From: a virus
Reading direction: 5' to 3' (one strand)
DNA: 64,000 nucleotides
Virus record (IMG/VR): IMGVR_UViG_3300037851_000452
Coordinates: 41,846-105,845 of that record
Shown here: one piece after another, positions 1-64,000 of the stretch
Layout of the letters: the number at the start of each line of letters is the position of its first letter
Numbering within the stretch: position 1 is the first letter of the stretch
The notes under the pieces: model-generated
The model's input: only the letters and a program-made list of their open reading frames with translations
Told to the model about the DNA's origin: nothing
The model's database searches: none
Program-made: the position numbers and the translations under genes

Positions 1-1440
1 AAACACATTTATGCCGGCGGTAGAGGCGAACTCCAAAAAGTTCTCGTTGATTTTTATGGTAGAGATTGTGGCCGTGTCTCCACCATTCACTATCAGCTCT
101 ACTAGGATTCCGTTAACCAGAGCGGAGTCTTGGCCGAACTTAGTGCCGTCAAACACGATAGAACTTGAGCAAAAAACAAACCTCAACTCGTTTAGCGCAA
201 TGTCTATGTCCGCGTCTGCAGCAACTTCAAACACAACGGGGGTAACAGAGCCGTTGACTAATAGACTAGAGGAAGACCCGTTCAAAAGCTTCTGAGTGTA
301 TATGAGCGAAGGGTTAACGGGAGTCTCCGTTCCCAGAGACACTGTGATCGGTACCGAACTCCCCGCTATTGTCACAGACATTGGGTCAGTAGAAAGAGAA
401 CTTCCGACCTCAACCGCGTTTAGGTTCTGAAGATAGACGTCGTCCAAATAAAGAGACGTCTGAGAACCCACAGAGCCCGTATTCTCTATACAGCTAGCCA
501 CAACTAAGGGCTGGTACGGGCCTGGCAAATGTCGCCGGTGTACGGCTACGATCTCGCCGTTTATAGATAACGAAGCGGTCTTACCCGAAAAATCCAGCTC
601 GTATAGATGATAGGAACTAGTCCTACCGGCAGAAGGTATGGTCACCTCAGTGATTTCAGTATCGTTTGCGGAGGAACTAGAGGAGGTTACCAGTTTAACC
701 TTACGATCGTCCGTGCCGTCGAAATACAGAGCCACCCTAGACTGGGCGTTGTCGGGATCGTCAGTTAACCCGATCCTCGCATTCTGGTTGGCTATTCTTT
801 GCGAGATTTTTGCGTACACAGACAATATCAAAGGACAGAAATCGGCGTCTCTCTGAACGTAGGTCTTATTGCTGCTAGAAGTTCCACTAGCAATCACCAA
901 CTCACTGCTAGACACAGAGATAGAGCCAGTTCCCGTAGTAGTCTTCCAGCGGGTCCCTGAAGATGAACCGCTGGTAGTAGACCCGCCATAGGGTTCTGAC
1001 AAAGTCAAAGACGTGTCCGACTCTATAGATTCTACTGGGGCGTAGTAAGATTCTGACGCGGAATCTGGCTTTATGTAGTGGCCTGGGATTAGCTCTTCTG
1101 TAAACTTAGTTCCAGACCCAGTGACTGTAGAGCTGTTGTTAGTGAAACTTAGTGTTCCAGTTAAAGAAGTAGTCAGGCTAGAGCCCGTAAAATCCTCTCT
1201 AAAGGAACCCTCATCTGTAAGTACCTGAGACCTGGTCCTTAAATGGTTTTCTATGTCCAGAGTTACGTTGGTAGTCTCCCCTGTAGGTCGGTCTGAGTCT
1301 TCAGGGGCATACCCCGTGTACAGGTCTCCGGACACTGGTTGGGGGGTGGTCCCGGTGGTATCGGTCCTAACCGGATTAGACTCTACGCCCTTTTCCTGGC
1401 CGTCTGTTCCAAACAATATGGCAGCCGGAGAATTGCTCAT
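1..1440 (-). CDS. Virion structural / tail-fibre-like protein (3' partial, runs off window start)
   Basis: ATG at 1440 overlaps the TGA of the upstream gene (ATGA). The frame reads MSNSPAAILFGTDGQEKG...SFTNNSSTVTGSGTKFTEEL, Ser/Thr/Gly-rich with a TVTGSGTxF motif typical of tail fibres. Absent from the ORF track, presumably because it has no stop in the window. Confidence 0.7.
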   Translation of the reverse strand, partial: MSNSPAAILFGTDGQEKGVESNPVRTDTTGTTPQPVSGDLYTGYAPEDSDRPTGETTNVTLDIENHLRTRSQVLTDEGSFREDFTGSSLTTSLTGTLSFTNNSSTVTGSGTKFTEELIPGHYIKPDSASESYYAPVESIESDTSLTLSEPYGGSTTSGSSSGTRWKTTTGTGSISVSSSELVIASGTSSSNKTYVQRDADFCPLILSVYAKISQRIANQNARIGLTDDPDNAQSRVALYFDGTDDRKVKLVTSSSSSANDTEITEVTIPSAGRTSSYHLYELDFSGKTASLSINGEIVAVHRRHLPGPYQPLVVASCIENTGSVGSQTSLYLDDVYLQNLNAVEVGSSLSTDPMSVTIAGSSVPITVSLGTETPVNPSLIYTQKLLNGSSSSLLVNGSVTPVVFEVAADADIDIALNELRFVFCSSSIVFDGTKFGQDSALVNGILVELIVNGGDTATISTIKINENFLEFASTAGINVF

Positions 1441-2162
1441 GCTATGGTCCTTGTACGATAGGTCTCAAAAACCCCAGAGTACGAGATAGAGTCTGTCACT
1501 GTAGTTTTGACCGTTGTTCCGTCGCTCTCGTACATCTTCCACACTTCTGAGGTAGGAAGCTTGTTCGAGTTCCTGGTGATCGACAACTCTACTATCTTCT
1601 TCAACTTGGAAGAAGACTCCCACCAAATGACTGAAGAAGGAAACGGGTCTGCGGCAGGAAGGGTTTCTTTATAAGCCCCAGACGCAAAACCACCAGCAGG
1701 GCCATCGTCTATAAAGTGGATTAGGTGGCGTAAAGTCTCATGTCCCGAAGATAGCCCGTAGTCCAAATCTTCCAGCACCGATTGTAGATTAGAGCTGGAA
1801 GAAAACACCATATTCGACGAGTCTACTCCAACGCTAAGCGCCCCAGCCCGATACTTAAAATCAGCAGTTCCCCCGGTAGCATCTACGATAGACTCTTTGA
1901 CCGTGAACTGCGTATCGGAAACGACCGAGTCCACCGTATACGTACCCGCGGCGACGTTAGACTCTATGTCTACTACGTCGTCCGGACGGACCTGAAAATC
2001 GTCGTATTCCAACCCGCCAGATACCGTAACGGTCTTGGTGGCAGAGACTACGCTGACTACTGTAACAGAGGACTTGTAGATGTCGTTGCCGTCGCTTAAC
2101 AGCTCCTCGGCATCCACAAAATCGACATCAGAGACGTCTGACCGGGAGATAGTTCCAGGCAC
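1437..2162 (-). CDS. Virion structural protein (beta-rich)
   Basis: 241 aa, S/T/V/D-rich, within the structural operon. Confidence 0.6.
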   Translation of the reverse strand: MPGTISRSDVSDVDFVDAEELLSDGNDIYKSSVTVVSVVSATKTVTVSGGLEYDDFQVRPDDVVDIESNVAAGTYTVDSVVSDTQFTVKESIVDATGGTADFKYRAGALSVGVDSSNMVFSSSSNLQSVLEDLDYGLSSGHETLRHLIHFIDDGPAGGFASGAYKETLPAADPFPSSVIWWESSSKLKKIVELSITRNSNKLPTSEVWKMYESDGTTVKTTVTDSISYSGVFETYRTRTIA

Positions 2163-2165
2163 GAA

Positions 2166-2495
2166 TCACTCCTTGACAGACCCATCGCCCGATTTCTCGT
2201 TCAACCGCTCTTGCTCTTCTAAAGCGGCTTTCTCGCTCTGAGTAATGAAACCGTTGAGCACATTGTAGACCATCGACATAACTAGCGAGAAGGCGGCGGC
2301 GTGCCCGTCCTCAAACGATGCCTGCTCTCGAGCCTTTTGAGCGGCGTTGCTATGCCTAATCCTTTCTCTCTCAGCCTCGTTGAGAATGGATATGAGGGTG
2401 GCCTGAAAGAGGTTTGAGTCCTCCTTCCAGTGACCAGCCCTGACTGCTTCTGTAAGTCTGCCCCTAAGACGAAGAACGTGTTCCGAATGGTCCAT
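2166..2495 (-). CDS. Hypothetical helical protein
   Basis: ORF track; likely start MDHSEH at 2495. Confidence 0.55.
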   Translation of the reverse strand: MDHSEHVLRLRGRLTEAVRAGHWKEDSNLFQATLISILNEAERERIRHSNAAQKAREQASFEDGHAAAFSLVMSMVYNVLNGFITQSEKAALEEQERLNEKSGDGSVKE

Positions 2496-2697
2496 TCTTC
2501 TGTTTTTGCGCCAGATAGTTGGCAATTACAAGACACGGCTCACAGAAGATTCCATACGACTTGGACGTCCCGGTTACTGAGAAAAACCGCGTAGGCTTGC
2601 CTTGATAAATGGCGTCCTCTGGAACGGGATGCCCCGACTGGCAGATTCTGTCAGTCGGGGCATCTACCTGAGAAATGGTCATACCTACGTCAAGCAT
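2464..2697 (-). CDS. Small Cys/His (Zn-binding-like) hypothetical protein
   Basis: CQSGH...CEPC motifs; start abuts stop of 2697..4190. Confidence 0.5.
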   Translation of the reverse strand: MLDVGMTISQVDAPTDRICQSGHPVPEDAIYQGKPTRFFSVTGTSKSYGIFCEPCLVIANYLAQKQKNGPFGTRSSS

Positions 2698-4190
2698 CAG
2701 GTCTTCACGAAGTAGCTGATGTGATCGCCTGCCCTAATCTTGGTGTAGGGCGTGATAGAGGTCGTTGACGTTTCGTCGTAATCGTTACCACCAGTAACGG
2801 GCCCTGGGTCACGAAGCAGGCCTCGCCAAAACACCCAAAGGTTGCGGCCGTTGTTGGTGGCGTCGATTGTGTACGACAGACTGCCAGGCAGCGTATGCTC
2901 CGTGCCTGCGTTGATGTCTGAAGATAACCGCTCGATAGTCCGCACAAAGCTGGTGATGCCGGCAATGGCCGTAGCCAGCTCTTGAAGGCTCTCCGTTACC
3001 GTATCGCCGCTTCCCAAAATGGCCCCAATGTAGGTCCTGTTGCCAATCTGCGCGTTGATAGTGTTGAGAGCCTCGACGATGGACGGAGTAACGTCTGGCA
3101 GGTCGCTGAAGACGAAGTAGTTGCCCGTATTCGTCAACAGGCCAGCCAGGCTGGTTGCGCCATCCGTAAAGGCCGCGTCGATGGTGGTGCGGATATCCTT
3201 GATGTCCTGAGCAAGGTCCGCATCAGACTGGATACCAGAAGCAAGAACAACCCGAAGGTCGTTCTCACTCATCTGGTCCATGCGAACGCGGAACCCGTAG
3301 AACATGTCAACCGTGGTAGGTTGGCCGGACTCCCAGGTATAGGCTACCGACGTCGAGAGAGCTGCGCCCTTCGCGACCGCCCTGAACTCCACTTCCACGC
3401 TGTTAGGGCTAGTGCTTGTAGAACCTGCTCTCGTACGGCCGTAAATGCGCTTGCCAGCATCACCACCTGAGAGAACCTCCAAAGCCGACTCGGTGGCCGG
3501 GTCAATGATCTCAACGTACGTAGCAACGTGGTCCCCAGCATCGGAACCGTCGAAGATCGGCACTCCCGTACGGTCAGTTGCGTCCGCGTGCTTGAGGTTT
3601 CCGGTGTCCGTGATGAGCTGGAACGTCGTAGAGGTGGTTACTGACTGCGCCGACTGCTTACGGTTAACAACCAAAGCCTTGGCGTCCAAGCTCTTCCCGG
3701 CCAAGTTGCTCAGATTTGCCGGAACCGAGGTGCCGACAGCCGTGGGCCGCTGATAGGTAGGAACCGCAGCGTAGTAGTTGACGCCCTTGATAGCGGCGCG
3801 GTCGGTTCGAGCAAAGTTGATGTCGTCTTGGAGAGAGTAGGGCTCCCTCTCCACCCAAGCTATCGTCGGATTTCCGGAGTCAGCGCCTGTGTGTACCGAG
3901 CTATCTATCGTAACACTGGTTGCGCTGATGTACGAGTCGATGAGGTAGGTTCCCGGGTGGTCGCCATTCGACACGGTCAGGAAACGACCAACAGAGGCGG
4001 TCGACATCCCCGTAAGGCCTGTGACCGTTACGACGCCGCCGCTTTCGTTGATGCTGGCAGCCGAGCCCGATTGACCCGATACCGCCGCGCCGAGAGATGA
4101 GTTCTCGTCGGCCAGGGTCATGGACGCTGATTTGACCAGTGACCCAGCAATGTCTAGGGCCTGATCCAGGGCGTTGAACCTTCGGCTCAT
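2697..4190 (-). CDS. Virion structural protein (tail/neck appendage-like)
   Basis: 497 aa, S/T/G/A-rich, GGAGG RBS. Confidence 0.65.
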   Translation of the reverse strand: MSRRFNALDQALDIAGSLVKSASMTLADENSSLGAAVSGQSGSAASINESGGVVTVTGLTGMSTASVGRFLTVSNGDHPGTYLIDSYISATSVTIDSSVHTGADSGNPTIAWVEREPYSLQDDINFARTDRAAIKGVNYYAAVPTYQRPTAVGTSVPANLSNLAGKSLDAKALVVNRKQSAQSVTTSTTFQLITDTGNLKHADATDRTGVPIFDGSDAGDHVATYVEIIDPATESALEVLSGGDAGKRIYGRTRAGSTSTSPNSVEVEFRAVAKGAALSTSVAYTWESGQPTTVDMFYGFRVRMDQMSENDLRVVLASGIQSDADLAQDIKDIRTTIDAAFTDGATSLAGLLTNTGNYFVFSDLPDVTPSIVEALNTINAQIGNRTYIGAILGSGDTVTESLQELATAIAGITSFVRTIERLSSDINAGTEHTLPGSLSYTIDATNNGRNLWVFWRGLLRDPGPVTGGNDYDETSTTSITPYTKIRAGDHISYFVKT

Positions 4191-4199
4191 GCAAACCTC

Positions 4200-4526
4200 C
4201 TAGGCCGCGTAGTAACTCCCAGTTATTGAGGAGTCTACGTTTGGCGTTAGAGAGACGAAGCAGACTTGGTTGTACCCGAAACCCGGAGCGCTTTCCGCTA
4301 CAAAGTAGTCTCCGTCTTTAGGAGAACGAGTTGGGGAAAACATAAGTCTCCGTCCGTTGTGGTACACCTCTATGCTAAGCCGTCCCGGATCGTGAAAGAA
4401 TATTTCCGGAGTTGTGAACACCCTAGGGTCCGCTGTAGGCGATAGAACTACGTCTGAGCGAAAATACTCCTTCCGTAAAAAAAGGCTGTTAGCCCTATAT
4501 ATAGATAGAGGGTTAAGGAGCTCCAT
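4200..4526 (-). CDS. Hypothetical virion-associated protein
   Basis: 108 aa; VYHNGRRL...GDY motif resembles the C-terminal VFWRGLL...NDY domain of the 497-aa protein. Confidence 0.55.
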   Translation of the reverse strand: MELLNPLSIYRANSLFLRKEYFRSDVVLSPTADPRVFTTPEIFFHDPGRLSIEVYHNGRRLMFSPTRSPKDGDYFVAESAPGFGYNQVCFVSLTPNVDSSITGSYYAA

Positions 4527-4753
4527 TACGCTCTCACAATAAAGTCATCCACTTCCGCTTGAACCAGCTTAGAAATAGCCTCTAGGTTCTTAGTTCCAGC
4601 CTCTGACGCTCCACGTCCTTGAAGCACAGAACGAAGAAAACGAACCTCGTTCTCCAATCGTTCTGATTCTTTTTTAGCCCACTCGTCTACAGCCCTCTTC
4701 AACGCGTCTAGGTTAGCGTCTCGAGTTTCCTTTGAAGGGACCCCAGTGCTCAT
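4526..4753 (-). CDS. Hypothetical protein
   Basis: 75 aa, translationally coupled to neighbours. Confidence 0.55.
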   Translation of the reverse strand: MSTGVPSKETRDANLDALKRAVDEWAKKESERLENEVRFLRSVLQGRGASEAGTKNLEAISKLVQAEVDDFIVRA

Positions 4754-5514
4754 TCTTCCAAGTACTCCTCTAGCTTCTTAGTTATAGAATTCTTAATTCT
4801 CGTAACTTTAGATGGGCTGAACCCAAACTTCTTAGCAATCTCTCCAGGCCTCATCTGGGGTTTACCGTAGTAGCCACCCAGATGGTCAAACACGTTTAGC
4901 TCGTCCGGAGTCAGAGTATACCGAACCATCTTTAAGGCATCGGATTCCTTTGACGGAGATACCGCTGTTGGGTCAAAACTAGAATCCATCCAAGAAAGTC
5001 CGCGCTTCTCAGACTCCATTCTTCCAACTTCAGCCTCAGACCACCCAAGCTTCTCTGACATCTCTAAGGTAGTTGGGTCTCTCCCAAGCTGGTCTTTAAG
5101 GGTGGCGTAGGCGTTGTCCCACATACCCGTCTTATAGTACCGGTTCTCCTGAACTCTAATAGGATCTTGGTATTTGGATATCCAACGCTGAGCCTTTCCC
5201 TTGCTCAAGTTGGTGGTTACCCAAGAGCCAAGCTTAGCCCCTTTGTTAGGGTCGTATGTCTGCAAGGCTACCACGAACTGCTTTTGGAAAGCGGCGTGCA
5301 CCGCTTGAGGAGGCATGTCAGCTCGACTAGCCCAGAAGTTTGCGTTCTTTCGTATAAGAGGCCTAAAGCTCTGCATCAAAGGCTTTAGGTCCTCAGGATT
5401 CTGACCGTTATCTTTCCACTTCTTCCAAAGGTCCAGCTCCCTAAGCTGGGTCTCTTGAAGATCTGTCGGCCCAGCCATGGCCTCCTTCAAAGAAGTATTT
5501 TCGTCGTCGAACAA
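4750..5514 (-). CDS. Phage RNA polymerase sigma factor (sigma70 family, SigB/F/G/FliA-like)
   Basis: Region 2 (ALQTYDPNKGAKLGSWV), region 3 (QLGRDPTTLEMSEKLGWS), region 4 HTH (EIAKKFGFSPSKVTRIK); TTG start with GAGGA RBS. Confidence 0.85.
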   Translation of the reverse strand: MFDDENTSLKEAMAGPTDLQETQLRELDLWKKWKDNGQNPEDLKPLMQSFRPLIRKNANFWASRADMPPQAVHAAFQKQFVVALQTYDPNKGAKLGSWVTTNLSKGKAQRWISKYQDPIRVQENRYYKTGMWDNAYATLKDQLGRDPTTLEMSEKLGWSEAEVGRMESEKRGLSWMDSSFDPTAVSPSKESDALKMVRYTLTPDELNVFDHLGGYYGKPQMRPGEIAKKFGFSPSKVTRIKNSITKKLEEYLEE

Positions 5515-5532
5515 GGCTAAATCCTCGGGTCA

Positions 5533-6237
5533 TTACGAGTTCAATATCCGGTCAACGACTGAAGTAGACTCCCCCGCATAGGGGTGATCTTTCTCGCTCC
5601 CCTTTCTACGAAATCCCCTGCTCGTAGTAAACTTGTCTCCTAAGTATTCTTTCAGATCAGACCGGATTTCTTCAGCCTCCTCCCTAGGCATATATGGGTA
5701 CCCGTCTACCCTAGGATGGGACTCCTCCCCCAACCGCATGTCCTCTTCGTTGACTTCTAGCCTACCGCAGGGACAAACGTCGGAACGGTCCGGTCTGCCA
5801 GTCGTAGGGGTGTTCATATTAGAAACACCCTTATCGTAGTCGTAGTTGCTACGAAGAGTCCTAGACTCGTTTTCCATGCGCAAGTACGCAACCAAAGGGT
5901 CTGTGGAATATTCTTCTGAAGAAGCCAGTTTTGGCATGATGTTTCTTCCTCCGGTGTTTGGCACTATCTCAGAAACGTCAGGGCCAGGAGCCTGAAGCCT
6001 CTTCTTTGAAGGATTAGGACCGACCTCAGCAGAATTCTGAGAAGAAGACAGCAGCTTCTTTGAAAGTCCCAGACTGTCCTGGGTAGGAAACTTGGTACCG
6101 CCTAAAACAGGAAGTCGAAGGTCTTGTCCGGGAACGCTTCCGTGCTTGGCCAAAAAAGTAGAAACACGGTAGGGACGAATGCCCTTTCGTAACTTCCTAG
6201 CCAATAAGACCAGAGACTTGGCAGTCTTTTCGGACAT
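5533..6237 (-). CDS. Hypothetical protein (possible internal virion protein)
   Basis: 234 aa; EKTA and KLAS motifs. Confidence 0.55.
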   Translation of the reverse strand: MSEKTAKSLVLLARKLRKGIRPYRVSTFLAKHGSVPGQDLRLPVLGGTKFPTQDSLGLSKKLLSSSQNSAEVGPNPSKKRLQAPGPDVSEIVPNTGGRNIMPKLASSEEYSTDPLVAYLRMENESRTLRSNYDYDKGVSNMNTPTTGRPDRSDVCPCGRLEVNEEDMRLGEESHPRVDGYPYMPREEAEEIRSDLKEYLGDKFTTSRGFRRKGSEKDHPYAGESTSVVDRILNS

Positions 6238-6244
6238 GTGGACC

Positions 6245-6640
6245 TCAAATCTCTGTTAGTCTTTCTACTTCTTTCGGACTAGAGGATATCGACGGGGCAA
6301 CCGGCCCCAAGCTCCTTAATTCCTTCTCAGCTCGAACCCTGTCTCTGGCATCTTCCAAATTCTTTCTAGAGATAGATAGTCGAGCTGCAGGAAGAAGACC
6401 CCCGGTCACCGCCCCAGTGGCCATTCCCGTAGGAACATACCTCTTAAAAGGTACACCCGTAGGAAGCCATTTGCCCGTAGATGCCTTGTTAGCTGCCATG
6501 CCTATCAAGGGCGTGGCTAAGGCCCCCAAAGCTCCAAACTGGGCAATCTCTTTGGCCTGTTCCGATGGAGATAGCTCGACCCTCTCAGCTATCTTCTCGA
6601 GTTCGTCCAAGAAGGAAGGGACCCAAGAGTCCAAAGTCAT
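6245..6640 (-). CDS. Hypothetical protein with FxDEL-KIA N-terminus and Gly-rich hydrophobic segments
   Basis: FLDELEKIA. Confidence 0.6.
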   Translation of the reverse strand: MTLDSWVPSFLDELEKIAERVELSPSEQAKEIAQFGALGALATPLIGMAANKASTGKWLPTGVPFKRYVPTGMATGAVTGGLLPAARLSISRKNLEDARDRVRAEKELRSLGPVAPSISSSPKEVERLTEI

Positions 6641-6741
6641 TTCTTCTTCCCGTCCCTAAGTCTCATCTTCTTGTCTTCAGTAAGAATCCTGTCGTTGCGC
6701 TTCTTGATCTCTTCCTTACGCTTCTCTTGACGTTCGCTCAT
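6637..6741 (-). CDS. Small basic protein (34 aa)
   Basis: MSERQEKRKEEIKKRNDRILTEDKKMRLRDGKKK; fills the gap and its stop overlaps the next start (ATGA). Confidence 0.5.
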   Translation of the reverse strand: MSERQEKRKEEIKKRNDRILTEDKKMRLRDGKKK

Positions 6742-6742
6742 G

Positions 6743-6955
6743 TCAACCACCCCTCGTAATTACCTCCGGCGGAGGCTCTTCAAGTGCAATCGGGTTATAG
6801 TGAGCGTACGGGGTCTCGTCCTGCGTAAGAAGGTTGCTGTACGGACCTTGACCGTCAGACATACCTTCCAGGTGTTTTTCCCGAACGCGCTGCTCCTCGT
6901 CTAAAATGGAGCTCAGCTCATCAAAGAAAGCCGCCGTTTGGTCAGAGAAAGCCAC
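6743..6955 (-). CDS. Hypothetical protein with FFDEL N-terminus
   Basis: AFFDELSSIL. Confidence 0.55.
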   Translation of the reverse strand: MAFSDQTAAFFDELSSILDEEQRVREKHLEGMSDGQGPYSNLLTQDETPYAHYNPIALEEPPPEVITRGG

Positions 6956-6956
6956 G

Positions 6957-7382
6957 TCACACTCCTACCAAACCAGTCTTAGAAGATCGAATGTGCTTAC
7001 ACTCGTATCCCGGACTGAGACTACCCCTGAATCTCCAATCCGGACAAGTACACGCCAGACCTAGAGACGTTTTTCTAACTTCGTAGGATTTACCAGGAGA
7101 GGTCATACTCCGTACTTTGGTCAAGGTTTGGCCTTTAGCTAGAGCATGCATTCCCAATACATGACGAATGAGCTTTTCGTCCGAATTGGGGTGGCGTGAT
7201 ATAGCGTCTACGAAATTGGGATTGCTGGATCGTTGAACCAGTTTGTCCCATTTCTCGGGTCCGGCCTTTTCAGAGAACTGGTACTCTACGTTTCTCCATA
7301 CACGGGAGCTGACGTCGCTGGGTTTCTCGGCAGCGATCTTTGTTAGTTCGTCAAAGAATGCGTGTAGAAATGCAGGTCTCAC
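6957..7382 (-). CDS. SWIM zinc-finger protein
   Basis: YEV...ACTCPDWRFR...CKHI matches the SWIM CxCx(n)CxH pattern; N-terminal AFFDELTKIA. Confidence 0.75.
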   Translation of the reverse strand: MRPAFLHAFFDELTKIAAEKPSDVSSRVWRNVEYQFSEKAGPEKWDKLVQRSSNPNFVDAISRHPNSDEKLIRHVLGMHALAKGQTLTKVRSMTSPGKSYEVRKTSLGLACTCPDWRFRGSLSPGYECKHIRSSKTGLVGV

Positions 7383-7603
7383 TGCTGCCCTTGGCCTTCG
7401 TACTGCTTTCTAACTTGACGGCCAAGCGCGTAATCTTTAGCCGCCTGCTCTACCTGCTTTCCCGCTACGTAACCGCCGCCCAAAATAGCAGGCCACTTCA
7501 TCTTCTTTACTAAGGCAGCAGCCCTTTCGGCACCAACGCCTGAGGCCTCTTTGCATAGCTCGATTGTAAGAATCTCGTCCATGAACGCCCGCATAGAAAC
7601 CAT
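7379..7603 (-). CDS. Hypothetical protein with FMDEI N-terminus
   Basis: AFMDEIL...KEAS. Confidence 0.55.
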   Translation of the reverse strand: MVSMRAFMDEILTIELCKEASGVGAERAAALVKKMKWPAILGGGYVAGKQVEQAAKDYALGRQVRKQYEGQGQQ

Positions 7604-7612
7604 AGGACACCC

Positions 7613-10600
7613 CTAACCAGAAAGACCACGACTGATTGACAGCTCTGCCACGTACGCCCTGACTCGCTTCCGAGCCTTACCCCGAGGGTCCATCTCTGGA
7701 GAGATAGAAAAGCCATCCTTCCCAGGGTTCAATATGGCTTTACGCTTCAAAGACGCTACCTCCGAAGGAGTAAGGCCGGGAAACAATGCTTTCAAAGCGT
7801 CTTTACCCGCCTGTAGTTCCAACCCTTCTCTATTGGGAAGGCGGACATCCGCATTGTAGTCCCCGAAAGCTCGACTATGGAAGCCTTCCTTGGCCCCCTT
7901 GTTTGGAAGTCCCTTATCGTCGAATTCCAAATCCGCGCTACCGAGTACCTGTACTAGCGTAGCCACAGGACGTTCGGTGTACTCTCTAATAAACTCGTGC
8001 ATGTTCTGTCCCTTGTTCTTCACAATGGAGTACATAAACGTAATAGAATCTACTGCCTCTTCTACAGATCCAGGAACCACCCCCACAGAGTCCTTAGACG
8101 CTACTCTAGTAGAAGCTAGCTTCTTCCCTTTCTCCGACTCAAGACCCGATATCACCTCTTCCGACAGGGCCTTGGCCTGGTCAGACTCTGGGAACATGAT
8201 TGCGTCCGTTATGGCGCTAGTTCCCAAAAGAGGCTTGTATACTTCTGCAGTGATGTTCTTGTTCTTCCAAACGTCAGAGTACCATCCAGGCATAAGAGCG
8301 TCTTCAATAGACGTGTCGTACGTTACCCGTTCTCCGTACTTAACGGGAGACTGAAATTTGAACTCAATACTTGTTGGAAGCATAGCCACGTCGTTTTGCA
8401 CCAGCCCAGCCACAACCAAAGCGTTCCACGTGGTTTCCGATATTCCGTTGGAGTAGATTTCTGAATGGCTAAGCTTAGTCTTTTCCTCAGCCTCAGAAGA
8501 GCCTACCAGCTTAAATCCGTTGAACGGAGGTATGCCCTTAACAATACCACCCGTGGTTAAAGCCCCGGACAGATAGTCCAGGGTCAGGTCTAGCTCGTTT
8601 TCCGTTGAGACTGGCTTGGTGATTCCAGGAACCGTAACTATCCTAACATCAGAAACAGTAGATACAGACCTATTAGTAAGACGCTGAACGTCTACCTTAT
8701 ACGAGATGTATCCGTCCTTAACGCTTTTGGGCTCTCTAAGAAGCATGCCCAAAAACTCATCGTCTATTCCTCGTTGTGTTCTACAATAGGCGAGACTGGC
8801 AGAAGTAGAGGCCCCGCCCTGGGTTATAGAATGAGAGATGCTGACTATCTTTCCTAAAAATTGAGAAGGCCTCCACCTAACCCCTAGAACTTTCTCTACG
8901 GAAGTAACCACCGCAGCTGCAGGCATAGACGTGTTAATAACCAACGCAGGCAACCCTAGAACTAGGTGGGGGTTGAATACACATGACACGTTCATTGAAC
9001 GAGCCGCCCACCGATGCAGGTAAAAGTTAAAGTTAGCCAGCCTCTGCAGATAACCAACACGGCCTGTTCCCGACTCAGAACCTCCATCCTTAAGGGCTTT
9101 GGCGGCCCAACGGTGTCCGTCTGTAACCCACTCAAACTTGGGTATGATTCCGCTATGCAGCTCGTGTGGTAACAGGGTCTTAGAACCCTTAGCCATGCTA
9201 GCACCAAAGAGATTACCCTTAACGTCTTTGATGGAGGGAGAATAGTATGACGTGTTAAAATGCTCAGACCCCCTACCAGAACCGACTATCCATCCGGGAC
9301 CTGCGGTGAGGCAGAGCCTAGACACCTCTCTCATCAAGTTCCTGCTATAAGATAGCTGGAAGTATTGGTCTGGGAAAATGACGTTGCATCTGGGAGGAGA
9401 TACCCAAAATGATTCTGGAAGAAGAAGTTGGGTATACATCCTAGAGGGAGAAGACGGAGATGTTATCTTCTTGTTAAGAGACGCTCTAGACTTGAATCCG
9501 ATGACACCGTCTTTTAACAACGTAACCGCCGACGAGATGTTGGTCTGTATGGATACGACCACCGACTCTTGGGTCTCTTTAACCACCTGACTCTGACCCA
9601 CGCTTTGAGCAAACCCTTCTTGGGAAGCTAGGGCATAAGCGTCGTCTACAAAAAGAGTTGCTTCTTTAAGAGTACGCATGACCTTGTTCTTGTCAGATGA
9701 CTTAGACTTGGATGTGTTCTCCTGGATTTTGACTAGAGCAGAAGAGGACTCAGAAAGCTTCATAGTAGCAACGGCCAACTCGTCTCTGGAGTTGGTGTTG
9801 ACAAAAGAGTTGTACGACGCCGTCAACTGCTCAACCACAGCCTTGCAAGAGTTCTTAACAGCAACCCCTATTTGATCGTCGAAGAAACCAGGGCTCCAGG
9901 TCTCTTTAATACCAGGACCTTTAGACTCTACGTAGTACGGGCACGTATTGGGGTAGATGTTGTGGAATATCATCTGGCAAATGTGGTTGATGATGTCTCT
10001 AAAAGACAGCATCGTACCCATAGACATCATTCCGTTTCGCAGCCAGCTTATAAAGGCCCGGCTGGCATACAACTTTGCAGAGGTGTCGTCTTTCTCCACA
10101 GCCCCCAGCATACCCATCAAGTTGTATCGAAGCTCCGCTATGGTAAAAAAGTCGTTGACCCCGTTGAACCCCGGGTTGGCGCCGTCCAGGTAACGTATCC
10201 CAGAAATAGCCTCCAGGACGTGGATGATTCCTCCTAACAGCCCTTTGGTATTTCTGTAGTCCGCAGATCGCGGCTTAGTGGTAATGACCTCACCAATTAC
10301 CCACTGATGTCCCCCTGACACAGAATCGAACGTACCTTCTCCCGCGGCAACAAAGTTTTTCCTCTTGTCGCTAAACATGTTTCCGTCTGGAGAGTAGTCC
10401 GTAAACCACTGGTAGGCCGTGTCCCAATAAGACGACAGGTCCATACACTGAAGAACGAGCTGTCTGGTTCCAGGGTCCTTGCCGTAGTTTATCCCTATGA
10501 CTTCTCCACAGAAAAGCAGACGATATTTCTCGTCAGCAGCGTCAAACCGGTTGCTGTTGTCTTCAGAAGTTACTTCAGAGATAGGCCCACCCATAGAGAG

Positions 10601-10792
10601 CGTAGTGTCCCCTAAGTAAAATAAGGACACGTACGTTCTAGCCAGGAGGTTCAGGGCTGTGTCTGTAGGAACTATCTGAATGCTGGCTACCGCTGGTTGG
10701 TCTGGGCTTGAGTCTACCTGAGCTGATATGACAGGCACTTCTATGCCTTCAAGAAATAGACGAAGCCCTAGTGGTGCGTTTTTAGTGGTCAT
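7613..10792 (-). CDS. Large baseplate hub / tail protein
   Basis: 1059 aa downstream of tape measure; N-terminal LRLFLEGIEVPV, and FNPHLVLGLP...ISHSI hub-like segment. Confidence 0.6.
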   Translation of the reverse strand: MTTKNAPLGLRLFLEGIEVPVISAQVDSSPDQPAVASIQIVPTDTALNLLARTYVSLFYLGDTTLSMGGPISEVTSEDNSNRFDAADEKYRLLFCGEVIGINYGKDPGTRQLVLQCMDLSSYWDTAYQWFTDYSPDGNMFSDKRKNFVAAGEGTFDSVSGGHQWVIGEVITTKPRSADYRNTKGLLGGIIHVLEAISGIRYLDGANPGFNGVNDFFTIAELRYNLMGMLGAVEKDDTSAKLYASRAFISWLRNGMMSMGTMLSFRDIINHICQMIFHNIYPNTCPYYVESKGPGIKETWSPGFFDDQIGVAVKNSCKAVVEQLTASYNSFVNTNSRDELAVATMKLSESSSALVKIQENTSKSKSSDKNKVMRTLKEATLFVDDAYALASQEGFAQSVGQSQVVKETQESVVVSIQTNISSAVTLLKDGVIGFKSRASLNKKITSPSSPSRMYTQLLLPESFWVSPPRCNVIFPDQYFQLSYSRNLMREVSRLCLTAGPGWIVGSGRGSEHFNTSYYSPSIKDVKGNLFGASMAKGSKTLLPHELHSGIIPKFEWVTDGHRWAAKALKDGGSESGTGRVGYLQRLANFNFYLHRWAARSMNVSCVFNPHLVLGLPALVINTSMPAAAVVTSVEKVLGVRWRPSQFLGKIVSISHSITQGGASTSASLAYCRTQRGIDDEFLGMLLREPKSVKDGYISYKVDVQRLTNRSVSTVSDVRIVTVPGITKPVSTENELDLTLDYLSGALTTGGIVKGIPPFNGFKLVGSSEAEEKTKLSHSEIYSNGISETTWNALVVAGLVQNDVAMLPTSIEFKFQSPVKYGERVTYDTSIEDALMPGWYSDVWKNKNITAEVYKPLLGTSAITDAIMFPESDQAKALSEEVISGLESEKGKKLASTRVASKDSVGVVPGSVEEAVDSITFMYSIVKNKGQNMHEFIREYTERPVATLVQVLGSADLEFDDKGLPNKGAKEGFHSRAFGDYNADVRLPNREGLELQAGKDALKALFPGLTPSEVASLKRKAILNPGKDGFSISPEMDPRGKARKRVRAYVAELSISRGLSG

Positions 10793-13122
10793 AGTATGGG
10801 TGAAATCTCCGAATCGTCATCTTCGACGCCTATGATTCCTTGAGTGTCTTCTGGTTCTGGTGCAGGTGTCGAATACAACGCACGTAAGACCGCTGCAATA
10901 CTTTCTGGAGTACGTTTGTAGACAGACTTAGACCCAACCCGGTATGTAGATTCTATGGCGGACTTCATGTCCTCCCCATATACCCGTGGGTCTGGAGAGG
11001 TCTTCGCGTAAGTAGAGGTTCTTCCCGTCTCGGTTTTGTAGGCGGAAGTTAAGGCCTCCCCCTCTACAGCGGTGCGGATCTGACCCTCTTTAATCTGATA
11101 CTCAGAAGTAGCGCCCACTCTATAGGTGTCTCCTAGAGCGGTCTTTATGTCGGTCCCGTAAGCCTTTAACTCCTCATCAAGATCTCCGTAAGCAGACTTA
11201 AGAAGACTCTCTAAATCTTTAGGGGGGTCCTCGTATACTTTCTTACCATATACCTCTTCATACGAAGCTTCTTCGTATGAAGCTCCTAAATACTGAGGCC
11301 TATTGTATATGAATCCGACGTCAACCTCGGTACCAGCTTCCAGAGCCTGCTGATAAGTCACGTCACTCTTGGCACCAATCCAGTCTGTGTCTGGAGACAC
11401 TGACTGGCTGGTCACACCTAGCTTGTTTAACTTGTCAGCTCTTCCAAGCATCGAGTACTTAGAAGTCACCCCCGTGTCTTGCAAAGATTCTGCTGGAACT
11501 GGAAGATCTGAAGACTTAGGCACCAATACCAGCGGAGAGTCAGATACCTTAATCCCGTTTACAACAGACCCGGTACCGGGTTGAAAAGACCCACCCAACC
11601 ATCCAACAGGAACCGGCTCTAGTGGAACGGGAGGATTCAACGCGCCGCTAAAAGCGTTCTCAAACGCTTTGATAGGAGAGGTGAACAAGTTATCCAATCG
11701 TAGGGACTGTATGCCCAAGGCCTGCTTAAGTGCCTTCTCTATAGAGCCAGTACGGACTACGTCGGATATGGTGTCTGCTATAGCGGCAACCGTCATCACC
11801 ATCCCAAACGCGGACTTAGCAAATACCACAGCTTCAGCCAGCGTCCCTAGAATACCTCCGGCCTCCGCAATCTGGTTGTATAAAGCCAGTTGAGCATCGT
11901 ACTCCTTAGCCCTAGCAGCTAGTTCCAAAGCGTGCTCTTCAGCTTTATTCCTACCCAAGTTGTTTCTCTTAAACCTCTTGTCTAAGCTCACTCGTTCTCT
12001 GGTGGGGTATTCGTCGTAGTTCTCGAAGATGTACCCCACTGGAGACCCCTTATCCACGTTGGAGGTCCACGGAGTAGCGTACTTAGAATACGACGGCATT
12101 CTCAACTTTACCGAACCGGTAACCCCTTTGTACTGGCCCGTTGCAGAGTCAAACTTTTCCCCTAAAGCGTCTGAAGATAAAACCGCGGAGCTAATACTTC
12201 CAGCCCCAACAACCGCATTTCCAGCGTTCTGGTAGTATCCTGCCGCCCCAATAGGCACCCTAACTACTCTTCCCCCAATAACATTGTGTATTGCGTCAGT
12301 AACGCCATCCACCAGGCTTACCACGTCGTTAACCGCCTTAAGACCGGAACGTATGGCAGCAGCAATTCCGCCAGCGGGTTTAGCTGTCAAGTTCTTCAAA
12401 CGTACTTTAGATGAGCTGGATACGAACTTGGACCGCTGGTCCTCTAGCTCCCTATTAAGAACGTCTAGGTCGATGAATGAGTCTTTGCCTGGGAACCTCG
12501 TAGAGCCGATGCTTGACCAATCGTAGTATCCCGTAACGAACATCTGTAAGCTAAAAGGTATAGTGTACGGCTCGTCGGCGGAATCCACCGCAGAGGCCGC
12601 TAAAGGATACCCCTCGATGATAATCGTATCGTAACTGATATACGCTCTAGCGTTCTTCTGAACTAGCTGAGTTCCTCTAAACGATTCGTCGTAGTTCTTC
12701 CAGAATTGAGAACGCCAGTTAAAGTCTTCGGTGCTGACCAATAGACCAGAGAACGTCACTATTCTGGGTCGCTCTCCAAAAAAGTAAACGAAGGGGTCTC
12801 CAAACGTTTCAATAATCTGTTGCTTCTCTGCTCTCTGGTCATCTACTCTTTGAAGTATGTAGTCTGCGTATTCATAAACGAGGCCCCCCTTTCCGCTGTT
12901 AGTAGGAGACGTGTCCGAGCTGGATATTAGAGGTATAGCGCTCCCATCAGGATTGCGAACAGAAAGAGTAGAGTATGTGTCTTCCTTGATTTGAATACCT
13001 CTATATGGTCTTCGTATAGGCTTAGTGCCTCCCCAGGCATCGTCCGGTTCTAGGGTAATGTTAGGGTTGTTCCCTTTAGCTTTCTGTATAGAAAAAGAGT
13101 CCGTGCTTAAAAACATGAACAT
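10789..13122 (-). CDS. Baseplate / tail-tube initiator-like structural protein
   Basis: 777 aa; QIIETFGDPFVYFFGERPRIVTFSGLL segment; position between tape measure and hub. Confidence 0.55.
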   Translation of the reverse strand: MFMFLSTDSFSIQKAKGNNPNITLEPDDAWGGTKPIRRPYRGIQIKEDTYSTLSVRNPDGSAIPLISSSDTSPTNSGKGGLVYEYADYILQRVDDQRAEKQQIIETFGDPFVYFFGERPRIVTFSGLLVSTEDFNWRSQFWKNYDESFRGTQLVQKNARAYISYDTIIIEGYPLAASAVDSADEPYTIPFSLQMFVTGYYDWSSIGSTRFPGKDSFIDLDVLNRELEDQRSKFVSSSSKVRLKNLTAKPAGGIAAAIRSGLKAVNDVVSLVDGVTDAIHNVIGGRVVRVPIGAAGYYQNAGNAVVGAGSISSAVLSSDALGEKFDSATGQYKGVTGSVKLRMPSYSKYATPWTSNVDKGSPVGYIFENYDEYPTRERVSLDKRFKRNNLGRNKAEEHALELAARAKEYDAQLALYNQIAEAGGILGTLAEAVVFAKSAFGMVMTVAAIADTISDVVRTGSIEKALKQALGIQSLRLDNLFTSPIKAFENAFSGALNPPVPLEPVPVGWLGGSFQPGTGSVVNGIKVSDSPLVLVPKSSDLPVPAESLQDTGVTSKYSMLGRADKLNKLGVTSQSVSPDTDWIGAKSDVTYQQALEAGTEVDVGFIYNRPQYLGASYEEASYEEVYGKKVYEDPPKDLESLLKSAYGDLDEELKAYGTDIKTALGDTYRVGATSEYQIKEGQIRTAVEGEALTSAYKTETGRTSTYAKTSPDPRVYGEDMKSAIESTYRVGSKSVYKRTPESIAAVLRALYSTPAPEPEDTQGIIGVEDDDSEISPIL

Positions 13123-13125
13123 GGG

Positions 13126-13353
13126 CTACCTCGCCGTGAAGCGCTCTTTGAGTAGAAACGCCCTAAAGTTGTCATTCACATCAAAAGGCACTTCTAGCCG
13201 AGTAACTAACGAGTAGATCTCCCTCTCCACCAAGTTGGTAAAGATGTCATCTACAGTCAATCGGTCTACCATCTTCACAGAAGACCTACCACGCTCAGTA
13301 GTGGTAAGAGAGAACTGGTACTCTTGACGGGGTCTTGGCTCTAGTCCAGGCAT
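13126..13353 (-). CDS. Hypothetical protein
   Basis: 75 aa with AGGAG RBS. Confidence 0.55.
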   Translation of the reverse strand: MPGLEPRPRQEYQFSLTTTERGRSSVKMVDRLTVDDIFTNLVEREIYSLVTRLEVPFDVNDNFRAFLLKERFTAR

Positions 13354-13364
13354 TCTAGAACTCC

Positions 13365-16300
13365 TTAAGCCTTTGCTGGGGCAGGGGCATTAGCGGTCAT
13401 CTGAGTCCCTTGAGACGCTATCTCCTTAGCAAACTCTTTAACATCCTTATTCAAAGCCTTACCCACCGCTTCCACGAATCGTGTATTGGCTAGGGTGTAC
13501 ATACGAAGCTGCTCTTCCAAACGATTGGTAGTGCCCTGCGGCTCAGAGAGATTGCCTTTAGTAATTTTAGATACTAGGTCTTTAAACTTTCCTAAGTCTC
13601 CAGATTCCTTTACCTTCTTATAGTCGTCTCCTCCCATAGCCTCTAAATCGTAACCAAGACCCTTCATCTTCTTTTCAAACGAGGCTAGCTCCTTTCGAGA
13701 CATGGAGCCAACGTCCATTCCGGCTCTCAAGGCTAGTACCTGCCTACCTATAGCTCCTCCAGACCGAAGAGCTTTCATTTCATCTTTGCTTAAGCCTCTA
13801 GCCAGATTCTCAGCCTCAGCGCCAGCCTGCGTGGTTTCTGACGTTTCCAGAACCTCGTCGGCTCCTCCGCGATAGAGTCTAACCAGGTTAGAAAAAGCCC
13901 TTCCAGATTCTTTTCCTAAACCCTCAACCTGATCGGGACCGGAAGCAGCAATCCCCTGAACCTTTTTGAGTTCTTCCATCTGTACTTGAGCCCCACGAGC
14001 CCCTATGTATCTCTCAGAAAGACCCTTAAACTTTTCTCGCCGCTCTGGGGTCATGTTGTGTTCTAGTTGGTTGATTATTTTGCTTACGTCTCCGCCACCT
14101 TTAATACGAGCCAGGTCGGTATTGGCCTCTGCTGCAGTAAGATCCCCCTTTAGGTACTTAGCAAAAATATCTGATCCCGGCCCTCCAAATGCTTTCTCTA
14201 AGTCCCCCTCTGTAACTCCGCTGTCTCTGGTATCGGTCTGGGCTCCACGCGAGAAAGACCCCGCTACAGGTGATCCGCCGCCACCAATTCCAGAAAGAAT
14301 GGAGGTCAACAAGCTTTTACCACCCAACTCAGACCGCATTTCCGATAAAAGATTCTCTTGGTTTTCTTTCAACCCTTGTATGTCTGTAGGTATACCAATG
14401 GCGGCGGCGTCGCTTTTGAAATCCATGGATGCATCCCCCGCGTAGAATCCCTCCTCAGTCTGGGCCACAGACAAATAATTGAGCTTCTCCCTGTCGCTCA
14501 TCCCAGAAAAGACATCCCGGTCCTCAGAACTCATAAGTCTAAGGACTTCTTCCTTATACTTTCCAGGGTCGGCCTTTCTTACTTTGCTAAGGCTATAGGA
14601 GTGTCTACCTATGGTTCGGCTAAGAACTGATTTAACCCTGGACAGCCTGTTCTCATTTATACCCAACCCCTCTTTTCCGCCTTGAGCTCGGATATACGCT
14701 TGGCGAATACCCAGCTCTACGTCTGCTTGCGACGTTGTAAAACCCCCTCCCATCTGTAAAGGACCCCCTCCCTCCATAGATCCTATTCCTACGGTTCTCA
14801 AAGCTCTAGCCTTAGGGGTCATCTCTTCGCCTATACCCGTAATAGAACCAACGGCTCCAAAAAGCCCGCCAGTAATACCTCCCGCAGCTACTCCAGCAGC
14901 AGTTTTTCCAATCCAGTCACCGCTTGATAATCTACGGGTCATATTCTCCCACGCTGAGCCAGTGACAAAGTTCTGCCCCCCGTCAGCAGGCATGAACTTG
15001 GAAAAATCAGCAGTAAGGGCACCCTCCCTTAGTAGTCTAGACCTCTCCATGACGCCCATAGGTATTTTTCGCACACGCCCAGTTATCGTATTGGAAATTC
15101 TATCTACTAGGTCTCCGGTTTCTGTAGCTATCTTTTCACCGATCTCGTTAATAGGACGAACAGTGTCCTCTATCGCCCTATCGAAGGCACCCTTCAAACC
15201 GGACAAGCTGTTGTAAGTTTTCGTATTGTGTTCATCAAAAGCTCTAGACATCGCCGCTTCCATTTGACGAGCCTTCTCATCCATGATTCTAGGAAGGTCA
15301 TCAGCCATCTTCCCCAACATCTCGGCCTCTCGTGAAGACACACCGAGCATTTGCTTGAAAAGATGATGTCTAGCCCTCTCGCTTCCCCGAAAACGAGTGT
15401 CGGCTATCTTTTGGACTATGGCGACCATAGATTCTATGCCGCCCTCGGCGGCCAGATTTTGACCTATCTGCCCCTCTTTCTCCATAAAAGACATTGCAGC
15501 TTCGTTACCTGACGCAGATTTCCTCCCCTGTCTCATCAATTCGTCAACCCCAACACCCCCACTCAAGAATTGACCAAGCTTTTTCTTATCTATTCCCCCA
15601 GTAAAAACTCCCTCCCTGGTCTCCCCCAAACCAACCATCATAGCTCGGCCCGCAGAGGTGTTCATCAGGTTGGATGTTATTTGGCCCATTCTTTGAGCTA
15701 AAGCGGCCTGGCCCTCTTCCCCAGTCAAACCCCCCGTAAACTCTTCAACGTCCTCGGCAGAAAGAACACCAGCTCTTTGAGCAGCCTGAATGTTCAAGAA
15801 GGACTCTCGCCCTATAGTAGCTCCGGCTCTCCGTGTTCCACCCATGGCGTGGGATAATTGAGCCCCGACTGCCATGGTCTGCATCATCTGAGGCGCAGCC
15901 TGAGGACCAACAGCTTTAGACGCTATAGCTGTTCCTAAAATGTCAGAGGTCTTCCAGAGGCCCATCTGCCTCATCTGCATATAGGCTGGAGCTGCCTCTT
16001 CAAGTGTAGTCCCCATAACTTTTGCCAGGTCTCTAACCTGACTAACTACCTGACCGAATCGTTGCTTGAAGGACTGTACGTCAGTGATACCAGTGAGAAG
16101 ACCCATCTGGCCGGCACGGTCCATTAGGTTTTTTAGCTCCTTCATAGACCCCATGATGTCGTCGCCAGCCATTTCCCCCAAGGCACCTACGATACCTTTT
16201 ATGGTCTGGCGGCCCATCTCCCCACCAGCCCTAGCTCCCGGAGCTCCGAACTGCGGTCCGAAATACTGGTTCGCCATGCTTCCGACGTCAGAGATGTTCT

Positions 16301-16823
16301 GAACTCCCTGATACACGCTCCCAGCTACTTGCTGAACTGCAAGTCCAGCAGCCATAATAGGAGCAGCGCCAATTGCGGCACCGGCTAAACCACCACCTAA
16401 GGCCCCTAAACCAGCTCTAACCCCCCCAGTTCTAAAGGCGTTGCCCAAGACACCTAAAGTGTCCCCAAACCCCATCCCAGCCGCTCCAGCTCCCCTAGCA
16501 AAGCCCCGAGCTCCCTGGGTGAACGGGTCGAATATGTCTAGTGGGCTTCTCCCCGTACTGGAGAACATTCCGTGAATGCCCCCAGCCACGGCAAGTCCCG
16601 TCATAGCCCCAGGAACAGCCATGACCATGCCGCCCGCTATGCGGTTGCCCAGTTCTCCTGGCCTCTCAGAAGGGTAGGGGTTCTGCATCCCCCCTCCAGC
16701 GGCAAGAGCTCCTCTAGGGGCCATACCCGCCATGCCGCCAATCTGGTACGAGAAGGCGGCTTGATTACCAAACATGGCCGACTGCCCGCCGATGAGACCC
16801 GATATTTCAGAACTGGTGTACAT
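13365..16823 (-). CDS. Tail tape measure protein
   Basis: 1152 aa, Gly/Ala/Met-rich helical with hydrophobic GGxxG stretches, upstream of baseplate-like genes. Confidence 0.75.
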   Translation of the reverse strand: MYTSSEISGLIGGQSAMFGNQAAFSYQIGGMAGMAPRGALAAGGGMQNPYPSERPGELGNRIAGGMVMAVPGAMTGLAVAGGIHGMFSSTGRSPLDIFDPFTQGARGFARGAGAAGMGFGDTLGVLGNAFRTGGVRAGLGALGGGLAGAAIGAAPIMAAGLAVQQVAGSVYQGVQNISDVGSMANQYFGPQFGAPGARAGGEMGRQTIKGIVGALGEMAGDDIMGSMKELKNLMDRAGQMGLLTGITDVQSFKQRFGQVVSQVRDLAKVMGTTLEEAAPAYMQMRQMGLWKTSDILGTAIASKAVGPQAAPQMMQTMAVGAQLSHAMGGTRRAGATIGRESFLNIQAAQRAGVLSAEDVEEFTGGLTGEEGQAALAQRMGQITSNLMNTSAGRAMMVGLGETREGVFTGGIDKKKLGQFLSGGVGVDELMRQGRKSASGNEAAMSFMEKEGQIGQNLAAEGGIESMVAIVQKIADTRFRGSERARHHLFKQMLGVSSREAEMLGKMADDLPRIMDEKARQMEAAMSRAFDEHNTKTYNSLSGLKGAFDRAIEDTVRPINEIGEKIATETGDLVDRISNTITGRVRKIPMGVMERSRLLREGALTADFSKFMPADGGQNFVTGSAWENMTRRLSSGDWIGKTAAGVAAGGITGGLFGAVGSITGIGEEMTPKARALRTVGIGSMEGGGPLQMGGGFTTSQADVELGIRQAYIRAQGGKEGLGINENRLSRVKSVLSRTIGRHSYSLSKVRKADPGKYKEEVLRLMSSEDRDVFSGMSDREKLNYLSVAQTEEGFYAGDASMDFKSDAAAIGIPTDIQGLKENQENLLSEMRSELGGKSLLTSILSGIGGGGSPVAGSFSRGAQTDTRDSGVTEGDLEKAFGGPGSDIFAKYLKGDLTAAEANTDLARIKGGGDVSKIINQLEHNMTPERREKFKGLSERYIGARGAQVQMEELKKVQGIAASGPDQVEGLGKESGRAFSNLVRLYRGGADEVLETSETTQAGAEAENLARGLSKDEMKALRSGGAIGRQVLALRAGMDVGSMSRKELASFEKKMKGLGYDLEAMGGDDYKKVKESGDLGKFKDLVSKITKGNLSEPQGTTNRLEEQLRMYTLANTRFVEAVGKALNKDVKEFAKEIASQGTQMTANAPAPAKA

Positions 16824-16862
16824 GTGCTCTCTTTTCCTTGCTCTCTAGGAAAATAGCAGAGT

Positions 16863-16891
16863 GAAAAGATGACGTATAGCTTTGGGATAAG
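16863..16891 (+). promoter_or_regulatory. Phage promoter motif GAAAA-N16-GGGATAAG
   Basis: One of 12 copies with fixed 16-nt spacing. Confidence 0.6.
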
Positions 16892-16897
16892 TTTAAT

Positions 16898-16993
16898 GTC
16901 GGAGGGCTCGACGTTGGAAAAGTCCGACCATCTGGTCGAGATAAGACCGTTGAGCCGAAGGAGCTTCCGCAGGGCGCCCGGTTCCGCTCCGAC
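16898..16993 (+). ncRNA. Putative structured small RNA
   Basis: Starts 7 nt after the promoter -10 box; GTCGGAG/CTCCGAC closing stem and GGCTCGACG/CGTTGAGCC inner stem; no ORF. Confidence 0.45.
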
Positions 16994-16999
16994 GATATC

Positions 17000-17248
17000 T
17001 TAGGTGTTTTTATTAGAGCAGAATGCGTCCAAATGGCCTTTGGACTTTTGGTACAGGTAGCCCTCGATGGCGAGCCTCTCTTCCTTAGACAAAGGGCACT
17101 TCCGAAACTGAGGGTCCACGGAACTGACGTAGTCCGAAAACCTGGAGACTTCTTGCTTGCACAAGTCTCTCAGCCGATCGGTAGATTGAAGTACCTGTTG
17201 CTTTGTTTCTTCGGGCACGTTTAATAGCAAAGAAAAAGTAGGTTCCAT
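17000..17248 (-). CDS. Hypothetical protein
   Basis: 82 aa ORF. Confidence 0.5.
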   Translation of the reverse strand: MEPTFSLLLNVPEETKQQVLQSTDRLRDLCKQEVSRFSDYVSSVDPQFRKCPLSKEERLAIEGYLYQKSKGHLDAFCSNKNT

Positions 17249-17299
17249 CCGACTGTTTTAGCTTACGACCAAAATAGCAGTCAACTACAGGAGTTCAAC

Positions 17300-18718
17300 A
17301 TGAGAATGTTCCTTCAAGACAAGGGCCGGACGTCTAAGGCACAGGTGTGGGTCGTAGAAAGAAAAGGTAACCGGGTCATTACGGAGTGGGGACAGTTAGA
17401 CGGAGCCCAACAAAAAACAGAGGAGAGCTTCGAGGCAGTTAACGTTGGGAAGTCGAATGAAAAGAGCCCTGAAGAGGTTGCTCAGGAGTCTATGGACCGG
17501 GACATTAAGAAGAAGACCAGAGAGGGGTATCGAGAAGTGAACCCCAAAACACGGGAGTTCCTGACAGAAAAATCAAGCAGCGAGATCGACTTCGGTGAGC
17601 TCCCCCAGAATCTTAGGTTCTTCAAGCCACAGAACTCTATAAACAGCTACATCCATAAGAAGATAGAAGAACGGTCCGCGTGGCTACTTAGAAAAAGAGA
17701 CGGGATGATGCACGTAGTCTCTATTGGAGAAGACGGCGTGCCAAGAATGTTCTCCTCCAACATGTTACCCGCCCATAAGAATGAACCCGAGGTGCCCTGG
17801 CTAACTAGGTACCCGCACCTAGAAGCAGATCTGAAAGGTTTGCACCTACCCGCCAGAACAATACTTCTAGGAGAGATTTGCACCTGCGCGCATTCGGGGC
17901 ATAGGGACTCCGAAGGATACGCCAAAGACGACTTCATATACGTTGGGTCCGTAGTAAAGAGCCTAACTCCCCGAGCCCTAGAGCTTCAGAAAGAGAAAGG
18001 AAACCTGGCGTTCTGTATATGGGACGTAGCTTTTTGGGGAGGTTGCTGCTGGCTAACGGAAGAGCCGGCGTTCAAGCGTATGAACCATGTTACAGACCTC
18101 CTGGAAGAAGGAAGAACTAGGTACATCACATTTCCAGAGGTCATCAATCTATGGGGTGATGGGTTCACAGTAAGATCTCAAGAAACAAAGGTTCCTGGAG
18201 ACTATATCTACGGAGAAGCCCGAGACACGGATGAGAAAATAAAGACCATGTTGAACTGGGCCAAGAAATTGGGATGGGAGGGATTCGTGGCTATTGACCC
18301 GGACATTAGATACGACGATAGGGCCTACAACTTCCACGGGAAAGCAGAGAGGCCAAAAGAGGTGGTGAAGTTGAAGCCCACTCTAGAGGCCGATTTCATT
18401 GTTAGGTGGGACCCTGACAACGGTATTGGAGAGCGAGGCAAGGGAAAGAAGAGCGGAGGAGTTGGCTCTGTAATGGCCTATCTATGGGACCCAGACGTCA
18501 AAGAAGAAGTTCCCGTGTGCAAGGTAGGAGGGGGTCTAACAGACGAGTTAGTTCGAGAGTTCGCCAACCCAGAACTCTACCCGATGGTCTGGCAAATAGA
18601 ATTCAGTGAATGGACGGACAAGGGAGCTCTTCGGTTTCCTGAGTTCGTTCGAGTTAGAGACGACAAGTCTCCAGAAGACTGCACCATCTACCAGAAACCT
18701 AACGCGGAGGAAGAATGA
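17300..18718 (+). CDS. lig: ATP-dependent DNA ligase with N-terminal WGR-like domain
   Basis: Motif I KRDG, GEI, FCIWDV, WEGFV, VKLKP and OB-fold LRFPEFVRVRDDK; N-terminal VITEWGQLDG. Confidence 0.9.
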   Translation: MRMFLQDKGRTSKAQVWVVERKGNRVITEWGQLDGAQQKTEESFEAVNVGKSNEKSPEEVAQESMDRDIKKKTREGYREVNPKTREFLTEKSSSEIDFGELPQNLRFFKPQNSINSYIHKKIEERSAWLLRKRDGMMHVVSIGEDGVPRMFSSNMLPAHKNEPEVPWLTRYPHLEADLKGLHLPARTILLGEICTCAHSGHRDSEGYAKDDFIYVGSVVKSLTPRALELQKEKGNLAFCIWDVAFWGGCCWLTEEPAFKRMNHVTDLLEEGRTRYITFPEVINLWGDGFTVRSQETKVPGDYIYGEARDTDEKIKTMLNWAKKLGWEGFVAIDPDIRYDDRAYNFHGKAERPKEVVKLKPTLEADFIVRWDPDNGIGERGKGKKSGGVGSVMAYLWDPDVKEEVPVCKVGGGLTDELVREFANPELYPMVWQIEFSEWTDKGALRFPEFVRVRDDKSPEDCTIYQKPNAEEE

Positions 18719-18966
18719 GCCCTATCATCGAAAGAAAGTTCATCAGAAAACAACCGAAGCCTGAAGAACCGGCTCAGACAGTAGAGCTGGACGACACTAA
18801 AGTCATCCCCCTCAAAGATCAGAAAGGTAATATACTGTTTAGGGGAACGCTAAAAGAGATTGTGGAGTGGTCTAACGCGACCTTCGCTCAAAGAGAGGCC
18901 GCTAGAGTTTCTGATTCTTGTAGATTCTTTGACACGTCGGGCACTTCTGTCCCTCCGCAGTCGTGA
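18715..18966 (+). CDS. Hypothetical protein
   Basis: ATGA-coupled to the ligase. Confidence 0.5.
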   Translation: MSPIIERKFIRKQPKPEEPAQTVELDDTKVIPLKDQKGNILFRGTLKEIVEWSNATFAQREAARVSDSCRFFDTSGTSVPPQS

Positions 18967-19595
18967 CTGTCAACGACTTGTCCGTCGGGCACCGAATCCT
19001 CTTCATGGCACCCGCAGCCGCACTCGTCCCCCTCCGTATCTGACGGTTCGTCGGAACAGCAATCTTCGGCATAGTCTCCTCCAAACTCATTAGGTTCCTG
19101 GTCGGTCTTGGCAGAAGATGCCTCTCCGACTGGTAGTGGGGGCAGAGATTCAAGATCTCCCCCCATTACCCACGTCCTCATATGCTCCCTAAAATCAGGT
19201 CGCTTCTTGAAGGTTTCCCATTCTGAGAACAGGGAATTGATAGCCTCGTACGAGATAGGGTCTGCATCCGCCCCAGATACCCGAAGGTTGAGCTCATTAA
19301 GAGCCACAACAGACAGTCGAGTAAGAACTGCGAACTGGTCATCGAGCTGTTTGTGTGCCTCTTGCAGAGCTACCTGGTTCTCCCAGATAGTCTGAATGGC
19401 AGACGCCACTGCTCGAAACCTCTCGTCAGTTGGAGGCACTGCTTGGGCCGTTTTTTCCAAGGATTGACTTTCCTTTTGGGGACGAGATTGTCCTTTTGCC
19501 GGCAGGACGGTTAGTTTGATCTGGCGCTTTTCCTTCCTCTTTTGTTCCTTCTGAACTTTCTTTTGCATTTGCCTCGTGCTGCTCGACTTTGTCAT
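18888..19595 (-). CDS. Hypothetical protein (basic N-terminus, coiled coil)
   Basis: 235 aa, GAGGAG RBS. Confidence 0.6.
   Translation of the reverse strand: MTKSSSTRQMQKKVQKEQKRKEKRQIKLTVLPAKGQSRPQKESQSLEKTAQAVPPTDERFRAVASAIQTIWENQVALQEAHKQLDDQFAVLTRLSVVALNELNLRVSGADADPISYEAINSLFSEWETFKKRPDFREHMRTWVMGGDLESLPPLPVGEASSAKTDQEPNEFGGDYAEDCCSDEPSDTEGDECGCGCHEEDSVPDGQVVDSHDCGGTEVPDVSKNLQESETLAASL
18902..19072 (-). CDS. Small zinc-ribbon protein nested in the 18888..19595 ORF
   Basis: GGAGGAG RBS then MPKIAVPT...CPTD...CPTC. Confidence 0.55.
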   Translation of the reverse strand: MPKIAVPTNRQIRRGTSAAAGAMKRIRCPTDKSLTVTTAEGQKCPTCQRIYKNQKL

Positions 19596-19857
19596 GTACT
19601 TTCTCCTCTACGTACAAGTTTTCTAGATGCTCAATTTGCTCATTCAGTGGATGTAGCTCTGTTGTAAGTACTCCAGTGATGAACTCCCTAACAATCTGTT
19701 GAGGAACCATTTTCCCGTCGGACGAGATACCCTTAGAGGCCTTACGAACCTCGTCGTCTACAAAGGCTCTTAGGTGATCTACTACTTCTAGCCATATAGA
19801 CCGGGTATGTCGTAGTTTCTCTACCTTATCAAAGGCTTCCGCAAGAGTTAATGGCAT
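19426..19857 (-). CDS. Hypothetical protein
   Basis: Likely start MPLTLAE after GGAG. Confidence 0.55.
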   Translation of the reverse strand: MPLTLAEAFDKVEKLRHTRSIWLEVVDHLRAFVDDEVRKASKGISSDGKMVPQQIVREFITGVLTTELHPLNEQIEHLENLYVEEKVHDKVEQHEANAKESSEGTKEEGKAPDQTNRPAGKRTISSPKGKSILGKNGPSSASN

Positions 19858-20020
19858 ACGAAAAAATCTCCACGACTTCTGGTACAAGGCTACTGTGCGA
19901 CCCTCGGCAGCAATCCTCGCGAGATTGGCTGTGGACCTGACCCGGGTTGGGTAGAGGACAATCGGCCGTGCCGGCTAGCAATGTCCCCGGTTGGAATGAG
20001 TGATGCAGGCACGTAAAACA

Positions 20021-20713
20021 TTAGCTGGTAATCATCCCAAGAAATCTCTTTTTTAGGTCTGCTCCAGCAGATAGGTCCTTAATAATGTTCTTGAGGGGAT
20101 ATATCAACGGTTTGCGCTGAACTCTAACCCTGTCCAACCTGTCCAGGTCTGTGGTGCTCTCGTGCAGGGGGTCGTATCGGATCTCAAACGGAGAGTACTT
20201 CAAGTAGATATCCACATCTCCGCCTAGCTGGTGGAACGTATTAACCAAAAGGTCTGCTAGTTTGGACGGGGTAAGACGTGCCATCTTTTCCCCCACCACG
20301 ATTGGCATAGACTCCAACTGAGAAGTGCTGCGTCCTTCCTCCTTGGACACTTCAATATGCCGACTTTTACCTTCTGGGTCCAAGAACATTTCCCTACCGC
20401 AGTGCGGGCAAACAACATGCATGTACCCGAAATTATCAGAAGACATAGGTTTGCCACAGTCTTTAAAACCGCACCAATACATCTTCTGATCGCCGCCGCC
20501 GTGTAACTTCTTTCCAGACTCCCAGATCAACAGCATCAAAGGGGATGCCACGTGAGACAAGGTAGACCGATGACGGCTAAAAATAACCTCTATCTTGTAC
20601 CGGGCAACATAAGGATTAGCAGGCACTCCTAGAGGCTTAGAGAGACGTTCCTTCTCCGCGGAGGTCAGCACCACCTCGTCTCTAATGCCTGCTGAAACAG
20701 GAGTTACGTTCAT
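20021..20713 (-). CDS. Zn-finger-containing hypothetical protein
   Basis: CGFKDC...CPHC. Confidence 0.6.
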   Translation of the reverse strand: MNVTPVSAGIRDEVVLTSAEKERLSKPLGVPANPYVARYKIEVIFSRHRSTLSHVASPLMLLIWESGKKLHGGGDQKMYWCGFKDCGKPMSSDNFGYMHVVCPHCGREMFLDPEGKSRHIEVSKEEGRSTSQLESMPIVVGEKMARLTPSKLADLLVNTFHQLGGDVDIYLKYSPFEIRYDPLHESTTDLDRLDRVRVQRKPLIYPLKNIIKDLSAGADLKKRFLGMITS

Positions 20714-20720
20714 GTATCAC

Positions 20721-21233
20721 CTACGACAAAGCAGAAGCGCCTCGACGTCCTGTTTTAACACCGCCACTCTGCGGAGGTCCTTTACCCACAAGAGGAGCTT
20801 CCAGAACCTCAGCCCTAGGAACCGAGCTCTCAAAAGAAGAACAGATGTCCGAGGCGGCCGTCCTCAGATCACTGGACGCGAAGGAGATCACCCAGGCGTA
20901 CTTGACGGTACCGTATTTGAGCATGAACTGCTTACCAACAAAACCACGGCAGGAGTCTTGAGAGTTCTCGAGAACCTGAAGGATAGGAGACACCACCGAG
21001 CCGACAAAAGACCTCTCTTTGTCCTTTGATACACGCCCCAGGATATGGATCTGACCAATGCCAGACTGAACCTCAACAACCTCAAACAATCGAGTGCTAG
21101 CCAAACTGCTAGCTACAGCGTTAGCAATTCCCTCCGCATACTCCTCAGGGCTAGTCTCTGGAGTATCTGCCTCCTCCTCCTTCCGACTGCCTAAACGGGT
21201 GTTCAAAAAATCAAAGTCGGGCTCCATAGTCAC
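20721..21233 (-). CDS. Hypothetical protein
   Basis: 170 aa, coupled operon. Confidence 0.55.
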   Translation of the reverse strand: MTMEPDFDFLNTRLGSRKEEEADTPETSPEEYAEGIANAVASSLASTRLFEVVEVQSGIGQIHILGRVSKDKERSFVGSVVSPILQVLENSQDSCRGFVGKQFMLKYGTVKYAWVISFASSDLRTAASDICSSFESSVPRAEVLEAPLVGKGPPQSGGVKTGRRGASALS

Positions 21234-21496
21234 CTCCTCAACTCAACAACGTTGTCCGGAACGTCTAGATCACGTAGGTATTTTGAGTAATCCTCAATCA
21301 ATCCCTCGCACCTAGCTATCGCCAAAACCAAACCATGAACCACAACTTGAGATGCCGCCCAACTGGAGAAAACGTCTCTTCTCTCTGGAGGCATCTCGTC
21401 ACATCTAGAAAGAATGATGGACTTAGCCTCCCTAAAGGCAGCTAGGTCCCTCTCTACTTCCTGACGTTCACAAATCACGTCGCTACGAGATACCAC
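21230..21496 (-). CDS. Hypothetical protein
   Basis: 88 aa, coupled operon. Confidence 0.5.
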   Translation of the reverse strand: MVSRSDVICERQEVERDLAAFREAKSIILSRCDEMPPERRDVFSSWAASQVVVHGLVLAIARCEGLIEDYSKYLRDLDVPDNVVELRR

Positions 21497-21824
21497 GTAG
21501 AACCTCGTCTAGGGCCTCTTTGTAAAATAGGTCCTCTGCAGCCGCTTCCTTCTCTAGAACCGACTCCTCTTCCACTATGACCAAATACCTACAAGGAGCA
21601 CCCCCGTCCCCAGACGACAAATGCTCTCCCAAAGGGTCACCATTACGTCTTGGAATAGCGCAGCACGCCCCTACACCACAGGAACAAGAGCCGCTTCTAG
21701 ACCCGTCCTCAGAAAACTCGTAAGTGCACTCAGGAGGAATGTAGCTATTTACAGTCGGGTACTCGCTACACATCTTTGGGCGCATGTCGTAAATAGAGCA
21801 CCGAGCCACAAGCCTAGTTGTCAT
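21483..21824 (-). CDS. Cys-rich protein with YkgJ-like CxIYxxRPxxCxxYP motif
   Basis: RCSIYDMRPKMCSEYP...CSCGVGACC. Confidence 0.55.
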   Translation of the reverse strand: MTTRLVARCSIYDMRPKMCSEYPTVNSYIPPECTYEFSEDGSRSGSCSCGVGACCAIPRRNGDPLGEHLSSGDGGAPCRYLVIVEEESVLEKEAAAEDLFYKEALDEVLRGIS

Positions 21825-22005
21825 AACGAATGTCCTGGCTTTTGTAGACTAGCTGATACGGAAAACCAACCAGCCTAACCATGTCACTCACAGGAGATGT
21901 ACTTTTGCCGCTAATGACCTGATAAGCAAGGTTGCTAAAATAGGGAACATCCCTATCACCCCTATATCTGAACAGGTCCATTATTGCCTCGGTTACTCTT
22001 TTCAT
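21814..22005 (-). CDS. Hypothetical protein
   Basis: ATGA-coupled start MKRVTEA. Confidence 0.45.
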   Translation of the reverse strand: MKRVTEAIMDLFRYRGDRDVPYFSNLAYQVISGKSTSPVSDMVRLVGFPYQLVYKSQDIRYDN

Positions 22006-22475
22006 GAGTCCTGGTCCTCTCTCAAAAGAAGAAGAGTCCATTTTATACCGTCCCCGTCATACCTAATGTCGTCAGACGCCACATACTGTGGTTTCCCCTC
22101 GCCTATACGAACGGAGTAAGGAATGCCTCCAAGGTCTTTGATGGCCTCTGGAGGGACGTATAGCCTACCCAACGTGTCTACTCTTCCGCAAACGCCTACA
22201 ACGCACTTGTTCTTCAGGTAGAGCTCTACCGAGACTTCCGAAATAGGGTCCCAGCAGGTCTCTCTGATAGTACGCATCTCTTGAATAAGGACACGCCTAA
22301 GGTCCTCAACGAAATCCTCTACATGGTCCCACCTACTTTCCAGCGTTATCGGGTCCTCGCCAGCTAGATGTTCGTAGTCCTGCGGGAGGAATTTCCAGGA
22401 CACTAGCTGCTGAATGGCGTTCTTTGGGACTACCCCAGACTGGATCAGAAGACGGACTGCTGGATTCTGACTCAT
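22002..22475 (-). CDS. Hypothetical protein
   Basis: 157 aa, GGAG RBS. Confidence 0.55.
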   Translation of the reverse strand: MSQNPAVRLLIQSGVVPKNAIQQLVSWKFLPQDYEHLAGEDPITLESRWDHVEDFVEDLRRVLIQEMRTIRETCWDPISEVSVELYLKNKCVVGVCGRVDTLGRLYVPPEAIKDLGGIPYSVRIGEGKPQYVASDDIRYDGDGIKWTLLLLREDQDS

Positions 22476-22992
22476 AGTCTCTCCGAAGCTCCATAGATGT
22501 CTTCACAGAAAACGATATGTCTTCAACGTCAGCATTCTTGTATGAAGACCCGCACAGAATCAGGGTGTCGGAAGGCAGAGACTTAACTACCTCCAACGGA
22601 ACATTAAGAAAATACGTGCGTCCAGAATAAAACTCAGGCTCTAGGGGGCTAGCCCAGTCCTCAAGGATGCTAGACGGACCTACAACCCAACAAGACGGGA
22701 ATAGGTTTCTTCGGTAAAGATGCCTGGTCATCTTTGACAACGAAGGAAGTGGCTCACCCGAGCACTCCACCATCTCTACCCTGTGAAGAGCTGATTCCAG
22801 ATCTAGGTCGACCTCGTCGCATTCGGACGGGTCTACTTCTCTAAGGACCTTGATAGGCAGGTCTACGTCTAGCTCCAACCTACGAACCCTTCCTCTAGAC
22901 AAAATCTCCCGGACCATAGAGACGATACCCTCTAACGTCCCCGGTAGAGGGTACTTCTCGGTACGAAGGACCTCTTTAGATTTGTTCGACAT
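22333..22992 (-). CDS. Hypothetical protein
   Basis: 219 aa; C-terminus overlaps the next gene by 143 nt. Confidence 0.55.
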   Translation of the reverse strand: MSNKSKEVLRTEKYPLPGTLEGIVSMVREILSRGRVRRLELDVDLPIKVLREVDPSECDEVDLDLESALHRVEMVECSGEPLPSLSKMTRHLYRRNLFPSCWVVGPSSILEDWASPLEPEFYSGRTYFLNVPLEVVKSLPSDTLILCGSSYKNADVEDISFSVKTSMELRRDYESESSSPSSDPVWGSPKERHSAASVLEIPPAGLRTSSWRGPDNAGK

Positions 22993-23194
22993 CAGAGTCC
23001 TTCTTTTGCTCTCTCAGGTCGTAAAGATAATCTGCTACTAGACAGGACAGGGACTTTCCCCGACTCTCTGCGTACTCATGAGCCCAATCCTTCAAATCCT
23101 TACGAAGAAGAAGGTTGAGCCTAGAAGACGGTTGCTTTGCAGAGGACCGAAGTTTCTTCTTTCCGACCACTTTAGTCTTACGAATGATAAGCAT
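22976..23194 (-). CDS. Ribbon-helix-helix DNA-binding protein
   Basis: RLNLLLRKDLKDWAHEYAESRGKSLSCLVADYL matches the Arc/CopG-type RHH pattern. Confidence 0.7.
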   Translation of the reverse strand: MLIIRKTKVVGKKKLRSSAKQPSSRLNLLLRKDLKDWAHEYAESRGKSLSCLVADYLYDLREQKKDSDVEQI

Positions 23195-23219
23195 CCTTAG
23201 CTGTCTCCGACGGTGAAGC

Positions 23220-23552
23220 CTACCCTACCAAGACGCCAAGAATGTCTCCAACGTGAAGAAGACACCGATCTCGGTCTAGTTGGCTAGGACGGTTTGCGTT
23301 CTGAAGATAGGTTCTGAAAACAATCCTATCCCCCTTACGGACCTCATGTTCTTGGTACTTTTTACCGCTAGCCTTGTACTGCTTTGGAGTAGAAGGAATC
23401 CCGTCCCCAGTTTCCAGGACAGTTCCAGTGCTGTGTCCGATCTTCTCAGCCACACTGTTGCCGGGGAGGTATAACGACCCTGACATTTCAGGGGATGGGT
23501 CAGTCTTAACCAAGATCCAGGGCCCCTTAGGCTTTACACCCACACCCATCAA
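23220..23552 (-). CDS. groES: Co-chaperonin GroES (Cpn10)
   Basis: KPKGPWILVK, SGSLYLP mobile loop, GTVLETGDG, VRKGDRIVF, DILGVL. Confidence 0.85.
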   Translation of the reverse strand: MMGVGVKPKGPWILVKTDPSPEMSGSLYLPGNSVAEKIGHSTGTVLETGDGIPSTPKQYKASGKKYQEHEVRKGDRIVFRTYLQNANRPSQLDRDRCLLHVGDILGVLVG

Positions 23553-23821
23553 ATAGACTCCACAGGGCTAGCGCCCAGCTTCTCTGCCATCGCGTTGTTG
23601 AACCACTTAGACGCCGTAGTAGCCACAAAGGACCCGTTGATCCTCTCCTGAAGAACAAAGGTCGCCCCACCAGCAACGGGGCGGAAACACAAACGGACCT
23701 GGTCTTTGCCCTCACCGTCCACGTAAGAAACAATGTAAGCTTTGACCTCCTCAAACTGGTTAATCGTGTTTGGGGCCTTCGATTGATTGTCAAACTTGAA
23801 CGCGGTAACGACCTGAGACAT
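23549..23821 (-). CDS. Hypothetical protein
   Basis: 90 aa, GGAGAG RBS. Confidence 0.6.
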   Translation of the reverse strand: MSQVVTAFKFDNQSKAPNTINQFEEVKAYIVSYVDGEGKDQVRLCFRPVAGGATFVLQERINGSFVATTASKWFNNAMAEKLGASPVESI

Positions 23822-23822
23822 T

Positions 23823-24095
23823 TCAACTCTCCTCTAAGTTCTTAGGTGGAACACAATCACAAACTCGGACCATCACATGGGTATTTTTCGATAGATAGAG
23901 TTTTCGGTACTCTACTTTTTTCTGACAGAGAGGGCATGCGTTCTGACTTGGGTAGTTCAATGGCTGGAGCATCGAAATTGAATTTTGGGAAGACGTCCAG
24001 GGCTTCAGTCGAATTACCTCGTCCAGCTTTTTCTCTATACGGACTAGAGCCTGAATCATCTCTCGGATCGCCTGACTCCCCGAGCTCTCCATCAA
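23823..24095 (-). CDS. Small Zn-finger protein
   Basis: CPLC...CDC; GGAGG RBS; overlapped by 23857..24534. Confidence 0.5.
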   Translation of the reverse strand: MMESSGSQAIREMIQALVRIEKKLDEVIRLKPWTSSQNSISMLQPLNYPSQNACPLCQKKVEYRKLYLSKNTHVMVRVCDCVPPKNLEES

Positions 24096-24534
24096 CTACC
24101 TCCAAACAAGAGGGACCTGGCTTTTCTATATAGAAACAGCAGGCCCCTTTTGCAGATGTCTCAAAATGGAGGCAGGTACCATCCTCCATAACCAAACGTC
24201 TAAGTATGACCCTTTCGGGGGTACCTGTATTAAAAGCATCAACCCTGGATATCCGCTTCTTAGTCAACGTTTCAACGAAATCCTTCAGGGATGCTGCATT
24301 GCCTTCAGGAGATCCAAATCCCAGGACCGCCCTAAAAAAATTTGATACCGGAACCTCTTGGCTTCTAAAAAGTCCAGAAGGAAGAGTTACGGACACAGAA
24401 AGTTTGCCGGTGCACTTTGGCCTAGGGCACATCGGGTTGGTGCCCGCTACCATAGTCAAACCACCCAGCTCAGACACGTCCCCCACCACCTTCCAAACTG
24501 TTCGGCACGACTCGCACACGTAAAGAGACATCAT
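23857..24534 (-). CDS. Zn-finger hypothetical protein
   Basis: CESC...CPRPKC. Confidence 0.55.
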   Translation of the reverse strand: MMSLYVCESCRTVWKVVGDVSELGGLTMVAGTNPMCPRPKCTGKLSVSVTLPSGLFRSQEVPVSNFFRAVLGFGSPEGNAASLKDFVETLTKKRISRVDAFNTGTPERVILRRLVMEDGTCLHFETSAKGACCFYIEKPGPSCLEVVDGELGESGDPRDDSGSSPYREKAGRGNSTEALDVFPKFNFDAPAIELPKSERMPSLSEKSRVPKTLSIEKYPCDGPSL

Positions 24535-24875
24535 AGGGAAGAAACCCCAGTCAGCTCGTCATCATAAGAAGAGCCAGGACCAGAAGGCACCAAAGAAAGA
24601 TTAGAGGTGGGCCTGGCCCGGGTCTTTTCAGTCTCAGTTTCCTGACCCTCGGTAATGACCCGGACATTAGGTACCTCGGTAGTGCTTGATTTGTCACAGC
24701 TTTTCTCCACGTCTTCGCAAACAATGGTGGCAAGCCGATCCACGTCTTCTGACGACACCGGGATAAAGACTTCCGATTGCCCGTTGCTGATAACGATACC
24801 GTTAGAGATGTGCTCTCCCGTCAGCAGGTTAACTCCGCCCTCGAATACCTTTGTGACAAACAACCGCTTCAACAT
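24531..24875 (-). CDS. Hypothetical protein
   Basis: 114 aa; contains a copy of the 17-bp palindrome. Confidence 0.55.
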   Translation of the reverse strand: MLKRLFVTKVFEGGVNLLTGEHISNGIVISNGQSEVFIPVSSEDVDRLATIVCEDVEKSCDKSSTTEVPNVRVITEGQETETEKTRARPTSNLSLVPSGPGSSYDDELTGVSSL

Positions 24876-25315
24876 CAGATTCTCCGGTGTTCTGAAGACC
24901 GCCTTAGCTCCTCAGCGCGCTTAACCTGCTCTGCCCCGCGCCTAATAGCTGAAACCATCTTCTTGTTGTCAGAGGGCCTCCAGAGAGGGCGAACCTTTAG
25001 TATCTTGCTCATCCAGTCCTTCAGCAGCTTCTTGTCTCTATCGGACGACTTTTCCCGCTCCTTCTTCAAGAACGGGAACAACAGATTCCGATAACCATCC
25101 ATAGCTTCTTGTAACATCTTTCCCCCGCCGTCAATCTTGTCGGCCACAGAAGCTAGGATTATCGCCTTGGTTTTAAAGTACTCCGCTTCATGTTTCTTCT
25201 GAGCAAGGTACGTGAATACGGACCCCAAAAGGCTCCCTATCGGCGGAGGCTCGGATGTTAGCTCGTATAGCATATTCGCCTGCGCCCAGCCTCCTGGGGT
25301 CTCTAACCATTTTTT
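24875..25315 (-). CDS. Tail assembly chaperone frameshift extension (gpT-like), reached by -1 frameshift
   Basis: The -1 frame is open from the slippery site: KKWLETPGGWAQANMLYELTSEPPP... to the stop at 24875. Confidence 0.65.
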   Translation of the reverse strand, partial: KKWLETPGGWAQANMLYELTSEPPPIGSLLGSVFTYLAQKKHEAEYFKTKAIILASVADKIDGGGKMLQEAMDGYRNLLFPFLKKEREKSSDRDKKLLKDWMSKILKVRPLWRPSDNKKMVSAIRRGAEQVKRAEELRRSSEHRRI

Positions 25316-26250
25316 AAGTTTTCCAGACTGAAGAGCTTGCTTACGCGCTCATCAAACCATACCGCCTGCACGGACATATCCGCGATCATCTGAGTCGGAA
25401 AACTAGCTACGTGAAACATCTTCTTCAAGAACAAGTCCTTGTCCACTTGTTCCCTAGATGTACCAACGTCTTTTCTGTGCTCTGGAAGAAGGGCTCCGTT
25501 AATCGCCACCAGGGAGCAAACCAGCTTGCAGGTGTTCAGTAGCTCATTGACGTAAAGAGCTGACCCCGGAAACTCATAGATGTATCGAAGGCAGAACAGA
25601 TGCTCGTGCTGATTGAATGTCCTAAAAGTGTAGTTCAACTTGGACTGGACAATTTCAACGGTCTGTTGAATCTCCCTCCTGGTGACCATGTCTGCCAAGT
25701 CGAGAGGAGCAAGTGTCTTCTCAATAGCCTCTCTTCGTTTCTTCGATACCAAAAACTCCCGGTGCGAGGAGATAGACGCAAAGTCAAACTCCGGAACTGA
25801 CGTGGCCTCCTCAGCTACCCTCTCCATCTCCTCTTCCGTAGGGTCTTCAAAAGACGGGTTCATCCCCGCCCCCTCCTCCTTATTGGCCGCCTTTACCGCC
25901 TCTAGAGCCTTAATGGTTTCAGCGGAAAGTTTACCGGCCTCCTTCTTGGGAGTCTCTACCTCAGGCTCTTTATGGAAGTACGAGGACCCAGAAGTCGTAC
26001 GCTCCTGAGGAGGGTCCTCAAATGAAGGAGAAGGAATAGAGCCCATCTCAGAAATCCTCTTCATCTTTTCCGGATCTAGAGGAGGAGCCCATCCAACAGG
26101 AGCTCCCGCATTCTTAACTGCGTCCATCTGAGATTTCTTTTCCTTAATACGCTCGCTGTACCCAGCGGCAGTATAAATCTCCTCTGCAGAAGGAGTGAAA
26201 GAAACCTCTCCCCGACCGCTACCCGAGCTTTTTTGGGCCAACCTGCTCAC
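25303..26250 (-). CDS. Tail assembly chaperone (gpG-like)
   Basis: Ends LENLKNG* on TTA AAA AAT GGT TAG. Confidence 0.65.
   Translation of the reverse strand: MSRLAQKSSGSGRGEVSFTPSAEEIYTAAGYSERIKEKKSQMDAVKNAGAPVGWAPPLDPEKMKRISEMGSIPSPSFEDPPQERTTSGSSYFHKEPEVETPKKEAGKLSAETIKALEAVKAANKEEGAGMNPSFEDPTEEEMERVAEEATSVPEFDFASISSHREFLVSKKRREAIEKTLAPLDLADMVTRREIQQTVEIVQSKLNYTFRTFNQHEHLFCLRYIYEFPGSALYVNELLNTCKLVCSLVAINGALLPEHRKDVGTSREQVDKDLFLKKMFHVASFPTQMIADMSVQAVWFDERVSKLFSLENLKNG
25309..25315 (-). other. -1 programmed ribosomal frameshift site A_AAA_AAT
   Basis: X_XXY_YYZ heptamer in frame just before the stop; CCCAG-GAGG-CTGGG hairpin 10 nt downstream. Confidence 0.7.
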
Positions 26251-26542
26251 TGCTTACGTCTCCTGTAGAGGGCTCAAAGGCCATGTTCCAATCCGGTTCT
26301 ACCAAAGTCATCTTACTCATTCCGCGAACGGGGGTCGGCAAAGCTGTTCCAGAAAGAGGGGAACTCGAAATAGGCCACCACCGCTTGCACGGGTTACAAA
26401 ACACGTGAATACCTGTTTGGTTAGATATTACCTGACCCTCCTGCCCACACTTGTCGCAGAAGCGTACCGCTTCCCTCCTCTCAGAAGAGTCGGCCTTCTT
26501 TGTTGTAGGAAGGCCCTTAATCGGAGGCAACCCCATAACCAA
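26219..26542 (-). CDS. Zn-ribbon hypothetical protein
   Basis: CDKC...CNPC. Confidence 0.55.
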   Translation of the reverse strand: MVMGLPPIKGLPTTKKADSSERREAVRFCDKCGQEGQVISNQTGIHVFCNPCKRWWPISSSPLSGTALPTPVRGMSKMTLVEPDWNMAFEPSTGDVSSEQVGPKKLG

Positions 26543-26594
26543 ACTCCTCTAGCATAAGTATAGAAAACGAAGTACGCATTATTTATGTATGGTG

Positions 26595-26807
26595 TCAAGG
26601 TTTGTCCTGTTGCTCCAGAGCACCATCCCTTCTAAAAGCCAGACCGCAGCATAAACAAACGTAAACTCCGTCTGACTTCTTGTTGAAAAGCTCGTGCTCT
26701 CTATTAAGACAAGCAGGGCACTCAACTACCTCTCCAGTCTTACGGCACCAGTAACAGCCAGCACCAAGGCACCTAGAGCATTGATTTACCAAAGGTTTGT
26801 TTCTCAT
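26595..26807 (-). CDS. Multi-Cys zinc-finger protein
   Basis: CSRCLGAGCYWC, CPAC, CLCC. Confidence 0.55.
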   Translation of the reverse strand: MRNKPLVNQCSRCLGAGCYWCRKTGEVVECPACLNREHELFNKKSDGVYVCLCCGLAFRRDGALEQQDKP

Positions 26808-26827
26808 CTAATGACCCGGACATTAGC

Positions 26828-26856
26828 TAAAAGAAAAGGGCCACAGCCCTTTTCTA
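26828..26856 (-). terminator. Intrinsic terminator downstream of recA (possibly bidirectional)
   Basis: AGAAAAGGG-CCACAG-CCCTTTTCT hairpin. Confidence 0.55.
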
Positions 26857-26858
26857 AG

Positions 26859-27878
26859 TTACCGAACAAAAGACCGCACCTCTTTAAGAACCGCTACGCC
26901 TATAGAACTGTTCTTCAGAACCCTAGCTGTCTCTCCCTCTCCTTGAGCCAAAATCTCACCGCCATACCGATACCAGGAACCCTCCTTTCGCAATACCCCC
27001 GCGGAGGTTGCCACCCTTACCAAGTCTTTCCAACGGTCTATCCCATGCCCTTTTACGAACGGAACGGTCACGATCCTTCCAGGCCGGGACAAGGTGTTGG
27101 ATACGATGTTGATATTTAGGTCGTACAACGAATCTGATAAAGACGACCTAGATAGCTCCATTCTCGTATCAAACATCCCAGCTATCTTTCTAGCTACGGA
27201 GTCAGATCCACCAGCAAAGAACCTAGACGGATCAATAGACCTTTTGGCTCGGACCTGATTCACCATCACAACACACTTATCTAACCCTATGTCCGGCATT
27301 AAATGTGACATCCAGTGGTAGATCATATTTCTCCACCCCGATCCGTTGTCTTCCTTAGGCCTAAGACCGGTAGCAGAGTCCACTACCAAAACGTCTATGT
27401 CCCCCGTCGAATATAAAATTCCGGCGTGCTCTAAAACAGACTCACCACAGCCAGACCGCATAACCGCTAATGAAGAGGTATCCACCCCAACTTTCTCCAA
27501 GTAAGGCTCATCCAAGAACTCGCCACAAAGAAGCACTGTCCTAAGAGACGATTCCTGCGCTTGCCTAATTATTGAATAGGCCAACGCGGTCTTTCCAACA
27601 GACTCTTCCCCAAATATTTCTATGAAACCCGCCGGCAGTCCTCCACCAAGAGATATGTCCAGGCTGGCTATGCCTGTAGATATTGATATCGCAGGTACTA
27701 TCTTTGAAATATATGGAGCGGACAACTCTACGGTAGTCTTATTGTAACTAGATCTATGCTTTTCAAGGTGTGAATCCAGCTCATCCGCCCTACTGGGCTT
27801 GCTACGATGCTTCTGTAAAAGGGATTCAAAGCGGGTAACGTCGGACATAAACAACTCCTCCATACTCCTTATGCCCAA
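26859..27878 (-). CDS. recA: RecA/UvsX-like recombinase
   Basis: STGIASLDISLGGGLPAG, Walker A GEESVGKT, Walker B VLVVDS, NQVR, GSWYRYG...QGE. Confidence 0.9.
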   Translation of the reverse strand: MGIRSMEELFMSDVTRFESLLQKHRSKPSRADELDSHLEKHRSSYNKTTVELSAPYISKIVPAISISTGIASLDISLGGGLPAGFIEIFGEESVGKTALAYSIIRQAQESSLRTVLLCGEFLDEPYLEKVGVDTSSLAVMRSGCGESVLEHAGILYSTGDIDVLVVDSATGLRPKEDNGSGWRNMIYHWMSHLMPDIGLDKCVVMVNQVRAKRSIDPSRFFAGGSDSVARKIAGMFDTRMELSRSSLSDSLYDLNINIVSNTLSRPGRIVTVPFVKGHGIDRWKDLVRVATSAGVLRKEGSWYRYGGEILAQGEGETARVLKNSSIGVAVLKEVRSFVR

Positions 27879-27920
27879 ACCCAGACATACTTTTTATTAG
27901 TAGTGGTCAAACTAGGTCCC

Positions 27921-27949
27921 GATAAACTATACCGTCTATTTGGTATAAG
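27921..27949 (+). promoter_or_regulatory. Phage promoter GATAA-N16-GGTATAAG upstream of thyX
   Basis: Motif copy at the divergence point between recA and thyX. Confidence 0.6.
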
Positions 27950-28093
27950 TATTGTGTGGAGAAAAAATTTCCTCCTGGGCAGGGCGGGGCGGTTGAGGTG
28001 AATACCTTGGGCGCCCCGCCCAAAATTTAGCCCCCTTAAAGTTGAAAGAACGCACGATCGGTACTATCCACGTCGCTAGAAAGGAAACAGCCA

Positions 28094-28363
28094 ATGAGCA
28101 GCACAGACGTCATGCAAAAGCTATCCTCTGAGACCTTTACCGTAGGAAAGCACGGGTTCGTACGTATCGTAGATTGGATGGGGTATGACTCCTCCATCGT
28201 ACAAGCCGCTAGGGTTTCTTATGGGGCAGGCACAAAAACAGTGAGAGAGGACAAAGAGCTAATAAGGTACCTGATGCGAAAGGGGCATACCAGCCCGTTT
28301 GAGCACTGCGAGATCAAGCTTCACGTTCGCGTTCCAATGGATGTTTGGCGGCAGTGGATCCGT
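28094..28363 (+). CDS. thyX: Flavin-dependent thymidylate synthase, exon 1
   Basis: IVQAARVSY, LIRYLMRKGHTSPFEH, RQWIR, then interrupted. Confidence 0.9.
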
Positions 28364-29238
28364 TAAATCAGGCACCCAGAAAGTCTTACTAGGGGCTATA
28401 CATGCTTGTAGGTACAACTACACTAGGTGGGGTTTCAATAAAAAGGTTAACTCGTGGAAGTCAGCAGAAGGTACTTCTACGGTGTGACCAGTGCGGTAAA
28501 GAAACGATCACCTGGTGGGGTAACTACATCCAATATCAAGAAAAGACACAGCGAAACGGAAAGACATATTGTCAATCATGCGCTACCAAAATAGGTGGGG
28601 TAAAGAGAAAAGGCCGTAAGGCTCCCCACACAGCTAAAAGAAACAGTTCTCAGGTTGGAAAGAATCACCCCTCGTGGAGAGGCGGTCAGTACGTTGACGC
28701 AAACGGCTACCGTATGGTCAATGTACGCTCCGGACGTAGAAAATCAGGATGGGGAAACTACAAAAAAGAACACATACTTGTGGTTGAACGTAACATCGGA
28801 AGAAAGATCCTTAAGAGCGAGCTTGTTCACCACGTTGACGGGGTCAAGCTAAACAACCACATATCCAACCTGTTTTTAACGGATTCTTCTGGGCATAGAA
28901 ACGCGCATGTGTCTCTTCAAGATATTGGCTACGAGCTAGTTCGTAGCAAGCTAGTAAAGTTCAGTAAGAAAACTGGGAAGTATTCTGTGGCGGATGTAAA
29001 ACTCCGTGAACTGCTGGGACACCCTAAGATGCCTTCTGGGATCGGGCAATCAGCAGCCAAGCTTTTCAGGAATGAAAAGAAGGTTCAACGACTAGGTCAT
29101 GGAGCCCCAATGCCAAAAAAAGGTAATGGGCGGTAAAGACCCACGAGCGCGGAGCACGGGTAAACCGTGATGATATAGTCTGAGCTTTATGGAAACATAA
29201 AGAACACGGGGATAAAGAGCCCCATGGGTAACAAGATG
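28364..29238 (+). mobile_element. Group I self-splicing intron in thyX
   Basis: P element GAACTGCTGGGA, Q AATCAGCAGCC, R GTTCAACGACTA, S ATGATATAGTC; IGS TTCTGTGGCGGAT (28983-28995) pairs the 5' exon ATCCGT; ends in omega-G 29238. Confidence 0.9.
28402..29136 (+). CDS. Intron-encoded HNH homing endonuclease
   Basis: CDQC/CQSC, NHPSWRGG, EHILVVE...VHHVDGVKLNNHISNL; lies in the P1 loop and reads into the ribozyme core. Confidence 0.88.
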   Translation: MLVGTTTLGGVSIKRLTRGSQQKVLLRCDQCGKETITWWGNYIQYQEKTQRNGKTYCQSCATKIGGVKRKGRKAPHTAKRNSSQVGKNHPSWRGGQYVDANGYRMVNVRSGRRKSGWGNYKKEHILVVERNIGRKILKSELVHHVDGVKLNNHISNLFLTDSSGHRNAHVSLQDIGYELVRSKLVKFSKKTGKYSVADVKLRELLGHPKMPSGIGQSAAKLFRNEKKVQRLGHGAPMPKKGNGR

Positions 29239-29808
29239 AACAGAACCGCAGCAGTAAATGAATACTCTACTCGGTATTCCGAAGCCATCGACCTTATGGA
29301 AACTACGAATCCCTCCGACTGGAGGTTGCAGAGCAAGTCCAGTCGGCAAGGAAGCGACGCCGACTTCCTGTCCGAAGAACTAGGTAAGTCTTTAAGTCAG
29401 GGAGAAAGAAACATTCATGAAATGTGCCGTGCAGAATACAAAAAACGTCTGTCTCTAGGAGTGGCCAGAGAGCAGGCCAGAAAAGACCTTCCGCTCTCCA
29501 ACATGACGGAGGCGTACTGGAAGATTGACCTGCACAATCTACTCCACAACTTTCTTGCCAAAAGACTGAAACCAGAAGCCCAGCTAGAGATACGAAGGTA
29601 CGCCCAAGTCATAGCCGACATCGTTAAGAAATGGGTACCCCACACGTGGGAGGCGTTCGAGGACTACGTCCTAAACGCCATGACCCTGTCTAAAAGCGAA
29701 CTGGAGATAATCTCCTACCGTAAGCTGGGGGCGGTTCCTCTGTCCCCATCCGAGGTTAGGGAGCTGACCGAAAAGTGTGTCAAACTAGGGGTAGTCCTCG
29801 AGCCCTAG
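29239..29808 (+). CDS. thyX: Flavin-dependent thymidylate synthase, exon 2
   Basis: NRTAAVNEYSTRY, GVAREQARKDLP, AQLEIRRYA. Confidence 0.9.
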   Translation, partial: NRTAAVNEYSTRYSEAIDLMETTNPSDWRLQSKSSRQGSDADFLSEELGKSLSQGERNIHEMCRAEYKKRLSLGVAREQARKDLPLSNMTEAYWKIDLHNLLHNFLAKRLKPEAQLEIRRYAQVIADIVKKWVPHTWEAFEDYVLNAMTLSKSELEIISYRKLGAVPLSPSEVRELTEKCVKLGVVLEP

Positions 29809-29818
29809 GAGTGACACC

Positions 29819-30094
29819 ATGATCCTGAAGATCCGGACCCCCACCTCCAACGACTTTAGATGGACCGTAATAGACCATGTAGACCTAGTGTCCATCCTGA
29901 CCAAAAAGTCGTTCATCGTAAACCCAAGAGGAGAAGAGATACCCGTAGAAGTTCTAGGAGTAGGTCCGGAATATTACCTGATCGAGATTTCAAGGGGCGG
30001 TCAGTCCCGAAAACTAGCATTTAGCGGTGTGGCATTCATCTGCACCGACGAAGGAAGAACTCTAGAAACGGTAGGCGGGTGTGACGAATCATGA
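29819..30094 (+). CDS. Hypothetical protein
   Basis: 91 aa, GGAG RBS. Confidence 0.55.
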   Translation: MILKIRTPTSNDFRWTVIDHVDLVSILTKKSFIVNPRGEEIPVEVLGVGPEYYLIEISRGGQSRKLAFSGVAFICTDEGRTLETVGGCDES

Positions 30095-30714
30095 ATCGTA
30101 ACAGGACGTTTTTTAGGCTTCCCGGCGGAGTAGTGCATCTAGGGAAGTTCTGCCGTCGATACGAAAAGGTACAAAAGAAGACGTCCCCAAAAATGGAGGC
30201 GCTGGAGTACGTACGCTTCGAGTCAAAGGCCGGAACGGCCTATTCGATCGCTACAGACGGAAAGACTCTAATATGCCTGTACTGGAAGTTGGACACCGAC
30301 GAGAAGATAAGAGAGCCGGTCCACATCCACCACTCCAATATGTGCCTCCTGGAAGACGACAAAAGCCACCCCTGCGTGGATGAAGGAGAGACCGGCTACA
30401 CAACAAGAACAGGAAAAGAACTATCGACAAAAGGACTGAACGTTCAATTTCCAGACTGGAGGTTCGTCATATCTGAATGCTCCAAAGACCCCACTCACGA
30501 AAAGACCATTGATCTGGGAGTTACCGAAGCGTGGTCTAGATTCGTAAAAAAGTTCGGCACCAATTCCAAGGTAAAGATGTGGGTCAGAAGAGGAATCATA
30601 ATGGCCCCTTACCGATACGACGGAGTAATGGCCCTAGCAGACAACACAAAGGCACTATATGTTCAGATGCCCCTGGTAGAACCTTCTGAATACATCTTGC
30701 CAACATTCACATAA
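30091..30714 (+). CDS. Beta-clamp-like domain protein
   Basis: IATDGKTL, QFPDWRFVI and terminal QMP resemble DNA Pol III beta-subunit motifs. Confidence 0.5.
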   Translation: MNRNRTFFRLPGGVVHLGKFCRRYEKVQKKTSPKMEALEYVRFESKAGTAYSIATDGKTLICLYWKLDTDEKIREPVHIHHSNMCLLEDDKSHPCVDEGETGYTTRTGKELSTKGLNVQFPDWRFVISECSKDPTHEKTIDLGVTEAWSRFVKKFGTNSKVKMWVRRGIIMAPYRYDGVMALADNTKALYVQMPLVEPSEYILPTFT

Positions 30715-30774
30715 CAAGTTAAAGGCCAGATCAACCATCTGAAAATCAGATGTAGTAACTACCTGGAGAAGAAC

Positions 30775-30996
30775 ATGACAGAAGAAATCGTCCTCAGTGA
30801 AGCACAACTTTCCTGCCTGAAGGCCGTCAGCGACGGGGGCAAGGTTGAAACCAAGACCGTGGACAAGAGAAGCGTGAATGCACTCGAAAAGAAGGGCCTG
30901 GTCAAGGTCACGGAGAACAAGAAGGGTGCATTTGTCGCTCTCACCGCGAAGGGCAAGAAGGCAGCCGCCGCTATGGATACGGCTACTCCTGCGTGA
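30775..30996 (+). CDS. Small basic winged-helix DNA-binding protein
   Basis: LSEAQLSCL...VNALEKKGLVKV...VALTAKGKK (MarR-like wing). Confidence 0.65.
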   Translation: MTEEIVLSEAQLSCLKAVSDGGKVETKTVDKRSVNALEKKGLVKVTENKKGAFVALTAKGKKAAAAMDTATPA

Positions 30997-31033
30997 GTGT
31001 AGAAGTTGTAACTACACACCCCAAGAGGCGACA

Positions 31034-31456
31034 ATGAACGGTATGAGCCTCACACCACCCAAAGGGTCTAAGAAGAAAAGAAACCTCTCCGACGACTCTT
31101 TGCCTGAGGACTACCTTCAATGGCTTCACGGGGTCCTTCGCACCAACCTTTGCGACAAGGAAGGCTGTGAGCCTTGCGCCATTCGGATCAAGATTGCCGC
31201 GTACCTTCTTAAGGCCCACCGGTCTAAAAAGAGCGGCAATCTTGAAGCCTCTGTCCGGCAACTCAGAAAAGCCCTGGAGCTACTAGACCATCTAGTAGAC
31301 AACCTAGAAAAGAACGAGGCTGGGCTAAGTCTTCAGCTCAGCCTAGCCTCGTATATACAGTCCGTAGCGTCCTATGAAGAACAAGCAGACCTGCGGTACC
31401 AGCTCGGGGCAAGCCTATCCTACCTAAAGGTCAAAATCGACCGCACAATCAGCTAA
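31034..31456 (+). CDS. Hypothetical protein
   Basis: Probable start MNGMSL after GAGG. Confidence 0.5.
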   Translation: MNGMSLTPPKGSKKKRNLSDDSLPEDYLQWLHGVLRTNLCDKEGCEPCAIRIKIAAYLLKAHRSKKSGNLEASVRQLRKALELLDHLVDNLEKNEAGLSLQLSLASYIQSVASYEEQADLRYQLGASLSYLKVKIDRTIS

Positions 31457-31461
31457 GACCT

Positions 31462-31490
31462 GAAAATACGGGCATACTCTTAGGTATGAG
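31462..31490 (+). promoter_or_regulatory. Phage promoter GAAAA-N16-GGTATGAG
   Basis: Motif copy. Confidence 0.55.
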
Positions 31491-31551
31491 TATTGTGTAA
31501 GAGCAACAGGTAGATTTCCTGCTTGTATGACTCTTTCCAAGGAGGCCCACC

Positions 31552-31908
31552 ATGGCGGCCACTTTGAGGCTCTTCGTAGAACCGTTCAGGCTCTTGGGGA
31601 GGCTCGTGCTCGCTATGGCGGGCATGGGTTGGACGATTGAGGACGCCGAGGACCTCTGGTCCGCGGCGTCCTACCTCTCTGCCCTCGCAGCGACGCGGGG
31701 GTTGGCTCTTGGCATCCTGAGGAAGGACGCCACGTGCGGCCTGCTGCCCGTCAGCGAAGACGCGGCGACAGAACTCCTTCGCTTCTTCAACGAAGAGGCG
31801 AAGGAGAACGAAACTCTCCGACGAGCTTGGTGGTTCGTCGGAGAAGAAAAAATAGAAGAAATCGTGGCCGAGGCCTGGAGCGCCGAGTGCGCTCGCAGGC
31901 TTCAGTAG
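31552..31908 (+). CDS. Hypothetical protein (single-gene cassette)
   Basis: AAGGAGG RBS, own promoter and terminator. Confidence 0.6.
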   Translation: MAATLRLFVEPFRLLGRLVLAMAGMGWTIEDAEDLWSAASYLSALAATRGLALGILRKDATCGLLPVSEDAATELLRFFNEEAKENETLRRAWWFVGEEKIEEIVAEAWSAECARRLQ

Positions 31909-31945
31909 AAAGAGGGGGGAGATGCAGCTCTCCCCCCTCTTTCTT
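31907..31945 (+). terminator. Intrinsic terminator
   Basis: AGAAAGAGGGGGGAGA...TCTCCCCCCTCTTTCTT. Confidence 0.65.
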
Positions 31946-32098
31946 AACCTGTCTACACTCTTGCGAAGCCTCCCATCTAAGACTACGCGAGCTCGGCCGA
32001 AGCCGATGAGACAGGACCCAGGGAGTACACAACAGTCTTTAACAGGAACGGCCCCAGGTCAAGATTCGTAATGACCCGGACATTACAAGGAGAAAAAG

Positions 32099-32818
32099 AT
32101 GAAGGTTTCCCTAAGCATAGACCTAGATTTCTGGTGCCAGTCGAATCGGATCAACTTCATACCCGATCGCCACTACGACAAACTAGACCTAAACGGGTCA
32201 TGGAACGATGTGTTGAATTGGGCAGACGACCTGCACCACTACCGAACAGTTTTTAGAGCCCTACCCAACATCCATCAAAAGAACTCCATGAGGCATCTAT
32301 TAGGACGAGTGTGCTGTCTGCCAAGAAACGTAGCTGTACACGTAGTTGAACACCATGATGAGGTTCTTCCGTACGTTCAAAGTACGCCCTGTGACATGCT
32401 CATCAACATAGACGCTCACGATGACATAGTTGGGACAATGGACACGCCCAAACTAGGGCCGGGATCATGGGTAGACTTCGTAGAATGGAGAAAAGAAGCA
32501 ACGTACAAATGGATATACGCGTCACGATCTGTGCAGGACTATAGCCTATGCGGCCCTCCAGCACTGTGGAAAGAGCCCAGTCGATATACCGACTGGAAAA
32601 AGATTCAACGCTCAAACGACAGGTATGTCATACCTTGGGAAAATGTGTCTCTGGTAACTATTGCAGCAAGCCCCGACTACACCCTACCAAATTTTGGGCT
32701 GTTTGCCCTAAAACGTCTAGGAAACAGAGATGGCATACAGATAGACGAGGCAGTCCAAGAACTAGCAAAAAAGTGGGTCGTATCTAGCGCGCTCTTCTCC
32801 ACGTTCAAAGACCTGTAG
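32099..32818 (+). CDS. UPF0489 / arginase-deacetylase-fold metalloprotein
   Basis: SIDLDFW, EHHDEV, INIDAHDD, ASPDYT. Confidence 0.65.
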   Translation: MKVSLSIDLDFWCQSNRINFIPDRHYDKLDLNGSWNDVLNWADDLHHYRTVFRALPNIHQKNSMRHLLGRVCCLPRNVAVHVVEHHDEVLPYVQSTPCDMLINIDAHDDIVGTMDTPKLGPGSWVDFVEWRKEATYKWIYASRSVQDYSLCGPPALWKEPSRYTDWKKIQRSNDRYVIPWENVSLVTIAASPDYTLPNFGLFALKRLGNRDGIQIDEAVQELAKKWVVSSALFSTFKDL

Positions 32819-32916
32819 ACGGGCTTGAGACCTTGCTCCCACAAGAGGCCATCGCTAGACCTTCGCCATCCAACGCCACCACCATCTCAAGCCCGCCACA
32901 GAGTATGGTACCGCAT

Positions 32917-32945
32917 AAAAATATGAAGCGCCATTTCGTAATAAG
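32917..32945 (+). promoter_or_regulatory. Phage promoter (variant AAAAA-N16-GTAATAAG) upstream of the Cas7-like gene
   Basis: Motif variant followed by TATTGT as in other copies. Confidence 0.5.
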
Positions 32946-32990
32946 TATTGTAGTAGGACTATCACTTACCTATCTTACAGGAGACATTCA

Positions 32991-33851
32991 ATGGCATTTG
33001 TAGACATCAATGAAGTGGCAAACCGTACGGACCTGTTCAAAGAATTCAAGAGCAGGACTCAATGGGACGCGTTCGACTACTATTTTGTAGCTATTCACGT
33101 CCAAGAGATAGCCGGAGGCATACCGAAGAACGCGGACCTCTATAAGAGCTTCGTAGAAGCAAAGTGTAAGGAGAAAGAGGAGACGGAGAGGTCTCGAATC
33201 GTAGAGGCCCGAATCTCCGACCTTCCAACTATCGTGTCTGAGGAGGCAAAGAAGGGCTGGACAGGGTTCCTGTCCGACGAGCGGGGCCTGTACATCGAGG
33301 GCCGTCAAATAAAAGCCCTCTTCAAGGAGGCTGCCAACATCACCCGTGACATCGTCCCGGCAAAGATGTTCAAGAAGAAGACCAAGAAGGGCGCAGAAGC
33401 AGAAGCTGCGTCTATGACAGAGGAAGAGTTCCAGTCCCTGGACAAGGTGACTGGGATCACCAACCTCAAGTCAAAGATCGCGGACCAGATGTTCGTTTTG
33501 AACGGTCTGGTCGTTGAAGACCCTCAGGGGCGCTTCATAAAGACGAACGTCCACCTGGGTAAAACCCAAAGCGACGTTATCGTAGTGGAACAACCCATCC
33601 ACGTCATAACGCCACAAGGGCCAAGGTCGTCCATCAAAATCACTGACCGCGTCAAGGACTGCAACATCTCGTTCACCATACGAGTGTTGCGGAAATCAGA
33701 GATAGTGCCTGACACTATCATGGCTATCCTAGACTACGGTCAGGCGTTGGGGTTGGGGGCCGACAGGTCTCAAGGACTCGGCACCTTTGAAGTAAAGGCC
33801 GTCACCAAAATAAGTAGGGACGAGGCCTACGCCCTCATCCTACAACAGTAA
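32991..33851 (+). CDS. Stand-alone Cas7-like RAMP-superfamily RNA-binding protein
   Basis: beta1 YFVAIHV-EIAGG; GLYIEGRQIKALFKEAA (RAMP YIPxxxIKG-like helix); thumb-like EQPIHVITPQGPRSSIKITD; C-terminal Gly loop GLGADRSQGLGTFEV. Confidence 0.75.
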   Translation: MAFVDINEVANRTDLFKEFKSRTQWDAFDYYFVAIHVQEIAGGIPKNADLYKSFVEAKCKEKEETERSRIVEARISDLPTIVSEEAKKGWTGFLSDERGLYIEGRQIKALFKEAANITRDIVPAKMFKKKTKKGAEAEAASMTEEEFQSLDKVTGITNLKSKIADQMFVLNGLVVEDPQGRFIKTNVHLGKTQSDVIVVEQPIHVITPQGPRSSIKITDRVKDCNISFTIRVLRKSEIVPDTIMAILDYGQALGLGADRSQGLGTFEVKAVTKISRDEAYALILQQ

Positions 33852-33865
33852 TCCAACCTTCTTTT

Positions 33866-33899
33866 AGTAAGGCCCCCGGTATTTCGGGGGCCTACTTTT
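33866..33899 (+). terminator. Intrinsic terminator
   Basis: AGGCCCCCG-GTATTT-CGGGGGCCT then T-tract. Confidence 0.7.
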
Positions 33900-33909
33900 A
33901 GGTAATCAC

Positions 33910-34584
33910 ATGACCCACCTGTACGACTTGTATACGTCGTGCGACGAACGCATGGCCAAAAGGCTAGCCCGCACAACAGTGTCTTGCAAAAAAGGGTGTC
34001 ATGCGTGCTGCAAACAAATAACCATCGTTGCTAAAGCAGAGTCAGACCTGATCGCTAAAAGCCTTGTAGGGTCAAAAATAGACCTAAGAGATCTCATAAA
34101 AAGATTAGAAGAGTCCGCGGTGCTGATGTCACAGCACGACGATATGTTCGACTACTTCTGCCTAGATAAAAGGTGCGCGTTCTTAGACGATAAGAACGAA
34201 TGCATCGTGTACCCTGTAAGACCTGCAGCTTGCAGATACTACTATGTCACCACCTCTCCAGAAGAATGCTCCGAACCTGTTAGGGGGTCTACCATTACAG
34301 TAATCAACACCTCAGACCTGCAAGCCGAAGTATTCTGCTACTGCCTTCAGCTACAAGGAGAGCCTTGGGTAAGCCCGCTACCACTAGCAGTAATGCACTC
34401 CCTATTCCGAATTACTAAAGACGAGGAGTTGGGTACTATACTAAAGAGGCTTCCAGACCCTCAAAGGTGGATGGCTTACAGAATAGAGAACCCCCTAGTT
34501 GGCATGTTGGAAAGTCAGCGCAAAGAATTCAGAAAAGGTCTTATAGGAGCCATCAATGCTTTTGAAAACGAGAGACCTCGCTGA
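33910..34584 (+). CDS. YkgJ-family Fe-S/Zn cysteine-cluster protein
   Basis: CKKGCHACC, CAFL, CIVYPVRPAACR. Confidence 0.8.
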   Translation: MTHLYDLYTSCDERMAKRLARTTVSCKKGCHACCKQITIVAKAESDLIAKSLVGSKIDLRDLIKRLEESAVLMSQHDDMFDYFCLDKRCAFLDDKNECIVYPVRPAACRYYYVTTSPEECSEPVRGSTITVINTSDLQAEVFCYCLQLQGEPWVSPLPLAVMHSLFRITKDEELGTILKRLPDPQRWMAYRIENPLVGMLESQRKEFRKGLIGAINAFENERPR

Positions 34585-34738
34585 GATAGACGACTTTCTC
34601 TTTTCCCAACAGTCCTATCCGGTAAAAGTTCGTATAAAAGACACGGAGCAATCGTTCTCTACGTATGAGGAGTGGGTGAGATTCTTAGAAGTAGTGGATC
34701 TGGACAACCCTGAGTTTATTGCTGGAGAAGAAAACTAG
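34556..34738 (+). CDS. Hypothetical protein
   Basis: 60 aa, GGAG RBS. Confidence 0.45.
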   Translation: MLLKTRDLAEIDDFLFSQQSYPVKVRIKDTEQSFSTYEEWVRFLEVVDLDNPEFIAGEEN

Positions 34739-35224
34739 ATGTCTTACAAGATTCTTGTCCGAGGAGATACGAGTGATGTCAGCGTTACGTTATCAAACAT
34801 CCGCGCCCTGGGAACGGCTTCTGCCAATCCCTTCCCACCAGAGGACGACGTTTGGTGGGTATCTAGAGTTCTAGTTCAGAAAGCCCATCGGGGCAGGGGG
34901 ATAGGAAAGTTTCTGGTTGCTAACCTGGTCAACGCGGTAAGGAAGATGGGGGCAAAGAAGCTTATGGTATGCCCTGGCGGATACGACATCTCCTACGAAG
35001 ACCAGGTTAGGTTTTACGAATCATGCGGGTTCAAAAAGGAATCAGATCACTCGGGCAAGGAAGGCGCTTACTACTTGGACCTGGAAACAGAAGGCACTCC
35101 AAATGAAGTCCCAGACAGATGCAAAGTCTTCCTCTTTAAAGAGATGCAGGAAGAAGACATCCATGACCACGTTCTCCCCTCCCTGGATATTCGAGAACGG
35201 GGTACGGAGACACTCCTATCTTGA
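34739..35224 (+). CDS. GNAT-family N-acetyltransferase
   Basis: VLVQKAHRGRGIGKFLV (motif A), RFYESCGF. Confidence 0.85.
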   Translation: MSYKILVRGDTSDVSVTLSNIRALGTASANPFPPEDDVWWVSRVLVQKAHRGRGIGKFLVANLVNAVRKMGAKKLMVCPGGYDISYEDQVRFYESCGFKKESDHSGKEGAYYLDLETEGTPNEVPDRCKVFLFKEMQEEDIHDHVLPSLDIRERGTETLLS

Positions 35225-35846
35225 TGTGCGGGTTCACGGGTCCCGTCACCGCATAAAAGAAATAAGAACCTATGACCTAGAAGGTTCCGAGAGCCTACGA
35301 TGGAAGATTGCTCTTAGACTGGACCGGGTCCTAAAAGAGTTCCGCAAGGCCCACCAAGATCTGAAAGACGTAGAGAAGGCCCAGTGCATAGTAGACGGAA
35401 GAATGCAGGAGTATCGGTATGACAATGCTACCGGTTGCGTAGAAGAAAAGGATAAGCGACCGGAGAAGAACCCCGTCAACGCCGGCAAGGCCCTCAGATA
35501 CAGAAGAGCGTTTGGGCGTCTGTGTATCTGGAGGAACAGCCTGTCCCTAGCAGAGCACGTTCTTACTCTAGGCATCATGCAAGCCCTTCCCAGCTGGGCT
35601 CGTCATCCAGAAAAAGGACACATAGTCGTCCTGACAATAAACGGCAGGGACTACACCTACTTGTCTATAAAAAACCGGCACGGTGTGCCATGCCTAGAGC
35701 CACTACACTACCCAACTCCAGAAGAACCAAAAGCCGTGTCTAGATATGTGATTGATTTTAAAGGCATCCTAGACGAGGCAATGACCCGGACATTAGACTC
35801 TCCCCAAAGAGACGAGCCCAGGGTGACTAGAGAGCCGGCAGACTAG
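35103..35846 (+). CDS. Hypothetical protein
   Basis: 247 aa ORF; start uncertain. Confidence 0.5.
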   Translation: MKSQTDAKSSSLKRCRKKTSMTTFSPPWIFENGVRRHSYLDVRVHGSRHRIKEIRTYDLEGSESLRWKIALRLDRVLKEFRKAHQDLKDVEKAQCIVDGRMQEYRYDNATGCVEEKDKRPEKNPVNAGKALRYRRAFGRLCIWRNSLSLAEHVLTLGIMQALPSWARHPEKGHIVVLTINGRDYTYLSIKNRHGVPCLEPLHYPTPEEPKAVSRYVIDFKGILDEAMTRTLDSPQRDEPRVTREPAD

Positions 35847-35867
35847 GGTTGCCATCTAATCGCCAAT

Positions 35868-35898
35868 AAAGGCCCCACCCACTAGGGGCCTTTTTTTA
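35868..35898. terminator. Terminator between convergent genes
   Basis: AAAGGCCCC...GGGGCCTTTTTTTT. Confidence 0.7.
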
Positions 35899-35965
35899 GC
35901 CTAAAGGGAGAAAAATTTTTGAAAGGTACAACGACATACAATGTCGCACATGAGTATACGTCGCA

Positions 35966-36745
35966 CTAGGCTGGGCTCATCCACTCTTCGGCAGCCTCGG
36001 CAATAGCGTGCCCTGCGTCGATGGTCATAGCCTCAGCCACCCTAATGTCACTAAGCGCGTCCACAAAATAGGACTCCACAAGGACGCAAGGACCAGAGGG
36101 GTTGCTAGTCTCCGCAGAGTTCAAAACAGATAGGCCCGCCTCCATAACACCGGGAAGCCCCGCAGCAGACTGGAACAAAGGTAGGCCTAGTTTCTTGGAG
36201 ATGGCCTCCGCGCAGATGGATGCAAACCTTCTCGATACGGACGATGCCAGCCTCTTGTGGACCATTACGCACACGTAATGCTGCTTGCTGTCGAAAGCGT
36301 TATGGTGAAGGCTAAGGAACATGTCGGATGCGCAGGCCCTCTTACCGATTTCGATAAGGTCGTCGGCTTCGGGGTCCACAATCTCCACCTTAGCGCCCTT
36401 ATCCCGCAAAAGCCCGGCCACCACGTTGGCTTGAAGTCTGTTAAGGTCTTCCTCCTCAACTCCGTTCTTGCCTCGAGCTCCAGGCTTTTTCTCTGAATGC
36501 CCGGGGTCAATCACCACGAATTTTCCAGCAAGAACACCGGCCCCGTCCTGAGGAATCTTTGGTAGAGTTTTCCCTGGAGGAGCCACTAGAACGTTGTTAG
36601 CCCCATTGTGCGAAGACAGGATGCTGATTAGCTCTGCCCTGTTTTGCGGCAGGACAGACGTAAGGGGTTTATCGTCATTCCAAGAAACAACATGGACCTT
36701 GCCCCCCTCGCCGCGGTAGAACTCCAACCAATTCGCCTTAGCCAT
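35966..36745 (-). CDS. N-acetylmuramoyl-L-alanine amidase (Amidase_3), probable endolysin
   Basis: VVIDPGH, EEDLN, FLSLHHNA, VLVESYF. Confidence 0.85.
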   Translation of the reverse strand: MAKANWLEFYRGEGGKVHVVSWNDDKPLTSVLPQNRAELISILSSHNGANNVLVAPPGKTLPKIPQDGAGVLAGKFVVIDPGHSEKKPGARGKNGVEEEDLNRLQANVVAGLLRDKGAKVEIVDPEADDLIEIGKRACASDMFLSLHHNAFDSKQHYVCVMVHKRLASSVSRRFASICAEAISKKLGLPLFQSAAGLPGVMEAGLSVLNSAETSNPSGPCVLVESYFVDALSDIRVAEAMTIDAGHAIAEAAEEWMSPA

Positions 36746-37085
36746 TCCTAGACTCCTGGTTCAAGGACAACGCCGCTTTAACGGCTGCCAAAAAAAGCTC
36801 CTCTCGGTCCCTTTGACCGGAGGATAGCTGGTTCCAATCTTGGCCTTCATCTGCCTTGATAAGATAGTTCAGGGACCTCTTTCCCTCATAGCTCTCCCGG
36901 GCCGTCATGTTAGGCCTACGAGTTACCTCTTCTACGGCCAGCTCCCAAAAAAGCTTCTCGCTATCACTTAGGTAGTCCCAAGAGCACGGGTCCCTCCCCA
37001 GAAGCCGCTCCAGTGTCTGTTCTACTTCGTAGACGAATCGGAAAAGGTGTTCTTCTTTGTGCTGCATCCGTCGCAAACGCTCCAC
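36738..37085 (-). CDS. Hypothetical protein
   Basis: 115 aa; start uncertain. Confidence 0.45.
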   Translation of the reverse strand: MERLRRMQHKEEHLFRFVYEVEQTLERLLGRDPCSWDYLSDSEKLFWELAVEEVTRRPNMTARESYEGKRSLNYLIKADEGQDWNQLSSGQRDREELFLAAVKAALSLNQESRNG

Positions 37086-37294
37086 GTTTTGGCGTATCGT
37101 TTAACGCACACGGGATCTTCTTCGACGACTGGAGCATGAACGTAAGCTCGACCTGTAGTCAACCTAACCCGACAAAGCTTTTCGTTGCACGACAAAACCT
37201 CCTGTATCTTGTCGCACTTAACGGTGTCCCCAAACCATAGAATTCCGTACACTAAAAAGGACAACACTAGTCCGAACGCGATTAGAGTTTTCAT
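37022..37294 (-). CDS. Membrane-anchored Cys-rich protein
   Basis: N-terminal transmembrane helix. Confidence 0.5.
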   Translation of the reverse strand: MKTLIAFGLVLSFLVYGILWFGDTVKCDKIQEVLSCNEKLCRVRLTTGRAYVHAPVVEEDPVCVKRYAKTWSVCDGCSTKKNTFSDSSTK

Positions 37295-37320
37295 GCGGAG
37301 TGTATATCAAAATTGCCCTT

Positions 37321-37349
37321 GCAAAACCCTACAAGTTATTGGGTATAAG
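37321..37349 (+). promoter_or_regulatory. Phage promoter GCAAA-N16-GGTATAAG
   Basis: Motif copy. Confidence 0.6.
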
Positions 37350-37351
37350 TG

Positions 37352-37449
37352 TAGTGTGGGGACTACGTTAGTCCTTACGACCAAGGCCGGATGGACAGCC
37401 AGACCGTTTGCGACCACGTAGACCATGTCTGTCCGGTCTTGGTTTTTTT
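37352..37449 (+). ncRNA. Putative promoter-driven small RNA ending in a terminator
   Basis: GGACTA/TAGTCC hairpin, then an 18-bp stem ACCAAGGCCGGATGGACA/TGTCTGTCCGGTCTTGGT and a T-tract. Confidence 0.45.
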
Positions 37450-37479
37450 ACTCAGCACTTACCCCCCTTAGGAGATACA

Positions 37480-37713
37480 ATGGCCGCCAGGCACGTGATG
37501 GTGCATTTCACCGTCTACAACAAGCCTCGAGACTATCCTGACGAGGTCGTTGTTCGTAGGTGGTTCATAGAACCAGGCAAACCTGTCATCGACCCCGTGA
37601 TCTGGAAGATAGCGAAGACCCTAGAGGAGGCTCGTCGGAGCATACCTCCAGACAAACATAACATCGGGCGAATGCCCAGCGACGACCCATGCATTGTTGA
37701 GACATGGGTTTAG
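37480..37713 (+). CDS. Hypothetical phage protein
   Basis: AGGAG RBS; VYNKPRDYP...DDPCIVETW. Confidence 0.6.
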   Translation: MAARHVMVHFTVYNKPRDYPDEVVVRRWFIEPGKPVIDPVIWKIAKTLEEARRSIPPDKHNIGRMPSDDPCIVETWV

Positions 37714-37720
37714 GAAAAAC

Positions 37721-38539
37721 ATGCTTCTACAATTTACTCTTAGGTGCAACGAAGAATGCTCTCATTGCCTAGTAGATGCTGGTAAGAACCGAGACGAGTT
37801 CATAGACGAAAGGACCATTGAGCGGGTCATTTCGTACCTTAACCGGCTGGGGCCTATTCCCGTGCTAATAACGGGAGGAGAGGTCACGCTACACCCCAGA
37901 TGGTTGGAGTTCTCTAAGAAGCTAGTCAAAGAGACCAACAGCGTTTTTATGGTCTTGAGCAACGGGTCCTGGGTAGAGGACGAAGAGATACAAAACGGCG
38001 TAAGGGAGCTCTTGGACCTCAAAAAGGTTATAGGGATGCAGGTTACCTCTTTCGAGAAGTACTACCCGAACTACCAGCGCATGGTTCGTCTTCAAGACAA
38101 GCTCAAAGAAGTCCACTCGAAAATAGGGCTGGTTCTAGGAGAAAAAAGCCACTGCCTAACCCCGCTAGGAAGAGCAGCAGGGATGAAACCTGAAGGAAAA
38201 CAGTTCTCTGGGTGCTCTAACTTTCTACTAGTGTGCCGTCAAGTAGACACCTGGTATAGCGCGCACTGGGAGCTCGCCAAGGCGCAAAAATTGTGCGTCC
38301 CCGTAATAGACACGCATGGAGACATACGAATCGGTGAGACCCAGCATTGCACCAAAATAGGCGACGTAGACGATAGCAACCACGATCTGTTCAACCGGGC
38401 CCTAAAACTGGAGCCTTGCGGAAAGTGCGGTCTTAGGTCCCCTTTTTCCAGGAGTGACGAATGCTCAGACTTGTTTCAGTCGTTGTTGCAGCCGTTCTCT
38501 GCTCGTGCACAGCGGAAGATCGAAGCATCCAAGCCCTAA
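37721..38539 (+). CDS. Radical SAM protein with C-terminal Cys cluster (SPASM-like)
   Basis: CNEECSHC, ITGGE, LSNG. Confidence 0.85.
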   Translation: MLLQFTLRCNEECSHCLVDAGKNRDEFIDERTIERVISYLNRLGPIPVLITGGEVTLHPRWLEFSKKLVKETNSVFMVLSNGSWVEDEEIQNGVRELLDLKKVIGMQVTSFEKYYPNYQRMVRLQDKLKEVHSKIGLVLGEKSHCLTPLGRAAGMKPEGKQFSGCSNFLLVCRQVDTWYSAHWELAKAQKLCVPVIDTHGDIRIGETQHCTKIGDVDDSNHDLFNRALKLEPCGKCGLRSPFSRSDECSDLFQSLLQPFSARAQRKIEASKP

Positions 38540-38703
38540 AGAACGCTGGCATGTCAGACATCAAGATTACGGGGTTCGTTCTGCTGGCCTGCTCCAAAGA
38601 CGACCAGTACCACACCGGCTTCGAGGCCACTAATAGCAAGGGCGTCCGCGTCTCTGGAGTAGTGTGCTGCAGCCTCGTATCCACATGTACGATCCAATTC
38701 TGA
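38461..38703 (+). CDS. Small lipoprotein
   Basis: Hydrophobic signal peptide and lipobox-like LCSC. Confidence 0.55.
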   Translation: MLRLVSVVVAAVLCSCTAEDRSIQALKNAGMSDIKITGFVLLACSKDDQYHTGFEATNSKGVRVSGVVCCSLVSTCTIQF

Positions 38704-38771
38704 AAAACGAAACACAAAGTTCTTGATCCGTACATAAGATTTATGTACAGCTTCTTTCACAGGAGACGGCA

Positions 38772-40358
38772 ATGCAGAACTACACGGAGCACTTTGGCGG
38801 CAAGAACGCGAAGCAGGGAGAGGTCATTCCTGGAAAGGAAAAGAACATGACCTTGAACTCCTGCAACAACTACGTGTTCCGTGTCGGTCCCTGGAACAGG
38901 CTGGAGCGTTTCCTGGTCTTGGGGTCGGACAAGAACACCTACTACGCTTCGGCCAAGAAGCTGACCAGGGAGAATGCGGCAGTTATCGAAGAGCTTATCC
39001 GGGTGGACAACCGCCGGCTCGTCGATACCATTGTTCGTATCTCTGATGAAGGCCGGGCTCCCAACAACGACCCGGCCCTGTTTGCCCTGGCCATGGCTAC
39101 GGTGTTTGGTGACAAGTCTATGGCCATGGATGCCCTTCCCAAGGTTGCGCGTATCGGAACGCACCTGCTCCACTACTTGGAGTACACCAAGGGTCTGGGA
39201 GTTCTTTGGAGACGTACCTTCCGAAAGGGCGTTGCCAATTGGTTCAACGGTAAGGACGTTGGAAACTTGGCCTACCAGGCCATCAAGTACAAATCCCGCG
39301 ATGGCTGGTCCATGCGAGACGCTCTTCGTCTGTCGCATCCCAGTCCCAAAGAGGACGTCGCTCGAGATGCCCTCTATCACTGGATTGTCAAAGGGGTCCT
39401 CAAGGAAGGGATCCCGGACCAGGTAGCGGCGGCGGCCGAGGTCATGTCTCTTGGTACTAAGGACATCAGCAGGTCGGCGGAGCTGATCGTAAAACACCGA
39501 CTTCCTCGAGAGGCTCTGCCTACAGAGCTGCTGTCGGATGCTCGGATATGGGACGCCCTGCTTAAAGGGATGCCTTTGGGGGCCCTGGTCCGTAACCTGG
39601 GAAAGATGTCCAGTTTGGGCATGTTGAATCCGTTTTCCGAAACGTCCAAGGAGATTTGCCGCCGACTTACGGCAGAAGAAGAGATCAAGAAGTCCAGACT
39701 TCATCCTGTTGCCCTGCTGTCCGCTCTACGAGTGTACAAGCAAGGTCGTGGAGATAAGGGATCTCTTAGTTGGTCCGTAAACAACATGGTCTCTAGTGCT
39801 CTAGAAGACGCGTTCTACCTGTCGTTCAAGACCATTGTTCCGACAGGAAAGAACATTGGCCTGTTCCTAGACGTATCTGGGTCTATGGAAGGCGGAGAGA
39901 CAGCTGCTGGTCTGAGCCCCAGAGAGGCATCGGCGGTGTTGGCCATGGTTACGGCTCGCAGCGAGCCCAACTATGAGTGCTGGGCATTTTCCAGTGGCAT
40001 TGTGCCGTTCAAGCTAAGCAAGTCCTCGTCTTTGAAGGAGACGGTAGACGCTATGCGCGCTCTCCCGTTTTCATCTACGGACTGCTCGCTGCCCATGACC
40101 ATGGCAACGAAAAGCAAGATACCGCTGGATGCCTTTATCGTATACACGGACTGTGAGACCAACCATTCCGGCTCACTGCATCCGTCTCGAGCGCTGCAGG
40201 TCTTCCGTCAAAAGATGGGCCGACCAGCTAAGCTGATTGTGGCCGGAATGGTGTCTAATGGGTTCAGCATTGCGGACCCCGAAGACGGTGGTATGCTGGA
40301 CGTGGTGGGGTTTGATTCTTCTGCCCCGTCCGTCATGGCGGACTTCGTAAGAGATTGA
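38772..40358 (+). CDS. rsr: Ro60/TROVE-domain RNA-binding protein (Rsr)
   Basis: RLERFLVLGS..TYY, KYKSRDGWSMRDALRLSHP, RNLGKM, SRLHP; vWA domain LDVSGSM, TDCSLPM, VYTDCET, MLDVVGFD. Confidence 0.95.
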   Translation: MQNYTEHFGGKNAKQGEVIPGKEKNMTLNSCNNYVFRVGPWNRLERFLVLGSDKNTYYASAKKLTRENAAVIEELIRVDNRRLVDTIVRISDEGRAPNNDPALFALAMATVFGDKSMAMDALPKVARIGTHLLHYLEYTKGLGVLWRRTFRKGVANWFNGKDVGNLAYQAIKYKSRDGWSMRDALRLSHPSPKEDVARDALYHWIVKGVLKEGIPDQVAAAAEVMSLGTKDISRSAELIVKHRLPREALPTELLSDARIWDALLKGMPLGALVRNLGKMSSLGMLNPFSETSKEICRRLTAEEEIKKSRLHPVALLSALRVYKQGRGDKGSLSWSVNNMVSSALEDAFYLSFKTIVPTGKNIGLFLDVSGSMEGGETAAGLSPREASAVLAMVTARSEPNYECWAFSSGIVPFKLSKSSSLKETVDAMRALPFSSTDCSLPMTMATKSKIPLDAFIVYTDCETNHSGSLHPSRALQVFRQKMGRPAKLIVAGMVSNGFSIADPEDGGMLDVVGFDSSAPSVMADFVRD

Positions 40359-40362
40359 AGTT

Positions 40363-40430
40363 TGGGCTGGACGAATGCTCTCGGTTATCGACATACTCAG
40401 TTAGACCCGAGACAAATCCTTGCCAGCCCA
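40363..40430 (+). ncRNA. Y RNA-like (short)
   Basis: GGGCTGG-ACGAA...CCTTG-CCAGCCC Ro-binding-like stem immediately after rsr. Confidence 0.7.
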
Positions 40431-40432
40431 TT

Positions 40433-40521
40433 CAGAAAAGGATGAGACGGACGTGGTTGGGTTATCTTTTGGTTTAGATGTCTCCCAGCCACAACAACTT
40501 GCTCGTCCTAACTTCTTTTGG
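40433..40521 (+). ncRNA. Y RNA-like (short)
   Basis: AGGATGAG-ACGGA-GTGGTTGGG-TTATC...CCCAGCCAC...CTTG-CTCGTCCT. Confidence 0.65.
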
Positions 40522-40606
40522 GAACAGGAGAGACAGATGGCAGACGTTCCGTTTCCTAAAGGACCGGTCATTGCCGCTCAGCGAGGCCGTCTGTCTCTCT
40601 TGCCTA

Positions 40607-40743
40607 GAGGTGCTGCTGAACGAAGGGCTTTGTTCACCATCGCTGCGCAAGTTCGATTCTTGCTCGACCCGTCTGGAAAACGGGTTGAACTAGTGGTAGA
40701 TGCGAAAGAAAATGACAAGGCCAATCCCTTGTCAGCGCACTTC
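40607..40743 (+). ncRNA. YrlA-type Y RNA with tRNA-like domain
   Basis: ACGAA/CTTG stem; T arm GCAAG-TTCGATT-CTTGC precedes a closed acceptor stem and D loop AGTGGTA. Confidence 0.7.
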
Positions 40744-40759
40744 AAGTGCTGGAAAAGGT

Positions 40760-40892
40760 TTGAGTAGGACGAATGAGGATGGTTACCACGCTGTATGTCG
40801 AGGGTTCGAGTCCCTCTGGTGGCGAAAGCTGCCGTAGATCAGTTGGTAGATCGACAGCCTAAAACGCCGTCTTCAAAAACTTGCCTACTCAA
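40760..40892 (+). ncRNA. YrlA-type Y RNA with tRNA-like domain
   Basis: TGAGTAGG-ACGAA...CTTG-CCTACTCA; GAGGG-TTCGAGT-CCCTC; GAAA-capped acceptor stem; GATC-AGTTGGTA-GATC. Confidence 0.75.
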
Positions 40893-40911
40893 TTATTCTG
40901 GGTTGCTATGT

Positions 40912-41048
40912 TTGGGTGAGACGCTTGTTGTGGGTTACCTTTTGGAGGACGGGGTCGTGGGTTCAAATCCCACCCGCTTGGCGAAAGCTAGCGGAAGCTC
41001 AGCTTGGTTGAGCACGTAAAATCCCCACAGCTACTTTTGCTCGCCCAA
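40912..41048 (+). ncRNA. YrlA-type Y RNA with tRNA-like domain
   Basis: TTGGGTGAG-ACG...TTTG-CTCGCCCAA; GTGGG-TTCAAAT-CCCAC; GCTC-AGCTTGGTT-GAGC. Confidence 0.7.
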
Positions 41049-41127
41049 TCTTCTTCAAGTTAGAGAATGCTCCAAACTTCATGCTGGTCAGCCAAACATC
41101 CGCTCGAGGATGGGGCATTCTCTGTTA

Positions 41128-41204
41128 GGGCCCGTAGCTCAATTGGTTAGAGCAGCCGGCTCATAACCGGCGGGGTGAGAGTTCAAGTCTCTCCGGGCCC
41201 ACCA
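41128..41204 (+). tRNA. tRNA-CAT (probably Ile2, lysidine-modified; Met possible)
   Basis: Full cloverleaf with encoded CCA; anticodon loop CTCATAA; C4-G69/C5-G68. Confidence 0.9.
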
Positions 41205-41269
41205 ATATCCTCCTAGCAATAACTCCCCAATCCGATCTTCAGGTTCCAATCAACAAGAAGGAGATTGTT

Positions 41270-41962
41270 ATGAAGCCGGTTGAGCTTAAGTTTGAAGACG
41301 TTACCTGCAGCGTCTACCCAACCAATGACAGCCGTCAGTGGTTCATGACTCTTCAAGAGGTTGCAGAGGGGTACGGGGTAAGAAAACAAACCGTGCATAC
41401 GCACCTCGAAGACCACAGAGACGAACTAGGAGAATACGTATTGAATAAGGGTGTCGGTATTACCGATACCTTCGGTGGACCGCAGAAGCAAACCATTATC
41501 TACCGCGAAGGAGTAATCAAGCTCGGGTTCTTCATCAGGTCCAAGAGAGCGAAAGCCTTTCGGCAGTGGGCTACGGAAGTTATCTGTGACCACCTGGATG
41601 CTTCTGGGCTAGACCTAAAAGACGTTCTACTGAAAATGGACTCCAGACTTTCGGGTCTAGAGGAAGGTCAAGAGAGTTTGAAGGGTATTTGTAGCGGTCT
41701 TAGAGATGAAGTTGACGAGCTGAAGGCCATGGTCAACTTCGTCTACAGCGATAAGGACGAAGAGGAGGTACGAGACCTTATCCGCCGCATAAAGAAAGAG
41801 CTTGGAATGGACGGACGCGCGATTGTTGGTCACGTGAGAAAGACCCTCAACATAGGCTCCATATACGACGCGTCCGACATGCGCGCGGTCAAAAACGTGC
41901 TGAGGAATCTACTTGGGGAAGGTCTCCGTCTCGTACAAAGTGAGGACCAGGAGGTTACATGA
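41270..41962 (+). CDS. Antirepressor-like DNA-binding protein (ORF6N/BRO-type N-domain), paralogue 1
   Basis: MTLQEVAEGYGV HTH; REGVIKLGFFIRSKRAKAFRQWA; shared C-terminal domain. Confidence 0.7.
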   Translation: MKPVELKFEDVTCSVYPTNDSRQWFMTLQEVAEGYGVRKQTVHTHLEDHRDELGEYVLNKGVGITDTFGGPQKQTIIYREGVIKLGFFIRSKRAKAFRQWATEVICDHLDASGLDLKDVLLKMDSRLSGLEEGQESLKGICSGLRDEVDELKAMVNFVYSDKDEEEVRDLIRRIKKELGMDGRAIVGHVRKTLNIGSIYDASDMRAVKNVLRNLLGEGLRLVQSEDQEVT

Positions 41963-42216
41963 AAGACAGCATATGGTGTCCGAAAACGGGAGACGAGAAA
42001 TGGTGGCAAATGAAGCATATGGAGGACTGCGGCACGCTGGCGCAGATACTTCACATACGAACCAAAGAGTTACTGGAGGTTAAAAAAGAGCTAGCTAGGG
42101 TTTTGTCGTATCTAGAATCCATCCCCGCACCTACTCCTCCTATTTGCCTAAAGAACGCCAAGAGGATGGTTAAAGGCTTAGACGCCGAGGAGCTGGGGTG
42201 CGAAAGTTCAAAATAG
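41959..42216 (+). CDS. Hypothetical protein
   Basis: GGAGG RBS, ATGA coupling. Confidence 0.55.
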   Translation: MKDSIWCPKTGDEKWWQMKHMEDCGTLAQILHIRTKELLEVKKELARVLSYLESIPAPTPPICLKNAKRMVKGLDAEELGCESSK

Positions 42217-42271
42217 ACAACCAGATGGAGTCAGACCCGTAAGAGGACGGGCTTTGCGTAGGGGGAATGTA

Positions 42272-42499
42272 ATGCCTTTACCGACTCAAGAAGAGCTAGA
42301 AAACGAGAAGAGGATACTCTCCGAGCTGCGTGAGTCCCTTCTGCATGTTTTCATGGATGCTTCGGGGTTCACCATGCTGAATCACTATGCCGATTCGGTT
42401 AACCCCGATCTTGGAAATAGAAAACGCGTGTACCGGATATCGACACTGGAAGGCGACTTTGAGATAAGTCACCACACAAGGTGGAAGCCAGCAGAGTAG
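42272..42499 (+). CDS. Hypothetical protein
   Basis: Likely start MPLPTQE. Confidence 0.5.
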   Translation: MPLPTQEELENEKRILSELRESLLHVFMDASGFTMLNHYADSVNPDLGNRKRVYRISTLEGDFEISHHTRWKPAE

Positions 42500-42507
42500 G
42501 TTGAAGT

Positions 42508-42761
42508 TTGTTCTAGTAGACGTAGGGGTAATCCACATCCCCTGTTAACGGCGGGAATTGACCCGCGTCTGTGGAGCTCAGGCGAGCCGGGGCAATAAAC
42601 GGGCACTGTTGGCCAAGGGCAAGATCTGGAGGTCTTTGGTGAGAGCGCGGGTGACCCGACCAGTGTTTGGCTGCCGGTCATAATCCCTTCGCGGAAAGCC
42701 GATGGCTGTGAAGCAGGCAAGTGGAAACGTCGGGCGGAAGGGAATCCGCCTACTAGAACAA
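42508..42761 (+). ncRNA. Large orphan structured RNA (about 254 nt)
   Basis: TTGTTCTAGTAGACG pairs CGCCTACTAGAACAA; many internal helices; no credible ORF. Confidence 0.6.
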
Positions 42762-42770
42762 TAGATTTGT

Positions 42771-42994
42771 GCCGCGGTGGCCGAGAGGAAAGGCGCACCG
42801 AAAACGGACGGTGACCGGTAAAACGGAGCTACGAACCCCTAGTAACGCATGGTTGCGGATGCACCGAGGACAGGCCGCAGGATGGTAACATCACGGAACA
42901 AACTGTCGTGTAGGGAAGCGCGTTTCCAAGTGAACGGGGGACAAGAGTAAGCTCTTGTTAGTAGCCTACGAGGGTTCAATTCCCTCCCGCGGCA
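42771..42994 (+). ncRNA. tRNA-like RNA with an insert of about 150 nt in the variable region
   Basis: GCCGCGG/CCGCGGC acceptor, D arm TGGCCGAGAGGAAAGGCG, CACCG/CGGTG stem, T arm GAGGG-TTCAATT-CCCTC. Confidence 0.65.
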
Positions 42995-43059
42995 CTCTAT
43001 TCTTCCTACCCATACCTGCTATCAGAATTCCTTATCGGCAATGAGCCCTAGGGGTGCTT

Positions 43060-43314
43060 ATGAGTAGCTACTGCCCAAAATGTGCACGTAGGATAGTAGA
43101 AACCACAAACGGTTACGTCGGCGACTACTCATGTCGGTGCACAATAGAGGACGTAAGAGAGGAGCTCAAAAAGACCCAAAAGGAGTTGATGAAGTACCAG
43201 CACGCGATAGGTTGGATTGATAAGTACGCAGACTGCAAGACCTGTGAATCGGCCGTCTCGGACATAAAAAGCCTGATTCGCAGGCTCAGGTCTGAAACTA
43301 GACGCTGCCGATAG
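43060..43314 (+). CDS. Cys-rich hypothetical protein
   Basis: CPKC, CRC, CKTC. Confidence 0.5.
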   Translation: MSSYCPKCARRIVETTNGYVGDYSCRCTIEDVREELKKTQKELMKYQHAIGWIDKYADCKTCESAVSDIKSLIRRLRSETRRCR

Positions 43315-43407
43315 TCTAAAATAACCCTCTCCAAATATGAACCACTAGAAGTGTCAGTATCGCTGACACTGTAACCGAAGTTTGCAATTCGGCAAAAGGA
43401 GAAAGTT

Positions 43408-44109
43408 GTGAGTATTCGTTACGTTGATTACGCCAATGAGTTGATTCCGGTTGTGTCTCTTGGAAACGAGGAGTTGATTCCGCTACCATACGTCTACCAG
43501 ATTCTTGGTTTGGAGAGGCACACGGTCTATGAGCATCTAGATAATTTGATCGTCGATTCCATCCAAATTCCCATAGAAATGGCCAGACAGATTCGTCAGC
43601 AAGAAGGTTCAAGTCTTCGAGGACGACCGCCACACGGCATCACTAAGGACCAGTTCAAAAAGCTGGTCAAAGTAGTCAACACGCCTGAAGCGTGGAACGT
43701 CTACGACGCCATCTGGGGCATGGCAGAGAATCACGCTAGGGCTATTCAGAATGATATGCCGGAATGGGCAGCTCGGTTCACCGCAGAAGTGAAAAGGGAC
43801 GTCTCTAATATCTCAGAAGGCCAACAGCGTCTAGAGAATGTCTGCCGGGGTCTCAGAGACGAGGTTGACGAACTCACAGCACTGGTCAGCGTATTTTGCA
43901 GCGACCAAGACAAAGAGGAGGTAAGAGAACTTATCAAAGTCGTTGCAGAAGAGCTGGGGATGGATAAGAGGGCTGTTGTTGGCCACGCCAGAAAGACACT
44001 GAATCTCTGCTCGGTCTACAACGCCTTAGACATGCGTGTGGTAAAGAATGTTTTGAAAAACATGATTGGGCAGGGTCTACGGGTCGTTAAAGAGGATAAC
44101 CCTAACTAG
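43408..44109 (+). CDS. Antirepressor-like DNA-binding protein, paralogue 2
   Basis: C-terminal domain highly similar to 41270..41962; N-domain similar to 45403..46161. Confidence 0.65.
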   Translation: MSIRYVDYANELIPVVSLGNEELIPLPYVYQILGLERHTVYEHLDNLIVDSIQIPIEMARQIRQQEGSSLRGRPPHGITKDQFKKLVKVVNTPEAWNVYDAIWGMAENHARAIQNDMPEWAARFTAEVKRDVSNISEGQQRLENVCRGLRDEVDELTALVSVFCSDQDKEEVRELIKVVAEELGMDKRAVVGHARKTLNLCSVYNALDMRVVKNVLKNMIGQGLRVVKEDNPN

Positions 44110-44138
44110 CGGTTGTGGCACTTAAAGGAGAAGAATCT

Positions 44139-44372
44139 ATGGACGAGCTAGAAACACTTGAAAGATCCTATTTAGAAAAAAGACAAGCCCTAGAGTGGCT
44201 GGCACATTCTGAGGATGCACCCGGAGAAGAAACAGAGAAATCCGTTCAAATGATCATGCTTACAAAAGAACTGTCTTCGGTATCCTATCGAATGGGAGGG
44301 CTGTACAAAGATAGAGCTGAAAGTATCATGTCCCACTTCCACAGCCTCTTAGGTGACCCTCTGATACAATAA
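44139..44372 (+). CDS. Hypothetical protein
   Basis: AAGGAG RBS before MDELETL. Confidence 0.5.
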   Translation: MDELETLERSYLEKRQALEWLAHSEDAPGEETEKSVQMIMLTKELSSVSYRMGGLYKDRAESIMSHFHSLLGDPLIQ

Positions 44373-44424
44373 GCCGCGAAGCAAGACTAGACCCAGGCGT
44401 ACGTATCTAATAAACAGATATGGT

Positions 44425-44511
44425 GCCAAGGTGTCGGAATGGGTAGACGATAGAGACTTAAAATCTCTTGAGCGTACGCTCGTGCGGGTTCGAGTCCCGC
44501 CCTTGGCACCA
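44425..44511 (+). tRNA. tRNA-Leu(TAA)
   Basis: GCCAAGG/CCTTGGC acceptor, anticodon loop CTTAAAA, long variable arm, CCA. Confidence 0.92.
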
Positions 44512-44525
44512 CTACAGGAGGCGAT

Positions 44526-44927
44526 ATGGGTGCCCTAGCTGACAAGATGCTTTCTGCTGGTCTGGTGTCCGAGGAGGACGTCAAGCGCGTTAAGAGGCAA
44601 CAGACCATTGAAAAAGAAAACAAAAGAAAAGAAGACTGTCGAAAAGAAAAGGAGGCTCAGAACCGAGCCGTTCTATCCGAAGCACGAGCTATGGCCACCA
44701 GAAAAGCCCTGAGAGAGATACTTCTTTACCTCGGGGTTGATGAAGTACTCATGGCGTCGTTCTTCGGCAATGAGAAAGACAGGCTAGCCGCCCTAGCGTT
44801 ACTGGGGTCTCAGTCCAAAAGCATTATGGAGATCTTGAACTCCGACCCTGTCAAAAAAGAAATAGAGAAGGTTGCACAGGAGGCTGCTAAGGACGAAACA
44901 TTTAGGCGGTCGGTAGGACGCCTATAA
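44526..44927 (+). CDS. Hypothetical protein
   Basis: AGGAGG RBS; ADKMLSAGLVSEE...KRQQ N-terminus reminiscent of DUF2058. Confidence 0.55.
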   Translation: MGALADKMLSAGLVSEEDVKRVKRQQTIEKENKRKEDCRKEKEAQNRAVLSEARAMATRKALREILLYLGVDEVLMASFFGNEKDRLAALALLGSQSKSIMEILNSDPVKKEIEKVAQEAAKDETFRRSVGRL

Positions 44928-44928
44928 C

Positions 44929-44990
44929 GACTGTACGTACCCAAACTCGCCAAGCCAGACCAACCACAACGCAGACCTGCCGGAACCTAC
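44929..44990 (+). repeat. Pentamer-periodic (NNCNN) array, short
   Basis: GACTG TACGT ACCCA AACTC GCCAA GCCAG ACCAA. Confidence 0.6.
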
Positions 44991-45031
44991 AATTCTGAAG
45001 AAGGTGTAACTTTTAGACCAAGGGGTGAACT

Positions 45032-45307
45032 ATGGGCGTCCACGTTACTATTGAAATCGACCACCGCGGATGGAGTTGGTACGTTGAAGACGGGGAGCGC
45101 TTCGTATCCGCAGACGCTTGGGTGACTAACGATACCGGCGGATTCAAACTCGTAAAACCAGATAAGGACGAGCTAGAAAACATAGTGCCTGGCCTATACG
45201 ACGCCGTGGTTAAGGGAAGTCTATACGCCGCCACTGCAGCCCTAAAAAGAAAGGAGGGCATCAACAACGATTCGTTGCCGCAGCATGAGCAATGTCCGGG
45301 TCATTAG
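45032..45307 (+). CDS. Hypothetical protein
   Basis: 91 aa; its stop overlaps the 17-bp palindrome. Confidence 0.5.
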   Translation: MGVHVTIEIDHRGWSWYVEDGERFVSADAWVTNDTGGFKLVKPDKDELENIVPGLYDAVVKGSLYAATAALKRKEGINNDSLPQHEQCPGH

Positions 45308-45402
45308 ACGAGTGCTCTATCCAGCTCAAAGAATAATTACTAGCGCTCTTACTCCAAAGTCGTAGTCCGCCGTTAAGTTCCAACCAGAGAGGAAAAGCAA
45401 AC

Positions 45403-46161
45403 ATGCAAGTCCGGTCTATCCCTATCGGTAACGTCATCGCTCGCGTCGTCTACTTGAATGAAACCGGCGAAGGAATGATGACGTCTAGAGAGGCCTACAA
45501 TCTTCTTGGGATTAAGCAAAACACGTATTCTCAGCATTCTATTTCTATCTGTCCCACCGATACAATTCCAGAAGAATGCGTCGAGGAGCTTCGTAACGAA
45601 GGCATTATAGCCCGCCGAGGAAGAATACCCTCGTTCATCACCAAGAGTCAGTTCAAAGAACTGGTCAAAAGGGTAAACACTGCGGAGGCGTGGAACATCT
45701 ACAACACGCTATGGGACGTTGCAGAAACTCATATCAGGGCCGTAGATTCTAATGTCCCTGTGTGGGCGGCCGACCTGAAAAAAGACATGGAGACCCAATT
45801 CAATCGCATTGAAACTAGGTTCAACCGAGTTGAAGACGTTTGTAACGGGCTTCAAACCGACGTTGAAACTAGGTTCAACCGAGTTGAAGACGTTTGTGGG
45901 GGACTACGAAGAGAGGTAGACGAGCTAAAGATTGCCTTGGGAATGTTTATGAGTGAGGAGAGTGACGCCGACGTTATTCAAAAACTCATTCAAGAGATAA
46001 CTTCCATGTTCAGGTTGACCAAATCCGCGCTCATCGGGAAAGTTCGCAGTATGTTGAACCTGGCAGGTATCTACCACTCTGCCGACTCCAAACGAGTTAT
46101 CAAGTGTCTGCAAGTTATTAAGAACGGCGGCATCGAAGTATTGAATGGTGGCCTAGAATAG
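45403..46161 (+). CDS. Antirepressor-like DNA-binding protein, paralogue 3, with internal duplication
   Basis: ITKSQFKELVKRVNTAEAW; ETRFNRVEDVC twice. Confidence 0.65.
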   Translation: MQVRSIPIGNVIARVVYLNETGEGMMTSREAYNLLGIKQNTYSQHSISICPTDTIPEECVEELRNEGIIARRGRIPSFITKSQFKELVKRVNTAEAWNIYNTLWDVAETHIRAVDSNVPVWAADLKKDMETQFNRIETRFNRVEDVCNGLQTDVETRFNRVEDVCGGLRREVDELKIALGMFMSEESDADVIQKLIQEITSMFRLTKSALIGKVRSMLNLAGIYHSADSKRVIKCLQVIKNGGIEVLNGGLE

Positions 46162-46280
46162 TAGCTCAGTTCTAATGACCCGGACATTACGTACCTACGG
46201 TCCTCAGCTGTGTTGATATCAACACAACTGGATTCGATAACAATGGCAGCCAATCGCAGCTCAAGAACAAGGAGAACCTG

Positions 46281-46961
46281 ATGAAGGCATCAAACTCATA
46301 TTCGATTCTCGTTAAAGACAAAGAGATTGAGGTGGTTAACCGCCAAGGAAAGATGTGGGTGTCCGTTAGGCACGTATGTGAAGCCCTAGGGATAGACTTC
46401 TCATGGCAAAGGCAAAAGATACTGAGTAATGAATTATTCAGTTGTGGGGATATCCCCACAACTGGAAGTGATGGGAAGCGCTATGAAATGTTCTGCATTC
46501 AATCAGACCAGGCCCACTTATGGGTGGCTGGTATATCAGCCCAAAAGATAAAGGACCCTGAAAAGAAAAAGGCGTTTATCGAATACCAGAAAGAGTGCTG
46601 CTCGGTTCTCTACCACCACTTTACCGGAAAGGGAGAGGACACTATCGGTATTTCCCAAGCCATTCTTCAAAAGCTTCGAGAAGAGGTTGACGGGCTGAGA
46701 GAAGATATCCGCCGCGTGAATGACAAGATTGGGGTAGTAGGGTCGGACGTACGGGAAGTCCGATACCTGACCATGGGAACTCAAAACGCCCTTAACAGAA
46801 TCCATCCCAGCGTCGGGTACCGGGTGTATGAAGACAGCCCGATACCTCCCCAAGAGATAGACCTCCTCAAAGAAGGAACCGAGGCAGATAAACGACTGCT
46901 CAAAAAGAAAAAGGGAGAGGTGCCGACTAGGTATCTTAGAATCCTAAAGCCCATTAACTGA
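46281..46961 (+). CDS. Phage antirepressor (P22_AR N-terminal domain)
   Basis: VSVRHVCEALGIDFSWQRQKI, TTGSDGKRYEMFCI, YQKECCSVLYHHF. Confidence 0.8.
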   Translation: MKASNSYSILVKDKEIEVVNRQGKMWVSVRHVCEALGIDFSWQRQKILSNELFSCGDIPTTGSDGKRYEMFCIQSDQAHLWVAGISAQKIKDPEKKKAFIEYQKECCSVLYHHFTGKGEDTIGISQAILQKLREEVDGLREDIRRVNDKIGVVGSDVREVRYLTMGTQNALNRIHPSVGYRVYEDSPIPPQEIDLLKEGTEADKRLLKKKKGEVPTRYLRILKPIN

Positions 46962-46973
46962 GGCTCGAAGTCT

Positions 46974-47108
46974 GACAAACCAAACCTAATGACTACTCGA
47001 GTCTACCCATGTCATCTCAGGCCAAGTCTTTTCGTTACGAACGACGACTCGCCCCGACCCCTGTCGTAGTTACCGGCCCGCCTCGACTACCCATCACATG
47101 GCGGCACA
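46974..47108 (+). repeat. Pentamer-periodic (NNCNN) array
   Basis: GACAA ACCAA ACCTA AT / GACTA CTCGA GTCTA CCCAT GTCAT CTCAG GCCAA GTCTT TTCGT TACGA AC / GACGA CTCGC CCCGA CCCCT GTCGT. Confidence 0.8.
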
Positions 47109-47781
47109 CTTCAACCCGACTGACCAGACGACTTCAAACGGTCTTGGAGGTAACGTGTTTAGAAGTATGTGTAGTGTTATCCCCGCAGGGTCTTGCGGAG
47201 TAGCAAAAGTAGTCCACGCCACGGTATCTAAAGAGGATGCTGAGCTAGACAGACTACAAGGACGACTACGCGGGCATGCCCCAGTAAGAGAGGGGCCTCT
47301 GTGTATGCTGTACGTCAAAAACGAGCTAATGATGTCCGACGGACCTAACGAGCATAGAACCAACTACGACGTGGTGGTTAAGTCTTTCGGAGATGTCCTA
47401 ATAGCCGGACTGGGTCTAGGAATGATAGTCGTACCTATCCTGAAAAAGCCTGTCGTAACGTCCGTAACCGTTATTGAGAAGTACAAGGACGTGGATGACC
47501 TAGTCACCCCGCACGTTCTTAAAGAAGCAGGTAGCAGCGCTGATAAGCTAAAAGTTATAGTAGACGATATCTACAACTGGGATCCACCAAAAGAAGCGAA
47601 GTACGACGTCATCTACTTCGACATATGGGCTTCTCAAAGCACAGACGACCTTGCGGGAATAACCCGGCTCAAAAGAAGATTTGCTAGTCGTCTAAAAAAA
47701 GGAGGATACCAGGCCGCGTGGAGAGAGAAAGAGCTTCGTGCTAGTAGGAGGCGTGAGGTAAGAGAGAAGCCTTGGTTCTAG
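47098..47781 (+). CDS. Class I SAM-dependent methyltransferase (spermidine-synthase-like)
   Basis: VLIAGLGLG, VTVIEK, YDVIYFDIW; true start may be a GTG/ATG after the GGAGG near 47146. Confidence 0.75.
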   Translation: MAAHFNPTDQTTSNGLGGNVFRSMCSVIPAGSCGVAKVVHATVSKEDAELDRLQGRLRGHAPVREGPLCMLYVKNELMMSDGPNEHRTNYDVVVKSFGDVLIAGLGLGMIVVPILKKPVVTSVTVIEKYKDVDDLVTPHVLKEAGSSADKLKVIVDDIYNWDPPKEAKYDVIYFDIWASQSTDDLAGITRLKRRFASRLKKGGYQAAWREKELRASRRREVREKPWF

Positions 47782-47799
47782 CTGATACCTGGAGGTTCT

Positions 47800-48084
47800 A
47801 TGCGCGCCGTTTTTCTCCTGGCACTTCTTGCATCCTGCTCGTCTATAGAGCAATACAACGCATCTAAAAGGCTTAAAGAGGTAGGGGGGTGCCCCTACTG
47901 CCCCCAGTGCGAACTTCTACAAAAGATGCACGAGTGTGTCCCCATAGTAAAAAAGGTAAGAGACTTCTGTGTCGTGTCCTCAAGCCACGGTTGCAGAAAC
48001 GCGTGCACAGAACTATTCGATTCCGAGTGCTCGGACTGCGCTCAATGGGACCAGCAGGTCATGTGCGAACGGACTGGCGGGTAG
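47800..48084 (+). CDS. Cys-rich lipoprotein
   Basis: LLASC lipobox, many Cys. Confidence 0.55.
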   Translation: MRAVFLLALLASCSSIEQYNASKRLKEVGGCPYCPQCELLQKMHECVPIVKKVRDFCVVSSSHGCRNACTELFDSECSDCAQWDQQVMCERTGG

Positions 48085-48103
48085 AGTCTAGAAAGGAACT
48101 ACG

Positions 48104-48367
48104 GTGGAAAGGTCAATCTACACGGCCCTACGTGCTAAGCTAAAAAGAGAGGTAGAGGCCCAAGCCAAGACGAATCGAGTGGCTATATGGCCGCAAGGAA
48201 GCATACCCGTAAAGATGGGTAACAGGATTATGGTAGTCTCTGTTCAAGAACAAATAAGAGCCTGGCCTGAGTTGATGAAGGACTTGGGCCTGGTGCACGA
48301 TAGCAAGATGCAGGTTTGGACCATTCCAGGAAAAGGGTATAGGGAAGAGGAACTTCTCAGGATATAG
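48104..48367 (+). CDS. Hypothetical protein
   Basis: AAGGA RBS, GTG start. Confidence 0.5.
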   Translation: MERSIYTALRAKLKREVEAQAKTNRVAIWPQGSIPVKMGNRIMVVSVQEQIRAWPELMKDLGLVHDSKMQVWTIPGKGYREEELLRI

Positions 48368-48372
48368 CAACT

Positions 48373-48700
48373 GACAAGCCTACCCGGCCCTTCCCGACCC
48401 CGAACTGGCCGCGTAACACGAGTCAAGCCGACGTGACATGACGACCCAAGATCAACGCGACCCGACAGACAAACCAAACTCATTGACTATACGTCCCCGC
48501 CCCTGCCCAGACATTGGACAAGCCACCACGGCCCTACCCACGGCATCGAGACTTGGGTATTCTAAAGGTGCGCCGAGGACGCTTCTTTTGACCGTAATCA
48601 ACCAGCTCAGGTCCTTGTGGATGGAACTCTGCCTCGGCGCACTTTTAATAAGACAACCCTCTTGACTACACATGCCGTGACGATGCACCCCTGCTCGGCC
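48373..48700 (+). repeat. Pentamer-periodic array interrupted by a hairpin RNA
   Basis: GACTA TACGT CCCCG CCCCT GCCCA GACAT TG / GACAA GCCAC CACGG CCCTA CCCAC GGCAT; followed by a GGCCTG/CAGGCC hairpin and T-tract. Confidence 0.75.
48558..48650 (+). ncRNA. Rod-like RNA with a degenerate SRP-domain-IV-like core
   Basis: 15-bp stem AAAGGTGCGCCGAGG/CCTCGGCGCACTTTT enclosing AACCAGCTCAGGTCC-TTGT-GGA. Confidence 0.35.
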
Positions 48701-48741
48701 TGACCAAGAGACAGGCCTCTTTACCAAAAAAAGGAGTTTAG

Positions 48742-49515
48742 ATGCGTACGTTTATCGCCTTAATGCTTTTCTGCTCCGTAGCTAGCGCGGAGAAGTCCAT
48801 GTACCTAACCGTCCCAGATGTAGAGTGCAAAACCTGCTCTCATCTGGTCCACATCCGGTATAGCGACAAGGTTACCGATGACATGCTAGCAGGGTTTGAG
48901 AACCTGGTGGTCTCTAAATCCCCCGACGAAAGAAATATGAATGCGGACAGGAGGACTCGTCCACTAAAAAATGAGCCCTCAATCGCAATCAGCGTTGTAG
49001 AGGAGGACGGAAACTTTCTCTGGAGCGTTCCTTCCGGATGGTATCCCAGTGATACGATCGGTCTCCTTACTAGGACCCCGCCCTCCCCTAAGGATGTGTC
49101 TAGGCTATACGACTACGAGGTTCATTGGTGGGGCATCAGTCTCTGGCTAGACCGTACGGAGGCGTGTTCTCTGTCTACGGCCGGTGCTGCGCTGTTCGCG
49201 GTATTCATGGGGCTTACGGTAGTGTGTCCGCCATGCGCTTTGGTGTCTTTTGCTTGTGGAGCTCAAGCCATGTGGCTAGGCCTCAATACTGGAAAGTACG
49301 GGGCCTATGTTGAAGTATCCTGGCTAGGGTTCTTGTTTTGGGCTGAGCCTATAGGGCCTGAGTTGACCGCCCAAGACGACTGCTTTGACGCCAATCCCCA
49401 CTTGGAATCTGAATCTTCTGGCTTGTCTTCCGAGCATTACCATGACCCGTCTGCGGCTCACGGAGTAGTTCATACGCCCCTGGGCACACAGGTCATACAC
49501 GCGAAAGGACTTTGA
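48742..49515 (+). CDS. Secreted/membrane hypothetical protein
   Basis: Signal peptide (ASA-EK) and a hydrophobic hairpin containing VCPPCALV. Confidence 0.6.
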   Translation: MRTFIALMLFCSVASAEKSMYLTVPDVECKTCSHLVHIRYSDKVTDDMLAGFENLVVSKSPDERNMNADRRTRPLKNEPSIAISVVEEDGNFLWSVPSGWYPSDTIGLLTRTPPSPKDVSRLYDYEVHWWGISLWLDRTEACSLSTAGAALFAVFMGLTVVCPPCALVSFACGAQAMWLGLNTGKYGAYVEVSWLGFLFWAEPIGPELTAQDDCFDANPHLESESSGLSSEHYHDPSAAHGVVHTPLGTQVIHAKGL

Positions 49516-49517
49516 TT

Positions 49518-49940
49518 ATGACGGTGAGCGCTATTCTTCTGTCTCTTTTCCTGAACACCCCCACGGACCCGTGCGGTATCGGATGTGTGTCTCGTTCCGG
49601 AAATCTCTTCACCGGATATTCGTATTCGGTAGAAGGCGGTGAGTCCCTATCAGAGGGAGACATTACCTGGGCGTTTGCCCGGTATCCTCTGCTCGACGAG
49701 CGGTTGAAACTGCATCAGACCGTTTGGGGAGTTCAGCTAGGCATTTCCATTGTCGGTGTATCGGCGTCTGGATACTACGTCTGGAAGGCCACGAACTCCA
49801 ACTACCGAAAGAACATGGACCGTGTCTATGCGATAGCCGGAACGTCACTAATCCTAAACGTGGCGTTGGGGTTGTTTCGCAACTACGTCTATGGTTCTTT
49901 GGGAGACGAGTACAATGTGCTCCTAGGGCAAGAGCAATAG
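49518..49940 (+). CDS. Membrane protein
   Basis: Signal peptide plus two transmembrane segments. Confidence 0.55.
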   Translation: MTVSAILLSLFLNTPTDPCGIGCVSRSGNLFTGYSYSVEGGESLSEGDITWAFARYPLLDERLKLHQTVWGVQLGISIVGVSASGYYVWKATNSNYRKNMDRVYAIAGTSLILNVALGLFRNYVYGSLGDEYNVLLGQEQ

Positions 49941-50072
49941 ACGAGCCACCGCATCACGATCAGTAACGAGCCCTAAAAGGAACAAACCAAACCAGCAGAC
50001 AAGCCGTTTTGGCCCACTCCATCCCAAAAGACGAGACATGTCGAGTCAAGACGTGTCACGAGACGTTACAAC
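49940..50072 (+). repeat. Pentamer-periodic array
   Basis: GACAA GCCGT TTTGG CCCAC TCCAT CCCAA AA / GACGA GACAT GTCGA GTCAA GACGT GTCAC GA (32-nt units). Confidence 0.75.
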
Positions 50073-50087
50073 TTAAAGGAGAAAGAT

Positions 50088-50267
50088 ATGACCAAGACAG
50101 TGGTAGAGCGGATCGACGATATGATTGCTAGCCTGGACGAGCTAAGAAAGGAGCTTCTCGAATTGAAAGATGCCTTCGAGGAAGCCTACAAGCAGAACCC
50201 CGACTCTGAGGTTCTTAAATCAGCAGTAGAGTCCTTGGACAGCCTAGAGAAATCCATCCTAGGCTGA
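50088..50267 (+). CDS. Small acidic coiled-coil protein (59 aa)
   Basis: AAGGAG RBS; MTKTVVERIDDMIASLDELRKEL... Confidence 0.6.
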   Translation: MTKTVVERIDDMIASLDELRKELLELKDAFEEAYKQNPDSEVLKSAVESLDSLEKSILG

Positions 50268-50280
50268 TAACAACACCAAC

Positions 50281-50314
50281 GGGCCCTCCCGATTCAGGGA
50301 GGGCCCATTCTTTT
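50281..50314 (+). terminator. Intrinsic terminator
   Basis: GGGCCCTCCC-GATTCA-GGGAGGGCCC then ATTCTTTT. Confidence 0.7.
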
Positions 50315-50324
50315 AGGAGAACAC

Positions 50325-50555
50325 ATGTCTGACACGATCAAAGAAGAGGTGTGCAGGGAGATTGAAAAGCTGAACAAGCACCTGAGAGAGCTGACGATGA
50401 TACTGGAGGACTTGAACTCCTCCAGCTATGTGAGAGTACAAGTGGCCACTAGGGCCTACTTCAACTACGTGTCAGAAAATAAGGCCACAACCGTCATACC
50501 GAATCCCTGGTCGAATCTTCAACCCTGCAACCTTCCTCTAGGCGTGTGTCCGTAA
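50325..50555 (+). CDS. Hypothetical protein
   Basis: AGGAG RBS. Confidence 0.5.
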   Translation: MSDTIKEEVCREIEKLNKHLRELTMILEDLNSSSYVRVQVATRAYFNYVSENKATTVIPNPWSNLQPCNLPLGVCP

Positions 50556-50663
50556 ACAGACAACCGCAGATCAACTCTAGAAACGGCCTACTAAAAATAT
50601 TGCAGGCTGAAAAGATATAAGTCTGTTGACGGAGTTCTAACGTAGCCCTGAGGAAGGAAAAAC

Positions 50664-50951
50664 ATGCTGGAAGAAAAAACTCTAGAAACAGCCCAAAAAT
50701 GCCTTGCCCTGCGAAAGAGAAAGAACGCATCCAAAATCCTGTTTCGTAGTATTGGATACCACTCAGCGGTTTCCGAATACGAGGGCGCACTCAAAGATCT
50801 CTGCGAGACTAAAGAAGTGTCTCCCGTGGTCAGGAAGATTGGCAGCCTCTTTGGAGGCTGTGAGAACAAAAAAGAGTTCGAGCAGTGTGGTCAAATACTA
50901 GACATGCTCTACGAGCACTTTTCTTCATATATCAGGAACCTAGTCAGCTAA
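50664..50951 (+). CDS. Hypothetical protein
   Basis: AGGA RBS. Confidence 0.5.
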   Translation: MLEEKTLETAQKCLALRKRKNASKILFRSIGYHSAVSEYEGALKDLCETKEVSPVVRKIGSLFGGCENKKEFEQCGQILDMLYEHFSSYIRNLVS

Positions 50952-51047
50952 GAGTCTTGTTTACTCGGAGGTTACTACCATCGAGCATTCCGTTCCGACT
51001 GGCCTCTATGGTAGTAACCTCTCAGTCTAAAAACAAAAAGGAATCAC

Positions 51048-51473
51048 ATGCCGCGCGTAGCTCTTATTACGGAGGAAAGGGTCATTCAGGAGCTCTCCTC
51101 CTTCCCTAAGCACAACAAGAACACCGCTGGTTTCTGCCTAAAAAGCCAAACAGTGTGTTGGACAAACGGCGCCGTGGCGGTTCGGTGGAATCGAACTCAG
51201 AACTCGCATAATCTTCTGGCAGGACAAGAAGTCTTCGAGATGGATTTCGATAAGCTACTTCCGCAAGAAGACGAGCCGACGTCCTCCGTAGGACTGGACG
51301 TGTATATGACGTATAAGATTCTTAAGATCGTTGGAGCTCAAAGGGGCTTCATCTACCACGTGGGGAGTAACTACATCGTTAGGGTAGAGCCAGCCTGGGA
51401 GATAGACGGGCAAAGCGTAGTTCAAGAAGTAGACGTCGTCGTGGCCGGGATCGTCCACGATCCAGGTCATTAG
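51048..51473 (+). CDS. Hypothetical protein, weakly beta-clamp-like
   Basis: WTNGAVAV, DFDKLLP, VGLDVY. Confidence 0.45.
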   Translation: MPRVALITEERVIQELSSFPKHNKNTAGFCLKSQTVCWTNGAVAVRWNRTQNSHNLLAGQEVFEMDFDKLLPQEDEPTSSVGLDVYMTYKILKIVGAQRGFIYHVGSNYIVRVEPAWEIDGQSVVQEVDVVVAGIVHDPGH

Positions 51474-51523
51474 AAGGTAAAAGTTTTTACCTTACCCAAC
51501 TGCTCGAAAGTAGGTAGTTTTTC

Positions 51524-51757
51524 ATGCCAGAGCAAGAAAGCCTGTTCGACAGAATCGAGGCCTTGAAGTCAGCCGGTCAGATAAGCGATAGAGGTGACCA
51601 GGAAGCTGCCCTGAACGCCCTATCGCATGTTAGGGAGATGGTTCGTAGTCTGTCCCAAGAGCTGGACAGCATTCACGAGTATCTGAGCAGCAGGGAGCTT
51701 ACCAAGCAAGAAGTAGTTGTGATTAACGAGCTGGTAGAAGACCTGTTGGGGCTATGA
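51524..51757 (+). CDS. Hypothetical protein
   Basis: 77 aa helical ORF. Confidence 0.5.
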   Translation: MPEQESLFDRIEALKSAGQISDRGDQEAALNALSHVREMVRSLSQELDSIHEYLSSRELTKQEVVVINELVEDLLGL

Positions 51758-51972
51758 CCGAAGAAAGAACGTGCGACCCTGATTGCTGGTGCCACCTATG
51801 CCAGCGCGCGGCTCAGCAGTTGTGTGAGCCGAAGACAAACCAATCCACTACTAGAGAAAGAGTTAGCGTGTCCAAGCGGATTCGGGATAGCTGGAGCTCT
51901 ACCTGTCTTGCTCTCTCTTCAACGGTTAAGCAGCTCTGGAAAGAGATAGACAGCCTAGGAGAGGATCCATAA
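51754..51972 (+). CDS. Hypothetical protein
   Basis: ATGA-coupled; CDPDCWCHLC. Confidence 0.45.
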   Translation: MTEERTCDPDCWCHLCQRAAQQLCEPKTNQSTTRERVSVSKRIRDSWSSTCLALSSTVKQLWKEIDSLGEDP

Positions 51973-52210
51973 GACAAAGCGAGCCATCCCGGAACATCCA
52001 AGACGCCCCATATGGACACCACACGACAAGCCATCCACACTCAAACGACTACTCATTTCTCCCCAACTGCGTCCCTCCCCATTAGACAACCCCTCTCACT
52101 ACGCCACGCCGCTACCCCATCCGTCAGACACCCCCGACCCGAACGCTGCTGACCTGGTCGAATAGACTACACATGGCGCCCCGTAACCCCGCATTCCTCA
52201 ATGACCCGCC
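51973..52210 (+). repeat. Pentamer-periodic array
   Basis: 52085: GACAA CCCCT CTCAC TACGC CACGC CGCTA CCCCA TCCGT CA (8/8 C3); followed by a GGTGGGGAGG/CCTCCCCACC hairpin. Confidence 0.8.
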
Positions 52211-52242
52211 TGGTGGGGAGGTTATTCCTCCCCACCTAATCA

Positions 52243-52271
52243 GAAATTCTTTCTTAGGTTTTAGGTATAAG
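52243..52271 (+). promoter_or_regulatory. Phage promoter GAAAT-N16-GGTATAAG
   Basis: Motif copy. Confidence 0.6.
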
Positions 52272-52308
52272 AATGTTGGTAATCTACAACATTACTTAGG
52301 GGTAAAAG

Positions 52309-52686
52309 ATGCATGAGATGAGTGAGATGAGCGAGTGCGTTGACGCGGTACGCGGCTTGTACAACGACACGCACTCGGAAGCGGACGATGCCCGTAACGC
52401 GATGCGGAAGGCCGTAGAGGCTGCCGAGAAGGCAGAGACCTTCGCCAACCTGTCAGAAGAGCTCTACCAGCAAAGGAAGCCCTCTCCGATAGAGAGTTCT
52501 TTGGCCGCTTTTCTTACCGCGGCCACCGATCTGATGTCCCAGTTGGGACCAGTGGTGGTGGAGAAAGTGGAGTGGAGCCGCCCAACCCAAAAGGTGTGGA
52601 AAGAGCTGCTCTCGTCTCTACCAGAAGACAAAGAGAGGCGCTGTGAGGCTCTGGTAGAACTTCTTGAAAAGCTACAGTGGAAGTAG
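52309..52686 (+). CDS. Hypothetical protein
   Basis: 125 aa after the promoter. Confidence 0.55.
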   Translation: MHEMSEMSECVDAVRGLYNDTHSEADDARNAMRKAVEAAEKAETFANLSEELYQQRKPSPIESSLAAFLTAATDLMSQLGPVVVEKVEWSRPTQKVWKELLSSLPEDKERRCEALVELLEKLQWK

Positions 52687-52696
52687 CCAAAAAAGT

Positions 52697-52725
52697 GCAA
52701 TAATCCGCCTTTTTCTAGGTATAAG
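52697..52725 (+). promoter_or_regulatory. Phage promoter GCAAT-N16-GGTATAAG
   Basis: Motif copy. Confidence 0.6.
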
Positions 52726-52746
52726 AATCTGGAAAGGAGGTGGGTT

Positions 52747-52995
52747 ATGGTGACTCACCGAATCCCGGCCGAGATCGGCCGTGTCCTCGGTCTTCGGACC
52801 GGGGACACGGCCCATATCGCGCGCTGCCGTAACGAATACGGCACGCCGTATAGGACGTTGGTCTCCCGCTCGCCCATCGAGCGGGAGACGTTCTCCCTCG
52901 GCGCGTCCATCGACGCGTCGAAGCTCGTCGAGGTGGAGCTCGACGAGCACCTCCCCGCCTACGGGGAGGTTTGGGATCAGTGGGGAACCACTTGA
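52747..52995 (+). CDS. Hypothetical protein (single-gene cassette)
   Basis: AAAGGAGGT RBS; followed by a GGAGTGGTATGGCT/AGCCATACCACTCC hairpin. Confidence 0.6.
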   Translation: MVTHRIPAEIGRVLGLRTGDTAHIARCRNEYGTPYRTLVSRSPIERETFSLGASIDASKLVEVELDEHLPAYGEVWDQWGTT

Positions 52996-53098
52996 TCCCA
53001 AACAGGAGTGGTATGGCTAGAACAGCCATACCACTCCGATTATTAGCCCAGGAGGACCTGTGGCCTACAAAACCACTAGATTCGCCAAGGAGAATTAG

Positions 53099-53959
53099 AT
53101 GAAGAGCTCCATCTGCTTTTACCACGCCGCTGATAATGACGGCACGCTGTCTGGATACATAGTAACAAAAAAACTCCTCCATAGGGGAAAAGCGTTCCAC
53201 CGAGTAGGGGTCAACTATGGGGACCCAATACCTGAACCACTACTCTCCCCAGGTACCTTCGACCAGGTGTTCATAGTGGACTTCTCGTGGAAACGAGACG
53301 AGATGGCCAAAATAGCAAAGAACAGCCATCTGATATGGATTGACCACCATAGAACGGCCATTACCGACTACCGAGACAACCCTTTCGCATGCACCACGGT
53401 GCTTGATGAAACGCGGGCCGCGTGCGAGCTGACGTGGGGGTTTTTATGGCCCGAAATAGAGACACCGAAAATTGTTCAGGCAGTAGGAGCCTGGGATATC
53501 AAAAGATGGAAAGATATCTCGGAGAAAGAAGCTACTGCCTCCCATTTTGCCATCAAAAAGGTTGGGCCAGCATGCGGCCCCGACTGGGAGTATTTTCTCG
53601 ACCCAAACAACTGGAACAGCATTCAAGAGACCGGAGAGCTCATCTCTGAATGGGTCGAGTCAGAAAACAAGAGAAGGTCTAGCCAGGCCCACCGCGTTTT
53701 TTGGGAAGGAAGATTCTGGATGGTTCAACTTGGTACGCCAGTACCCGTAGAAACAATGTGGGAACACTGTCCAGGAAACTACTCGGGCCTCATAGGCGTC
53801 AACTTCATCAAGGACTCTTGGGTAATCTCTCTGCGTCGGATTCCTGGAGAGTCTATGGACCTAGGACTGATTGCCAAAAAGTATGGGGGCGGAGGTCATC
53901 CTGCCGCAGCGGGATTCCGAATGTCCGAACTCCCCAGTGAGCTGTTCAAGCCTGTGTGA
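53099..53959 (+). CDS. DHH/DHHA1 phosphoesterase (NrnB/oligoribonuclease-like)
   Basis: YHAADNDG, IVDFS, WIDHH, SLR, YGGGGHPAAAGF. Confidence 0.88.
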   Translation: MKSSICFYHAADNDGTLSGYIVTKKLLHRGKAFHRVGVNYGDPIPEPLLSPGTFDQVFIVDFSWKRDEMAKIAKNSHLIWIDHHRTAITDYRDNPFACTTVLDETRAACELTWGFLWPEIETPKIVQAVGAWDIKRWKDISEKEATASHFAIKKVGPACGPDWEYFLDPNNWNSIQETGELISEWVESENKRRSSQAHRVFWEGRFWMVQLGTPVPVETMWEHCPGNYSGLIGVNFIKDSWVISLRRIPGESMDLGLIAKKYGGGGHPAAAGFRMSELPSELFKPV

Positions 53960-53977
53960 GGCAACGGCCAGCCAAAA

Positions 53978-54173
53978 GACAAACCGAACTCGACCCTTCC
54001 GACTGACAGAACACACCACTTCGGTTCACGACAGTCCTCGACACATCAAAAGACGAGTCTCGACGTTCCAATACGACCCAATACGAATAGACTGGCCAAG
54101 ACTTCGCAAGACCTGACACGCCGAAAAGACAAGTAGACTCTTCTGCCCTTGCCGCCCCAAGCCCGTAATGACG
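53978..54173 (+). repeat. Pentamer-periodic array
   Basis: 54052 GACGA GTCTC GACGT TCCAA TACGA CCCAA TACGA ATA / 54090 GACTG GCCAA GACTT CGCAA GACCT GACAC GCCGA AAA (38-nt units). Confidence 0.8.
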
Positions 54174-54221
54174 TAATGTCCGGGTCATTACATAGCGACC
54201 CGGACATTACAAGGAGGATTC

Positions 54222-54698
54222 ATGCTACGCACAGCTTACGACGTCGTTGGAGATGTTTTAAGGGACTATGTCTCGGAAGCGACAGAGAACCAAATCTTCC
54301 ATCAACTAGAGTACCTAAGACCAACTTTCATTGCCGGCAAGTACGTTCTAAAAGACCTAGGCGACTTCTACGACACCGATGAGGGGTGGAACGGACGTGC
54401 CTTCTTCTTGGGGCCTTTTGCCAATAAAGAACCGGAGCTGATTCCAAAGATACAGCTTGCCCTCCGATTCTTTATCGACGACCAGGTACGTGACCTAAGA
54501 ATACGTACGGCCGCCGCTATGCGAAAGATGTTATCCCTTAAGATTCCCCCCACCTCCCTGTGGCTCAACCAGAAAGAACACTACCCCGTTGAAAAAGACC
54601 TTCTAGGCCTACAGGTAAAATACCACTCCGAAAAAGAAGAGTTCGTAGCGTCATTGGAGTACGGGCGCATAGTCCTTCTTGAACAACCAGGAACCTAA
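54222..54698 (+). CDS. Hypothetical protein
   Basis: AAGGAGG RBS directly after a palindrome copy. Confidence 0.6.
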   Translation: MLRTAYDVVGDVLRDYVSEATENQIFHQLEYLRPTFIAGKYVLKDLGDFYDTDEGWNGRAFFLGPFANKEPELIPKIQLALRFFIDDQVRDLRIRTAAAMRKMLSLKIPPTSLWLNQKEHYPVEKDLLGLQVKYHSEKEEFVASLEYGRIVLLEQPGT

Positions 54699-54721
54699 TC
54701 GGCTCCCAGTGGAGACCACAC

Positions 54722-55090
54722 ATGTACTTTAAAAAAGAGGTCGAAGAGCTAATGGAAGCCGTAGGAGGTCTTGATAGAATCCTCAATCGCTATTTCAAAG
54801 CGATACAAAGAGTCCAAAATGACTTAGAAGAGACCGAGTTCCGAGAGGAGGTGTCGGTAGACCTAAACGAGCATAACTTCCAGCTCAGCTGGGCGACCCA
54901 TAAGGGAGAGTGGAAAATACTCTACAAAGATTCTACGTCCAAAGACGCGTACCCGCTCCTGAACGCTGAATGCGACGTCCAGGCCAAGGCCGCAAGGCAC
55001 GTAAGACTGCTCATTAAAGAGATGGCCAAACGCGTCAGAGAAAAGTCAGAGCGGTTGAATGCCCTCGGGACTGAGGATGAGCTTCTATAA
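54722..55090 (+). CDS. Hypothetical protein (paralogue of next)
   Basis: LSW...EWKI...LL...AARHV.LL. Confidence 0.55.
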   Translation: MYFKKEVEELMEAVGGLDRILNRYFKAIQRVQNDLEETEFREEVSVDLNEHNFQLSWATHKGEWKILYKDSTSKDAYPLLNAECDVQAKAARHVRLLIKEMAKRVREKSERLNALGTEDELL

Positions 55091-55095
55091 ACAAC

Positions 55096-55488
55096 ATGGA
55101 ACCGCATAGGTTCCTAGTAGGAAGTACCATGTCTCTGAATGAAGACCTTGAGTCACTTAAGAAGGCAACGAAAGAACTCCAGACGTTCTATCAGAAAGTG
55201 GATAAGGAGATTGGTGACTTAGAAGAAGCCATCCGCTATATCAACCCCGGAGTAGCGGCTTCAGTAGATACCGATGAGAGCTTTAGCATAGGATGGAGTT
55301 TCGACAGTAACCGCGGATGGAGAATAACTTTCCTCCAAAGCGGCTATAACGAGACCAACCTTCTGTCTAAGGATGAGTTGACCAAGATACGGGCCATTCG
55401 ACACCTACCCAAACTGGTCAAGCAGTTGACGGCTAACGTTAAGTTGCGACTGCTAGAGGCCGTAAACTGCCTACAAGGTCTTCTTTAA
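55096..55488 (+). CDS. Hypothetical protein (paralogue of previous)
   Basis: IGW...GWRI...LL...AIRHL.KL. Confidence 0.55.
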   Translation: MEPHRFLVGSTMSLNEDLESLKKATKELQTFYQKVDKEIGDLEEAIRYINPGVAASVDTDESFSIGWSFDSNRGWRITFLQSGYNETNLLSKDELTKIRAIRHLPKLVKQLTANVKLRLLEAVNCLQGLL

Positions 55489-55504
55489 TACGGAGCGGTA
55501 CCCC

Positions 55505-55750
55505 ATGCCTATCAGATTCACGGACGAGGTTGTCGTATCGTACGGAAAGATCTTGTTCAGAGAGAAAAGGGAGGAAGAATCCATCGAGGAGTACAGAAAG
55601 GCTCTTGCGGACGACCAAGAGTCTAAGGACGTGATTCAAGCCCACGAAATACGAACGGGCAAACCCTGGGATGAGTGGGGACCGGAAGAGTTTAACTACC
55701 GGAGGTTTTACAATATGGCATCTATCTCGAAATTGGACATCCCAAAGTAG
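55505..55750 (+). CDS. Hypothetical protein
   Basis: GGAG RBS. Confidence 0.5.
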   Translation: MPIRFTDEVVVSYGKILFREKREEESIEEYRKALADDQESKDVIQAHEIRTGKPWDEWGPEEFNYRRFYNMASISKLDIPK

Positions 55751-55762
55751 GGAGAACCCCTT

Positions 55763-56059
55763 ATGACCATTCAAGTAGACGGTGTAAGCGAGCCTGTTAA
55801 CTACAACGTCAAGCCGGCCGATATCAGAGAGCCGGATATGGGCGCAAAGGCAGTCACCAAGGAACATCTGGCTGCTCTAGACGCGCAGCTAGACTTGGTT
55901 GCTGTGTCTCTTCAAGAAAGAAACCAGCGCTCGATGTGCGTTAACGGCTGTGGAGAGCCTGTGTGCCCGCCGAGCAAGGTTATCTGCAGAAAGTGCCAGG
56001 ACAGAATAACCAATATTCTCATGGCCTTGGCTAATGACCCGGACATTAGGAATGACTAG
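55763..56059 (+). CDS. Zn-finger hypothetical protein
   Basis: CVNGC...CRKC. Confidence 0.5.
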   Translation: MTIQVDGVSEPVNYNVKPADIREPDMGAKAVTKEHLAALDAQLDLVAVSLQERNQRSMCVNGCGEPVCPPSKVICRKCQDRITNILMALANDPDIRND

Positions 56060-56603
56060 CGACGAGTCTGGACATGCCACGACGTCTTGAACCGAGACGT
56101 AGACAAACCAATTTGACAAGACGAGACGTCATACGGCATTTCAACCCCTGTAGACGATGCGTCCCGAGACTGGCCAAGACGATACGGGCCCGTTTACAGA
56201 AACCGGGTCGTAATGACCTGGACATTGACAAACCAACGCAAGTGACAAGCCGAAGCGAGACGCCCTCAGCCTATCCTTTTCGCCGGACGCTACGTGCCAG
56301 AAGCTTCCCGCCCCCTTAAGACAATACGTGACCGCACGCCATAGCTCCAACCGTCTAGACTATCCTGGCCCCCCCGTAACCTGCCTTAACGTTAGACGTC
56401 CCTAGACGATCTGTCTCGTCTCAGACCCCACCGACTATCCTGGCCACATCGAGACTAACCACCCCAAACGACCTGCCGCGAAGGCCGCCCCCTCCCGTGA
56501 TGACTAGCCATCCCAAGACATCCCAAGACACCACCACCGGACATCACAGACCCCGTCCCGCCGCGTCCGTTACACTCTGACTTCCCGCCACGATTCCTTA
56601 CGC
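56054..56603 (+). repeat. Longest pentamer-periodic array (about 550 nt)
   Basis: e.g. 56358 GACTA TCCTG GCCCC CCCGT AACCT GCCTT AACGT TA (37 nt); GACTA GCCAT CCCAA GACAT CCCAA GACAC CACCA. Confidence 0.82.
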
Positions 56604-56604
56604 G

Positions 56605-56633
56605 AACAAATCACAAAGGCCTTTAGGTATAAG
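56605..56633 (+). promoter_or_regulatory. Phage promoter AACAA-N16-GGTATAAG
   Basis: Motif copy followed by an AGAGCTCAGGC/GCCTGAGCTCT leader hairpin. Confidence 0.55.
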
Positions 56634-56694
56634 TAGTGTGAAGAGGAAGAGCTCAGGCAATATCGCCTGAGCTCTAACCTCAAAGGAGGACAGG

Positions 56695-56859
56695 ATGAGA
56701 AAATGGATTCTCCTCCTGGCCATAACAATAGCAATAAACATCCCCTGCGGAGTCTACCTGCTTTCGGTAGGTAGGCTGTGGGGGGCAATAACAATAGGAT
56801 GCGCCATGATGGGAATGCTGTTCCTGGCCTTTGTGGTCAGGGAGGTAAGGAATGGTTGA
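56695..56859 (+). CDS. Small two-TM membrane protein (54 aa)
   Basis: AAAGGAGG RBS; MRKWILLLAITIAINIPCGVYLLSVG...; terminator at 56863-56884. Confidence 0.6.
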   Translation: MRKWILLLAITIAINIPCGVYLLSVGRLWGAITIGCAMMGMLFLAFVVREVRNG

Positions 56860-56909
56860 AGTAAGGGCGGAGTACCGCCCTTTCTCTTAACACGCAAGCA
56901 GGAGCTCTC

Positions 56910-57065
56910 GTGTGGGACGTTCTACAACTCGTAGGCACTGTCTTAAGTGTCCTTTGCGGTATCTACCTTCTGGCTACAGGTAATCTACTGCTCGGGATAC
57001 CACTTCTACTGTGGACAGGAATCGCTGTCCTTATCGTAATGACCCGGACATTAGAAAGGAGGTAA
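56910..57065 (+). CDS. Small two-TM membrane protein (51 aa)
   Basis: AGGAG RBS, GTG start; VLCGIYLLATG resembles the previous ORF. Confidence 0.5.
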   Translation: MWDVLQLVGTVLSVLCGIYLLATGNLLLGIPLLLWTGIAVLIVMTRTLERR

Positions 57066-57067
57066 GT

Positions 57068-57382
57068 ATGGAGAATCTCTTCAATGTTTTAGGCGACCTT
57101 ATGGCAAAGGATAAGGCCGCTGGCCTTGTTTACTACTCTCTAGACGAGAACAACCAGCCTGTCCCTTGTAGTAGGCCTGCGATACAGCCGTTGAAGCAGA
57201 CGAAAGTAGGGGACAGGGTAGTTTCTACCGTCTTCTTGAGCATCAACCATGCTTTCGATGACGGCCCACCGGTGTTGTGGGAGACGATGGTCTTTCCGGA
57301 AGGGGATTGCCGTCGATACACTACGCACAAAGACGCCCTAGAAGGGCATGAAGAGCTCGTAAGGGCTCTTCAAGGCGATTAG
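57068..57382 (+). CDS. Hypothetical phage protein
   Basis: AAAGGAGGT RBS; VSTVFLSINH...PVLWETMVF...RYTT...ALEGH. Confidence 0.65.
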   Translation: MENLFNVLGDLMAKDKAAGLVYYSLDENNQPVPCSRPAIQPLKQTKVGDRVVSTVFLSINHAFDDGPPVLWETMVFPEGDCRRYTTHKDALEGHEELVRALQGD

Positions 57383-57745
57383 ACGTGTCAGCTCGCGACG
57401 ACCGCGGCTCAACGCACGTCTGGACAAACCAAAGCATTGTGACAAGCCATCTCGAAACAGTCCCATTGACTATACGGGCCCTGCCGACCCCACACTACCC
57501 CGATAGACGAACCCTCCCACTACGTGCAGATCTATCCCTATGACAAACCATTAGACATTCCGGCACGTGACGCCCCTCACCCCGTCCCATAAGACTGGCC
57601 AGGTCTTCCCGACACCGCTCGTGGCCCCCCGACTCATCCTGACTGACCACCCCGCCGCAATACAGCTCGCCCCCAATGACTACCCGTCACGCCCCACTCC
57701 TGCCCTACTCGATAGACAATACATTCTCTGTCGAACCTACCCACC
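57382..57745 (+). repeat. Pentamer-periodic array ending at a terminator
   Basis: 57641 GACTG ACCAC CCCGC CGCAA TACAG CTCGC CCCCA AT / 57678 GACTA CCCGT CACGC CCCAC TCCTG CCCTA CTCGA TA. Confidence 0.82.
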
Positions 57746-57749
57746 ACTC

Positions 57750-57773
57750 AGGGGGCTCACAGAGCCCCCTTTA
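57750..57773 (+). terminator. Intrinsic terminator after the array
   Basis: AGGGGGCTC-ACA-GAGCCCCCT-TTA. Confidence 0.6.
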
Positions 57774-57831
57774 TATGTCCCCATCTTCGACTCTTAATAA
57801 GTGCTTAGAACGTTTTGTACCGTACCCACTT

Positions 57832-58161
57832 CTAGTATTTCGGCATTTTAGGGTCTATTAAGCTCTTCCTATAATCGTCTTTCCACTCCCTACCGTGGCG
57901 GGCGATTTCACTTTTTGGTGTATAATGTAATTCTCCTATAGCTTTTTCTGGTAGATAAGTTAATTCTCCTTTAGCTATAGCTTTTTTACGGCCAGCTTCA
58001 TAAGCAGCAACTCTAGGAGCAAGTATAGAACTATGCCTTTTCTGTCCTACTATAAATCGTCGTTCTCTTTCCAAAGCCTCCGCGTCATCAAGATCAAGAT
58101 CTAACCACGTACGTTTCGGACGACGTGCCAACTTCTGGTACGAGTTGAGTCCTTCCCTCAT
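57832..58161 (-). CDS. Hypothetical basic protein (AT-richer DNA)
   Basis: 109 aa ORF; no clear RBS. Confidence 0.4.
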   Translation of the reverse strand: MREGLNSYQKLARRPKRTWLDLDLDDAEALERERRFIVGQKRHSSILAPRVAAYEAGRKKAIAKGELTYLPEKAIGELHYTPKSEIARHGREWKDDYRKSLIDPKMPKY

Positions 58162-58347
58162 CAGGAGGTTCGGTAAGCCGTGCGTCTGCTGCGGGGCAGA
58201 CCTCGGCTACTACGTAACCAAAAGAGGGAGCCGCTGTAGGAGGTGCGGAATTTTGGACTAAAACTCACTCGCCCAGGAGAGGTTCACCCCCTCTCTCTTA
58301 TCCCATGGCTAAAAGAGGGGATGAGCCCCTTTGTAAATCACCAGCGG

Positions 58348-58599
58348 TCAGACCCCGTCGCAACTGTTGCAATGAATCCAACCGTCCTCCCCTCGATAGT
58401 CACCACTACGACTACCGCAATAGCCGCAGGGCTCCTCTAACCTCTCAGCCTTCAACCCCTCCCAGAAATAAGAGGCGGTCCCCCTATAGACCACCCCATC
58501 CGAGTATTTTACCAGGATGTCATCCCCATCCTGGCAGGCCTCTACTTCGGCCTTGGAATCATCCCAGTTCGTAACCACAAACGACCCTAAAAACTCCAT
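58348..58599 (-). CDS. Hypothetical protein with C-terminal Zn ribbon
   Basis: AAAGGAG RBS, own promoter; CGYC...CNSC. Confidence 0.6.
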   Translation of the reverse strand: MEFLGSFVVTNWDDSKAEVEACQDGDDILVKYSDGVVYRGTASYFWEGLKAERLEEPCGYCGSRSGDYRGEDGWIHCNSCDGV

Positions 58600-58621
58600 G
58601 GTAAAACTCCTTTCCACTATT

Positions 58622-58650
58622 CTTATACCGAAATGACCAGAATAAATTTT
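58622..58650 (-). promoter_or_regulatory. Phage promoter AAAAT-N16-GGTATAAG (minus strand)
   Basis: Motif copy in reverse orientation, upstream of a minus-strand gene. Confidence 0.6.
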
Positions 58651-58970
58651 ATCCTATGGTAACATATGGTAGATAAAGTTATTCACCTTGGGACGTAATC
58701 CCTAATGGTGGGGATTACGGTTATCGCCATATGTTGCCATAGGATAAATTTATTCCTACCCACGGTTTTACCCCCAGAAAAAATCTACCCGTAGAAAATC
58801 TCCCCCAGCGGTATTGGGGTCCCTTAATTCCCGGCAGGGTAGGGTATAGAAAATCTACCCCCGTGATGCTGAGGACTCCATAAAGTCAAAATCTACCCCA
58901 GCGATATTGGGTCCTCTGTGTACAAGTATTGACCCACCCCTTTCCCTTTTCATAGCCATAGTTCTACCCC
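58640..58970. repeat. Long inverted repeat plus AAAATCTACCC iteron-like repeats (putative origin)
   Basis: 58640-58676 pairs 58721-58755; four AAAATCT(A/C)CCC copies between about 58780 and 58900. Confidence 0.55.
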
Positions 58971-58977
58971 TTAAAGT

Positions 58978-59006
58978 GAAAATCTAGACCATCTGTCCGG
59001 TATAAG
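58978..59006 (+). promoter_or_regulatory. Phage promoter GAAAA-N16-GGTATAAG
   Basis: Perfect consensus. Confidence 0.65.
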
Positions 59007-59078
59007 GATTATGACTAGGAAACCCCTAGTCCTCGCCTTGGCATGATGCTGAAGGCGAGTCTTGCCCAGGAGGTTGTC

Positions 59079-59261
59079 ATGACGAACATTCGGAAGTGGT
59101 TGGCTGACGAGGCCCCGAAGGCGAAGGCGAAGGACGCCGGCAATGGTGGCGGGTGGATGCTCCCCACGGGCGTGGGCGTGGGCGCCCTCGCCCTCGGCCT
59201 CGCCGCGGGTCGCTACATCATCCCCAAGCAGAAGGAGGAAGTCGCCCCCTCCCGCAAGTAA
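59079..59261 (+). CDS. Small single-TM protein
   Basis: AGGAGG RBS before MTNIRKW; hydrophobic GVGVGALALGLAAG. Confidence 0.55.
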   Translation: MTNIRKWLADEAPKAKAKDAGNGGGWMLPTGVGVGALALGLAAGRYIIPKQKEEVAPSRK

Positions 59262-59426
59262 ACGCGGGAGGTGAAGAGGTCCCCACTCACATCGACAAAA
59301 CAACGAGTGGGGACCTCTCTCTTACCTGTTCTTTTTTACCTTATCTAATGACCCGGACATTACAGCTAGGTTTTATCAAGTGAATACAACCGCTTACATC
59401 TTGTCTAATGTCCGGGTCATTAAGGT

Positions 59427-59455
59427 GAAAAGCTGACTACACGTACGGGTATAAG
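59427..59455 (+). promoter_or_regulatory. Phage promoter GAAAA-N16-GGTATAAG, 4 bp downstream of a palindrome copy
   Basis: Perfect consensus. Confidence 0.65.
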
Positions 59456-59476
59456 AAAGTTGAAAGGAGGTTCCTT

Positions 59477-59608
59477 ATGGAACTGGAACTGTTTGAAGAG
59501 GAGCTGGAGGAGCTCGCCAAGGCGGAAGAGGCGGAGAAGGTCGTGGAGACGGAAGCCAGCCGTCGAAACGACCAGAGTGAGGATGAGGCCCCCACCAACA
59601 AGCCGTAG
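59477..59608 (+). CDS. Small highly acidic protein (43 aa)
   Basis: AAAGGAGG RBS; MELELFEEELEELAKAEEAEKVVETEASRRNDQSEDEAPTNKP. Confidence 0.55.
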   Translation: MELELFEEELEELAKAEEAEKVVETEASRRNDQSEDEAPTNKP

Positions 59609-59890
59609 TCTACGGCTGGAGACCGTAGACTACGGCTGGAGAGCTAAAGCTCTCCTATTAGCCCATTAACAGAATCCTATGGCAACGTATGGTAAATAAT
59701 TTAATCAGCTAACTACCTGTTTCTAAACGTCTTTTGGAGGTCTGTATGATTCTCTTTATCCTCTGGGCAAGTAAGAGGGGAGGTGCTTCGCACATTGTCT
59801 CATTTCATGAAAGGAGGGAGATGTATCTCTTTGTCTCATTTCTTGAGGGGGGTGTGTTTTGTCCATTATCTCGGTCTGTAGGTGGTGTCT

Positions 59891-60229
59891 ATGCGTATGT
59901 GGTGTATTCCTGCCTATTTGTTATGCGCGCGTCATCTTCTTGGGGAGCATAAGGAGTTGCATATGCTTTCGGGTAGTCTACGTTTGGGGCGCGCCCTTGG
60001 GGGATATATTAGCGGGGGATTGATTGAGGTGCATTCTATAGTGGCGCGGCATGGGGAGTTGGTGGAGGAGTTTGGTCGGAGGGGGTATGTCCATAGGAGT
60101 CCTTTGGTTGGGGAGTTCTTTATGGCGGGGAAAGTTGATGTTGCGCGCTCGTTGAGTGATTTGAAGGCGCGGTGTGTGGAATGTCGGAGGAGGATAGAGA
60201 GTGCAGAAGTTGAAGGCGCGGTTGTTTGA
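59891..60229 (+). CDS. denV: Pyrimidine dimer DNA glycosylase (DenV/endonuclease V-like)
   Basis: MRMW...LCARHLLGEHKELH...RHGELVEEFGRRGYVHRSP. Confidence 0.75.
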   Translation: MRMWCIPAYLLCARHLLGEHKELHMLSGSLRLGRALGGYISGGLIEVHSIVARHGELVEEFGRRGYVHRSPLVGEFFMAGKVDVARSLSDLKARCVECRRRIESAEVEGAVV

Positions 60230-60500
60230 TTCTGTGGATGAGAAGGAGATGTCGAAGGTCTTTAGGTGGCAGGAGAGGGTTAATTTGGGGCCGCGGTTTG
60301 GTGAAATACCGATTGGGTGGTACCAAGCGCATCATTGCGCGGTCATGGGGTGGATTCTTAAGGCGGTCAAGAGGACTGGTTCTCTGAACACGCGGGTATA
60401 TGAAGACAAGGGTGAGCTATGGGTGGAAAGAAGCGAGAGTCCAATCGGGAATGTAAAGGGGATAAGGGCAGAGGTGGAGAAGAGGTTATTACGACGTTGA
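60201..60500 (+). CDS. Hypothetical protein
   Basis: 99 aa, GTG start. Confidence 0.45.
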   Translation: MQKLKARLFDSVDEKEMSKVFRWQERVNLGPRFGEIPIGWYQAHHCAVMGWILKAVKRTGSLNTRVYEDKGELWVERSESPIGNVKGIRAEVEKRLLRR

Positions 60501-60811
60501 CCGCCGCTGAGGCGAAGAAAGTGAGGGAGCTCAAGTCTAAGCTGCGCCGACGTACGTTAGCCAATCCTGAAGGTGGGCTTCAGCCGCCGAGTCTGGTGTC
60601 TCTGCTGAGCCAAGTCGAATGGGCGTTAGACCATGAAGGGCAGTTCTTTCAGAAGTATGTAGACAATCTCTGGGAAACTTACGCCGAAGCCGCAAAGTGT
60701 ATGACTGCGGTTCTTGAAGCGTTAGTCGAGCTCGATGAAGAAGGAAACACGTTGATTAGGAAGATGACCAAGGAAAGGTGCGTCAAATGTCAGAGAAAAG
60801 TGAAGTCGTAG
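60419..60811 (+). CDS. Hypothetical protein (true start probably near 60497)
   Basis: ORF track. Confidence 0.45.
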   Translation: MGGKKRESNRECKGDKGRGGEEVITTLTAAEAKKVRELKSKLRRRTLANPEGGLQPPSLVSLLSQVEWALDHEGQFFQKYVDNLWETYAEAAKCMTAVLEALVELDEEGNTLIRKMTKERCVKCQRKVKS

Positions 60812-61107
60812 AGCCGAAGTGCATATACGTATCAGCGACGTTACAAAAGGTGGGTGGGAGGTGGGACTGTAGAGCGGGGGTGGAGAGCTCTTCAGTTGAC
60901 GTGCATGTGGGTCATCTGCTCATCGCCTGCCAGTTGTTATCTTCTCTTGCCCAGAAGTGCGTAGAAGACCGGGGCGGGGAATATGAGGACAAGGGCATGC
61001 TAGAGATACTCAATCTCACGTCGTCTATTCTTCAAGACAAGCCGATTTCTGGAGTGTTGGTGTGTAAAGCTGCGGGCCGCGAGGTTGTTGATGAAAAAGA
61101 AGCTTGA
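60778..61107 (+). CDS. Hypothetical protein
   Basis: ORF track, coupled operon. Confidence 0.5.
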   Translation: MRQMSEKSEVVEPKCIYVSATLQKVGGRWDCRAGVESSSVDVHVGHLLIACQLLSSLAQKCVEDRGGEYEDKGMLEILNLTSSILQDKPISGVLVCKAAGREVVDEKEA

Positions 61108-61357
61108 TTTGAGACAAGAGCTAGAGGAGCTTGAGGGGCACTTCAGCCCGGTTGTGCCGGGTACAATTATCTCGCGCTCTTTACACACAGACACAGAACC
61201 AGGTTGGGTAATTGCCTTTGGTCCTATGACGATGCCGAAGAAGATGTTCTACGGCTATACCATAGAAGAATGCCTGACCAAGGCGAGGAAGTTCGTAGAA
61301 ACCGGCGACCCGTCGTTGTTAGGCGTCAGGCAGACAGAAAGTGGGGGCATGGTCTAA
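61085..61357 (+). CDS. Hypothetical protein
   Basis: GAGG RBS. Confidence 0.5.
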   Translation: MLMKKKLDLRQELEELEGHFSPVVPGTIISRSLHTDTEPGWVIAFGPMTMPKKMFYGYTIEECLTKARKFVETGDPSLLGVRQTESGGMV

Positions 61358-61590
61358 TGTGTGAGCTATGTGAGATAGGTGAAGGGCCAGCGCCCATTAA
61401 GGAGCTTGCGCGCCGTTTGGTTCTACAAGAGCTGTTGAAGAGTGTGGCCGAAAATGGGTCTTTCGCATCCACGTACAGCTCGGTATGCCCATTTGAAACT
61501 ACCACTGTTCTCATGGAAAAGAGCACAGGAAGTGAGCGCTGGTTTCTTCTGTGGCCCGTATTCGGCGAGTTCAGTACGTTTTACACCTGA
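61357..61590 (+). CDS. Hypothetical protein
   Basis: TAATG coupling, start MCELCE. Confidence 0.5.
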   Translation: MCELCEIGEGPAPIKELARRLVLQELLKSVAENGSFASTYSSVCPFETTTVLMEKSTGSERWFLLWPVFGEFSTFYT

Positions 61591-61602
61591 GAGGAAGAAG
61601 AG

Positions 61603-62748
61603 ATGCTGGAGTGGCTGAAGCTAACCAACCTAAACCACATGAGGAACGTATATCTGGAGCTCGCCCCTAGACTGAATATCTTTACCGGGCCCAACGGGTC
61701 TGGAAAGAGCTTCATCCTGGACACGATATGGTGGGTCCTTACCTCCGAGTGGAGAGAGCACTCCATACACCCCGCTAAAGGAGTTAAAGCTACTATCGAA
61801 TTCAAGCCAGCAGGTAGAGAGGGCTCTGAGATGGTTTTCAACGAGTCTACGCGCTGTTGGAACCGTCGAAGCGGCTCTATGCACACATCCAGCACTAATG
61901 ACGTGGTCATTTACCTGAGCGGGGACGACCTTCACTTCTGTTCAAAGGCAGGTCTTTACCCTACGCACGAGTTAGAGCGCCAAAACTCGCTGTATAACAT
62001 CGGGTTCAACATTGCGAGGTGGAGAAAAGACAAGCCGGGGCTGTTGGACAGGTTTAGGAAGGTCTTAAACTCTTTGTCGGCGCCCCATTTACCTGTCGAA
62101 ATACCCGAAGAGGATAAAAACGTCTATGGGCTTCCCGTCCTGTTGATTGGAGGAGTTGAAACGCCTCTGATGTGGGCCTCGAGGAGTGTTTTAAGGTCCT
62201 TGATGCTAGCTGAATCCCTGATGACGGAATGGGAAGCCTATAGCGTCTCGTACGACAAGAACATCAGGGGCTTCACCATCCTGTGGGACACCCCGGAGAT
62301 CTATTTGGACCCCAAATGGGAAAGAGTGGCGGTTCCTGGCCTCTTGAAAGCCGTTCGAGAGCTGTCTGAAGAGTCCGTTGGGAAGTTCCAGATATTCGTA
62401 ACGACAAACTCGCCTTTGGTTATGGCCTCACTGGAGACCACGTTTAACAATAACGATGAGTGGTTTTCTATAAGCGCTCAAGGAGAGGTTAAGAAGTCTC
62501 CGTTCGTTCCTTGCGGGACTATAGACAACTGGCTGACCAGCAAAGCCTTTGGGCTAAAGTGCTCTAGGTCTTGTGAGGGAGAAGAGGCTGTATGCCTGGC
62601 GCTGAAGCTAATGGACAAGCCAAACCCGACTAGCAAAGAGATAGAGGAGGTAGACTCTAGCCTCCAACAAGGACTGTCCGAAGTCGATCACTTTTGGTCA
62701 AGCTGGCGATTCTTTAGAGACCAGGCCTTGGCCGATTTGGGTTGCTGA
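61603..62748 (+). CDS. ABC/AAA-family ATPase (PtuA/AriA/OLD-type) with degenerate catalytic motifs
   Basis: Walker A GPNGSGKS; Walker B ILWDTPEIYLDP; H-loop TTNSP. Confidence 0.75.
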   Translation: MLEWLKLTNLNHMRNVYLELAPRLNIFTGPNGSGKSFILDTIWWVLTSEWREHSIHPAKGVKATIEFKPAGREGSEMVFNESTRCWNRRSGSMHTSSTNDVVIYLSGDDLHFCSKAGLYPTHELERQNSLYNIGFNIARWRKDKPGLLDRFRKVLNSLSAPHLPVEIPEEDKNVYGLPVLLIGGVETPLMWASRSVLRSLMLAESLMTEWEAYSVSYDKNIRGFTILWDTPEIYLDPKWERVAVPGLLKAVRELSEESVGKFQIFVTTNSPLVMASLETTFNNNDEWFSISAQGEVKKSPFVPCGTIDNWLTSKAFGLKCSRSCEGEEAVCLALKLMDKPNPTSKEIEEVDSSLQQGLSEVDHFWSSWRFFRDQALADLGC

Positions 62749-62775
62749 AAGCGGATGTCCTGTTTTTGGCATAAG
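62747..62775 (+). promoter_or_regulatory. Phage promoter GAAAG-N16-GGCATAAG
   Basis: Motif variant. Confidence 0.5.
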
Positions 62776-62873
62776 AAGAATAGAGGTGATTGTGGCGCGG
62801 CTTAGGCCGCGATGTTTTAGGGTGGCCGCGCCCTATCATTTCATGTAGAAACCTTTTCGCAAAAGGTGTCTGC

Positions 62874-63032
62874 ATGAAAAAGCTGCTGTCTTGTTTGGCC
62901 ACTAGCTTCGGTGTTTCTTTTCTAGCAGGTCTCTTCACCGTGGTGTCTATGGGGTGGGAAATGGGCCTGCAGGTTTTCTTAGTGTCTCTGTTCGTTATCT
63001 TTAGTCTGGCCGTTATTGTGAGCAAGGAATGA
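62874..63032 (+). CDS. Small two-TM membrane protein
   Basis: Start MKKLLSC; two hydrophobic helices. Confidence 0.5.
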   Translation: MKKLLSCLATSFGVSFLAGLFTVVSMGWEMGLQVFLVSLFVIFSLAVIVSKE

Positions 63033-63050
63033 CGGCCTAGGAGGTGTGTT

Positions 63051-63425
63051 GTGGGAATACGAACGTTTGTGTCTCCTCGAGCTGGGGCAGCTATTGGTCT
63101 GATAAAGAACCTGTACCGAGCAAAAGGGCTGGCTTCGGCCGTTTCCCCTGAGCTTGAGAAGAAGATTGGGGAGATCATCAAGAACCTGTCCAACAAGTGG
63201 GAGAGCTCGCTTGGTGATTTGAATGTCCTTGCCGCTTACGATTTCTCTCTAGCAGGGATGAGGGCCTTGGATGAAGGATATCCGATGAACTCGTTCAGGC
63301 TGGTGGACTCCGAGGATATTGAGTCCCTACGAGCAATCAAGAACGCGTTTCAGTACCTTAACGACACGGCCATGCAAGCTCTAGAAGAAATCGACCGAGG
63401 CCGGGCTGAAAGGACCGACCAGTGA
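63051..63425 (+). CDS. Hypothetical protein
   Basis: AGGAGGT RBS. Confidence 0.55.
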   Translation: MGIRTFVSPRAGAAIGLIKNLYRAKGLASAVSPELEKKIGEIIKNLSNKWESSLGDLNVLAAYDFSLAGMRALDEGYPMNSFRLVDSEDIESLRAIKNAFQYLNDTAMQALEEIDRGRAERTDQ

Positions 63426-63793
63426 GGTACGTGATAGAACTAAACGAGAGGCAGGCGGGGGTGGTTCATAGGGCTCTCGACCTCTACAGCCGAGTCTTGT
63501 CCGGGCAGCTTGACGCTGTACCGTACGAGCTCCGGTACGAAGGACTGCTTCCCCATGATAAAGGAAGTCTTTTGGAAGAGGCTTTGAAGAAAGTCCCAAT
63601 CGAAGAGCGCGGCATATCAAACACACAGTTCAATGCTAAAATAGCCTACGACATCCTGCAGGTCGTTAGGCACCGACTGGCGTGGGACAAGAGCCCTACG
63701 GGAGGGATTCACGTGGATTTTGATCCTCCACTGTTTTACAGCGGGATTGAGCCTCCAAAAATGACGGCAATAGAGAGCTCGAAAGAGCTTTAG
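63422..63793 (+). CDS. Hypothetical phage protein
   Basis: ALDLYSRVLSGQL...AYDILQVVRH. Confidence 0.6.
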   Translation: MRYVIELNERQAGVVHRALDLYSRVLSGQLDAVPYELRYEGLLPHDKGSLLEEALKKVPIEERGISNTQFNAKIAYDILQVVRHRLAWDKSPTGGIHVDFDPPLFYSGIEPPKMTAIESSKEL

Positions 63794-64000
63794 ATATATC
63801 GGGCGGAGTCCAGCCTGGGGGCTTAAGAATCTTTCCGTCGAATCTTTTGCCCCCTCCCTCTTTCCTCATGTTAGCTGTATGGATTTCATCCCACACACTG
63901 TTCATATCAATACCGTAAGCGGCAGCAGTTCCTAACAATACGTAAATAAGGTCTCCAATAGCGTCTGCCACCAGGTCGATTCGTTTTAGAGACATGGCCA
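63696..64000 (-). CDS. MazG-like nucleoside triphosphate pyrophosphohydrolase (5' partial)
   Basis: ADAIGDLIYV, WDEIHTANMRK, DGKILKPPGWTPPDI. Confidence 0.8.
   Translation of the reverse strand, partial: AMSLKRIDLVADAIGDLIYVLLGTAAAYGIDMNSVWDEIHTANMRKEGGGKRFDGKILKPPGWTPPDISKALSSSLLPSFLEAQSRCKTVEDQNPRESLP

What the first reader, a model, noticed from the sequence alone, without database searches (positions are those of the whole stretch)
32991..57745. Candidate non-CRISPR RNA-guided system: solo Cas7-like RAMP plus dispersed 5-nt-periodic guide-like arrays
Seen: a 286-aa ORF with RAMP/Cas7 hallmarks, its own promoter and terminator, and no recognisable cas1/2/3/5/6 or CRISPR array in the window. 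Seen: at least eight intergenic arrays (44929, 46974, 48373, 49940, 51973, 53978, 56054, 57382) of GAC-headed units in which every fifth base is C while the other positions vary. Established: Cas7 backbones bind guide RNA in fixed-length steps and flip out one base per subunit (6 nt in type I/III). Inference: each unit is a guide coated by one subunit per pentamer, with C as anchor and the variable bases specifying a possibly gapped target, for example to silence host defence genes or rival phages. From memory and unverified, phage RAMP systems with GGY/NN pentamer RNAs (VIPR) have been reported. This would be a variant with a looser NNC/NN code and scattered arrays. The common GCC/ACC triplets are the reverse complement of GGY, so the expressed strand must be established.
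Basis: partly seen in the sequence, partly recalled or inferred. Interest (0 to 1): 0.95.

Follow-up and report, generated by a model that had tools for sequence, protein, structure and literature searches.

The report
Phage VIPR system with scattered guides
This phage fragment carries a divergent copy of VIPR, a CRISPR-like RNA-guided DNA-silencing system first published in 2026: one Cas7-like gene plus about 37 short guide units written in five-base steps and scattered over eight gaps between genes; it is real, but it belongs to a known kind.

Summary

VIPR systems are already published (bioRxiv 10.64898/2026.04.26.720920, .720927, 2026.10.15.759431, 2026.10.21.760802), including non-GGY repeats, staggered arrays, solo guides and anti-vipr guides. 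This scan has also met VIPR on other DNA, once with cytosine-phased guides.

Added here:
- In 80 viral loci with a homologue, C-phased arrays sit on the gene's strand (1304 runs against 443 expected). G-phased runs are at chance.
- Relatives' guides obey the published one-base-skip rule. They hit conserved motifs of rival vipr genes and a cytosine methyltransferase, starting at the GAC head.
- The C-phased strand is the sense strand of a partner-array-vipr operon in 17 loci, so the RNA probably carries C, not G.
- This window is unusual in layout. Its arrays lie 11-24 kb from the gene, whereas 50 of 63 relatives with arrays have one within 300 nt.

No target was found for this phage's own guides. 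Verdict: new member of a known kind, moderate interest.

The parts
32991..33851 (+). vipr-like gene (P0001, 286 aa): stand-alone Cas7-type RAMP with a C-terminal G-loop (GLGADRSQGLG)
33871..33899 (+). intrinsic terminator-like hairpin plus T-run just after the vipr-like gene
   Evidence: Read directly.
44929..44963 (+). array 1: one GAC-headed unit of 7 pentamers, just after the stop of ORF 44526-44927 and upstream of ORF 45032
46974..47119 (+). array 2: short conserved unit GACAAACCAAAC, then units at 46991-47040 (10 pentamers), 47043-47067 and 47085-47119. The last one runs into the called start of ORF 47098.
48373..48698 (+). array 3: units at 48373-48412, 48430-48449, 48485-48514 and 48517-48546, with the short conserved unit at 48468. 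A long hairpin with T-run lies at about 48570-48645, followed by one more unit at 48664-48698.
49940..50059 (+). array 4: units at 49940-49959 and 50030-50059, with a variant of the short conserved unit at 49981
51973..52199 (+). array 5: six units (51973, 52015, 52047, 52085, 52127, 52165), followed by a hairpin and the TAGGTATAAG motif at 52262
53978..54165 (+). array 6: variant of the short conserved unit at 53978, then units at 54005-54049 (9 pentamers), 54052-54086, 54090-54124 and 54136-54165
56054..56603 (+). array 7: about ten units (56061, 56153, 56244, 56320, 56358, 56433, 56502, 56540, 56579 and others). This is the most C-rich gap (C 43%).
57382..57712 (+). array 8: eight units (57382, 57441, 57468, 57506, 57554, 57593, 57641, 57678)
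57750..57770 (+). intrinsic terminator-like hairpin plus T-run closing array 8 on the + strand

Best explanation
This is a divergent member of the VIPR family.

The gene at 32991-33851 encodes a Vipr-type RAMP. By homology with SUSP1 Vipr, it should polymerise along a guide RNA with one protomer per five bases. It would hold three bases of each pentamer and present the two free bases (NN) to double-stranded DNA, reading the target as NN-skip-NN-skip. That makes it blind to codon third positions, and binding represses transcription.

The roughly 37 GAC-headed units in eight intergenic gaps at 44.9-57.8 kb are its guides. Each specifies 14-20 target bases.

I take the + strand to be the expressed strand. 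The guides would then be C-phased RNAs (x-x-C/NN) cut out of the + strand transcripts that also carry the neighbouring small genes. GAC marks the 5' end of each guide. The one fixed base, a pyrimidine, would sit where SUSP1 Vipr holds Y3.

Shown: the fold, the homology, the periodicity, the co-occurrence, the skip-1 targeting in relatives, and the sense orientation in relatives' operons. Inferred: the filament, processing at GAC, repression as the outcome, and the targets of this phage's own guides (probably rival phages or their vipr genes).
For: - Fold and G-loop.
- Homology to the SUSP1 Vipr family (PDB 36pp): hhalign 92.7%, E 4e-7, 130 columns.
- The period-5 C signal is well above local-composition shuffles and concentrated in 12% of the contig. 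GAC heads number 37, against 1-6 for other triplets.
- Co-occurrence: in 80 IMG/VR loci with a homologue there are 1304 C-phased runs on the gene strand against 443 expected. G-phased runs are 353 against 364. Arrays occur in 63 of 67 non-redundant loci. They also follow the gene in the cultured Microcystis phage Mae-JY09.
- Guide behaviour in the clade: exact 8-dinucleotide seeds give 34 guide-locus pairs at skip 1, against 5, 6 and 3 at skips 0, 2 and 3, and 2-15 for shuffled dinucleotide order.
- Three guides (L054, L020, L126) hit conserved motifs of rival RAMP genes and one (L038) hits a C5-methyltransferase motif. In each case the skipped base falls on the wobble position, and the match starts at the NN right after GAC and runs 8-10 NN.
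- Strand: in 17 of 19 loci of one subclade the array fills the space between a co-oriented partner gene (gap 3-12 nt in most) and the RAMP start codon (11-50 nt in most).
- Strand, in this window: arrays lie between + stop codons and + RBSs or terminators.
- G-loop alignment: the SUSP1 residues that read G1 and G2 (D177, W178) are A257 and D258 here, while R179, which holds Y3, is kept as invariant R259.
Against: - No target was found for any of the 27 parsed window guides. The places searched were the contig, within 2.5 kb of each guide, 3.4 Mb of related loci, 195 RAMP homologues at codon level, exact scans of IMG/VR and one scan of GTDB genomes. Hits were at random level.
- At family level only about four guides carry the skip-1 signal. 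The number of guides with any hit (14) is no higher than in shuffles (2-14).
- No vap partner was found. The neighbours have no relative beside other homologues, and the two partner families seen in relatives are absent from this contig.
- There is no conserved 3' tail or pseudoknot.
- The nearest array is 11 kb from the gene, whereas 50 of 63 relatives with arrays have one within 300 nt.
- The published systems, and SUSP1 as read here, are G-phased on the vipr strand. The G-loop residue alignment rests on a distant profile match.
- Nothing here shows transcription, processing or binding.
Confidence: 0.65

Rival explanations
1. It is the same VIPR system, but the functional guides are G-phased RNAs made from the - strand. 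This would be the 'NNNNG' repeat class named in the VIPR paper, with each guide ending in GTC.
For: - All published vrRNAs are written G-first. SUSP1 vrRNAs are G-phased.
- Read on the - strand, the pentamer is G, then G/T, then C/G, then NN. That is the same order as GGY/NN.
- The defined end (GAC on +) would then be the 3' end, as with the SUSP1 tail. The loosely matched end would be 5', as in SUSP1.
Against: - Every one of eight scattered arrays here would need its own antisense promoter.
- In 17 relatives a promoter would have to sit inside the vipr gene or its RBS.
- Arrays are C-phased on the gene strand across the loci, with no excess of G-phased runs.
- The Asp that reads G1 in SUSP1 aligns to an invariant Ala here.
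- A second preprint lists C-ending cores (GAC/NN, CAC/NN) among non-canonical VIPR arrays.
Confidence: 0.2
2. The arrays are not trans-acting guides. They are cis elements in the phage's own transcripts that the RAMP coats to control processing, stability or translation of neighbouring genes. The NN positions vary only because the protein does not touch them.
For: - The arrays sit inside + strand intergenic spacers next to RBSs.
- No target was found for any window guide.
- The short unit GACAAACCAAAC is conserved across the clade on the gene strand, with a strand count of 16 to 1. It is too short to be a guide.
Against: - In relatives, units match conserved coding motifs of other phages at 17/18, 18/20, 20/22 and 19/20 positions under the one-base-skip rule, in codon register. 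Neutral drift would not produce this.
- The homologous SUSP1 system is shown by experiment to be a trans guide system.
Confidence: 0.08
3. The RAMP is an anti-CRISPR decoy subunit that poisons host Cascade or Csm, and the C-periodic tracts are unrelated leader or promoter sequences.
For: It is a solo Cas7-like protein in a phage with no other cas genes. An earlier first-reader note raised this idea.
Against: Gene and arrays co-occur tightly and on a fixed strand across 63 of 67 loci. The protein is homologous to Vipr. The targeting signal in relatives argues the same way.
Confidence: 0.02

Closest known systems
Type II VIPR of Escherichia phage SUSP1 (Vipr, vap1, four vrRNAs; PDB 36pp; bioRxiv 10.64898/2026.04.26.720920 and .720927)
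   Same: - A stand-alone small RAMP with helix-1, thumb and G-loop, homologous by profile comparison.
- Phage-borne, with no CRISPR array or other cas genes.
- Guides built of five-base units with two free bases.
- The one-base-skip, wobble-blind target rule holds in this clade.
   Different: - SUSP1 has a strict GGY core, G-phased on the vipr strand, about 100-nt vrRNAs each with a 3' pseudoknot tail, one upstream and three downstream of vipr-vap1.
- Here only one base per pentamer is fixed, and it is C on the gene strand.
- Units are 20-52 nt, head-to-tail, opened by GAC, with no tail.
- No vap was found.
- The arrays lie 11-24 kb away in eight gaps.
- The protein is 286 aa against 195, with insertions. 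The G1/G2 contact residues are not conserved.
Non-canonical VIPR repeats and 'staggered' arrays (NNNGG, YNNNG, NNNNG in 10.64898/2026.04.26.720920; GAC/NN, CAC/NN, WGT/NN clusters in 10.64898/2026.10.21.760802)
   Same: The cores are degenerate or not GGY, next to Vipr-like folds. Units abut or overlap by one base, as in the relatives read here.
   Different: The figures and tables of those papers are not held here. I therefore cannot tell whether this clade is one of their types, or whether they assign it a strand. In this clade GAC is a unit head, not the repeated core.
Solo or orphan vrRNAs and anti-vipr guides in SUSP1-family phages and F5 satellites (10.64898/2026.10.15.759431)
   Same: Guides lie away from any vipr gene. 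Some guides are aimed at rivals' vipr genes (here for relatives).
   Different: Those are 1-2 canonical GGY vrRNAs left at a deleted vipr locus. Here a vipr-positive phage spreads about 37 units over eight intergenic gaps among small genes.
Cas7 backbone subunits of type III and type VII CRISPR effectors (Csm3, Cmr4, Cas7 of type VII)
   Different: They read 6-nt steps on crRNAs from CRISPR arrays, together with Cas10/Cas5/Cas11 or Cas14 partners. None of these partners is present here.

Membership tests
VIPR (Vipr + vrRNA) | Sequence homology to described Vipr proteins | tested here: met
   Profile of 47 homologues against a profile of 30 SUSP1-type proteins: hhalign probability 92.7%, E 4e-7, 130 columns spanning helix-1 to the G-loop. 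The single-sequence comparison was not significant.
VIPR (Vipr + vrRNA) | Non-CRISPR context: no CRISPR array, no cas1/cas2 or other effector genes | tested here: met
   No CRISPR-like repeats. The contig has no Cas1 and no Pfam RAMP hit beyond this gene. The contig is about 55% complete.
VIPR (Vipr + vrRNA) | Tandem five-base repeats with constrained triplet and hypervariable NN, associated with the gene | tested here: met
   The period-5 signal is significant. NN positions are near-uniform. The association holds across 63 of 67 loci. Here the arrays are 11-24 kb from the gene, not adjacent.
VIPR (Vipr + vrRNA) | GGY core of the repeat (canonical consensus) | tested here: not met
   The core is [G/C][A/C]C on the gene strand, or G[G/T][C/G] on the other. 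The papers allow 'a related consensus', so this fails only the canonical form.
VIPR (Vipr + vrRNA) | Invariant structured 3' tail after the repeat tract (type II) | tested here: not met
   Units follow one another with 0-8 nt linkers and no shared tail. The only shared elements are the GAC head and the short unit GACAAACCAAAC. Tail-less 'staggered' arrays are mentioned in the paper.
VIPR (Vipr + vrRNA) | Targets read by the one-base-skip rule, with the skip on codon wobble positions | tested here: inconclusive
   Met for relatives of the clade. No target was found for this window's own guides.
VIPR (Vipr + vrRNA) | Accessory vap gene beside vipr | tested here: inconclusive
   The neighbours (a CxxCxxCC protein, a GNAT and unknowns) have no relatives beside other homologues. 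The two partner families seen in relatives are absent from this half-genome.
VIPR (Vipr + vrRNA) | vrRNAs expressed and bound by the protein; DNA binding and repression | not testable with these tools
   Needs RNA-seq, pull-down and reporter assays.
CRISPR-Cas type III / VII effector | Cas7 encoded with Cas10/Cas5/Cas11 (or Cas14) and a CRISPR array | tested here: not met
   There is one RAMP only, no array and no Cas1. Sequence hits to cas models are marginal, E about 6e-4.

The most novel reading that the evidence does not exclude
This Vipr clade uses a pyrimidine-anchored code. The guide RNA is the C-phased sense strand (x-x-C/NN). The single fixed C sits in the pocket that holds Y3 in SUSP1 Vipr, and the two guanine-reading contacts have been lost.

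Guides have no tails. They are cut at GAC heads out of ordinary mRNAs. This lets a phage scatter dozens of guides through the spacers of an operon instead of keeping them in a dedicated array beside the gene.
Probability: 0.45. Interest if true: 0.55.

Novelty: new member of a known kind. Interest (0 to 1): 0.38.

Why it matters
VIPR is a months-old class, and only its type II has been studied in depth.

This window and its 160 related loci describe a large, distant clade: 805 protein clusters at 50% identity, from uncultured phages and Actinomycetota genomes (probably prophages) to a cultured Microcystis phage. In this clade the repeat keeps only one fixed base, the guides are tail-less and opened by GAC, and the fixed base is C on the sense strand.

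If the RNA really is C-phased, the protein family can change which bases it locks away while keeping the two-base, one-skip reading of DNA. That matters both for the evolution of RAMPs and for engineering.

The scattered layout also shows that searches limited to the neighbourhood of vipr will undercount guides.

For this phage itself the practical meaning is ordinary. It probably silences rival mobile elements that have not been sampled.

Tried and rejected
- **Chance or composition:** rejected by block shuffles. A looser 7-of-8 count was not discriminating (46 clusters against 42). Perfect runs were.
- **Second 286-aa ORF at 53099-53959 as a paralogue:** no. It is a DHH phosphoesterase.
- **Pfam and PHROGs on the protein:** nothing useful.
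- **Megablast of 20 kb against GenBank phages:** no match.
- **The look-up of encoding contigs:** The first metagenome scan with the single protein found nothing.
- **Terminators flanking arrays as a strand test:** uninformative (4 against 12 of 116).
- **Ribozymes between units as a strand marker:** none in eight loci.
- **Self-targets, and 'recoded copy next to the guide' (a lead from another window):** not found.
- **Window guides against related loci, RAMP proteins at codon level, IMG/VR and GTDB exact scans:** only random-level hits. Seven IMG/VR hits collapse to three independent sequences not in a shared gene. Three GTDB hits are AT-rich non-coding DNA.
- **Skip-4 signal in the family test:** a poly-C artefact.
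- **Relatives search for host:** not available for a virus record.


Full report
**1. The observation**

The window is the last 64 kb of a 105,845-bp IMG/VR virus record. The record is linear and CheckV rates it about 55% complete.

ORF 32991-33851 (+) gives a 286-aa protein. It has an RBS, and a hairpin plus T-run follows it at 33871-33899. Pfam and PHROGs say nothing about it. PADLOC gives marginal hits to Cas7, Csm4 and Cas6 models.

There is no CRISPR-like repeat and no Cas1 or second RAMP in the contig.

**2. The arrays**

All eight listed positions show a C every fifth base on the + strand.

- A loose count (7 of 8) did not beat local-composition shuffles, but perfect runs do. Runs of 7 or more number 24 against 5.3 +/- 2.2, and runs of 8 or more number 12 against 1.5. 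There is no excess for A, G or T.
- Of the contig's 26 such runs, 22 lie in 44.9-57.8 kb.
- The pentamer is [G/C][A/C, rarely G][C][N][N], with the last two positions near-uniform.
- GAC opens 37 runs of at least four pentamers, against 1-6 for other NNC triplets.
- Units are 20-52 nt and separated by 0-8 nt.
- A short unit, GACAAACCAAAC, recurs six times in the arrays, on the + strand only.

**3. What is known**

VIPR systems were described in 2026: a Vipr RAMP plus vrRNAs of 9-16 YNNGG repeats and a 3' tail.

- The NN pairs read double-stranded DNA with one base skipped, usually the codon wobble base. Binding represses transcription.
- Natural targets are satellites, prophages and other VIPR systems.
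- Seven types are named, with alternative repeats (NNNGG, YNNNG, NNNNG), staggered arrays and ribozyme-spaced arrays.
- The cryo-EM paper shows one protomer per repeat. G1 is read by H17 and D177, G2 by R138 and W178, and Y3 sits in a pocket with R179.
- Later preprints add solo vrRNAs, anti-vipr guides and non-canonical cores such as GAC/NN and CAC/NN.
- This scan has met VIPR in many other genomes, once with 'cytosine-phased' guides.

**4. Is this protein a Vipr?**

I fetched SUSP1. Its vipr is at 28474-29061 (-), and its product is identical to PDB 36pp. A single-sequence comparison is not significant.

A profile of 30 SUSP1-type proteins does match the profile of this family, at 92.7% probability and E 4e-7 over 130 columns, from helix-1 through the thumb to the G-loop. 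In that alignment D177 corresponds to A257 and W178 to D258. R179 is kept as the invariant R259.

**5. Do gene and arrays go together?**

- In 80 IMG/VR loci oriented on the homologue, runs of 7 or more period-5 C number 1304 against 443 in shuffles. G runs number 353 against 364.
- Arrays occur in 63 of 67 non-redundant loci. They lie within 300 nt of the gene in 50 of them and more than 2 kb away in one.
- They are long head-to-tail series of GAC-headed units, up to 3 kb.
- The cultured Microcystis phage Mae-JY09 has the same layout.
- Seventeen GTDB genomes, mostly Actinomycetota, carry distant homologues.

The window is atypical only in layout. Its nearest array is 11 kb from the gene, and the units are spread over eight gaps.

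**6. Are the units guides?**

I took 1155 complex units of at least 8 pentamers from 152 non-redundant sequences. I then searched 1.85 Mb of sequence (both strands), outside arrays and outside each unit's own locus, for exact matches of eight consecutive NN.

- Skip 1 gave 34 guide-locus pairs. Skips 0, 2 and 3 gave 5, 6 and 3. Shuffled NN order at skip 1 gave 2-15.
- A skip-4 signal was a poly-C artefact.
- The excess comes from a few guides that hit many homologous genes.
  - One guide in L054 matches the N-terminal PKVAEGWLK motif of rival RAMP genes at 17/18.
  - One in L020 matches the LAERVFVEE motif at 18/20.
  - One in L126 matches GINQRFVHT.
  - One in L038 matches the C5-methyltransferase motif NAADYGVPQTR at 20/22.
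- In each case the skipped base falls on the wobble position.
- In every case the match begins at the NN right after GAC and runs 8-10 NN.

This is a small number of independent events, but it is what the published rule predicts.

For the window's own 27 parsed guides I found nothing above controls. The places searched were:

- the contig;
- next to each guide;
- related loci;
- RAMP homologues at codon level;
- four IMG/VR exact scans and one GTDB exact scan.

**7. Which strand?**

SUSP1 vrRNAs are G-phased on the vipr strand. This clade is C-phased on the gene strand.

Three lines of evidence favour a C-phased sense RNA.

- In 17 of 19 loci of one subclade, the array fills the space between a conserved co-oriented partner gene and the RAMP start codon. 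The gaps are mostly 3-12 nt and 11-50 nt. In L021 the RBS overlaps the last unit.
- In the window, arrays lie between + stop codons and + RBSs or terminators, next to + strand tRNA genes.
- The guanine-reading residues are not conserved, whereas the residue at the pyrimidine pocket is.

Against this, every published vrRNA is G-first, and on the - strand the order G, G/T, C/G, NN resembles GGY/NN. Terminator counts and a ribozyme search did not help. I put the + strand at about three to one.

**8. Verdict**

What is particular here:

- a distant Vipr clade with one fixed base per pentamer;
- tail-less units opened by GAC;
- probable C-phased RNA;
- a scattered layout;
- no vap gene found.

I file it as a new member of a known kind, with moderate interest.

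Noticed in passing
window 38772-40358 (+), with 40802-40823 and 42972-42993: A phage-encoded Ro60 orthologue (TROVE plus Ro60 vWA domains, E 1e-57). tRNA-like T-arm sequences lie nearby that ARAGORN and Rfam do not call as tRNAs. They may be Y-RNA-like partners with a tRNA-like module.
   Followed up: partly
window 28931-29202 (+): A group I intron (Rfam RF00028, 88.9 bits) overlaps the 3' end of an HNH endonuclease-like ORF at 28402-29136.
   Followed up: no
window 32066, 35776, 46170, 54171, 54190, 56029, 56208, 57034, 59343, 59406 and others: A 17-nt motif, TAATGACCCGGACATTA, occurs in about ten copies in both orientations. It often sits 8-10 nt upstream of an RBS, and at 54171-54208 two inverted copies lie together. 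It may be a phage regulatory or processing site.
   Followed up: no
window 46974, 48468, 49981, 51834, 53978, 57423; also L002, L005, L010 and 11 more loci: The short unit GACAAACCAAAC is conserved across phages whose RAMPs are only 25-40% identical. It lies almost always on the gene strand (16 copies against 1). It is too short to be a guide, so it may be a leader, a nucleation site or a processing signal.
   Followed up: partly
window 44000-59000: Sigma-70-like promoters are depleted: 2 found against 10.5 +/- 3.4 expected. The motif TAGGTATAAG occurs exactly three times on the + strand (52262, 52716, 56624), just upstream of genes, so the phage may use its own promoter type.
   Followed up: no
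L191 (Microcystis phage Mae-JY09, PP395641.1, 37713-38900): A cultured cyanophage carries the same clade of RAMP gene, annotated as hypothetical. It is followed at once by about ten GAC-headed C-phased units, which makes it a ready experimental model.
   Followed up: partly
L021, L022, L025, L027, L036, L045, L054, L064, L075, L079 and others: A conserved gene of about 180-280 aa with no Pfam match lies upstream of the array and the RAMP gene in 21 loci, and a second family does so in 12 loci. These are candidate accessory (vap-like) genes of this clade. Neither has a relative in this contig.
   Followed up: partly
window 45809-45916 (+): A 54-nt tandem duplication (83% identity) lies inside ORF 45403-46161.
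   Followed up: no
window 33910-34584, 34739-35224, 37694-38539: The genes downstream of the RAMP gene encode a CxxCxxCC zinc/iron-chelating domain protein, a GNAT acetyltransferase and a radical SAM protein. None of them is linked to the RAMP gene in other loci.
   Followed up: partly

What the first reader, a model, noticed from the sequence alone, without database searches (positions are those of the whole stretch)
32991..33851. Orphan Cas7-like protein as an independent transcription unit
Seen: GLYIEGRQIKALFKEAA, a thumb-like hairpin (PIHVITPQGPRSSIK) and a C-terminal glycine loop GLGADRSQGLGTFEV in the order expected for RAMPs, between a promoter (32917) and a terminator (33866). Alternative inference: an anti-CRISPR decoy subunit that poisons host Cascade.
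Basis: partly seen in the sequence, partly recalled or inferred. Interest (0 to 1): 0.8.

Follow-up and report, generated by a model that had tools for sequence, protein, structure and literature searches.

The report
Phage Vipr-type RAMP with pentamer arrays
The gene encodes a phage RAMP protein that is a distant relative of CRISPR Cas7 and most likely belongs to the recently described VIPR RNA-guided systems; its guide-like five-base repeat arrays are scattered elsewhere in the phage genome rather than lying beside the gene.

Summary
The 286-aa ORF at 32991-33851 (+) is real. Its three motifs sit where a confident model (pLDDT 89) places helix 1, the thumb hairpin and the glycine loop of a RAMP. 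Best fold matches are Cas7 proteins (Z 10-11; Foldseek E 4e-7). The anti-CRISPR decoy idea is not supported.

The protein belongs to a large, almost purely viral family (805 cluster representatives) with no cas genes or CRISPR arrays nearby. In relatives the gene is flanked on the same strand by 190-1275 nt non-coding arrays of NNNCC pentamers. Short motifs ending in GAC punctuate these arrays, which evolve faster than the gene.

This matches the VIPR systems described in 2026 preprints: a Vipr RAMP plus pentanucleotide vrRNAs that silence competing phages. A profile comparison with the phage SUSP1 Vipr family gives 93.5% probability (E 2e-7).

The window's gene has no adjacent array. Eight dispersed arrays with the same GAC-phased grammar lie 11-24 kb downstream on the same strand.

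Two differences from the published type II system: the arrays are C-rich on the gene's strand, not G-rich, and they are dispersed. The transcribed strand is unresolved.

Other first-stage notes on this same genome flagged the RAMP-plus-array link independently.

The parts
32917..32960 (+). promoter-like motif upstream of the gene: A(T/C)AAA-N17-TA(T/A)AAGTA(T/G)TGT
   Evidence: Shared with + strand sites near 27920-27955 and 56605-56640, with a looser copy at 52257-52275. Not found by the sigma-70 consensus scan. Function is inferred.
32980..32983 (+). ribosome-binding site GGAG, 7 nt before the ATG
   Evidence: Read from the sequence.
32991..33851 (+). Vipr-like RAMP protein gene, 286 aa
   Evidence: ORF; model pLDDT 89.4; Cas7 top fold matches; hhalign to the SUSP1 Vipr family 93.5%, E 2.3e-7.
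33870..33893 (+). intrinsic terminator-like hairpin followed by a T-rich tail
   Evidence: 10-bp stem, 8 G-C pairs, loop 4.
44929..44987 (+). short GAC-headed array with C every fifth base
   Evidence: Run of 7 NNN[AC]C pentamers and a grammar cluster; no ORF of 70 aa or more.
46966..47097 (+). GAC-headed pentamer array in an intergenic gap
   Evidence: Second-highest C periodicity in the record; GACAARCC head at 46974.
48365..48560 (+). GAC-headed pentamer array
   Evidence: Runs of 8 and 6 pentamers; 13 GAC against 2 GTC.
49940..50072 (+). GAC-headed array filling the gap after a stop codon
Evidence: Sequence read and included in the phase profile. GACAARCC at 49998.
51970..52200 (+). GAC-headed pentamer array, followed by a GC hairpin at 52213-52237
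   Evidence: C 43%, G 15%, 10 GAC.
53960..54170 (+). GAC-rich array with the strongest 5-nt C periodicity of the record
   Evidence: Score 0.088, about 8 sd above the record mean; 15 GAC against 2 GTC.
56040..56620 (+). longest array, about 580 nt, starting right after a copy of the 17-nt phage motif
   Evidence: 14 grammar hits; 34 GAC against 11 GTC; C 36%.
57380..57740 (+). array after ORF 57070-57382, closed by a + strand terminator at 57750-57770
   Evidence: 7 grammar hits, C 40%, G 18%; terminator.

Best explanation
The ORF encodes a Vipr-type RAMP, the single-protein effector of a VIPR (Viral Interference Programmable Repeat) system carried by a large environmental phage.

By analogy with the published SUSP1 system, copies of the protein would polymerise head to tail along a non-coding RNA made of five-base repeats, one protomer per repeat. 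The G-loop, helix 1 and thumb would hold the fixed bases of each repeat. The variable bases would be left free to read a gapped DNA target. The filament would then bind that DNA and block transcription of a competing phage, satellite or prophage.

In this phage the RNA templates are not beside the gene. They are at least eight dispersed tracts at 44.9-57.7 kb, built from GAC-headed units with C at every fifth base.

Shown here: the RAMP fold, profile-level homology to Vipr, the gene-array association in relatives, the shared array grammar in the window, and model support for head-to-tail self-association.

Inferred, not shown: that the arrays are transcribed and on which strand, that the protein binds them, and that the complex targets DNA.
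For: Fold: Foldseek top hits are Cmr4, Csm3 and type VII Cas7 (E 4e-7 to 1e-5). The VIA-align wide search gives 8yhd_A Z 11.2 (rmsd 2.9, 137 aligned), 9g9a_D Z 10.7, 6s6b_I Z 10.4 and 6ae2_B Z 10.2.

Sequence: the family profile hits only RAMP G-loops in the PDB, below threshold (Csm4 E 0.043, type VII Cas7 E 0.11).

Family: 805 cluster representatives, 93-100% viral in the ESM Atlas, 110 relatives in IMG/VR of which 80 were fetched, and only 11 MAG contigs among 185,579 species genomes.

Arrays in relatives: in 36 of 71 non-identical loci, the locus-wide maximum of 5-nt C periodicity lies within 600 nt of the gene on the same strand, and in about 12 more at a weaker score. The chance expectation is 7%. 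In 1,346 runs from 92 arrays, the three bases before each run are G, A, C at 58%, 54% and 73%. Arrays turn over faster than the gene: L110/L111 share 97% gene identity but the arrays are about 68% identical and not collinear; L101/L102 differ by a 72-nt indel.

Known system: the VIPR preprint describes a phage RAMP with flanking pentanucleotide vrRNAs. The SUSP1 locus was fetched and read. hhalign of the window family against the SUSP1-type Vipr family gives 93.5%, E 2.3e-7, 125 columns covering helix 1, thumb and G-loop. An unrelated control alignment gives 0.3%.

Window arrays: C frequency after GAC heads is 78, 65, 60 and 58% at offsets 7, 12, 17 and 22, against a flat 21-30% elsewhere in the window. 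Relatives show 83, 80, 77 and 77% at the same offsets. GACAARCC occurs 21 times forward and 3 reverse, with 3.9 expected. (NNN[AC]C)x6 occurs 9 times forward and 0 reverse, with 0.6 expected.

Self-association: three copies give ipSAE 0.62 against a best control of 0.00. The runs agree in at least 67% of contacts and the partner pLDDT is at least 71. In the tool's calibration this mark was reached by 20 of 30 proteins solved as pairs of one chain and by 1 of 23 solved as single chains. That calibration used two copies and its own alignments, so the counts hold only roughly. The interface is asymmetric, residues 1-27 against 240-285. A pass here may reflect likeness to solved RAMP filaments.
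Against: No array lies next to the gene in the window, and canonical NNNCC runs are no more frequent than in shuffled sequence across the 105,845-bp record. The link between the gene and the dispersed arrays is therefore by grammar only.

On the gene's strand the arrays are C-rich, whereas SUSP1 arrays are G-rich on the vipr strand. No conserved structured 3' tail was seen, and no Rfam family including hammerhead matched in 11 loci.

Homology to Vipr is detectable only profile to profile. HMMER gives a weak G-loop match. SUSP1 H17, which the structure preprint reports as reading the first G, has no conserved counterpart.

No vap-like partner was recognised beside the window gene.

The preprint's type tables were not available, so placement among its seven types is untested.
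Confidence: 0.78

Rival explanations
1. Cis-acting RNA-binding protein of the phage's own transcripts. The C-rich GAC-headed tracts are leaders and trailers of + strand mRNAs. The RAMP would coat or cut them to control stability, processing, termination or translation of the neighbouring genes. It would not guide DNA recognition.
For: In the window the arrays fill gaps between co-directional + strand genes. One follows the 17-nt motif that elsewhere precedes ribosome-binding sites (56035). One ends in a + strand terminator (57750-57770). In relatives such as L099, L165 and L040 the array runs from the stop codon to the next RBS. C-rich, G-poor RNA is typical of unstructured protein-binding or Rho-loading sites (own knowledge).
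Against: Unit contents are hypervariable between near-identical phages, which suits guides better than regulatory sites. The homologous Vipr is reported to use such repeats as guides. No catalytic residue pattern of Cas6 or Csm3 is conserved.
Confidence: 0.12
2. Anti-CRISPR decoy or crRNA sponge. The RAMP, alone or with array RNA whose GAC or AAC heads resemble 8-nt crRNA 5' tags, would enter or titrate host type I or III complexes.
For: Precedent exists: viral Cas homologues AcrIB3 and AcrIB4 assemble into defective Cascade, and RNA anti-CRISPRs mimic repeats. Some array heads (ATTGCGAC in L099, (A/T)TTGCAAC in L023, ACGGAAC in L040) resemble known type III tags. That resemblance rests on my own recollection and is only a lead.
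Against: There is no significant sequence similarity to any Cas family. The family's own motifs are conserved in a cyanophage and in contigs binned with several bacterial phyla, whereas a decoy should track each host's Cas7. No acr or aca neighbours were found in 133 flanking genes of 40 loci.
Confidence: 0.05
3. DNA-level element. The arrays would be iterons of a replication origin or packaging site, and the RAMP a single-strand DNA-binding protein of the replication module.
For: Neighbours in relatives are often replication genes: DnaB-type helicase, primase, PolA, clamp loader, exonuclease and ParB.
Against: Arrays are not conserved between near-identical phages. Their polarity relative to the gene is nearly fixed, with only 2 opposite-strand cases noted. 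This phage has eight arrays. None of this fits an origin.
Confidence: 0.04

Closest known systems
VIPR systems: Vipr RAMP plus vrRNA; type II of Escherichia phage SUSP1 and a Pseudomonas fulva prophage (bioRxiv 10.64898/2026.04.26.720920 and 10.64898/2026.04.26.720927)
   Same: Phage-encoded single small RAMP with one RRM, a thumb and a G-loop. No cas genes and no CRISPR array. Flanking non-coding tandem pentanucleotide repeats with fixed and hypervariable positions. Profile-level homology (93.5%). Predicted head-to-tail self-association, matching the reported one-protomer-per-repeat filament.
   Different: The fixed bases are C or CC on the gene's sense strand, whereas SUSP1 has GGY on the vipr strand. 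Units are separated by a short GAC-ending head instead of a roughly 40-nt structured 3' tail. Units are 3-12 pentamers rather than 9-16. The protein is larger (220-286 aa against about 195) and has an N-terminal helical extension. In this window the arrays are dispersed over 13 kb, far from the gene. No vap homologue was recognised.
Non-canonical VIPR-like arrays found by a genomic language model (bioRxiv 10.64898/2026.10.21.760802)
   Same: Period-5 arrays with fixed motifs other than GGY, next to Vipr-like folds.
   Different: That paper lists GAC/NN, CAC/NN, WGT/NN and TGH/NN units repeated about ten times. Here GAC is a unit head followed by NNN(C)C pentamers. Whether this family is among its 21 clusters could not be checked.
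Cas7 backbone subunits of class 1 CRISPR effectors: Csm3, Cmr4, type VII Cas7
   Same: Best structural matches (Z 10-11), the same order of RRM, thumb and G-loop, and filament-forming subunits.
   Different: No Pfam RAMP hit. No Cas5, Cas6, Cas8, Cas10 or Cas11 partners and no repeat-spacer array. The catalytic Asp loop of Csm3 is not conserved. RNA periodicity is 5 nt rather than 6.
Viral Cas homologues acting as anti-CRISPRs: AcrIB3, AcrIB4, AcrVIA2 (bioRxiv 10.1101/2023.06.24.545427)
   Same: cas-like genes in phages without arrays or operons.
   Different: Those were found by tblastn at E below 1e-4 to real Cas proteins. This family has no such similarity and carries its own arrays.

Membership tests
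RAMP superfamily | RRM (ferredoxin-like) core with a thumb hairpin between beta2 and beta3 and a glycine-rich loop before beta4 | tested here: met
   Model secondary structure. Top 17 structure matches are all RAMPs at Z 8.6-11.2. Foldseek prob 1.00. Conserved G254 x G256 ... G262 x G264.
RAMP superfamily | Match to Pfam RAMPs (PF03787) or a Cas7, Cas5 or Cas6 profile above threshold | tested here: not met
   No Pfam hit for the window protein. Only sub-threshold Cas_Cas6_C hits in 8 of 47 members and RAMPs hits in 3 of 47. This is expected for a remote RAMP lineage.
CRISPR-Cas class 1 effector (Cas7 subunit) | Encoded with other cas genes (Cas5, Cas8, Cas10 or Cas11) and a repeat-spacer array | tested here: not met
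   No PF03787 elsewhere in the record. No arrays in the window. No cas genes among 133 neighbours in 40 loci.
VIPR system (Vipr protein) | Homology to described Vipr proteins | tested here: met
   hhalign of A1 against A6 (SUSP1-type, including a marine-sediment protein that may be the paper's seed): 93.5%, E 2.3e-7, 125 columns. Control 0.3%. Single-profile HMMER is weak. No joint phylogeny was made.
VIPR system (Vipr protein) | Tandem pentanucleotide repeat arrays flanking the vipr gene | tested here: inconclusive
   Met in relatives: 36-48 of 71 loci against 7% expected. Not met next to the window gene. Eight dispersed arrays with the same GAC-phased grammar lie in the window.
VIPR system (Vipr protein) | Repeat unit GGY/NN, or the published variants NNNGG, YNNNG or NNNNG, in the vrRNA | tested here: inconclusive
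   On the gene's strand the unit is NNNCC, or NNNNC in the window. Position 3 is S-biased, not R. The complement would be NNNGG or NNNNG. The transcribed strand is unknown.
VIPR system (Vipr protein) | Conserved structured 3' tail after each repeat tract | tested here: not met
   Units abut one another, separated by 4-8 nt heads ending in GAC or AAC. No Rfam family matched in 11 loci. The preprint does describe tail-less 'staggered' arrays.
VIPR system (Vipr protein) | Accessory vap gene in a two-gene operon | tested here: inconclusive
   A helical protein family of unknown function (A2; phrog_4604) sits just upstream in about 25-30 of 60 loci. It is unrelated to SUSP1 vap1 and absent beside the window gene.
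VIPR system (Vipr protein) | Protein oligomerises along the RNA, one protomer per repeat | not testable with these tools
   Only protein-protein prediction was available. Three copies gave ipSAE 0.62 against a best control of 0.00, with an asymmetric interface.
VIPR system (Vipr protein) | Guides match DNA of competing elements under the 1-nt skip rule | tested here: inconclusive
   Exact gapped patterns from two long units of relatives (L101, L019) found nothing in IMG/VR.

The most novel reading that the evidence does not exclude
This clade uses a mirror-image form of the VIPR code. The guide would be the C-rich strand, co-transcribed inside ordinary + strand mRNAs as leaders and trailers. 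A 5' GAC head would set the register, and a C (or CC) at every fifth base would be held by the protein in place of GGY. One trans-acting Vipr gene would serve many dispersed guide cassettes across a phage genome estimated at roughly 190 kb (105,845 bp at 55% CheckV completeness).
Probability: 0.3. Interest if true: 0.75.

Novelty: new variant of a known kind. Interest (0 to 1): 0.55.

Why it matters
VIPR was reported only in 2026 preprints, as a minimal RNA-guided DNA-binding system and a proposed forerunner of CRISPR effectors. This window adds a divergent clade that is almost entirely metagenomic. Its only cultured carrier found here is Microcystis phage Mae-JY09.

If the differences hold, they widen the known design space of the gapped code. 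Those differences are array polarity, GAC-headed units without a structured tail, and arrays scattered through the genome and served in trans by one gene. They would also show that array searches limited to the vipr neighbourhood or to G-based motifs miss part of the diversity.

It also corrects the tempting reading of lone viral Cas7-like genes as anti-CRISPR decoys.

Tried and rejected
- **Database family searches.** Pfam, PHROGs and PDB sequence searches with the single protein gave nothing useful.
- **Conserved protein partner.** None is universal. The upstream helical family A2 is present in under half of the loci and absent from the window.
- **Apparent long or fused forms.** Long ORFs (348-497 aa) in high-GC contigs are start-codon artefacts of my crude ORF caller.
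- **CRISPR arrays.** None in the window. The hits from my crude detector were the pentamer arrays or coding tandem repeats.
- **Upstream RNA structure.** Folding 32815-32995 gave z -0.7, not significant.
- **Target prediction.** Exact IMG/VR scans with the 1-nt-skip pattern and with concatenated NNN triplets, for the 12-pentamer unit of L101 and the 11-pentamer unit of L019, gave 0 hits each. This is uninformative because no mismatches are allowed.
- **Strand of the RNA.** Terminator counts around 114 arrays were 21 antisense-type at the gene-proximal end and 9 sense-type at the distal end. The window has a + strand terminator after one array. These conflict, so the question stays open.
- **Ribozymes.** No hammerhead or other Rfam family matched in 11 loci.
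- **Preprint supplements.** Not held, so the VIPR type could not be assigned.
- **Resemblance of array heads to crRNA 5' tags.** Rests on memory only and is not used as evidence.

Full report
**The observation**

The ORF at 32991-33851 (+) encodes 286 aa. GGAG lies 7 nt before the ATG, and a strong hairpin terminator lies at 33870-33893. The sigma-70 scan finds no promoter at 32917. The stretch 32917-32950 does carry a two-part motif, A(T/C)AAA-N17-TA(T/A)AAGTA(T/G)TGT. This motif recurs on the + strand upstream of thyX and after the array at 56.6 kb, with a looser copy at 52.26 kb. The stand-alone transcription unit is therefore plausible but not shown.

The surrounding record is an IMG/VR virus contig of 105,845 bp, with CheckV completeness of 55%. 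It has typical phage content:
- thyX split by a group I intron that carries an HNH gene
- RecA, a DNA ligase and an amidase
- a Ro60/TROVE protein
- radical SAM and GNAT enzymes
- two tRNAs

**Fold**

No Pfam family matched, only weak PHROG matches appeared, and no PDB sequence matched. An alignment of 47 homologues gave an AlphaFold2 model with mean pLDDT 89.4 and pTM 0.83.

Foldseek against the PDB returns only Cas7-type proteins at the top: Cmr4 6s6b_I at E 4e-7, then Csm3 and type VII Cas7. The Foldseek-independent search of 48,161 chains gives:
- 8yhd_A: Z 11.2, rmsd 2.9, 137 aligned
- 9g9a_D: Z 10.7
- 6s6b_I: Z 10.4
- 6ae2_B: Z 10.2

Its first 17 rows are all CRISPR RAMPs. A profile of the family finds, below threshold, almost only RAMP G-loops in PDB sequences.

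**The family**

An exhaustive search finds 805 cluster representatives at E of 0.001 or better. The ESM Atlas clusters are 93-100% viral. IMG/VR holds 110 relatives, of which 80 were fetched. Among 185,579 species genomes only 11 MAG contigs carry it. Among 50,697 deposited phage genomes only Microcystis phage Mae-JY09 and one gut phage do.

Conserved positions cluster after beta1 (GGxP), in helix 1 (K108, K112, E113), at the thumb tip (G210, R212) and in the G-loop (GLGADRSQGxG). Neighbours in 40 dereplicated loci are heterogeneous and mostly replication genes. They include no cas or acr genes. A helical protein of unknown function lies just upstream in under half of the loci, but not in the window.

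**The arrays**

A crude repeat scan, followed by a periodicity scan, showed a non-coding tract next to the gene in relatives. It lies on the same strand and usually starts within 100 nt of the stop codon. It is 190-1275 nt long and made of NNNCC pentamers in runs of 3-12. Short lineage-specific heads ending in GAC or AAC punctuate it.

- **Association with the gene.** There are 71 non-identical loci with at least 3 kb on both sides. In 36 of them the strongest 5-nt C periodicity of the whole locus lies within 600 nt of the gene on its strand. About 12 more show this at a lower score. The chance expectation is 7%.
- **Head motif.** Across 92 arrays and 1,346 runs, the three bases before a run are G, A, C at 58%, 54% and 73%.
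- **Rate of change.** The arrays change much faster than the gene.

**Identification**

[quoted passage not shown] It describes VIPR systems as follows:
- a phage-encoded ancestral RAMP, Vipr
- flanking vrRNAs made of 9-16 YNNGG repeats
- often an accessory vap gene
- seven types, with variant motifs (NNNGG, YNNNG, NNNNG) and variant array layouts, including tail-less staggered arrays

A companion preprint reports that Vipr protomers form a helical filament, one per repeat. Thumb and G-loop residues read GGY, and the NN bases pair with DNA under a 1-nt skip. A third preprint reports non-canonical period-5 motifs next to Vipr-like folds.

I fetched the phage SUSP1 locus. It has vipr at 28474-29061 and vap1 at 28031-28471, both on the minus strand, with G-rich YNNGG arrays on the gene's strand. 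I collected its family and aligned it. The profile-profile comparison with the window's family gives 93.5% probability, E 2.3e-7, over 125 columns that include helix 1, the thumb and the G-loop. An unrelated alignment scores 0.3%.

**The window's own arrays**

No array lies beside the gene. Strict NNNCC runs are no commoner in the record than in shuffled sequence. The + strand between 44.9 and 57.7 kb nevertheless holds eight C-rich, G-poor, GAC-rich non-coding tracts:
- (NNN[AC]C)x6 occurs 9 times forward and 0 reverse, with 0.6 expected.
- GACAARCC occurs 21 times forward and 3 reverse, with 3.9 expected.
- GAC density is 5.6 per 100 nt in the tracts against 1.8 elsewhere.

The phase test is the decisive one. 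After a GAC head, C frequency peaks at offsets 7, 12, 17 and 22 (78, 65, 60, 58%). GACs elsewhere in the window give a flat 21-30%. The arrays of 30 relatives peak at exactly the same offsets (83, 80, 77, 77%).

The phage therefore carries the same kind of array, in a more degenerate form (one fixed C per pentamer), dispersed and 11-24 kb from the gene. Other first-stage notes on this genome reached the same link and grammar. I read them after my own detection. They added the array at 49940-50072.

**Self-association**

Three copies of the protein gave ipSAE 0.62 against a best control of 0.00. The runs agreed in at least 67% of contacts and the partner pLDDT was at least 71. In the tool's calibration this mark was reached by 20 of 30 proteins solved as pairs of one chain and by 1 of 23 solved as single chains. 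That calibration used two copies and its own alignments, so the counts hold only roughly.

The interface is head to tail: residues 1-27 of one copy pack against helix 240-253, strand 266-274 and the C-terminal helix of the next. This fits an open filament. It may partly reflect likeness to solved RAMP filaments.

**What remains open**

The transcribed strand is unknown. Evidence points both ways:
- **For the C-rich strand.** In the window the arrays sit inside + strand operons. One follows the 17-nt motif that elsewhere precedes ribosome-binding sites, and one ends in a + strand terminator.
- **For antisense, G-rich RNAs.** Homology with a G-reading protein suggests this. In relatives, antisense-type terminators between gene and array outnumber sense-type ones, 21 to 9 of 114.

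Exact-match target searches found nothing. No RNA-seq could be reached. The preprint's type tables were not available.

**Verdict**

'Cas7-like' is right as a fold description. 'Orphan' and 'anti-CRISPR decoy' are not the best readings. The gene is most likely the effector of a VIPR-type system, in a divergent clade with mirror-polarity, GAC-headed arrays that are dispersed in this phage.

Noticed in passing
window 18295, 24656, 26812, 32072, 35782, 46176, 54174(-), 54196, 56035, 57040, 59349, 59406(-) and others: A 17-nt near-palindrome, TAATGACCCGGACATTA, occurs 16 times at up to 2 mismatches, against 0.26 expected. Several copies lie directly before an RBS (32072, 54196, 57040). One lies directly before the longest pentamer array (56035). 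It could be a phage promoter, an operator or an RNA hairpin.
   Followed up: partly
window 28094-29808: thyX (Thy1 family) is split in two by a group I intron (Rfam RF00028 at 28931-29202, 88.9 bits). The intron carries an HNH endonuclease ORF at 28402-29136.
   Followed up: partly
window 38772-40358 (+), with tRNA-Met at 41128 and tRNA-Leu at 44425: The phage encodes a Ro60-like protein with TROVE and vWA domains (vWA_Ro60 E 1e-57). No Y RNA was detected by Rfam at gathering threshold.
   Followed up: no
loci L025:1709-2353, L040:7442-7969, L059:7044-7748 and about 25 others: A poorly conserved helical protein family (alignment A2; one member hits phrog_4604, function unknown) lies just upstream of the Vipr-like gene in under half of the relatives. 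It is a candidate accessory (vap-like) gene. It is unrelated to SUSP1 vap1 by hhalign.
   Followed up: partly
L081 (Microcystis phage Mae-JY09, PP395641.1 37713-38976): The only cultured phage found with this family carries the gene as its last annotated CDS (37713-38459). It is followed by about 500 nt of unannotated NNNCC/CGAC array that runs to the end of the record.
   Followed up: partly
window 59800-60400: A strongly G-skewed stretch on the + strand, with short tandem repeats nearby (59603-59642, 59795-59863, 60055-60082). It lies in a 3-kb region without ORFs of 120 aa or more (57382-60419).
   Followed up: no
window 33910-34584, 34739-35224 and 37694-38539: Downstream of the RAMP gene lie a CxxCxxCC (YkgJ-type) Fe/Zn-binding protein, a GNAT acetyltransferase and a radical SAM enzyme. 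None is conserved next to the gene in relatives.
   Followed up: partly

What the first reader, a model, noticed from the sequence alone, without database searches (positions are those of the whole stretch)
46974..47108. Array grammar: GACNN(NNCNN)n plus a 2-3 nt linker
Seen: 10 consecutive pentamers with C at position 3 (46991-47040), 8/8 at 52085, and 7/7 at 54052, 54090, 56358, 57641 and 57678. Unit lengths cluster at 17, 27, 32/33, 37/38, 42 and 52 nt, so phase resets at each GAC head. Units are mostly unique, like spacers, but heads recur (GACTATCCTGGCC twice in the 56-kb array; GACTGGCCAAGAC at 54090 and 56168). Period 5 is incompatible with codon structure and the variability is unlike a satellite.
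Basis: seen in the sequence. Interest (0 to 1): 0.85.

Follow-up and report, generated by a model that had tools for sequence, protein, structure and literature searches.

The report
Cytosine-phased VIPR-like guide RNA arrays
The five-letter repeats with a fixed C are real and are most likely the guide-RNA arrays of a phage VIPR-type system (a CRISPR-related, RNA-guided DNA binder first described in 2026), here in an unusual form: a distant Cas7-like protein, a C-based instead of GGY-based repeat, and arrays scattered between early genes.

Summary
Observation confirmed. Eight intergenic tracts (window 44.9-57.7 kb, + strand only) have C at lag 5 with z = 11 against dinucleotide shuffles. The motif WGAC(N4C)6 occurs 17 times forward and 0 times reverse or in controls.

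Units start with GAC after an A/T-rich linker. Only the phased C is fixed, and the two bases after it are free.

This matches the published VIPR grammar: a Vipr RAMP protein plus vrRNAs of GGY/NN pentamers (bioRxiv 10.64898/2026.04.26.720920). The phage's only RAMP gene is 32991-33851. It folds confidently as a Cas7 (Z about 12 to Csm3 and type VII Cas7) and is remotely related to the Vipr profile (hhalign E 1.6e-4).

In 80 viral contigs with homologues of this gene, 76 carry same-strand C-phased arrays, and 72 of those lie within about 720 nt of the gene. They use the same unit heads (GACTACCC, GACAAGCC). A cultured phage, Microcystis phage Mae-JY09, has the same module.

Two phages with 97% identical RAMPs keep 92% of phased Cs but only about 50% of the other positions, and differ by about 380 nt of units.

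Differences here: a C-centred code, short units without tails, no accessory gene, and arrays 11-24 kb from the gene. Targets and the transcribed strand are unresolved.

The scan has met VIPR often on other DNA, including one cytosine-phased case.

The parts
32991..33851 (+). Stand-alone Cas7-like RAMP gene (286 aa), the candidate Vipr-like partner of the arrays. It is monocistronic, between a phage promoter-like motif and a hairpin terminator.
   Evidence: AF2 model has pLDDT 89.4 and pTM 0.83. Foldseek top hits are all Cmr4, Csm3 or type VII Cas7, probability 1.0, E down to 4e-7. VIA Z is 10-12.2 over 160-172 residues. It has 46 homologues with invariant G-x-G-x-x-R-S-x-x-x-G. hhalign to the Vipr profile gives E 1.6e-4. 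It is the only such gene in the 105.8-kb record.
44929..44985 (+). Array tract 1: two overlapping in-phase C runs of 7 and 5.
46962..47150 (+). Array tract 2, the given finding. It holds the short unit GACAAACCAAAC at 46975, then units headed at 46991 (10 pentamers), 47043 (5) and 47075 (9). It ends before the GGAGG ribosome site of the methyltransferase gene.
   Evidence: The PHROG match of the downstream ORF starts at residue 24, so its true start is about 47157-47168.
48368..48740 (+). Array tract 3. It has units at 48373, 48485 and 48517, a long hairpin followed by TTTT (about 48548-48645), and one more unit at 48664.
49940..50087 (+). Array tract 4: AACAAACCAAAC at 49982 and one 6-pentamer unit at 50030.
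51973..52250 (+). Array tract 5. It has units at 51973, 52085, 52127 and 52165, followed by a G+C hairpin (52205-52229). The promoter-like motif TTAGGTATAAGA of the next gene comes after it.
53960..54221 (+). Array tract 6: GACAAACCGAAC at 53979 and units at 54005, 54052, 54090 and 54136.
56060..56605 (+). Array tract 7, the longest. It has about 9 units and two GACAAACCAA copies (56103, 56228).
57383..57770 (+). Array tract 8. It has about 8 units and GACAAACC copies at 57424 and 57543, and is closed by a + strand intrinsic terminator at 57750-57770, after which gene orientation flips.

Best explanation
The tracts are arrays of guide-RNA units of a VIPR-type system.

Inferred by analogy: the + strand is transcribed with the early genes. 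The transcript is cut at the A/T-rich linkers into units of about 30-50 nt that start with GAC. One protomer of the Cas7-like protein encoded at 32991-33851 binds each pentamer. It holds the fixed C (and weakly the one or two bases before it) in a pocket and exposes the free bases. The free bases then read a gapped DNA target, probably in a rival phage or mobile element, and binding silences it.

Shown here: the grammar, its strand bias, the Cas7 fold of the protein, and the tight genomic linkage of this protein family with the same grammar in other phages.

Inferred only from the published SUSP1 system: RNA expression, filament formation, DNA targeting, the pairing rule and the biological target.
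For: (1) Grammar: C is fixed every 5 nt, the two bases after it are free, and units have GAC heads. This parallels the published GGY/NN pentamer code, in which position 3 is a pyrimidine.

(2) My profile A1 of proteins next to GAC/NN or GGY/NN arrays hits the SUSP1 gene that is flanked by one upstream and three downstream GGYNN tracts. It also hits PDB 36pp 'SUSP1 Vipr protein' at E 1e-13. This anchors the comparison.

(3) Window ORF 32991-33851 has a Cas7 fold and aligns to A1 from helix 1 to the G-loop.

(4) Among 80 viral contigs with homologues of this ORF, C period-5 runs of 7 or more total 1304, against 664 at control periods. G runs total 353 against 584. In 70 of 80 loci the C count exceeds the control.

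(5) 76 of 80 loci have an array cluster, and 72 of those lie within about 720 nt of the gene on its strand.

(6) Relatives and the window share the head vocabulary: GACTACCC, GACAAGCC, GACTGGCC, GACAACCC.

(7) There is spacer-like turnover between phages with 97% identical RAMPs.

(8) The record has no CRISPR array, no other RAMP and no codon periodicity.
Against: The arrays are 11-24 kb from the RAMP gene, not beside it.

The repeat is not GGY, and position 2 is G in only 9% of pentamers.

Units have 5-10 pentamers, not 9-16, and lack the invariant structured 3' tail. Folding z-scores lie within +/-1.1 on either strand.

No accessory (vap-like) gene was found.

Sequence relation to Vipr is weak: hhalign probability is 50%, and the A2 profile does not reach SUSP1 Vipr in the PDB sequence search at E <= 1.

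No target was found.

The transcribed strand is not established. Read on the - strand the arrays are G-phased (G-K-S-N-N), which would fit the published NNNNG variants. Terminator counts in relatives do not decide (3 sense against 8 antisense of 119).
Confidence: 0.75

Rival explanations
1. It is the same VIPR-like system, but the guides are transcribed from the - strand. The RNA would then read G-K-S-N-N with an invariant G, the published NNNNG-type repeat, each unit would end in GTC plus A/T, and GTTTGGTTTGTC would be a short 3' element.
For: The published variants all keep a G. The - strand reading of the commonest triplets, GCC and ACC, is GGC and GGT, which equals GGY. The - strand RNA would be G-rich like SUSP1 vrRNAs. 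There are slightly more terminator-like sites on the antisense 3' side in relatives, 8 against 3 of 119.
Against: All eight tracts sit between co-oriented + strand genes, so eight antisense promoters firing head-on into an operon would be needed. In three tracts a + strand hairpin or terminator follows the array rather than preceding it. In relatives the arrays run up to the ribosome site of the next + gene, leaving no room for an antisense promoter. In SUSP1 the arrays lie on the gene's strand. In the GAC/NN group of Vipr relatives 17 of 18 genes lie on the arrays' strand. In L208 both long arrays are followed on that strand by a similar stretch (seen by eye), the place where SUSP1 vrRNAs have their 3' tail. 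The GAC head equals the repeat triplet of that group.
Confidence: 0.2
2. The tracts are decoy or sponge RNAs. They would soak up the Vipr-type protein of a competing phage (anti-VIPR), or store the phage's own protein, without guiding anything.
For: The arrays are far from the RAMP gene and unusually numerous (about 33 units). No target was found. The short recurring unit GACAAACCAAAC carries little information.
Against: The free positions are maximally diverse and turn over between near-identical phages, as expected for guides and not needed for a sponge. The same grammar sits directly beside the RAMP gene in 72 of 76 relatives.
Confidence: 0.05
3. The tracts are protein-binding or transcription-control elements unrelated to the RAMP gene. 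Examples would be C-rich Rho-loading (rut-like) leaders, or double-stranded DNA sites for a polymerising regulator.
For: The tracts are C-rich and G-poor (35% C, 20% G) and lie in leaders of early genes. Heads such as TTGACT and TTGACA resemble -35 hexamers.
Against: Rho sites are not known to need a strict 5-nt phase (my own knowledge, not tested). Sigma-70-type promoters are depleted here, 2 found against 9.7 expected. The linkage with one RAMP family across 76 unrelated contigs is unexplained by this reading.
Confidence: 0.04

Closest known systems
VIPR systems (Vipr RAMP + vrRNA). The reference is type II of Escherichia phage SUSP1, bioRxiv 10.64898/2026.04.26.720920 and 10.64898/2026.04.26.720927, PDB 36pp.
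   Same: Both are phage-borne with a stand-alone Cas7-like RAMP outside any CRISPR locus. Both have tandem pentamers with a fixed part and hypervariable bases, a pyrimidine at pentamer position 3, and arrays on the gene's strand. In relatives the arrays flank the gene. Unit content turns over between close relatives.
   Different: The fixed part here is C alone (preceded by A/C, rarely G), not GGY. Units have 5-10 pentamers with a GAC head, A/T-rich linkers and no structured 3' tail or own terminator. The protein is 286 aa rather than about 200 and only remotely related. The G-loop reads G-L-G-A-D-R-S where Vipr relatives have G-x-G-[DE]-W-R-P. No accessory gene was found. The arrays are scattered in eight intergenic tracts 11-24 kb from the gene.
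VIPR 'staggered arrays' and alternative repeat consensuses (NNNGG, YNNNG, NNNNG) named in the same preprint.
   Same: Units abut directly and lack tails. In relatives the last C of one unit is followed at once by the GAC of the next. Only one base per pentamer is strongly fixed.
   Different: The preprint lists only G-centred forms. A C-centred form on the gene's strand is not mentioned. I could not see its figures or tables, so I cannot tell whether this protein family is among its seven types.
CRISPR class 1 Cas7 backbones (Csm3, Cmr4, type VII Cas7).
   Same: The best structural matches of the protein are these Cas7 proteins (Z 10-12). They share the G-rich loop, a long beta-hairpin thumb, and one protomer per RNA segment.
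   Different: The period is 5 rather than 6. There is no repeat-spacer array, no cas1, cas2, cas5, cas6 or cas10, and the guide information is noncontiguous.
TRAP (trp RNA-binding attenuation protein) with GAG/UAG triplets every 5-6 nt. This is an analogy from my own knowledge.
   Same: An oligomeric protein reads a triplet repeated with 2-3 nt spacers on single-stranded RNA.
   Different: TRAP is an 11-mer ring with an unrelated fold and a fixed number of repeats. Its spacers carry no information.

Membership tests
VIPR | Stand-alone RAMP with RRM core, G-loop and thumb, outside a CRISPR-cas locus | tested here: met
   The AF2 model has pLDDT 89. Matches to Cas7 chains give Foldseek probability 1.0 and Z up to 12.2. 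The G-loop glycines are invariant in 47 homologues. The window has no CRISPR-like repeats. Profile searches of the whole record found no second RAMP.
VIPR | Protein homologous to Vipr (SUSP1 Vipr family) | tested here: inconclusive
   Profile-profile comparison of A2 against A1 gives E 1.6e-4 and probability 50% over 133 columns, from helix 1 to the G-loop. A1 itself hits SUSP1 Vipr at E 1e-13, but the A2 profile does not reach it at E <= 1.
VIPR | Tandem pentamers with a conserved GGY triplet alternating with a hypervariable NN | tested here: not met
   The pentamer period and the hypervariable NN are present, but the triplet is S-M-C. Position 1 is G in 42%, position 2 is G in 9%, and position 3 is C in 100% of pentamers. 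This is a 'related consensus' at best, and the preprint lists only G-centred variants.
VIPR | vrRNA of 9-16 repeats followed by an invariant structured 3' tail | tested here: not met
   Units have 5-10 pentamers. No conserved element follows them. Folding energy equals that of shuffles on both strands. Rfam finds no ribozyme in the tracts.
VIPR | Arrays in the long intergenic regions flanking the vipr gene, on its strand | tested here: not met
   The strand is the same, but the nearest array is 11 kb downstream of the gene. The feature is met in 72 of 76 relatives of the gene, including Microcystis phage Mae-JY09.
VIPR | Accessory vap gene next to vipr | tested here: inconclusive
   A protein of about 170-250 aa lies just upstream of the RAMP gene in 38 of 80 relatives. 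It has no detectable homologue in the window. The closest relatives also lack it.
VIPR | Array RNAs expressed and co-purifying with the protein | not testable with these tools
   Needs small-RNA sequencing and a pull-down.
VIPR | Free bases match natural DNA targets under the 1-nt skip rule | tested here: inconclusive
   In the phage's own 105.8-kb record no skip rule beats shuffled guides. The 10-pentamer guide at 46993 has 0 exact hits in viral contigs and 3 chance-level hits in 596 Gb of genomes. Only exact matches of one guide could be scanned.
CRISPR-Cas | Repeat-spacer array with identical repeats of about 24-40 nt, plus adaptation and effector cas genes | tested here: not met
   The window has no such repeat family. 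The record holds only one RAMP gene.

The most novel reading that the evidence does not exclude
This would be a separate, cytosine-phased branch of VIPR. A larger Cas7-like protein reads pentamers with only one or two fixed letters ([A/C]C) and up to three free letters. The guides are short, tail-less, GAC-headed units cut out of the intergenic spacers of ordinary early mRNAs. A phage can then spread about 33 guides through its early operon rather than keep them in a locus beside the protein gene. The pairing rule may then differ from the published 1-nt skip rule.
Probability: 0.35. Interest if true: 0.7.

Novelty: new variant of a known kind. Interest (0 to 1): 0.55.

Why it matters
VIPR is a very recent discovery, and its rules rest mainly on one clade (SUSP1 and Pseudomonas fulva).

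A second, distant protein family would show which parts of the code are essential and which can change. This family has a C-based repeat, tail-less units and scattered arrays. It would also widen the set of programmable DNA binders and give many natural guides for working out what phages aim at.

The family is common: 110 viral contigs were confirmed in one scan. It occurs in a cultured cyanophage, Microcystis phage Mae-JY09, so it can be tested directly.

For annotation, it explains long 'empty' C-rich intergenic regions and the spurious ORFs called across them.

Tried and rejected
- **Chance or composition:** rejected.
- **Coding sequence:** rejected. There is no lag-3 or lag-6 signal.
- **GACAAACCAAAC motif scan of viral contigs:** gave single chance hits, and the C-rich contigs it returned were false positives.
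- **Close relatives of the phage:** none found by megablast, by the DHH protein or by the metagenome scan with the 56% identical RAMP homologue, whose own contig did not come back.
- **Tail-sheath relatives:** they lack the arrays.
- **Pfam and PHROGs:** they give nothing for the RAMP gene or its 47 family members.
- **Lead from an earlier scan note** (guides spell whole codons and sit beside a silently recoded own gene): not supported here. Peptides read from any three pentamer positions, or from NN plus a wobble base, match the phage's six-frame translation no better than shuffled guides.
- **Structured RNA:** rejected.
- **Sigma-70 promoters and terminators as a way to settle the strand:** uninformative.
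- **Ideas held before the literature search, dropped once the RAMP linkage appeared:** T7-type primase sites (GTC on the - strand), Chi-like sites, type III restriction decoys and a Rho sponge.

Full report
**1. What is in the sequence.**

The window is the last 64 kb of a 105,845-bp IMG/VR viral record, estimated 55% complete. It is a myovirus with a tail sheath and tail fibre.

The stretch 46974-47130 lies between an Ant/Bro-like gene and a methyltransferase gene. It reads as GAC followed by pentamers whose third base is C. Ten such pentamers run from 46991.

The same pattern fills seven more intergenic tracts between 44.9 and 57.7 kb, always on the + strand, the strand of the surrounding genes.

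Pooled over the eight tracts, C-C pairs at lag 5 number 413, against 288 +/- 11 in 500 dinucleotide-preserving shuffles (z = 11.1). Lags 10, 15 and 20 are also high. Lags 3 and 6 are low, so these are not codons.

WGAC(N4C)6 occurs 17 times forward in the whole record. It never occurs in reverse or in reversed-pattern controls.

**2. Anatomy of the units.**

I aligned 28 units at the first phased C.
- The head is G (82%), A (71%), C (100%), preceded by A/T-rich bases.
- Inside a unit only C is fixed.
- The base before C is A or C, and G in only 9%.
- The base two before C leans to G or C.
- The two bases after C carry 0.01-0.3 bit.
- A short low-information unit, GACAAACCAAAC, occurs eight times, all in these tracts and mostly near their 5' side.

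The tracts have no more secondary structure than shuffles on either strand. They contain no Rfam family.

In three tracts a + strand hairpin or terminator follows the array (48548-48645, 52205-52229, 57750-57770). In two tracts the phage's promoter-like motif TAGGTATAAG comes after the array.

**3. Relatives found by grammar.**

No close relative of the phage exists in the collections.

A pattern of two adjacent units, scanned over IMG/VR, returned 105 loci. In 43 of them WGAC(N4C)5 is strongly strand-specific, with up to 49 hits against 0-1 in controls.

In a 172-kb contig the arrays are very regular (NNGAC)n.

Clustering the ORFs of these loci gave one protein of about 190-210 aa in 18 loci, on the arrays' strand, lying between arrays. 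Longer distant relatives were found in other loci.

**4. The literature.**

A full-text search led to the VIPR preprints. Their main points:
- A phage-encoded ancestral RAMP, Vipr, polymerises one protomer per pentamer along vrRNAs made of 9-16 GGY/NN repeats plus a structured 3' tail.
- The NN bases pair with double-stranded DNA, skipping every third target base.
- Seven types are described, with 'related' consensuses (NNNGG, YNNNG, NNNNG), staggered arrays and ribozyme-separated arrays.

My profile of the array-linked proteins (A1) hits the SUSP1 gene at 28489-29067 (E 4.5e-16). That gene is flanked by one upstream and three downstream GGYNN tracts on its own strand, as the paper describes. 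A1 also hits PDB 36pp 'SUSP1 Vipr protein' at E 1e-13. So the grammar search had recovered true VIPR loci.

**5. The partner protein in this phage.**

Earlier notes on this genome flagged ORF 32991-33851 as RAMP-like.
- Pfam and PHROGs are silent on it.
- It has 46 homologues (alignment A2) with invariant G-x-G-x-x-R-S-x-x-x-G near the C terminus.
- The AlphaFold model is confident (pLDDT 89.4).
- Its best matches are all Cas7-type RAMPs (Cmr4, Csm3, type VII Cas7, Cas7-11). Foldseek gives probability 1.0, and VIA gives Z of 10-12.2 over 160-172 residues.
- Profile-profile comparison with A1 aligns helix 1 through the G-loop (E 1.6e-4, probability 50%).
- The A2 profile alone does not reach SUSP1 Vipr.
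- It is the only RAMP gene in the record, and the window has no CRISPR array.

**6. Linkage test.**

A scan of IMG/VR with A2 confirmed 110 loci, of which 80 were kept, each oriented with the gene on +.
- C runs of 7 or more at period 5 total 1304, against 664 at control periods 4, 6 and 7.
- G runs total 353, against 584 at control periods.
- 70 of 80 loci exceed their own control.
- 76 of 80 loci have an array cluster. In 72 of those the nearest cluster is within about 720 nt of the gene, mostly within 120 nt, upstream or downstream.
- Unit heads are the same words as in the window: GACTACCC, GACAAGCC, GACTGGCC, GACAACCC. One relative even carries GACAAACCAAAC.
- Two contigs found by the grammar scan are the same contigs found by the protein scan.
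- Microcystis phage Mae-JY09, a cultured phage, has the gene at 37713-38459, followed at once by an unannotated array to the end of the record.

**7. Turnover.**

Two contigs have RAMP proteins that are 97% identical and nearly identical flanks. Their arrays share a few units, differ almost completely in others, and differ by about 380 nt of extra units.

By pentamer phase, the C is identical in 92% of aligned columns. The base before it is identical in 62%, and the other three positions in 50-55%.

**8. What is unusual here.**
- In complete relatives of 170-200 kb the arrays mostly form clusters beside the RAMP gene, and one relative has a second cluster 27 kb away. Here nothing lies beside the gene. 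About 33 units are spread over eight tracts 11-24 kb downstream, interleaved with early genes (Ant-like, methyltransferase, DHH phosphoesterase).
- The fixed part of the pentamer is C, not GGY.
- There is no tail.
- No homologue was found of the small protein that precedes the RAMP gene in 38 of 80 relatives.

**9. What remains open.**

*Targets.* Guides do not match the phage's own record above shuffled controls under any skip rule. The one 10-pentamer guide I could scan has no exact hit in viral contigs and three chance-level hits in 596 Gb of genomes. An earlier scan note on another genome suggested that guides spell codons of a neighbouring recoded gene. That is not seen here.

*Strand.* Because G-x-C is self-complementary in form, the arrays read on the - strand are G-phased, which resembles the published NNNNG variants. 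I favour the + strand for four reasons: the operon context, terminators placed after the arrays, arrays abutting the next gene's ribosome site in relatives, and the GAC/NN relatives of SUSP1 Vipr. In that group the arrays lie on the gene's strand, and in one contig they are followed by a similar tail-like stretch. Promoter and terminator scans do not settle it.

**10. Verdict.**

The best reading is a VIPR-type guide array of a cytosine-phased, tail-less, scattered form, paired with a distant Cas7-like protein.

The kind of system is already published, and this scan has met it often on other DNA, once in a cytosine-phased form. I therefore rate it a new variant of a known kind, of moderate interest.

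Noticed in passing
window 38772-40358 (+), with tRNA-like elements near 40802-40823 and 42972-42993: There is a Ro60/TROVE plus vWA homologue (Pfam E 1e-57). Two tRNA genes lie nearby (41128-41201, 44425-44508), along with two further T-arm-like copies and a 120-nt repeat (41663 and 43816). This suggests a phage Ro60 / Y-RNA-like module.
   Followed up: partly
window 28931-29202 (+): There is a group I intron (Rfam RF00028, 88.9 bits). It spans the end of ORF 28402-29136 and lies just before ORF 29224-29808, so it probably splits one gene.
   Followed up: no
window 18292, 24653, 26809, 32067, 35779, 46173, 54195, 56032, 57037, 59344: The near-palindromic motif TAATGACCCGGACATTA is scattered about 10 times, often 5-15 nt before a ribosome-binding site. 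It is a candidate operator or translational control site of the phage.
   Followed up: no
window 31485, 32940, 37340, 52262, 56622 (+): The recurrent motif (T)TAGGTATAAGTATTGTG lies upstream of + strand genes, including the RAMP gene. Sigma-70-type promoters are depleted (2 found, 9.7 expected). It is probably a phage-specific promoter.
   Followed up: no
PP395641.1 (Microcystis phage Mae-JY09) 37713-38976; locus L344 3980-5243: This cultured cyanophage carries a homologue of the RAMP gene, annotated as hypothetical. It is followed by an unannotated C-phased pentamer array of about 500 nt with the same unit heads.
   Followed up: partly
loci L263-L326 (38 of 80), directly upstream of the RAMP gene: A conserved protein of about 170-250 aa lies on the same strand, often overlapping the RAMP start. 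It is a candidate accessory (vap-like) gene of this family and is absent from the window.
   Followed up: partly
window 47009-47203, 48438-48665, 56074-56319, 57385-57543, 57567-57797: These open frames of 52-81 aa run through the arrays. They are most likely not genes, because the tracts have period 5 and no period 3.
   Followed up: partly
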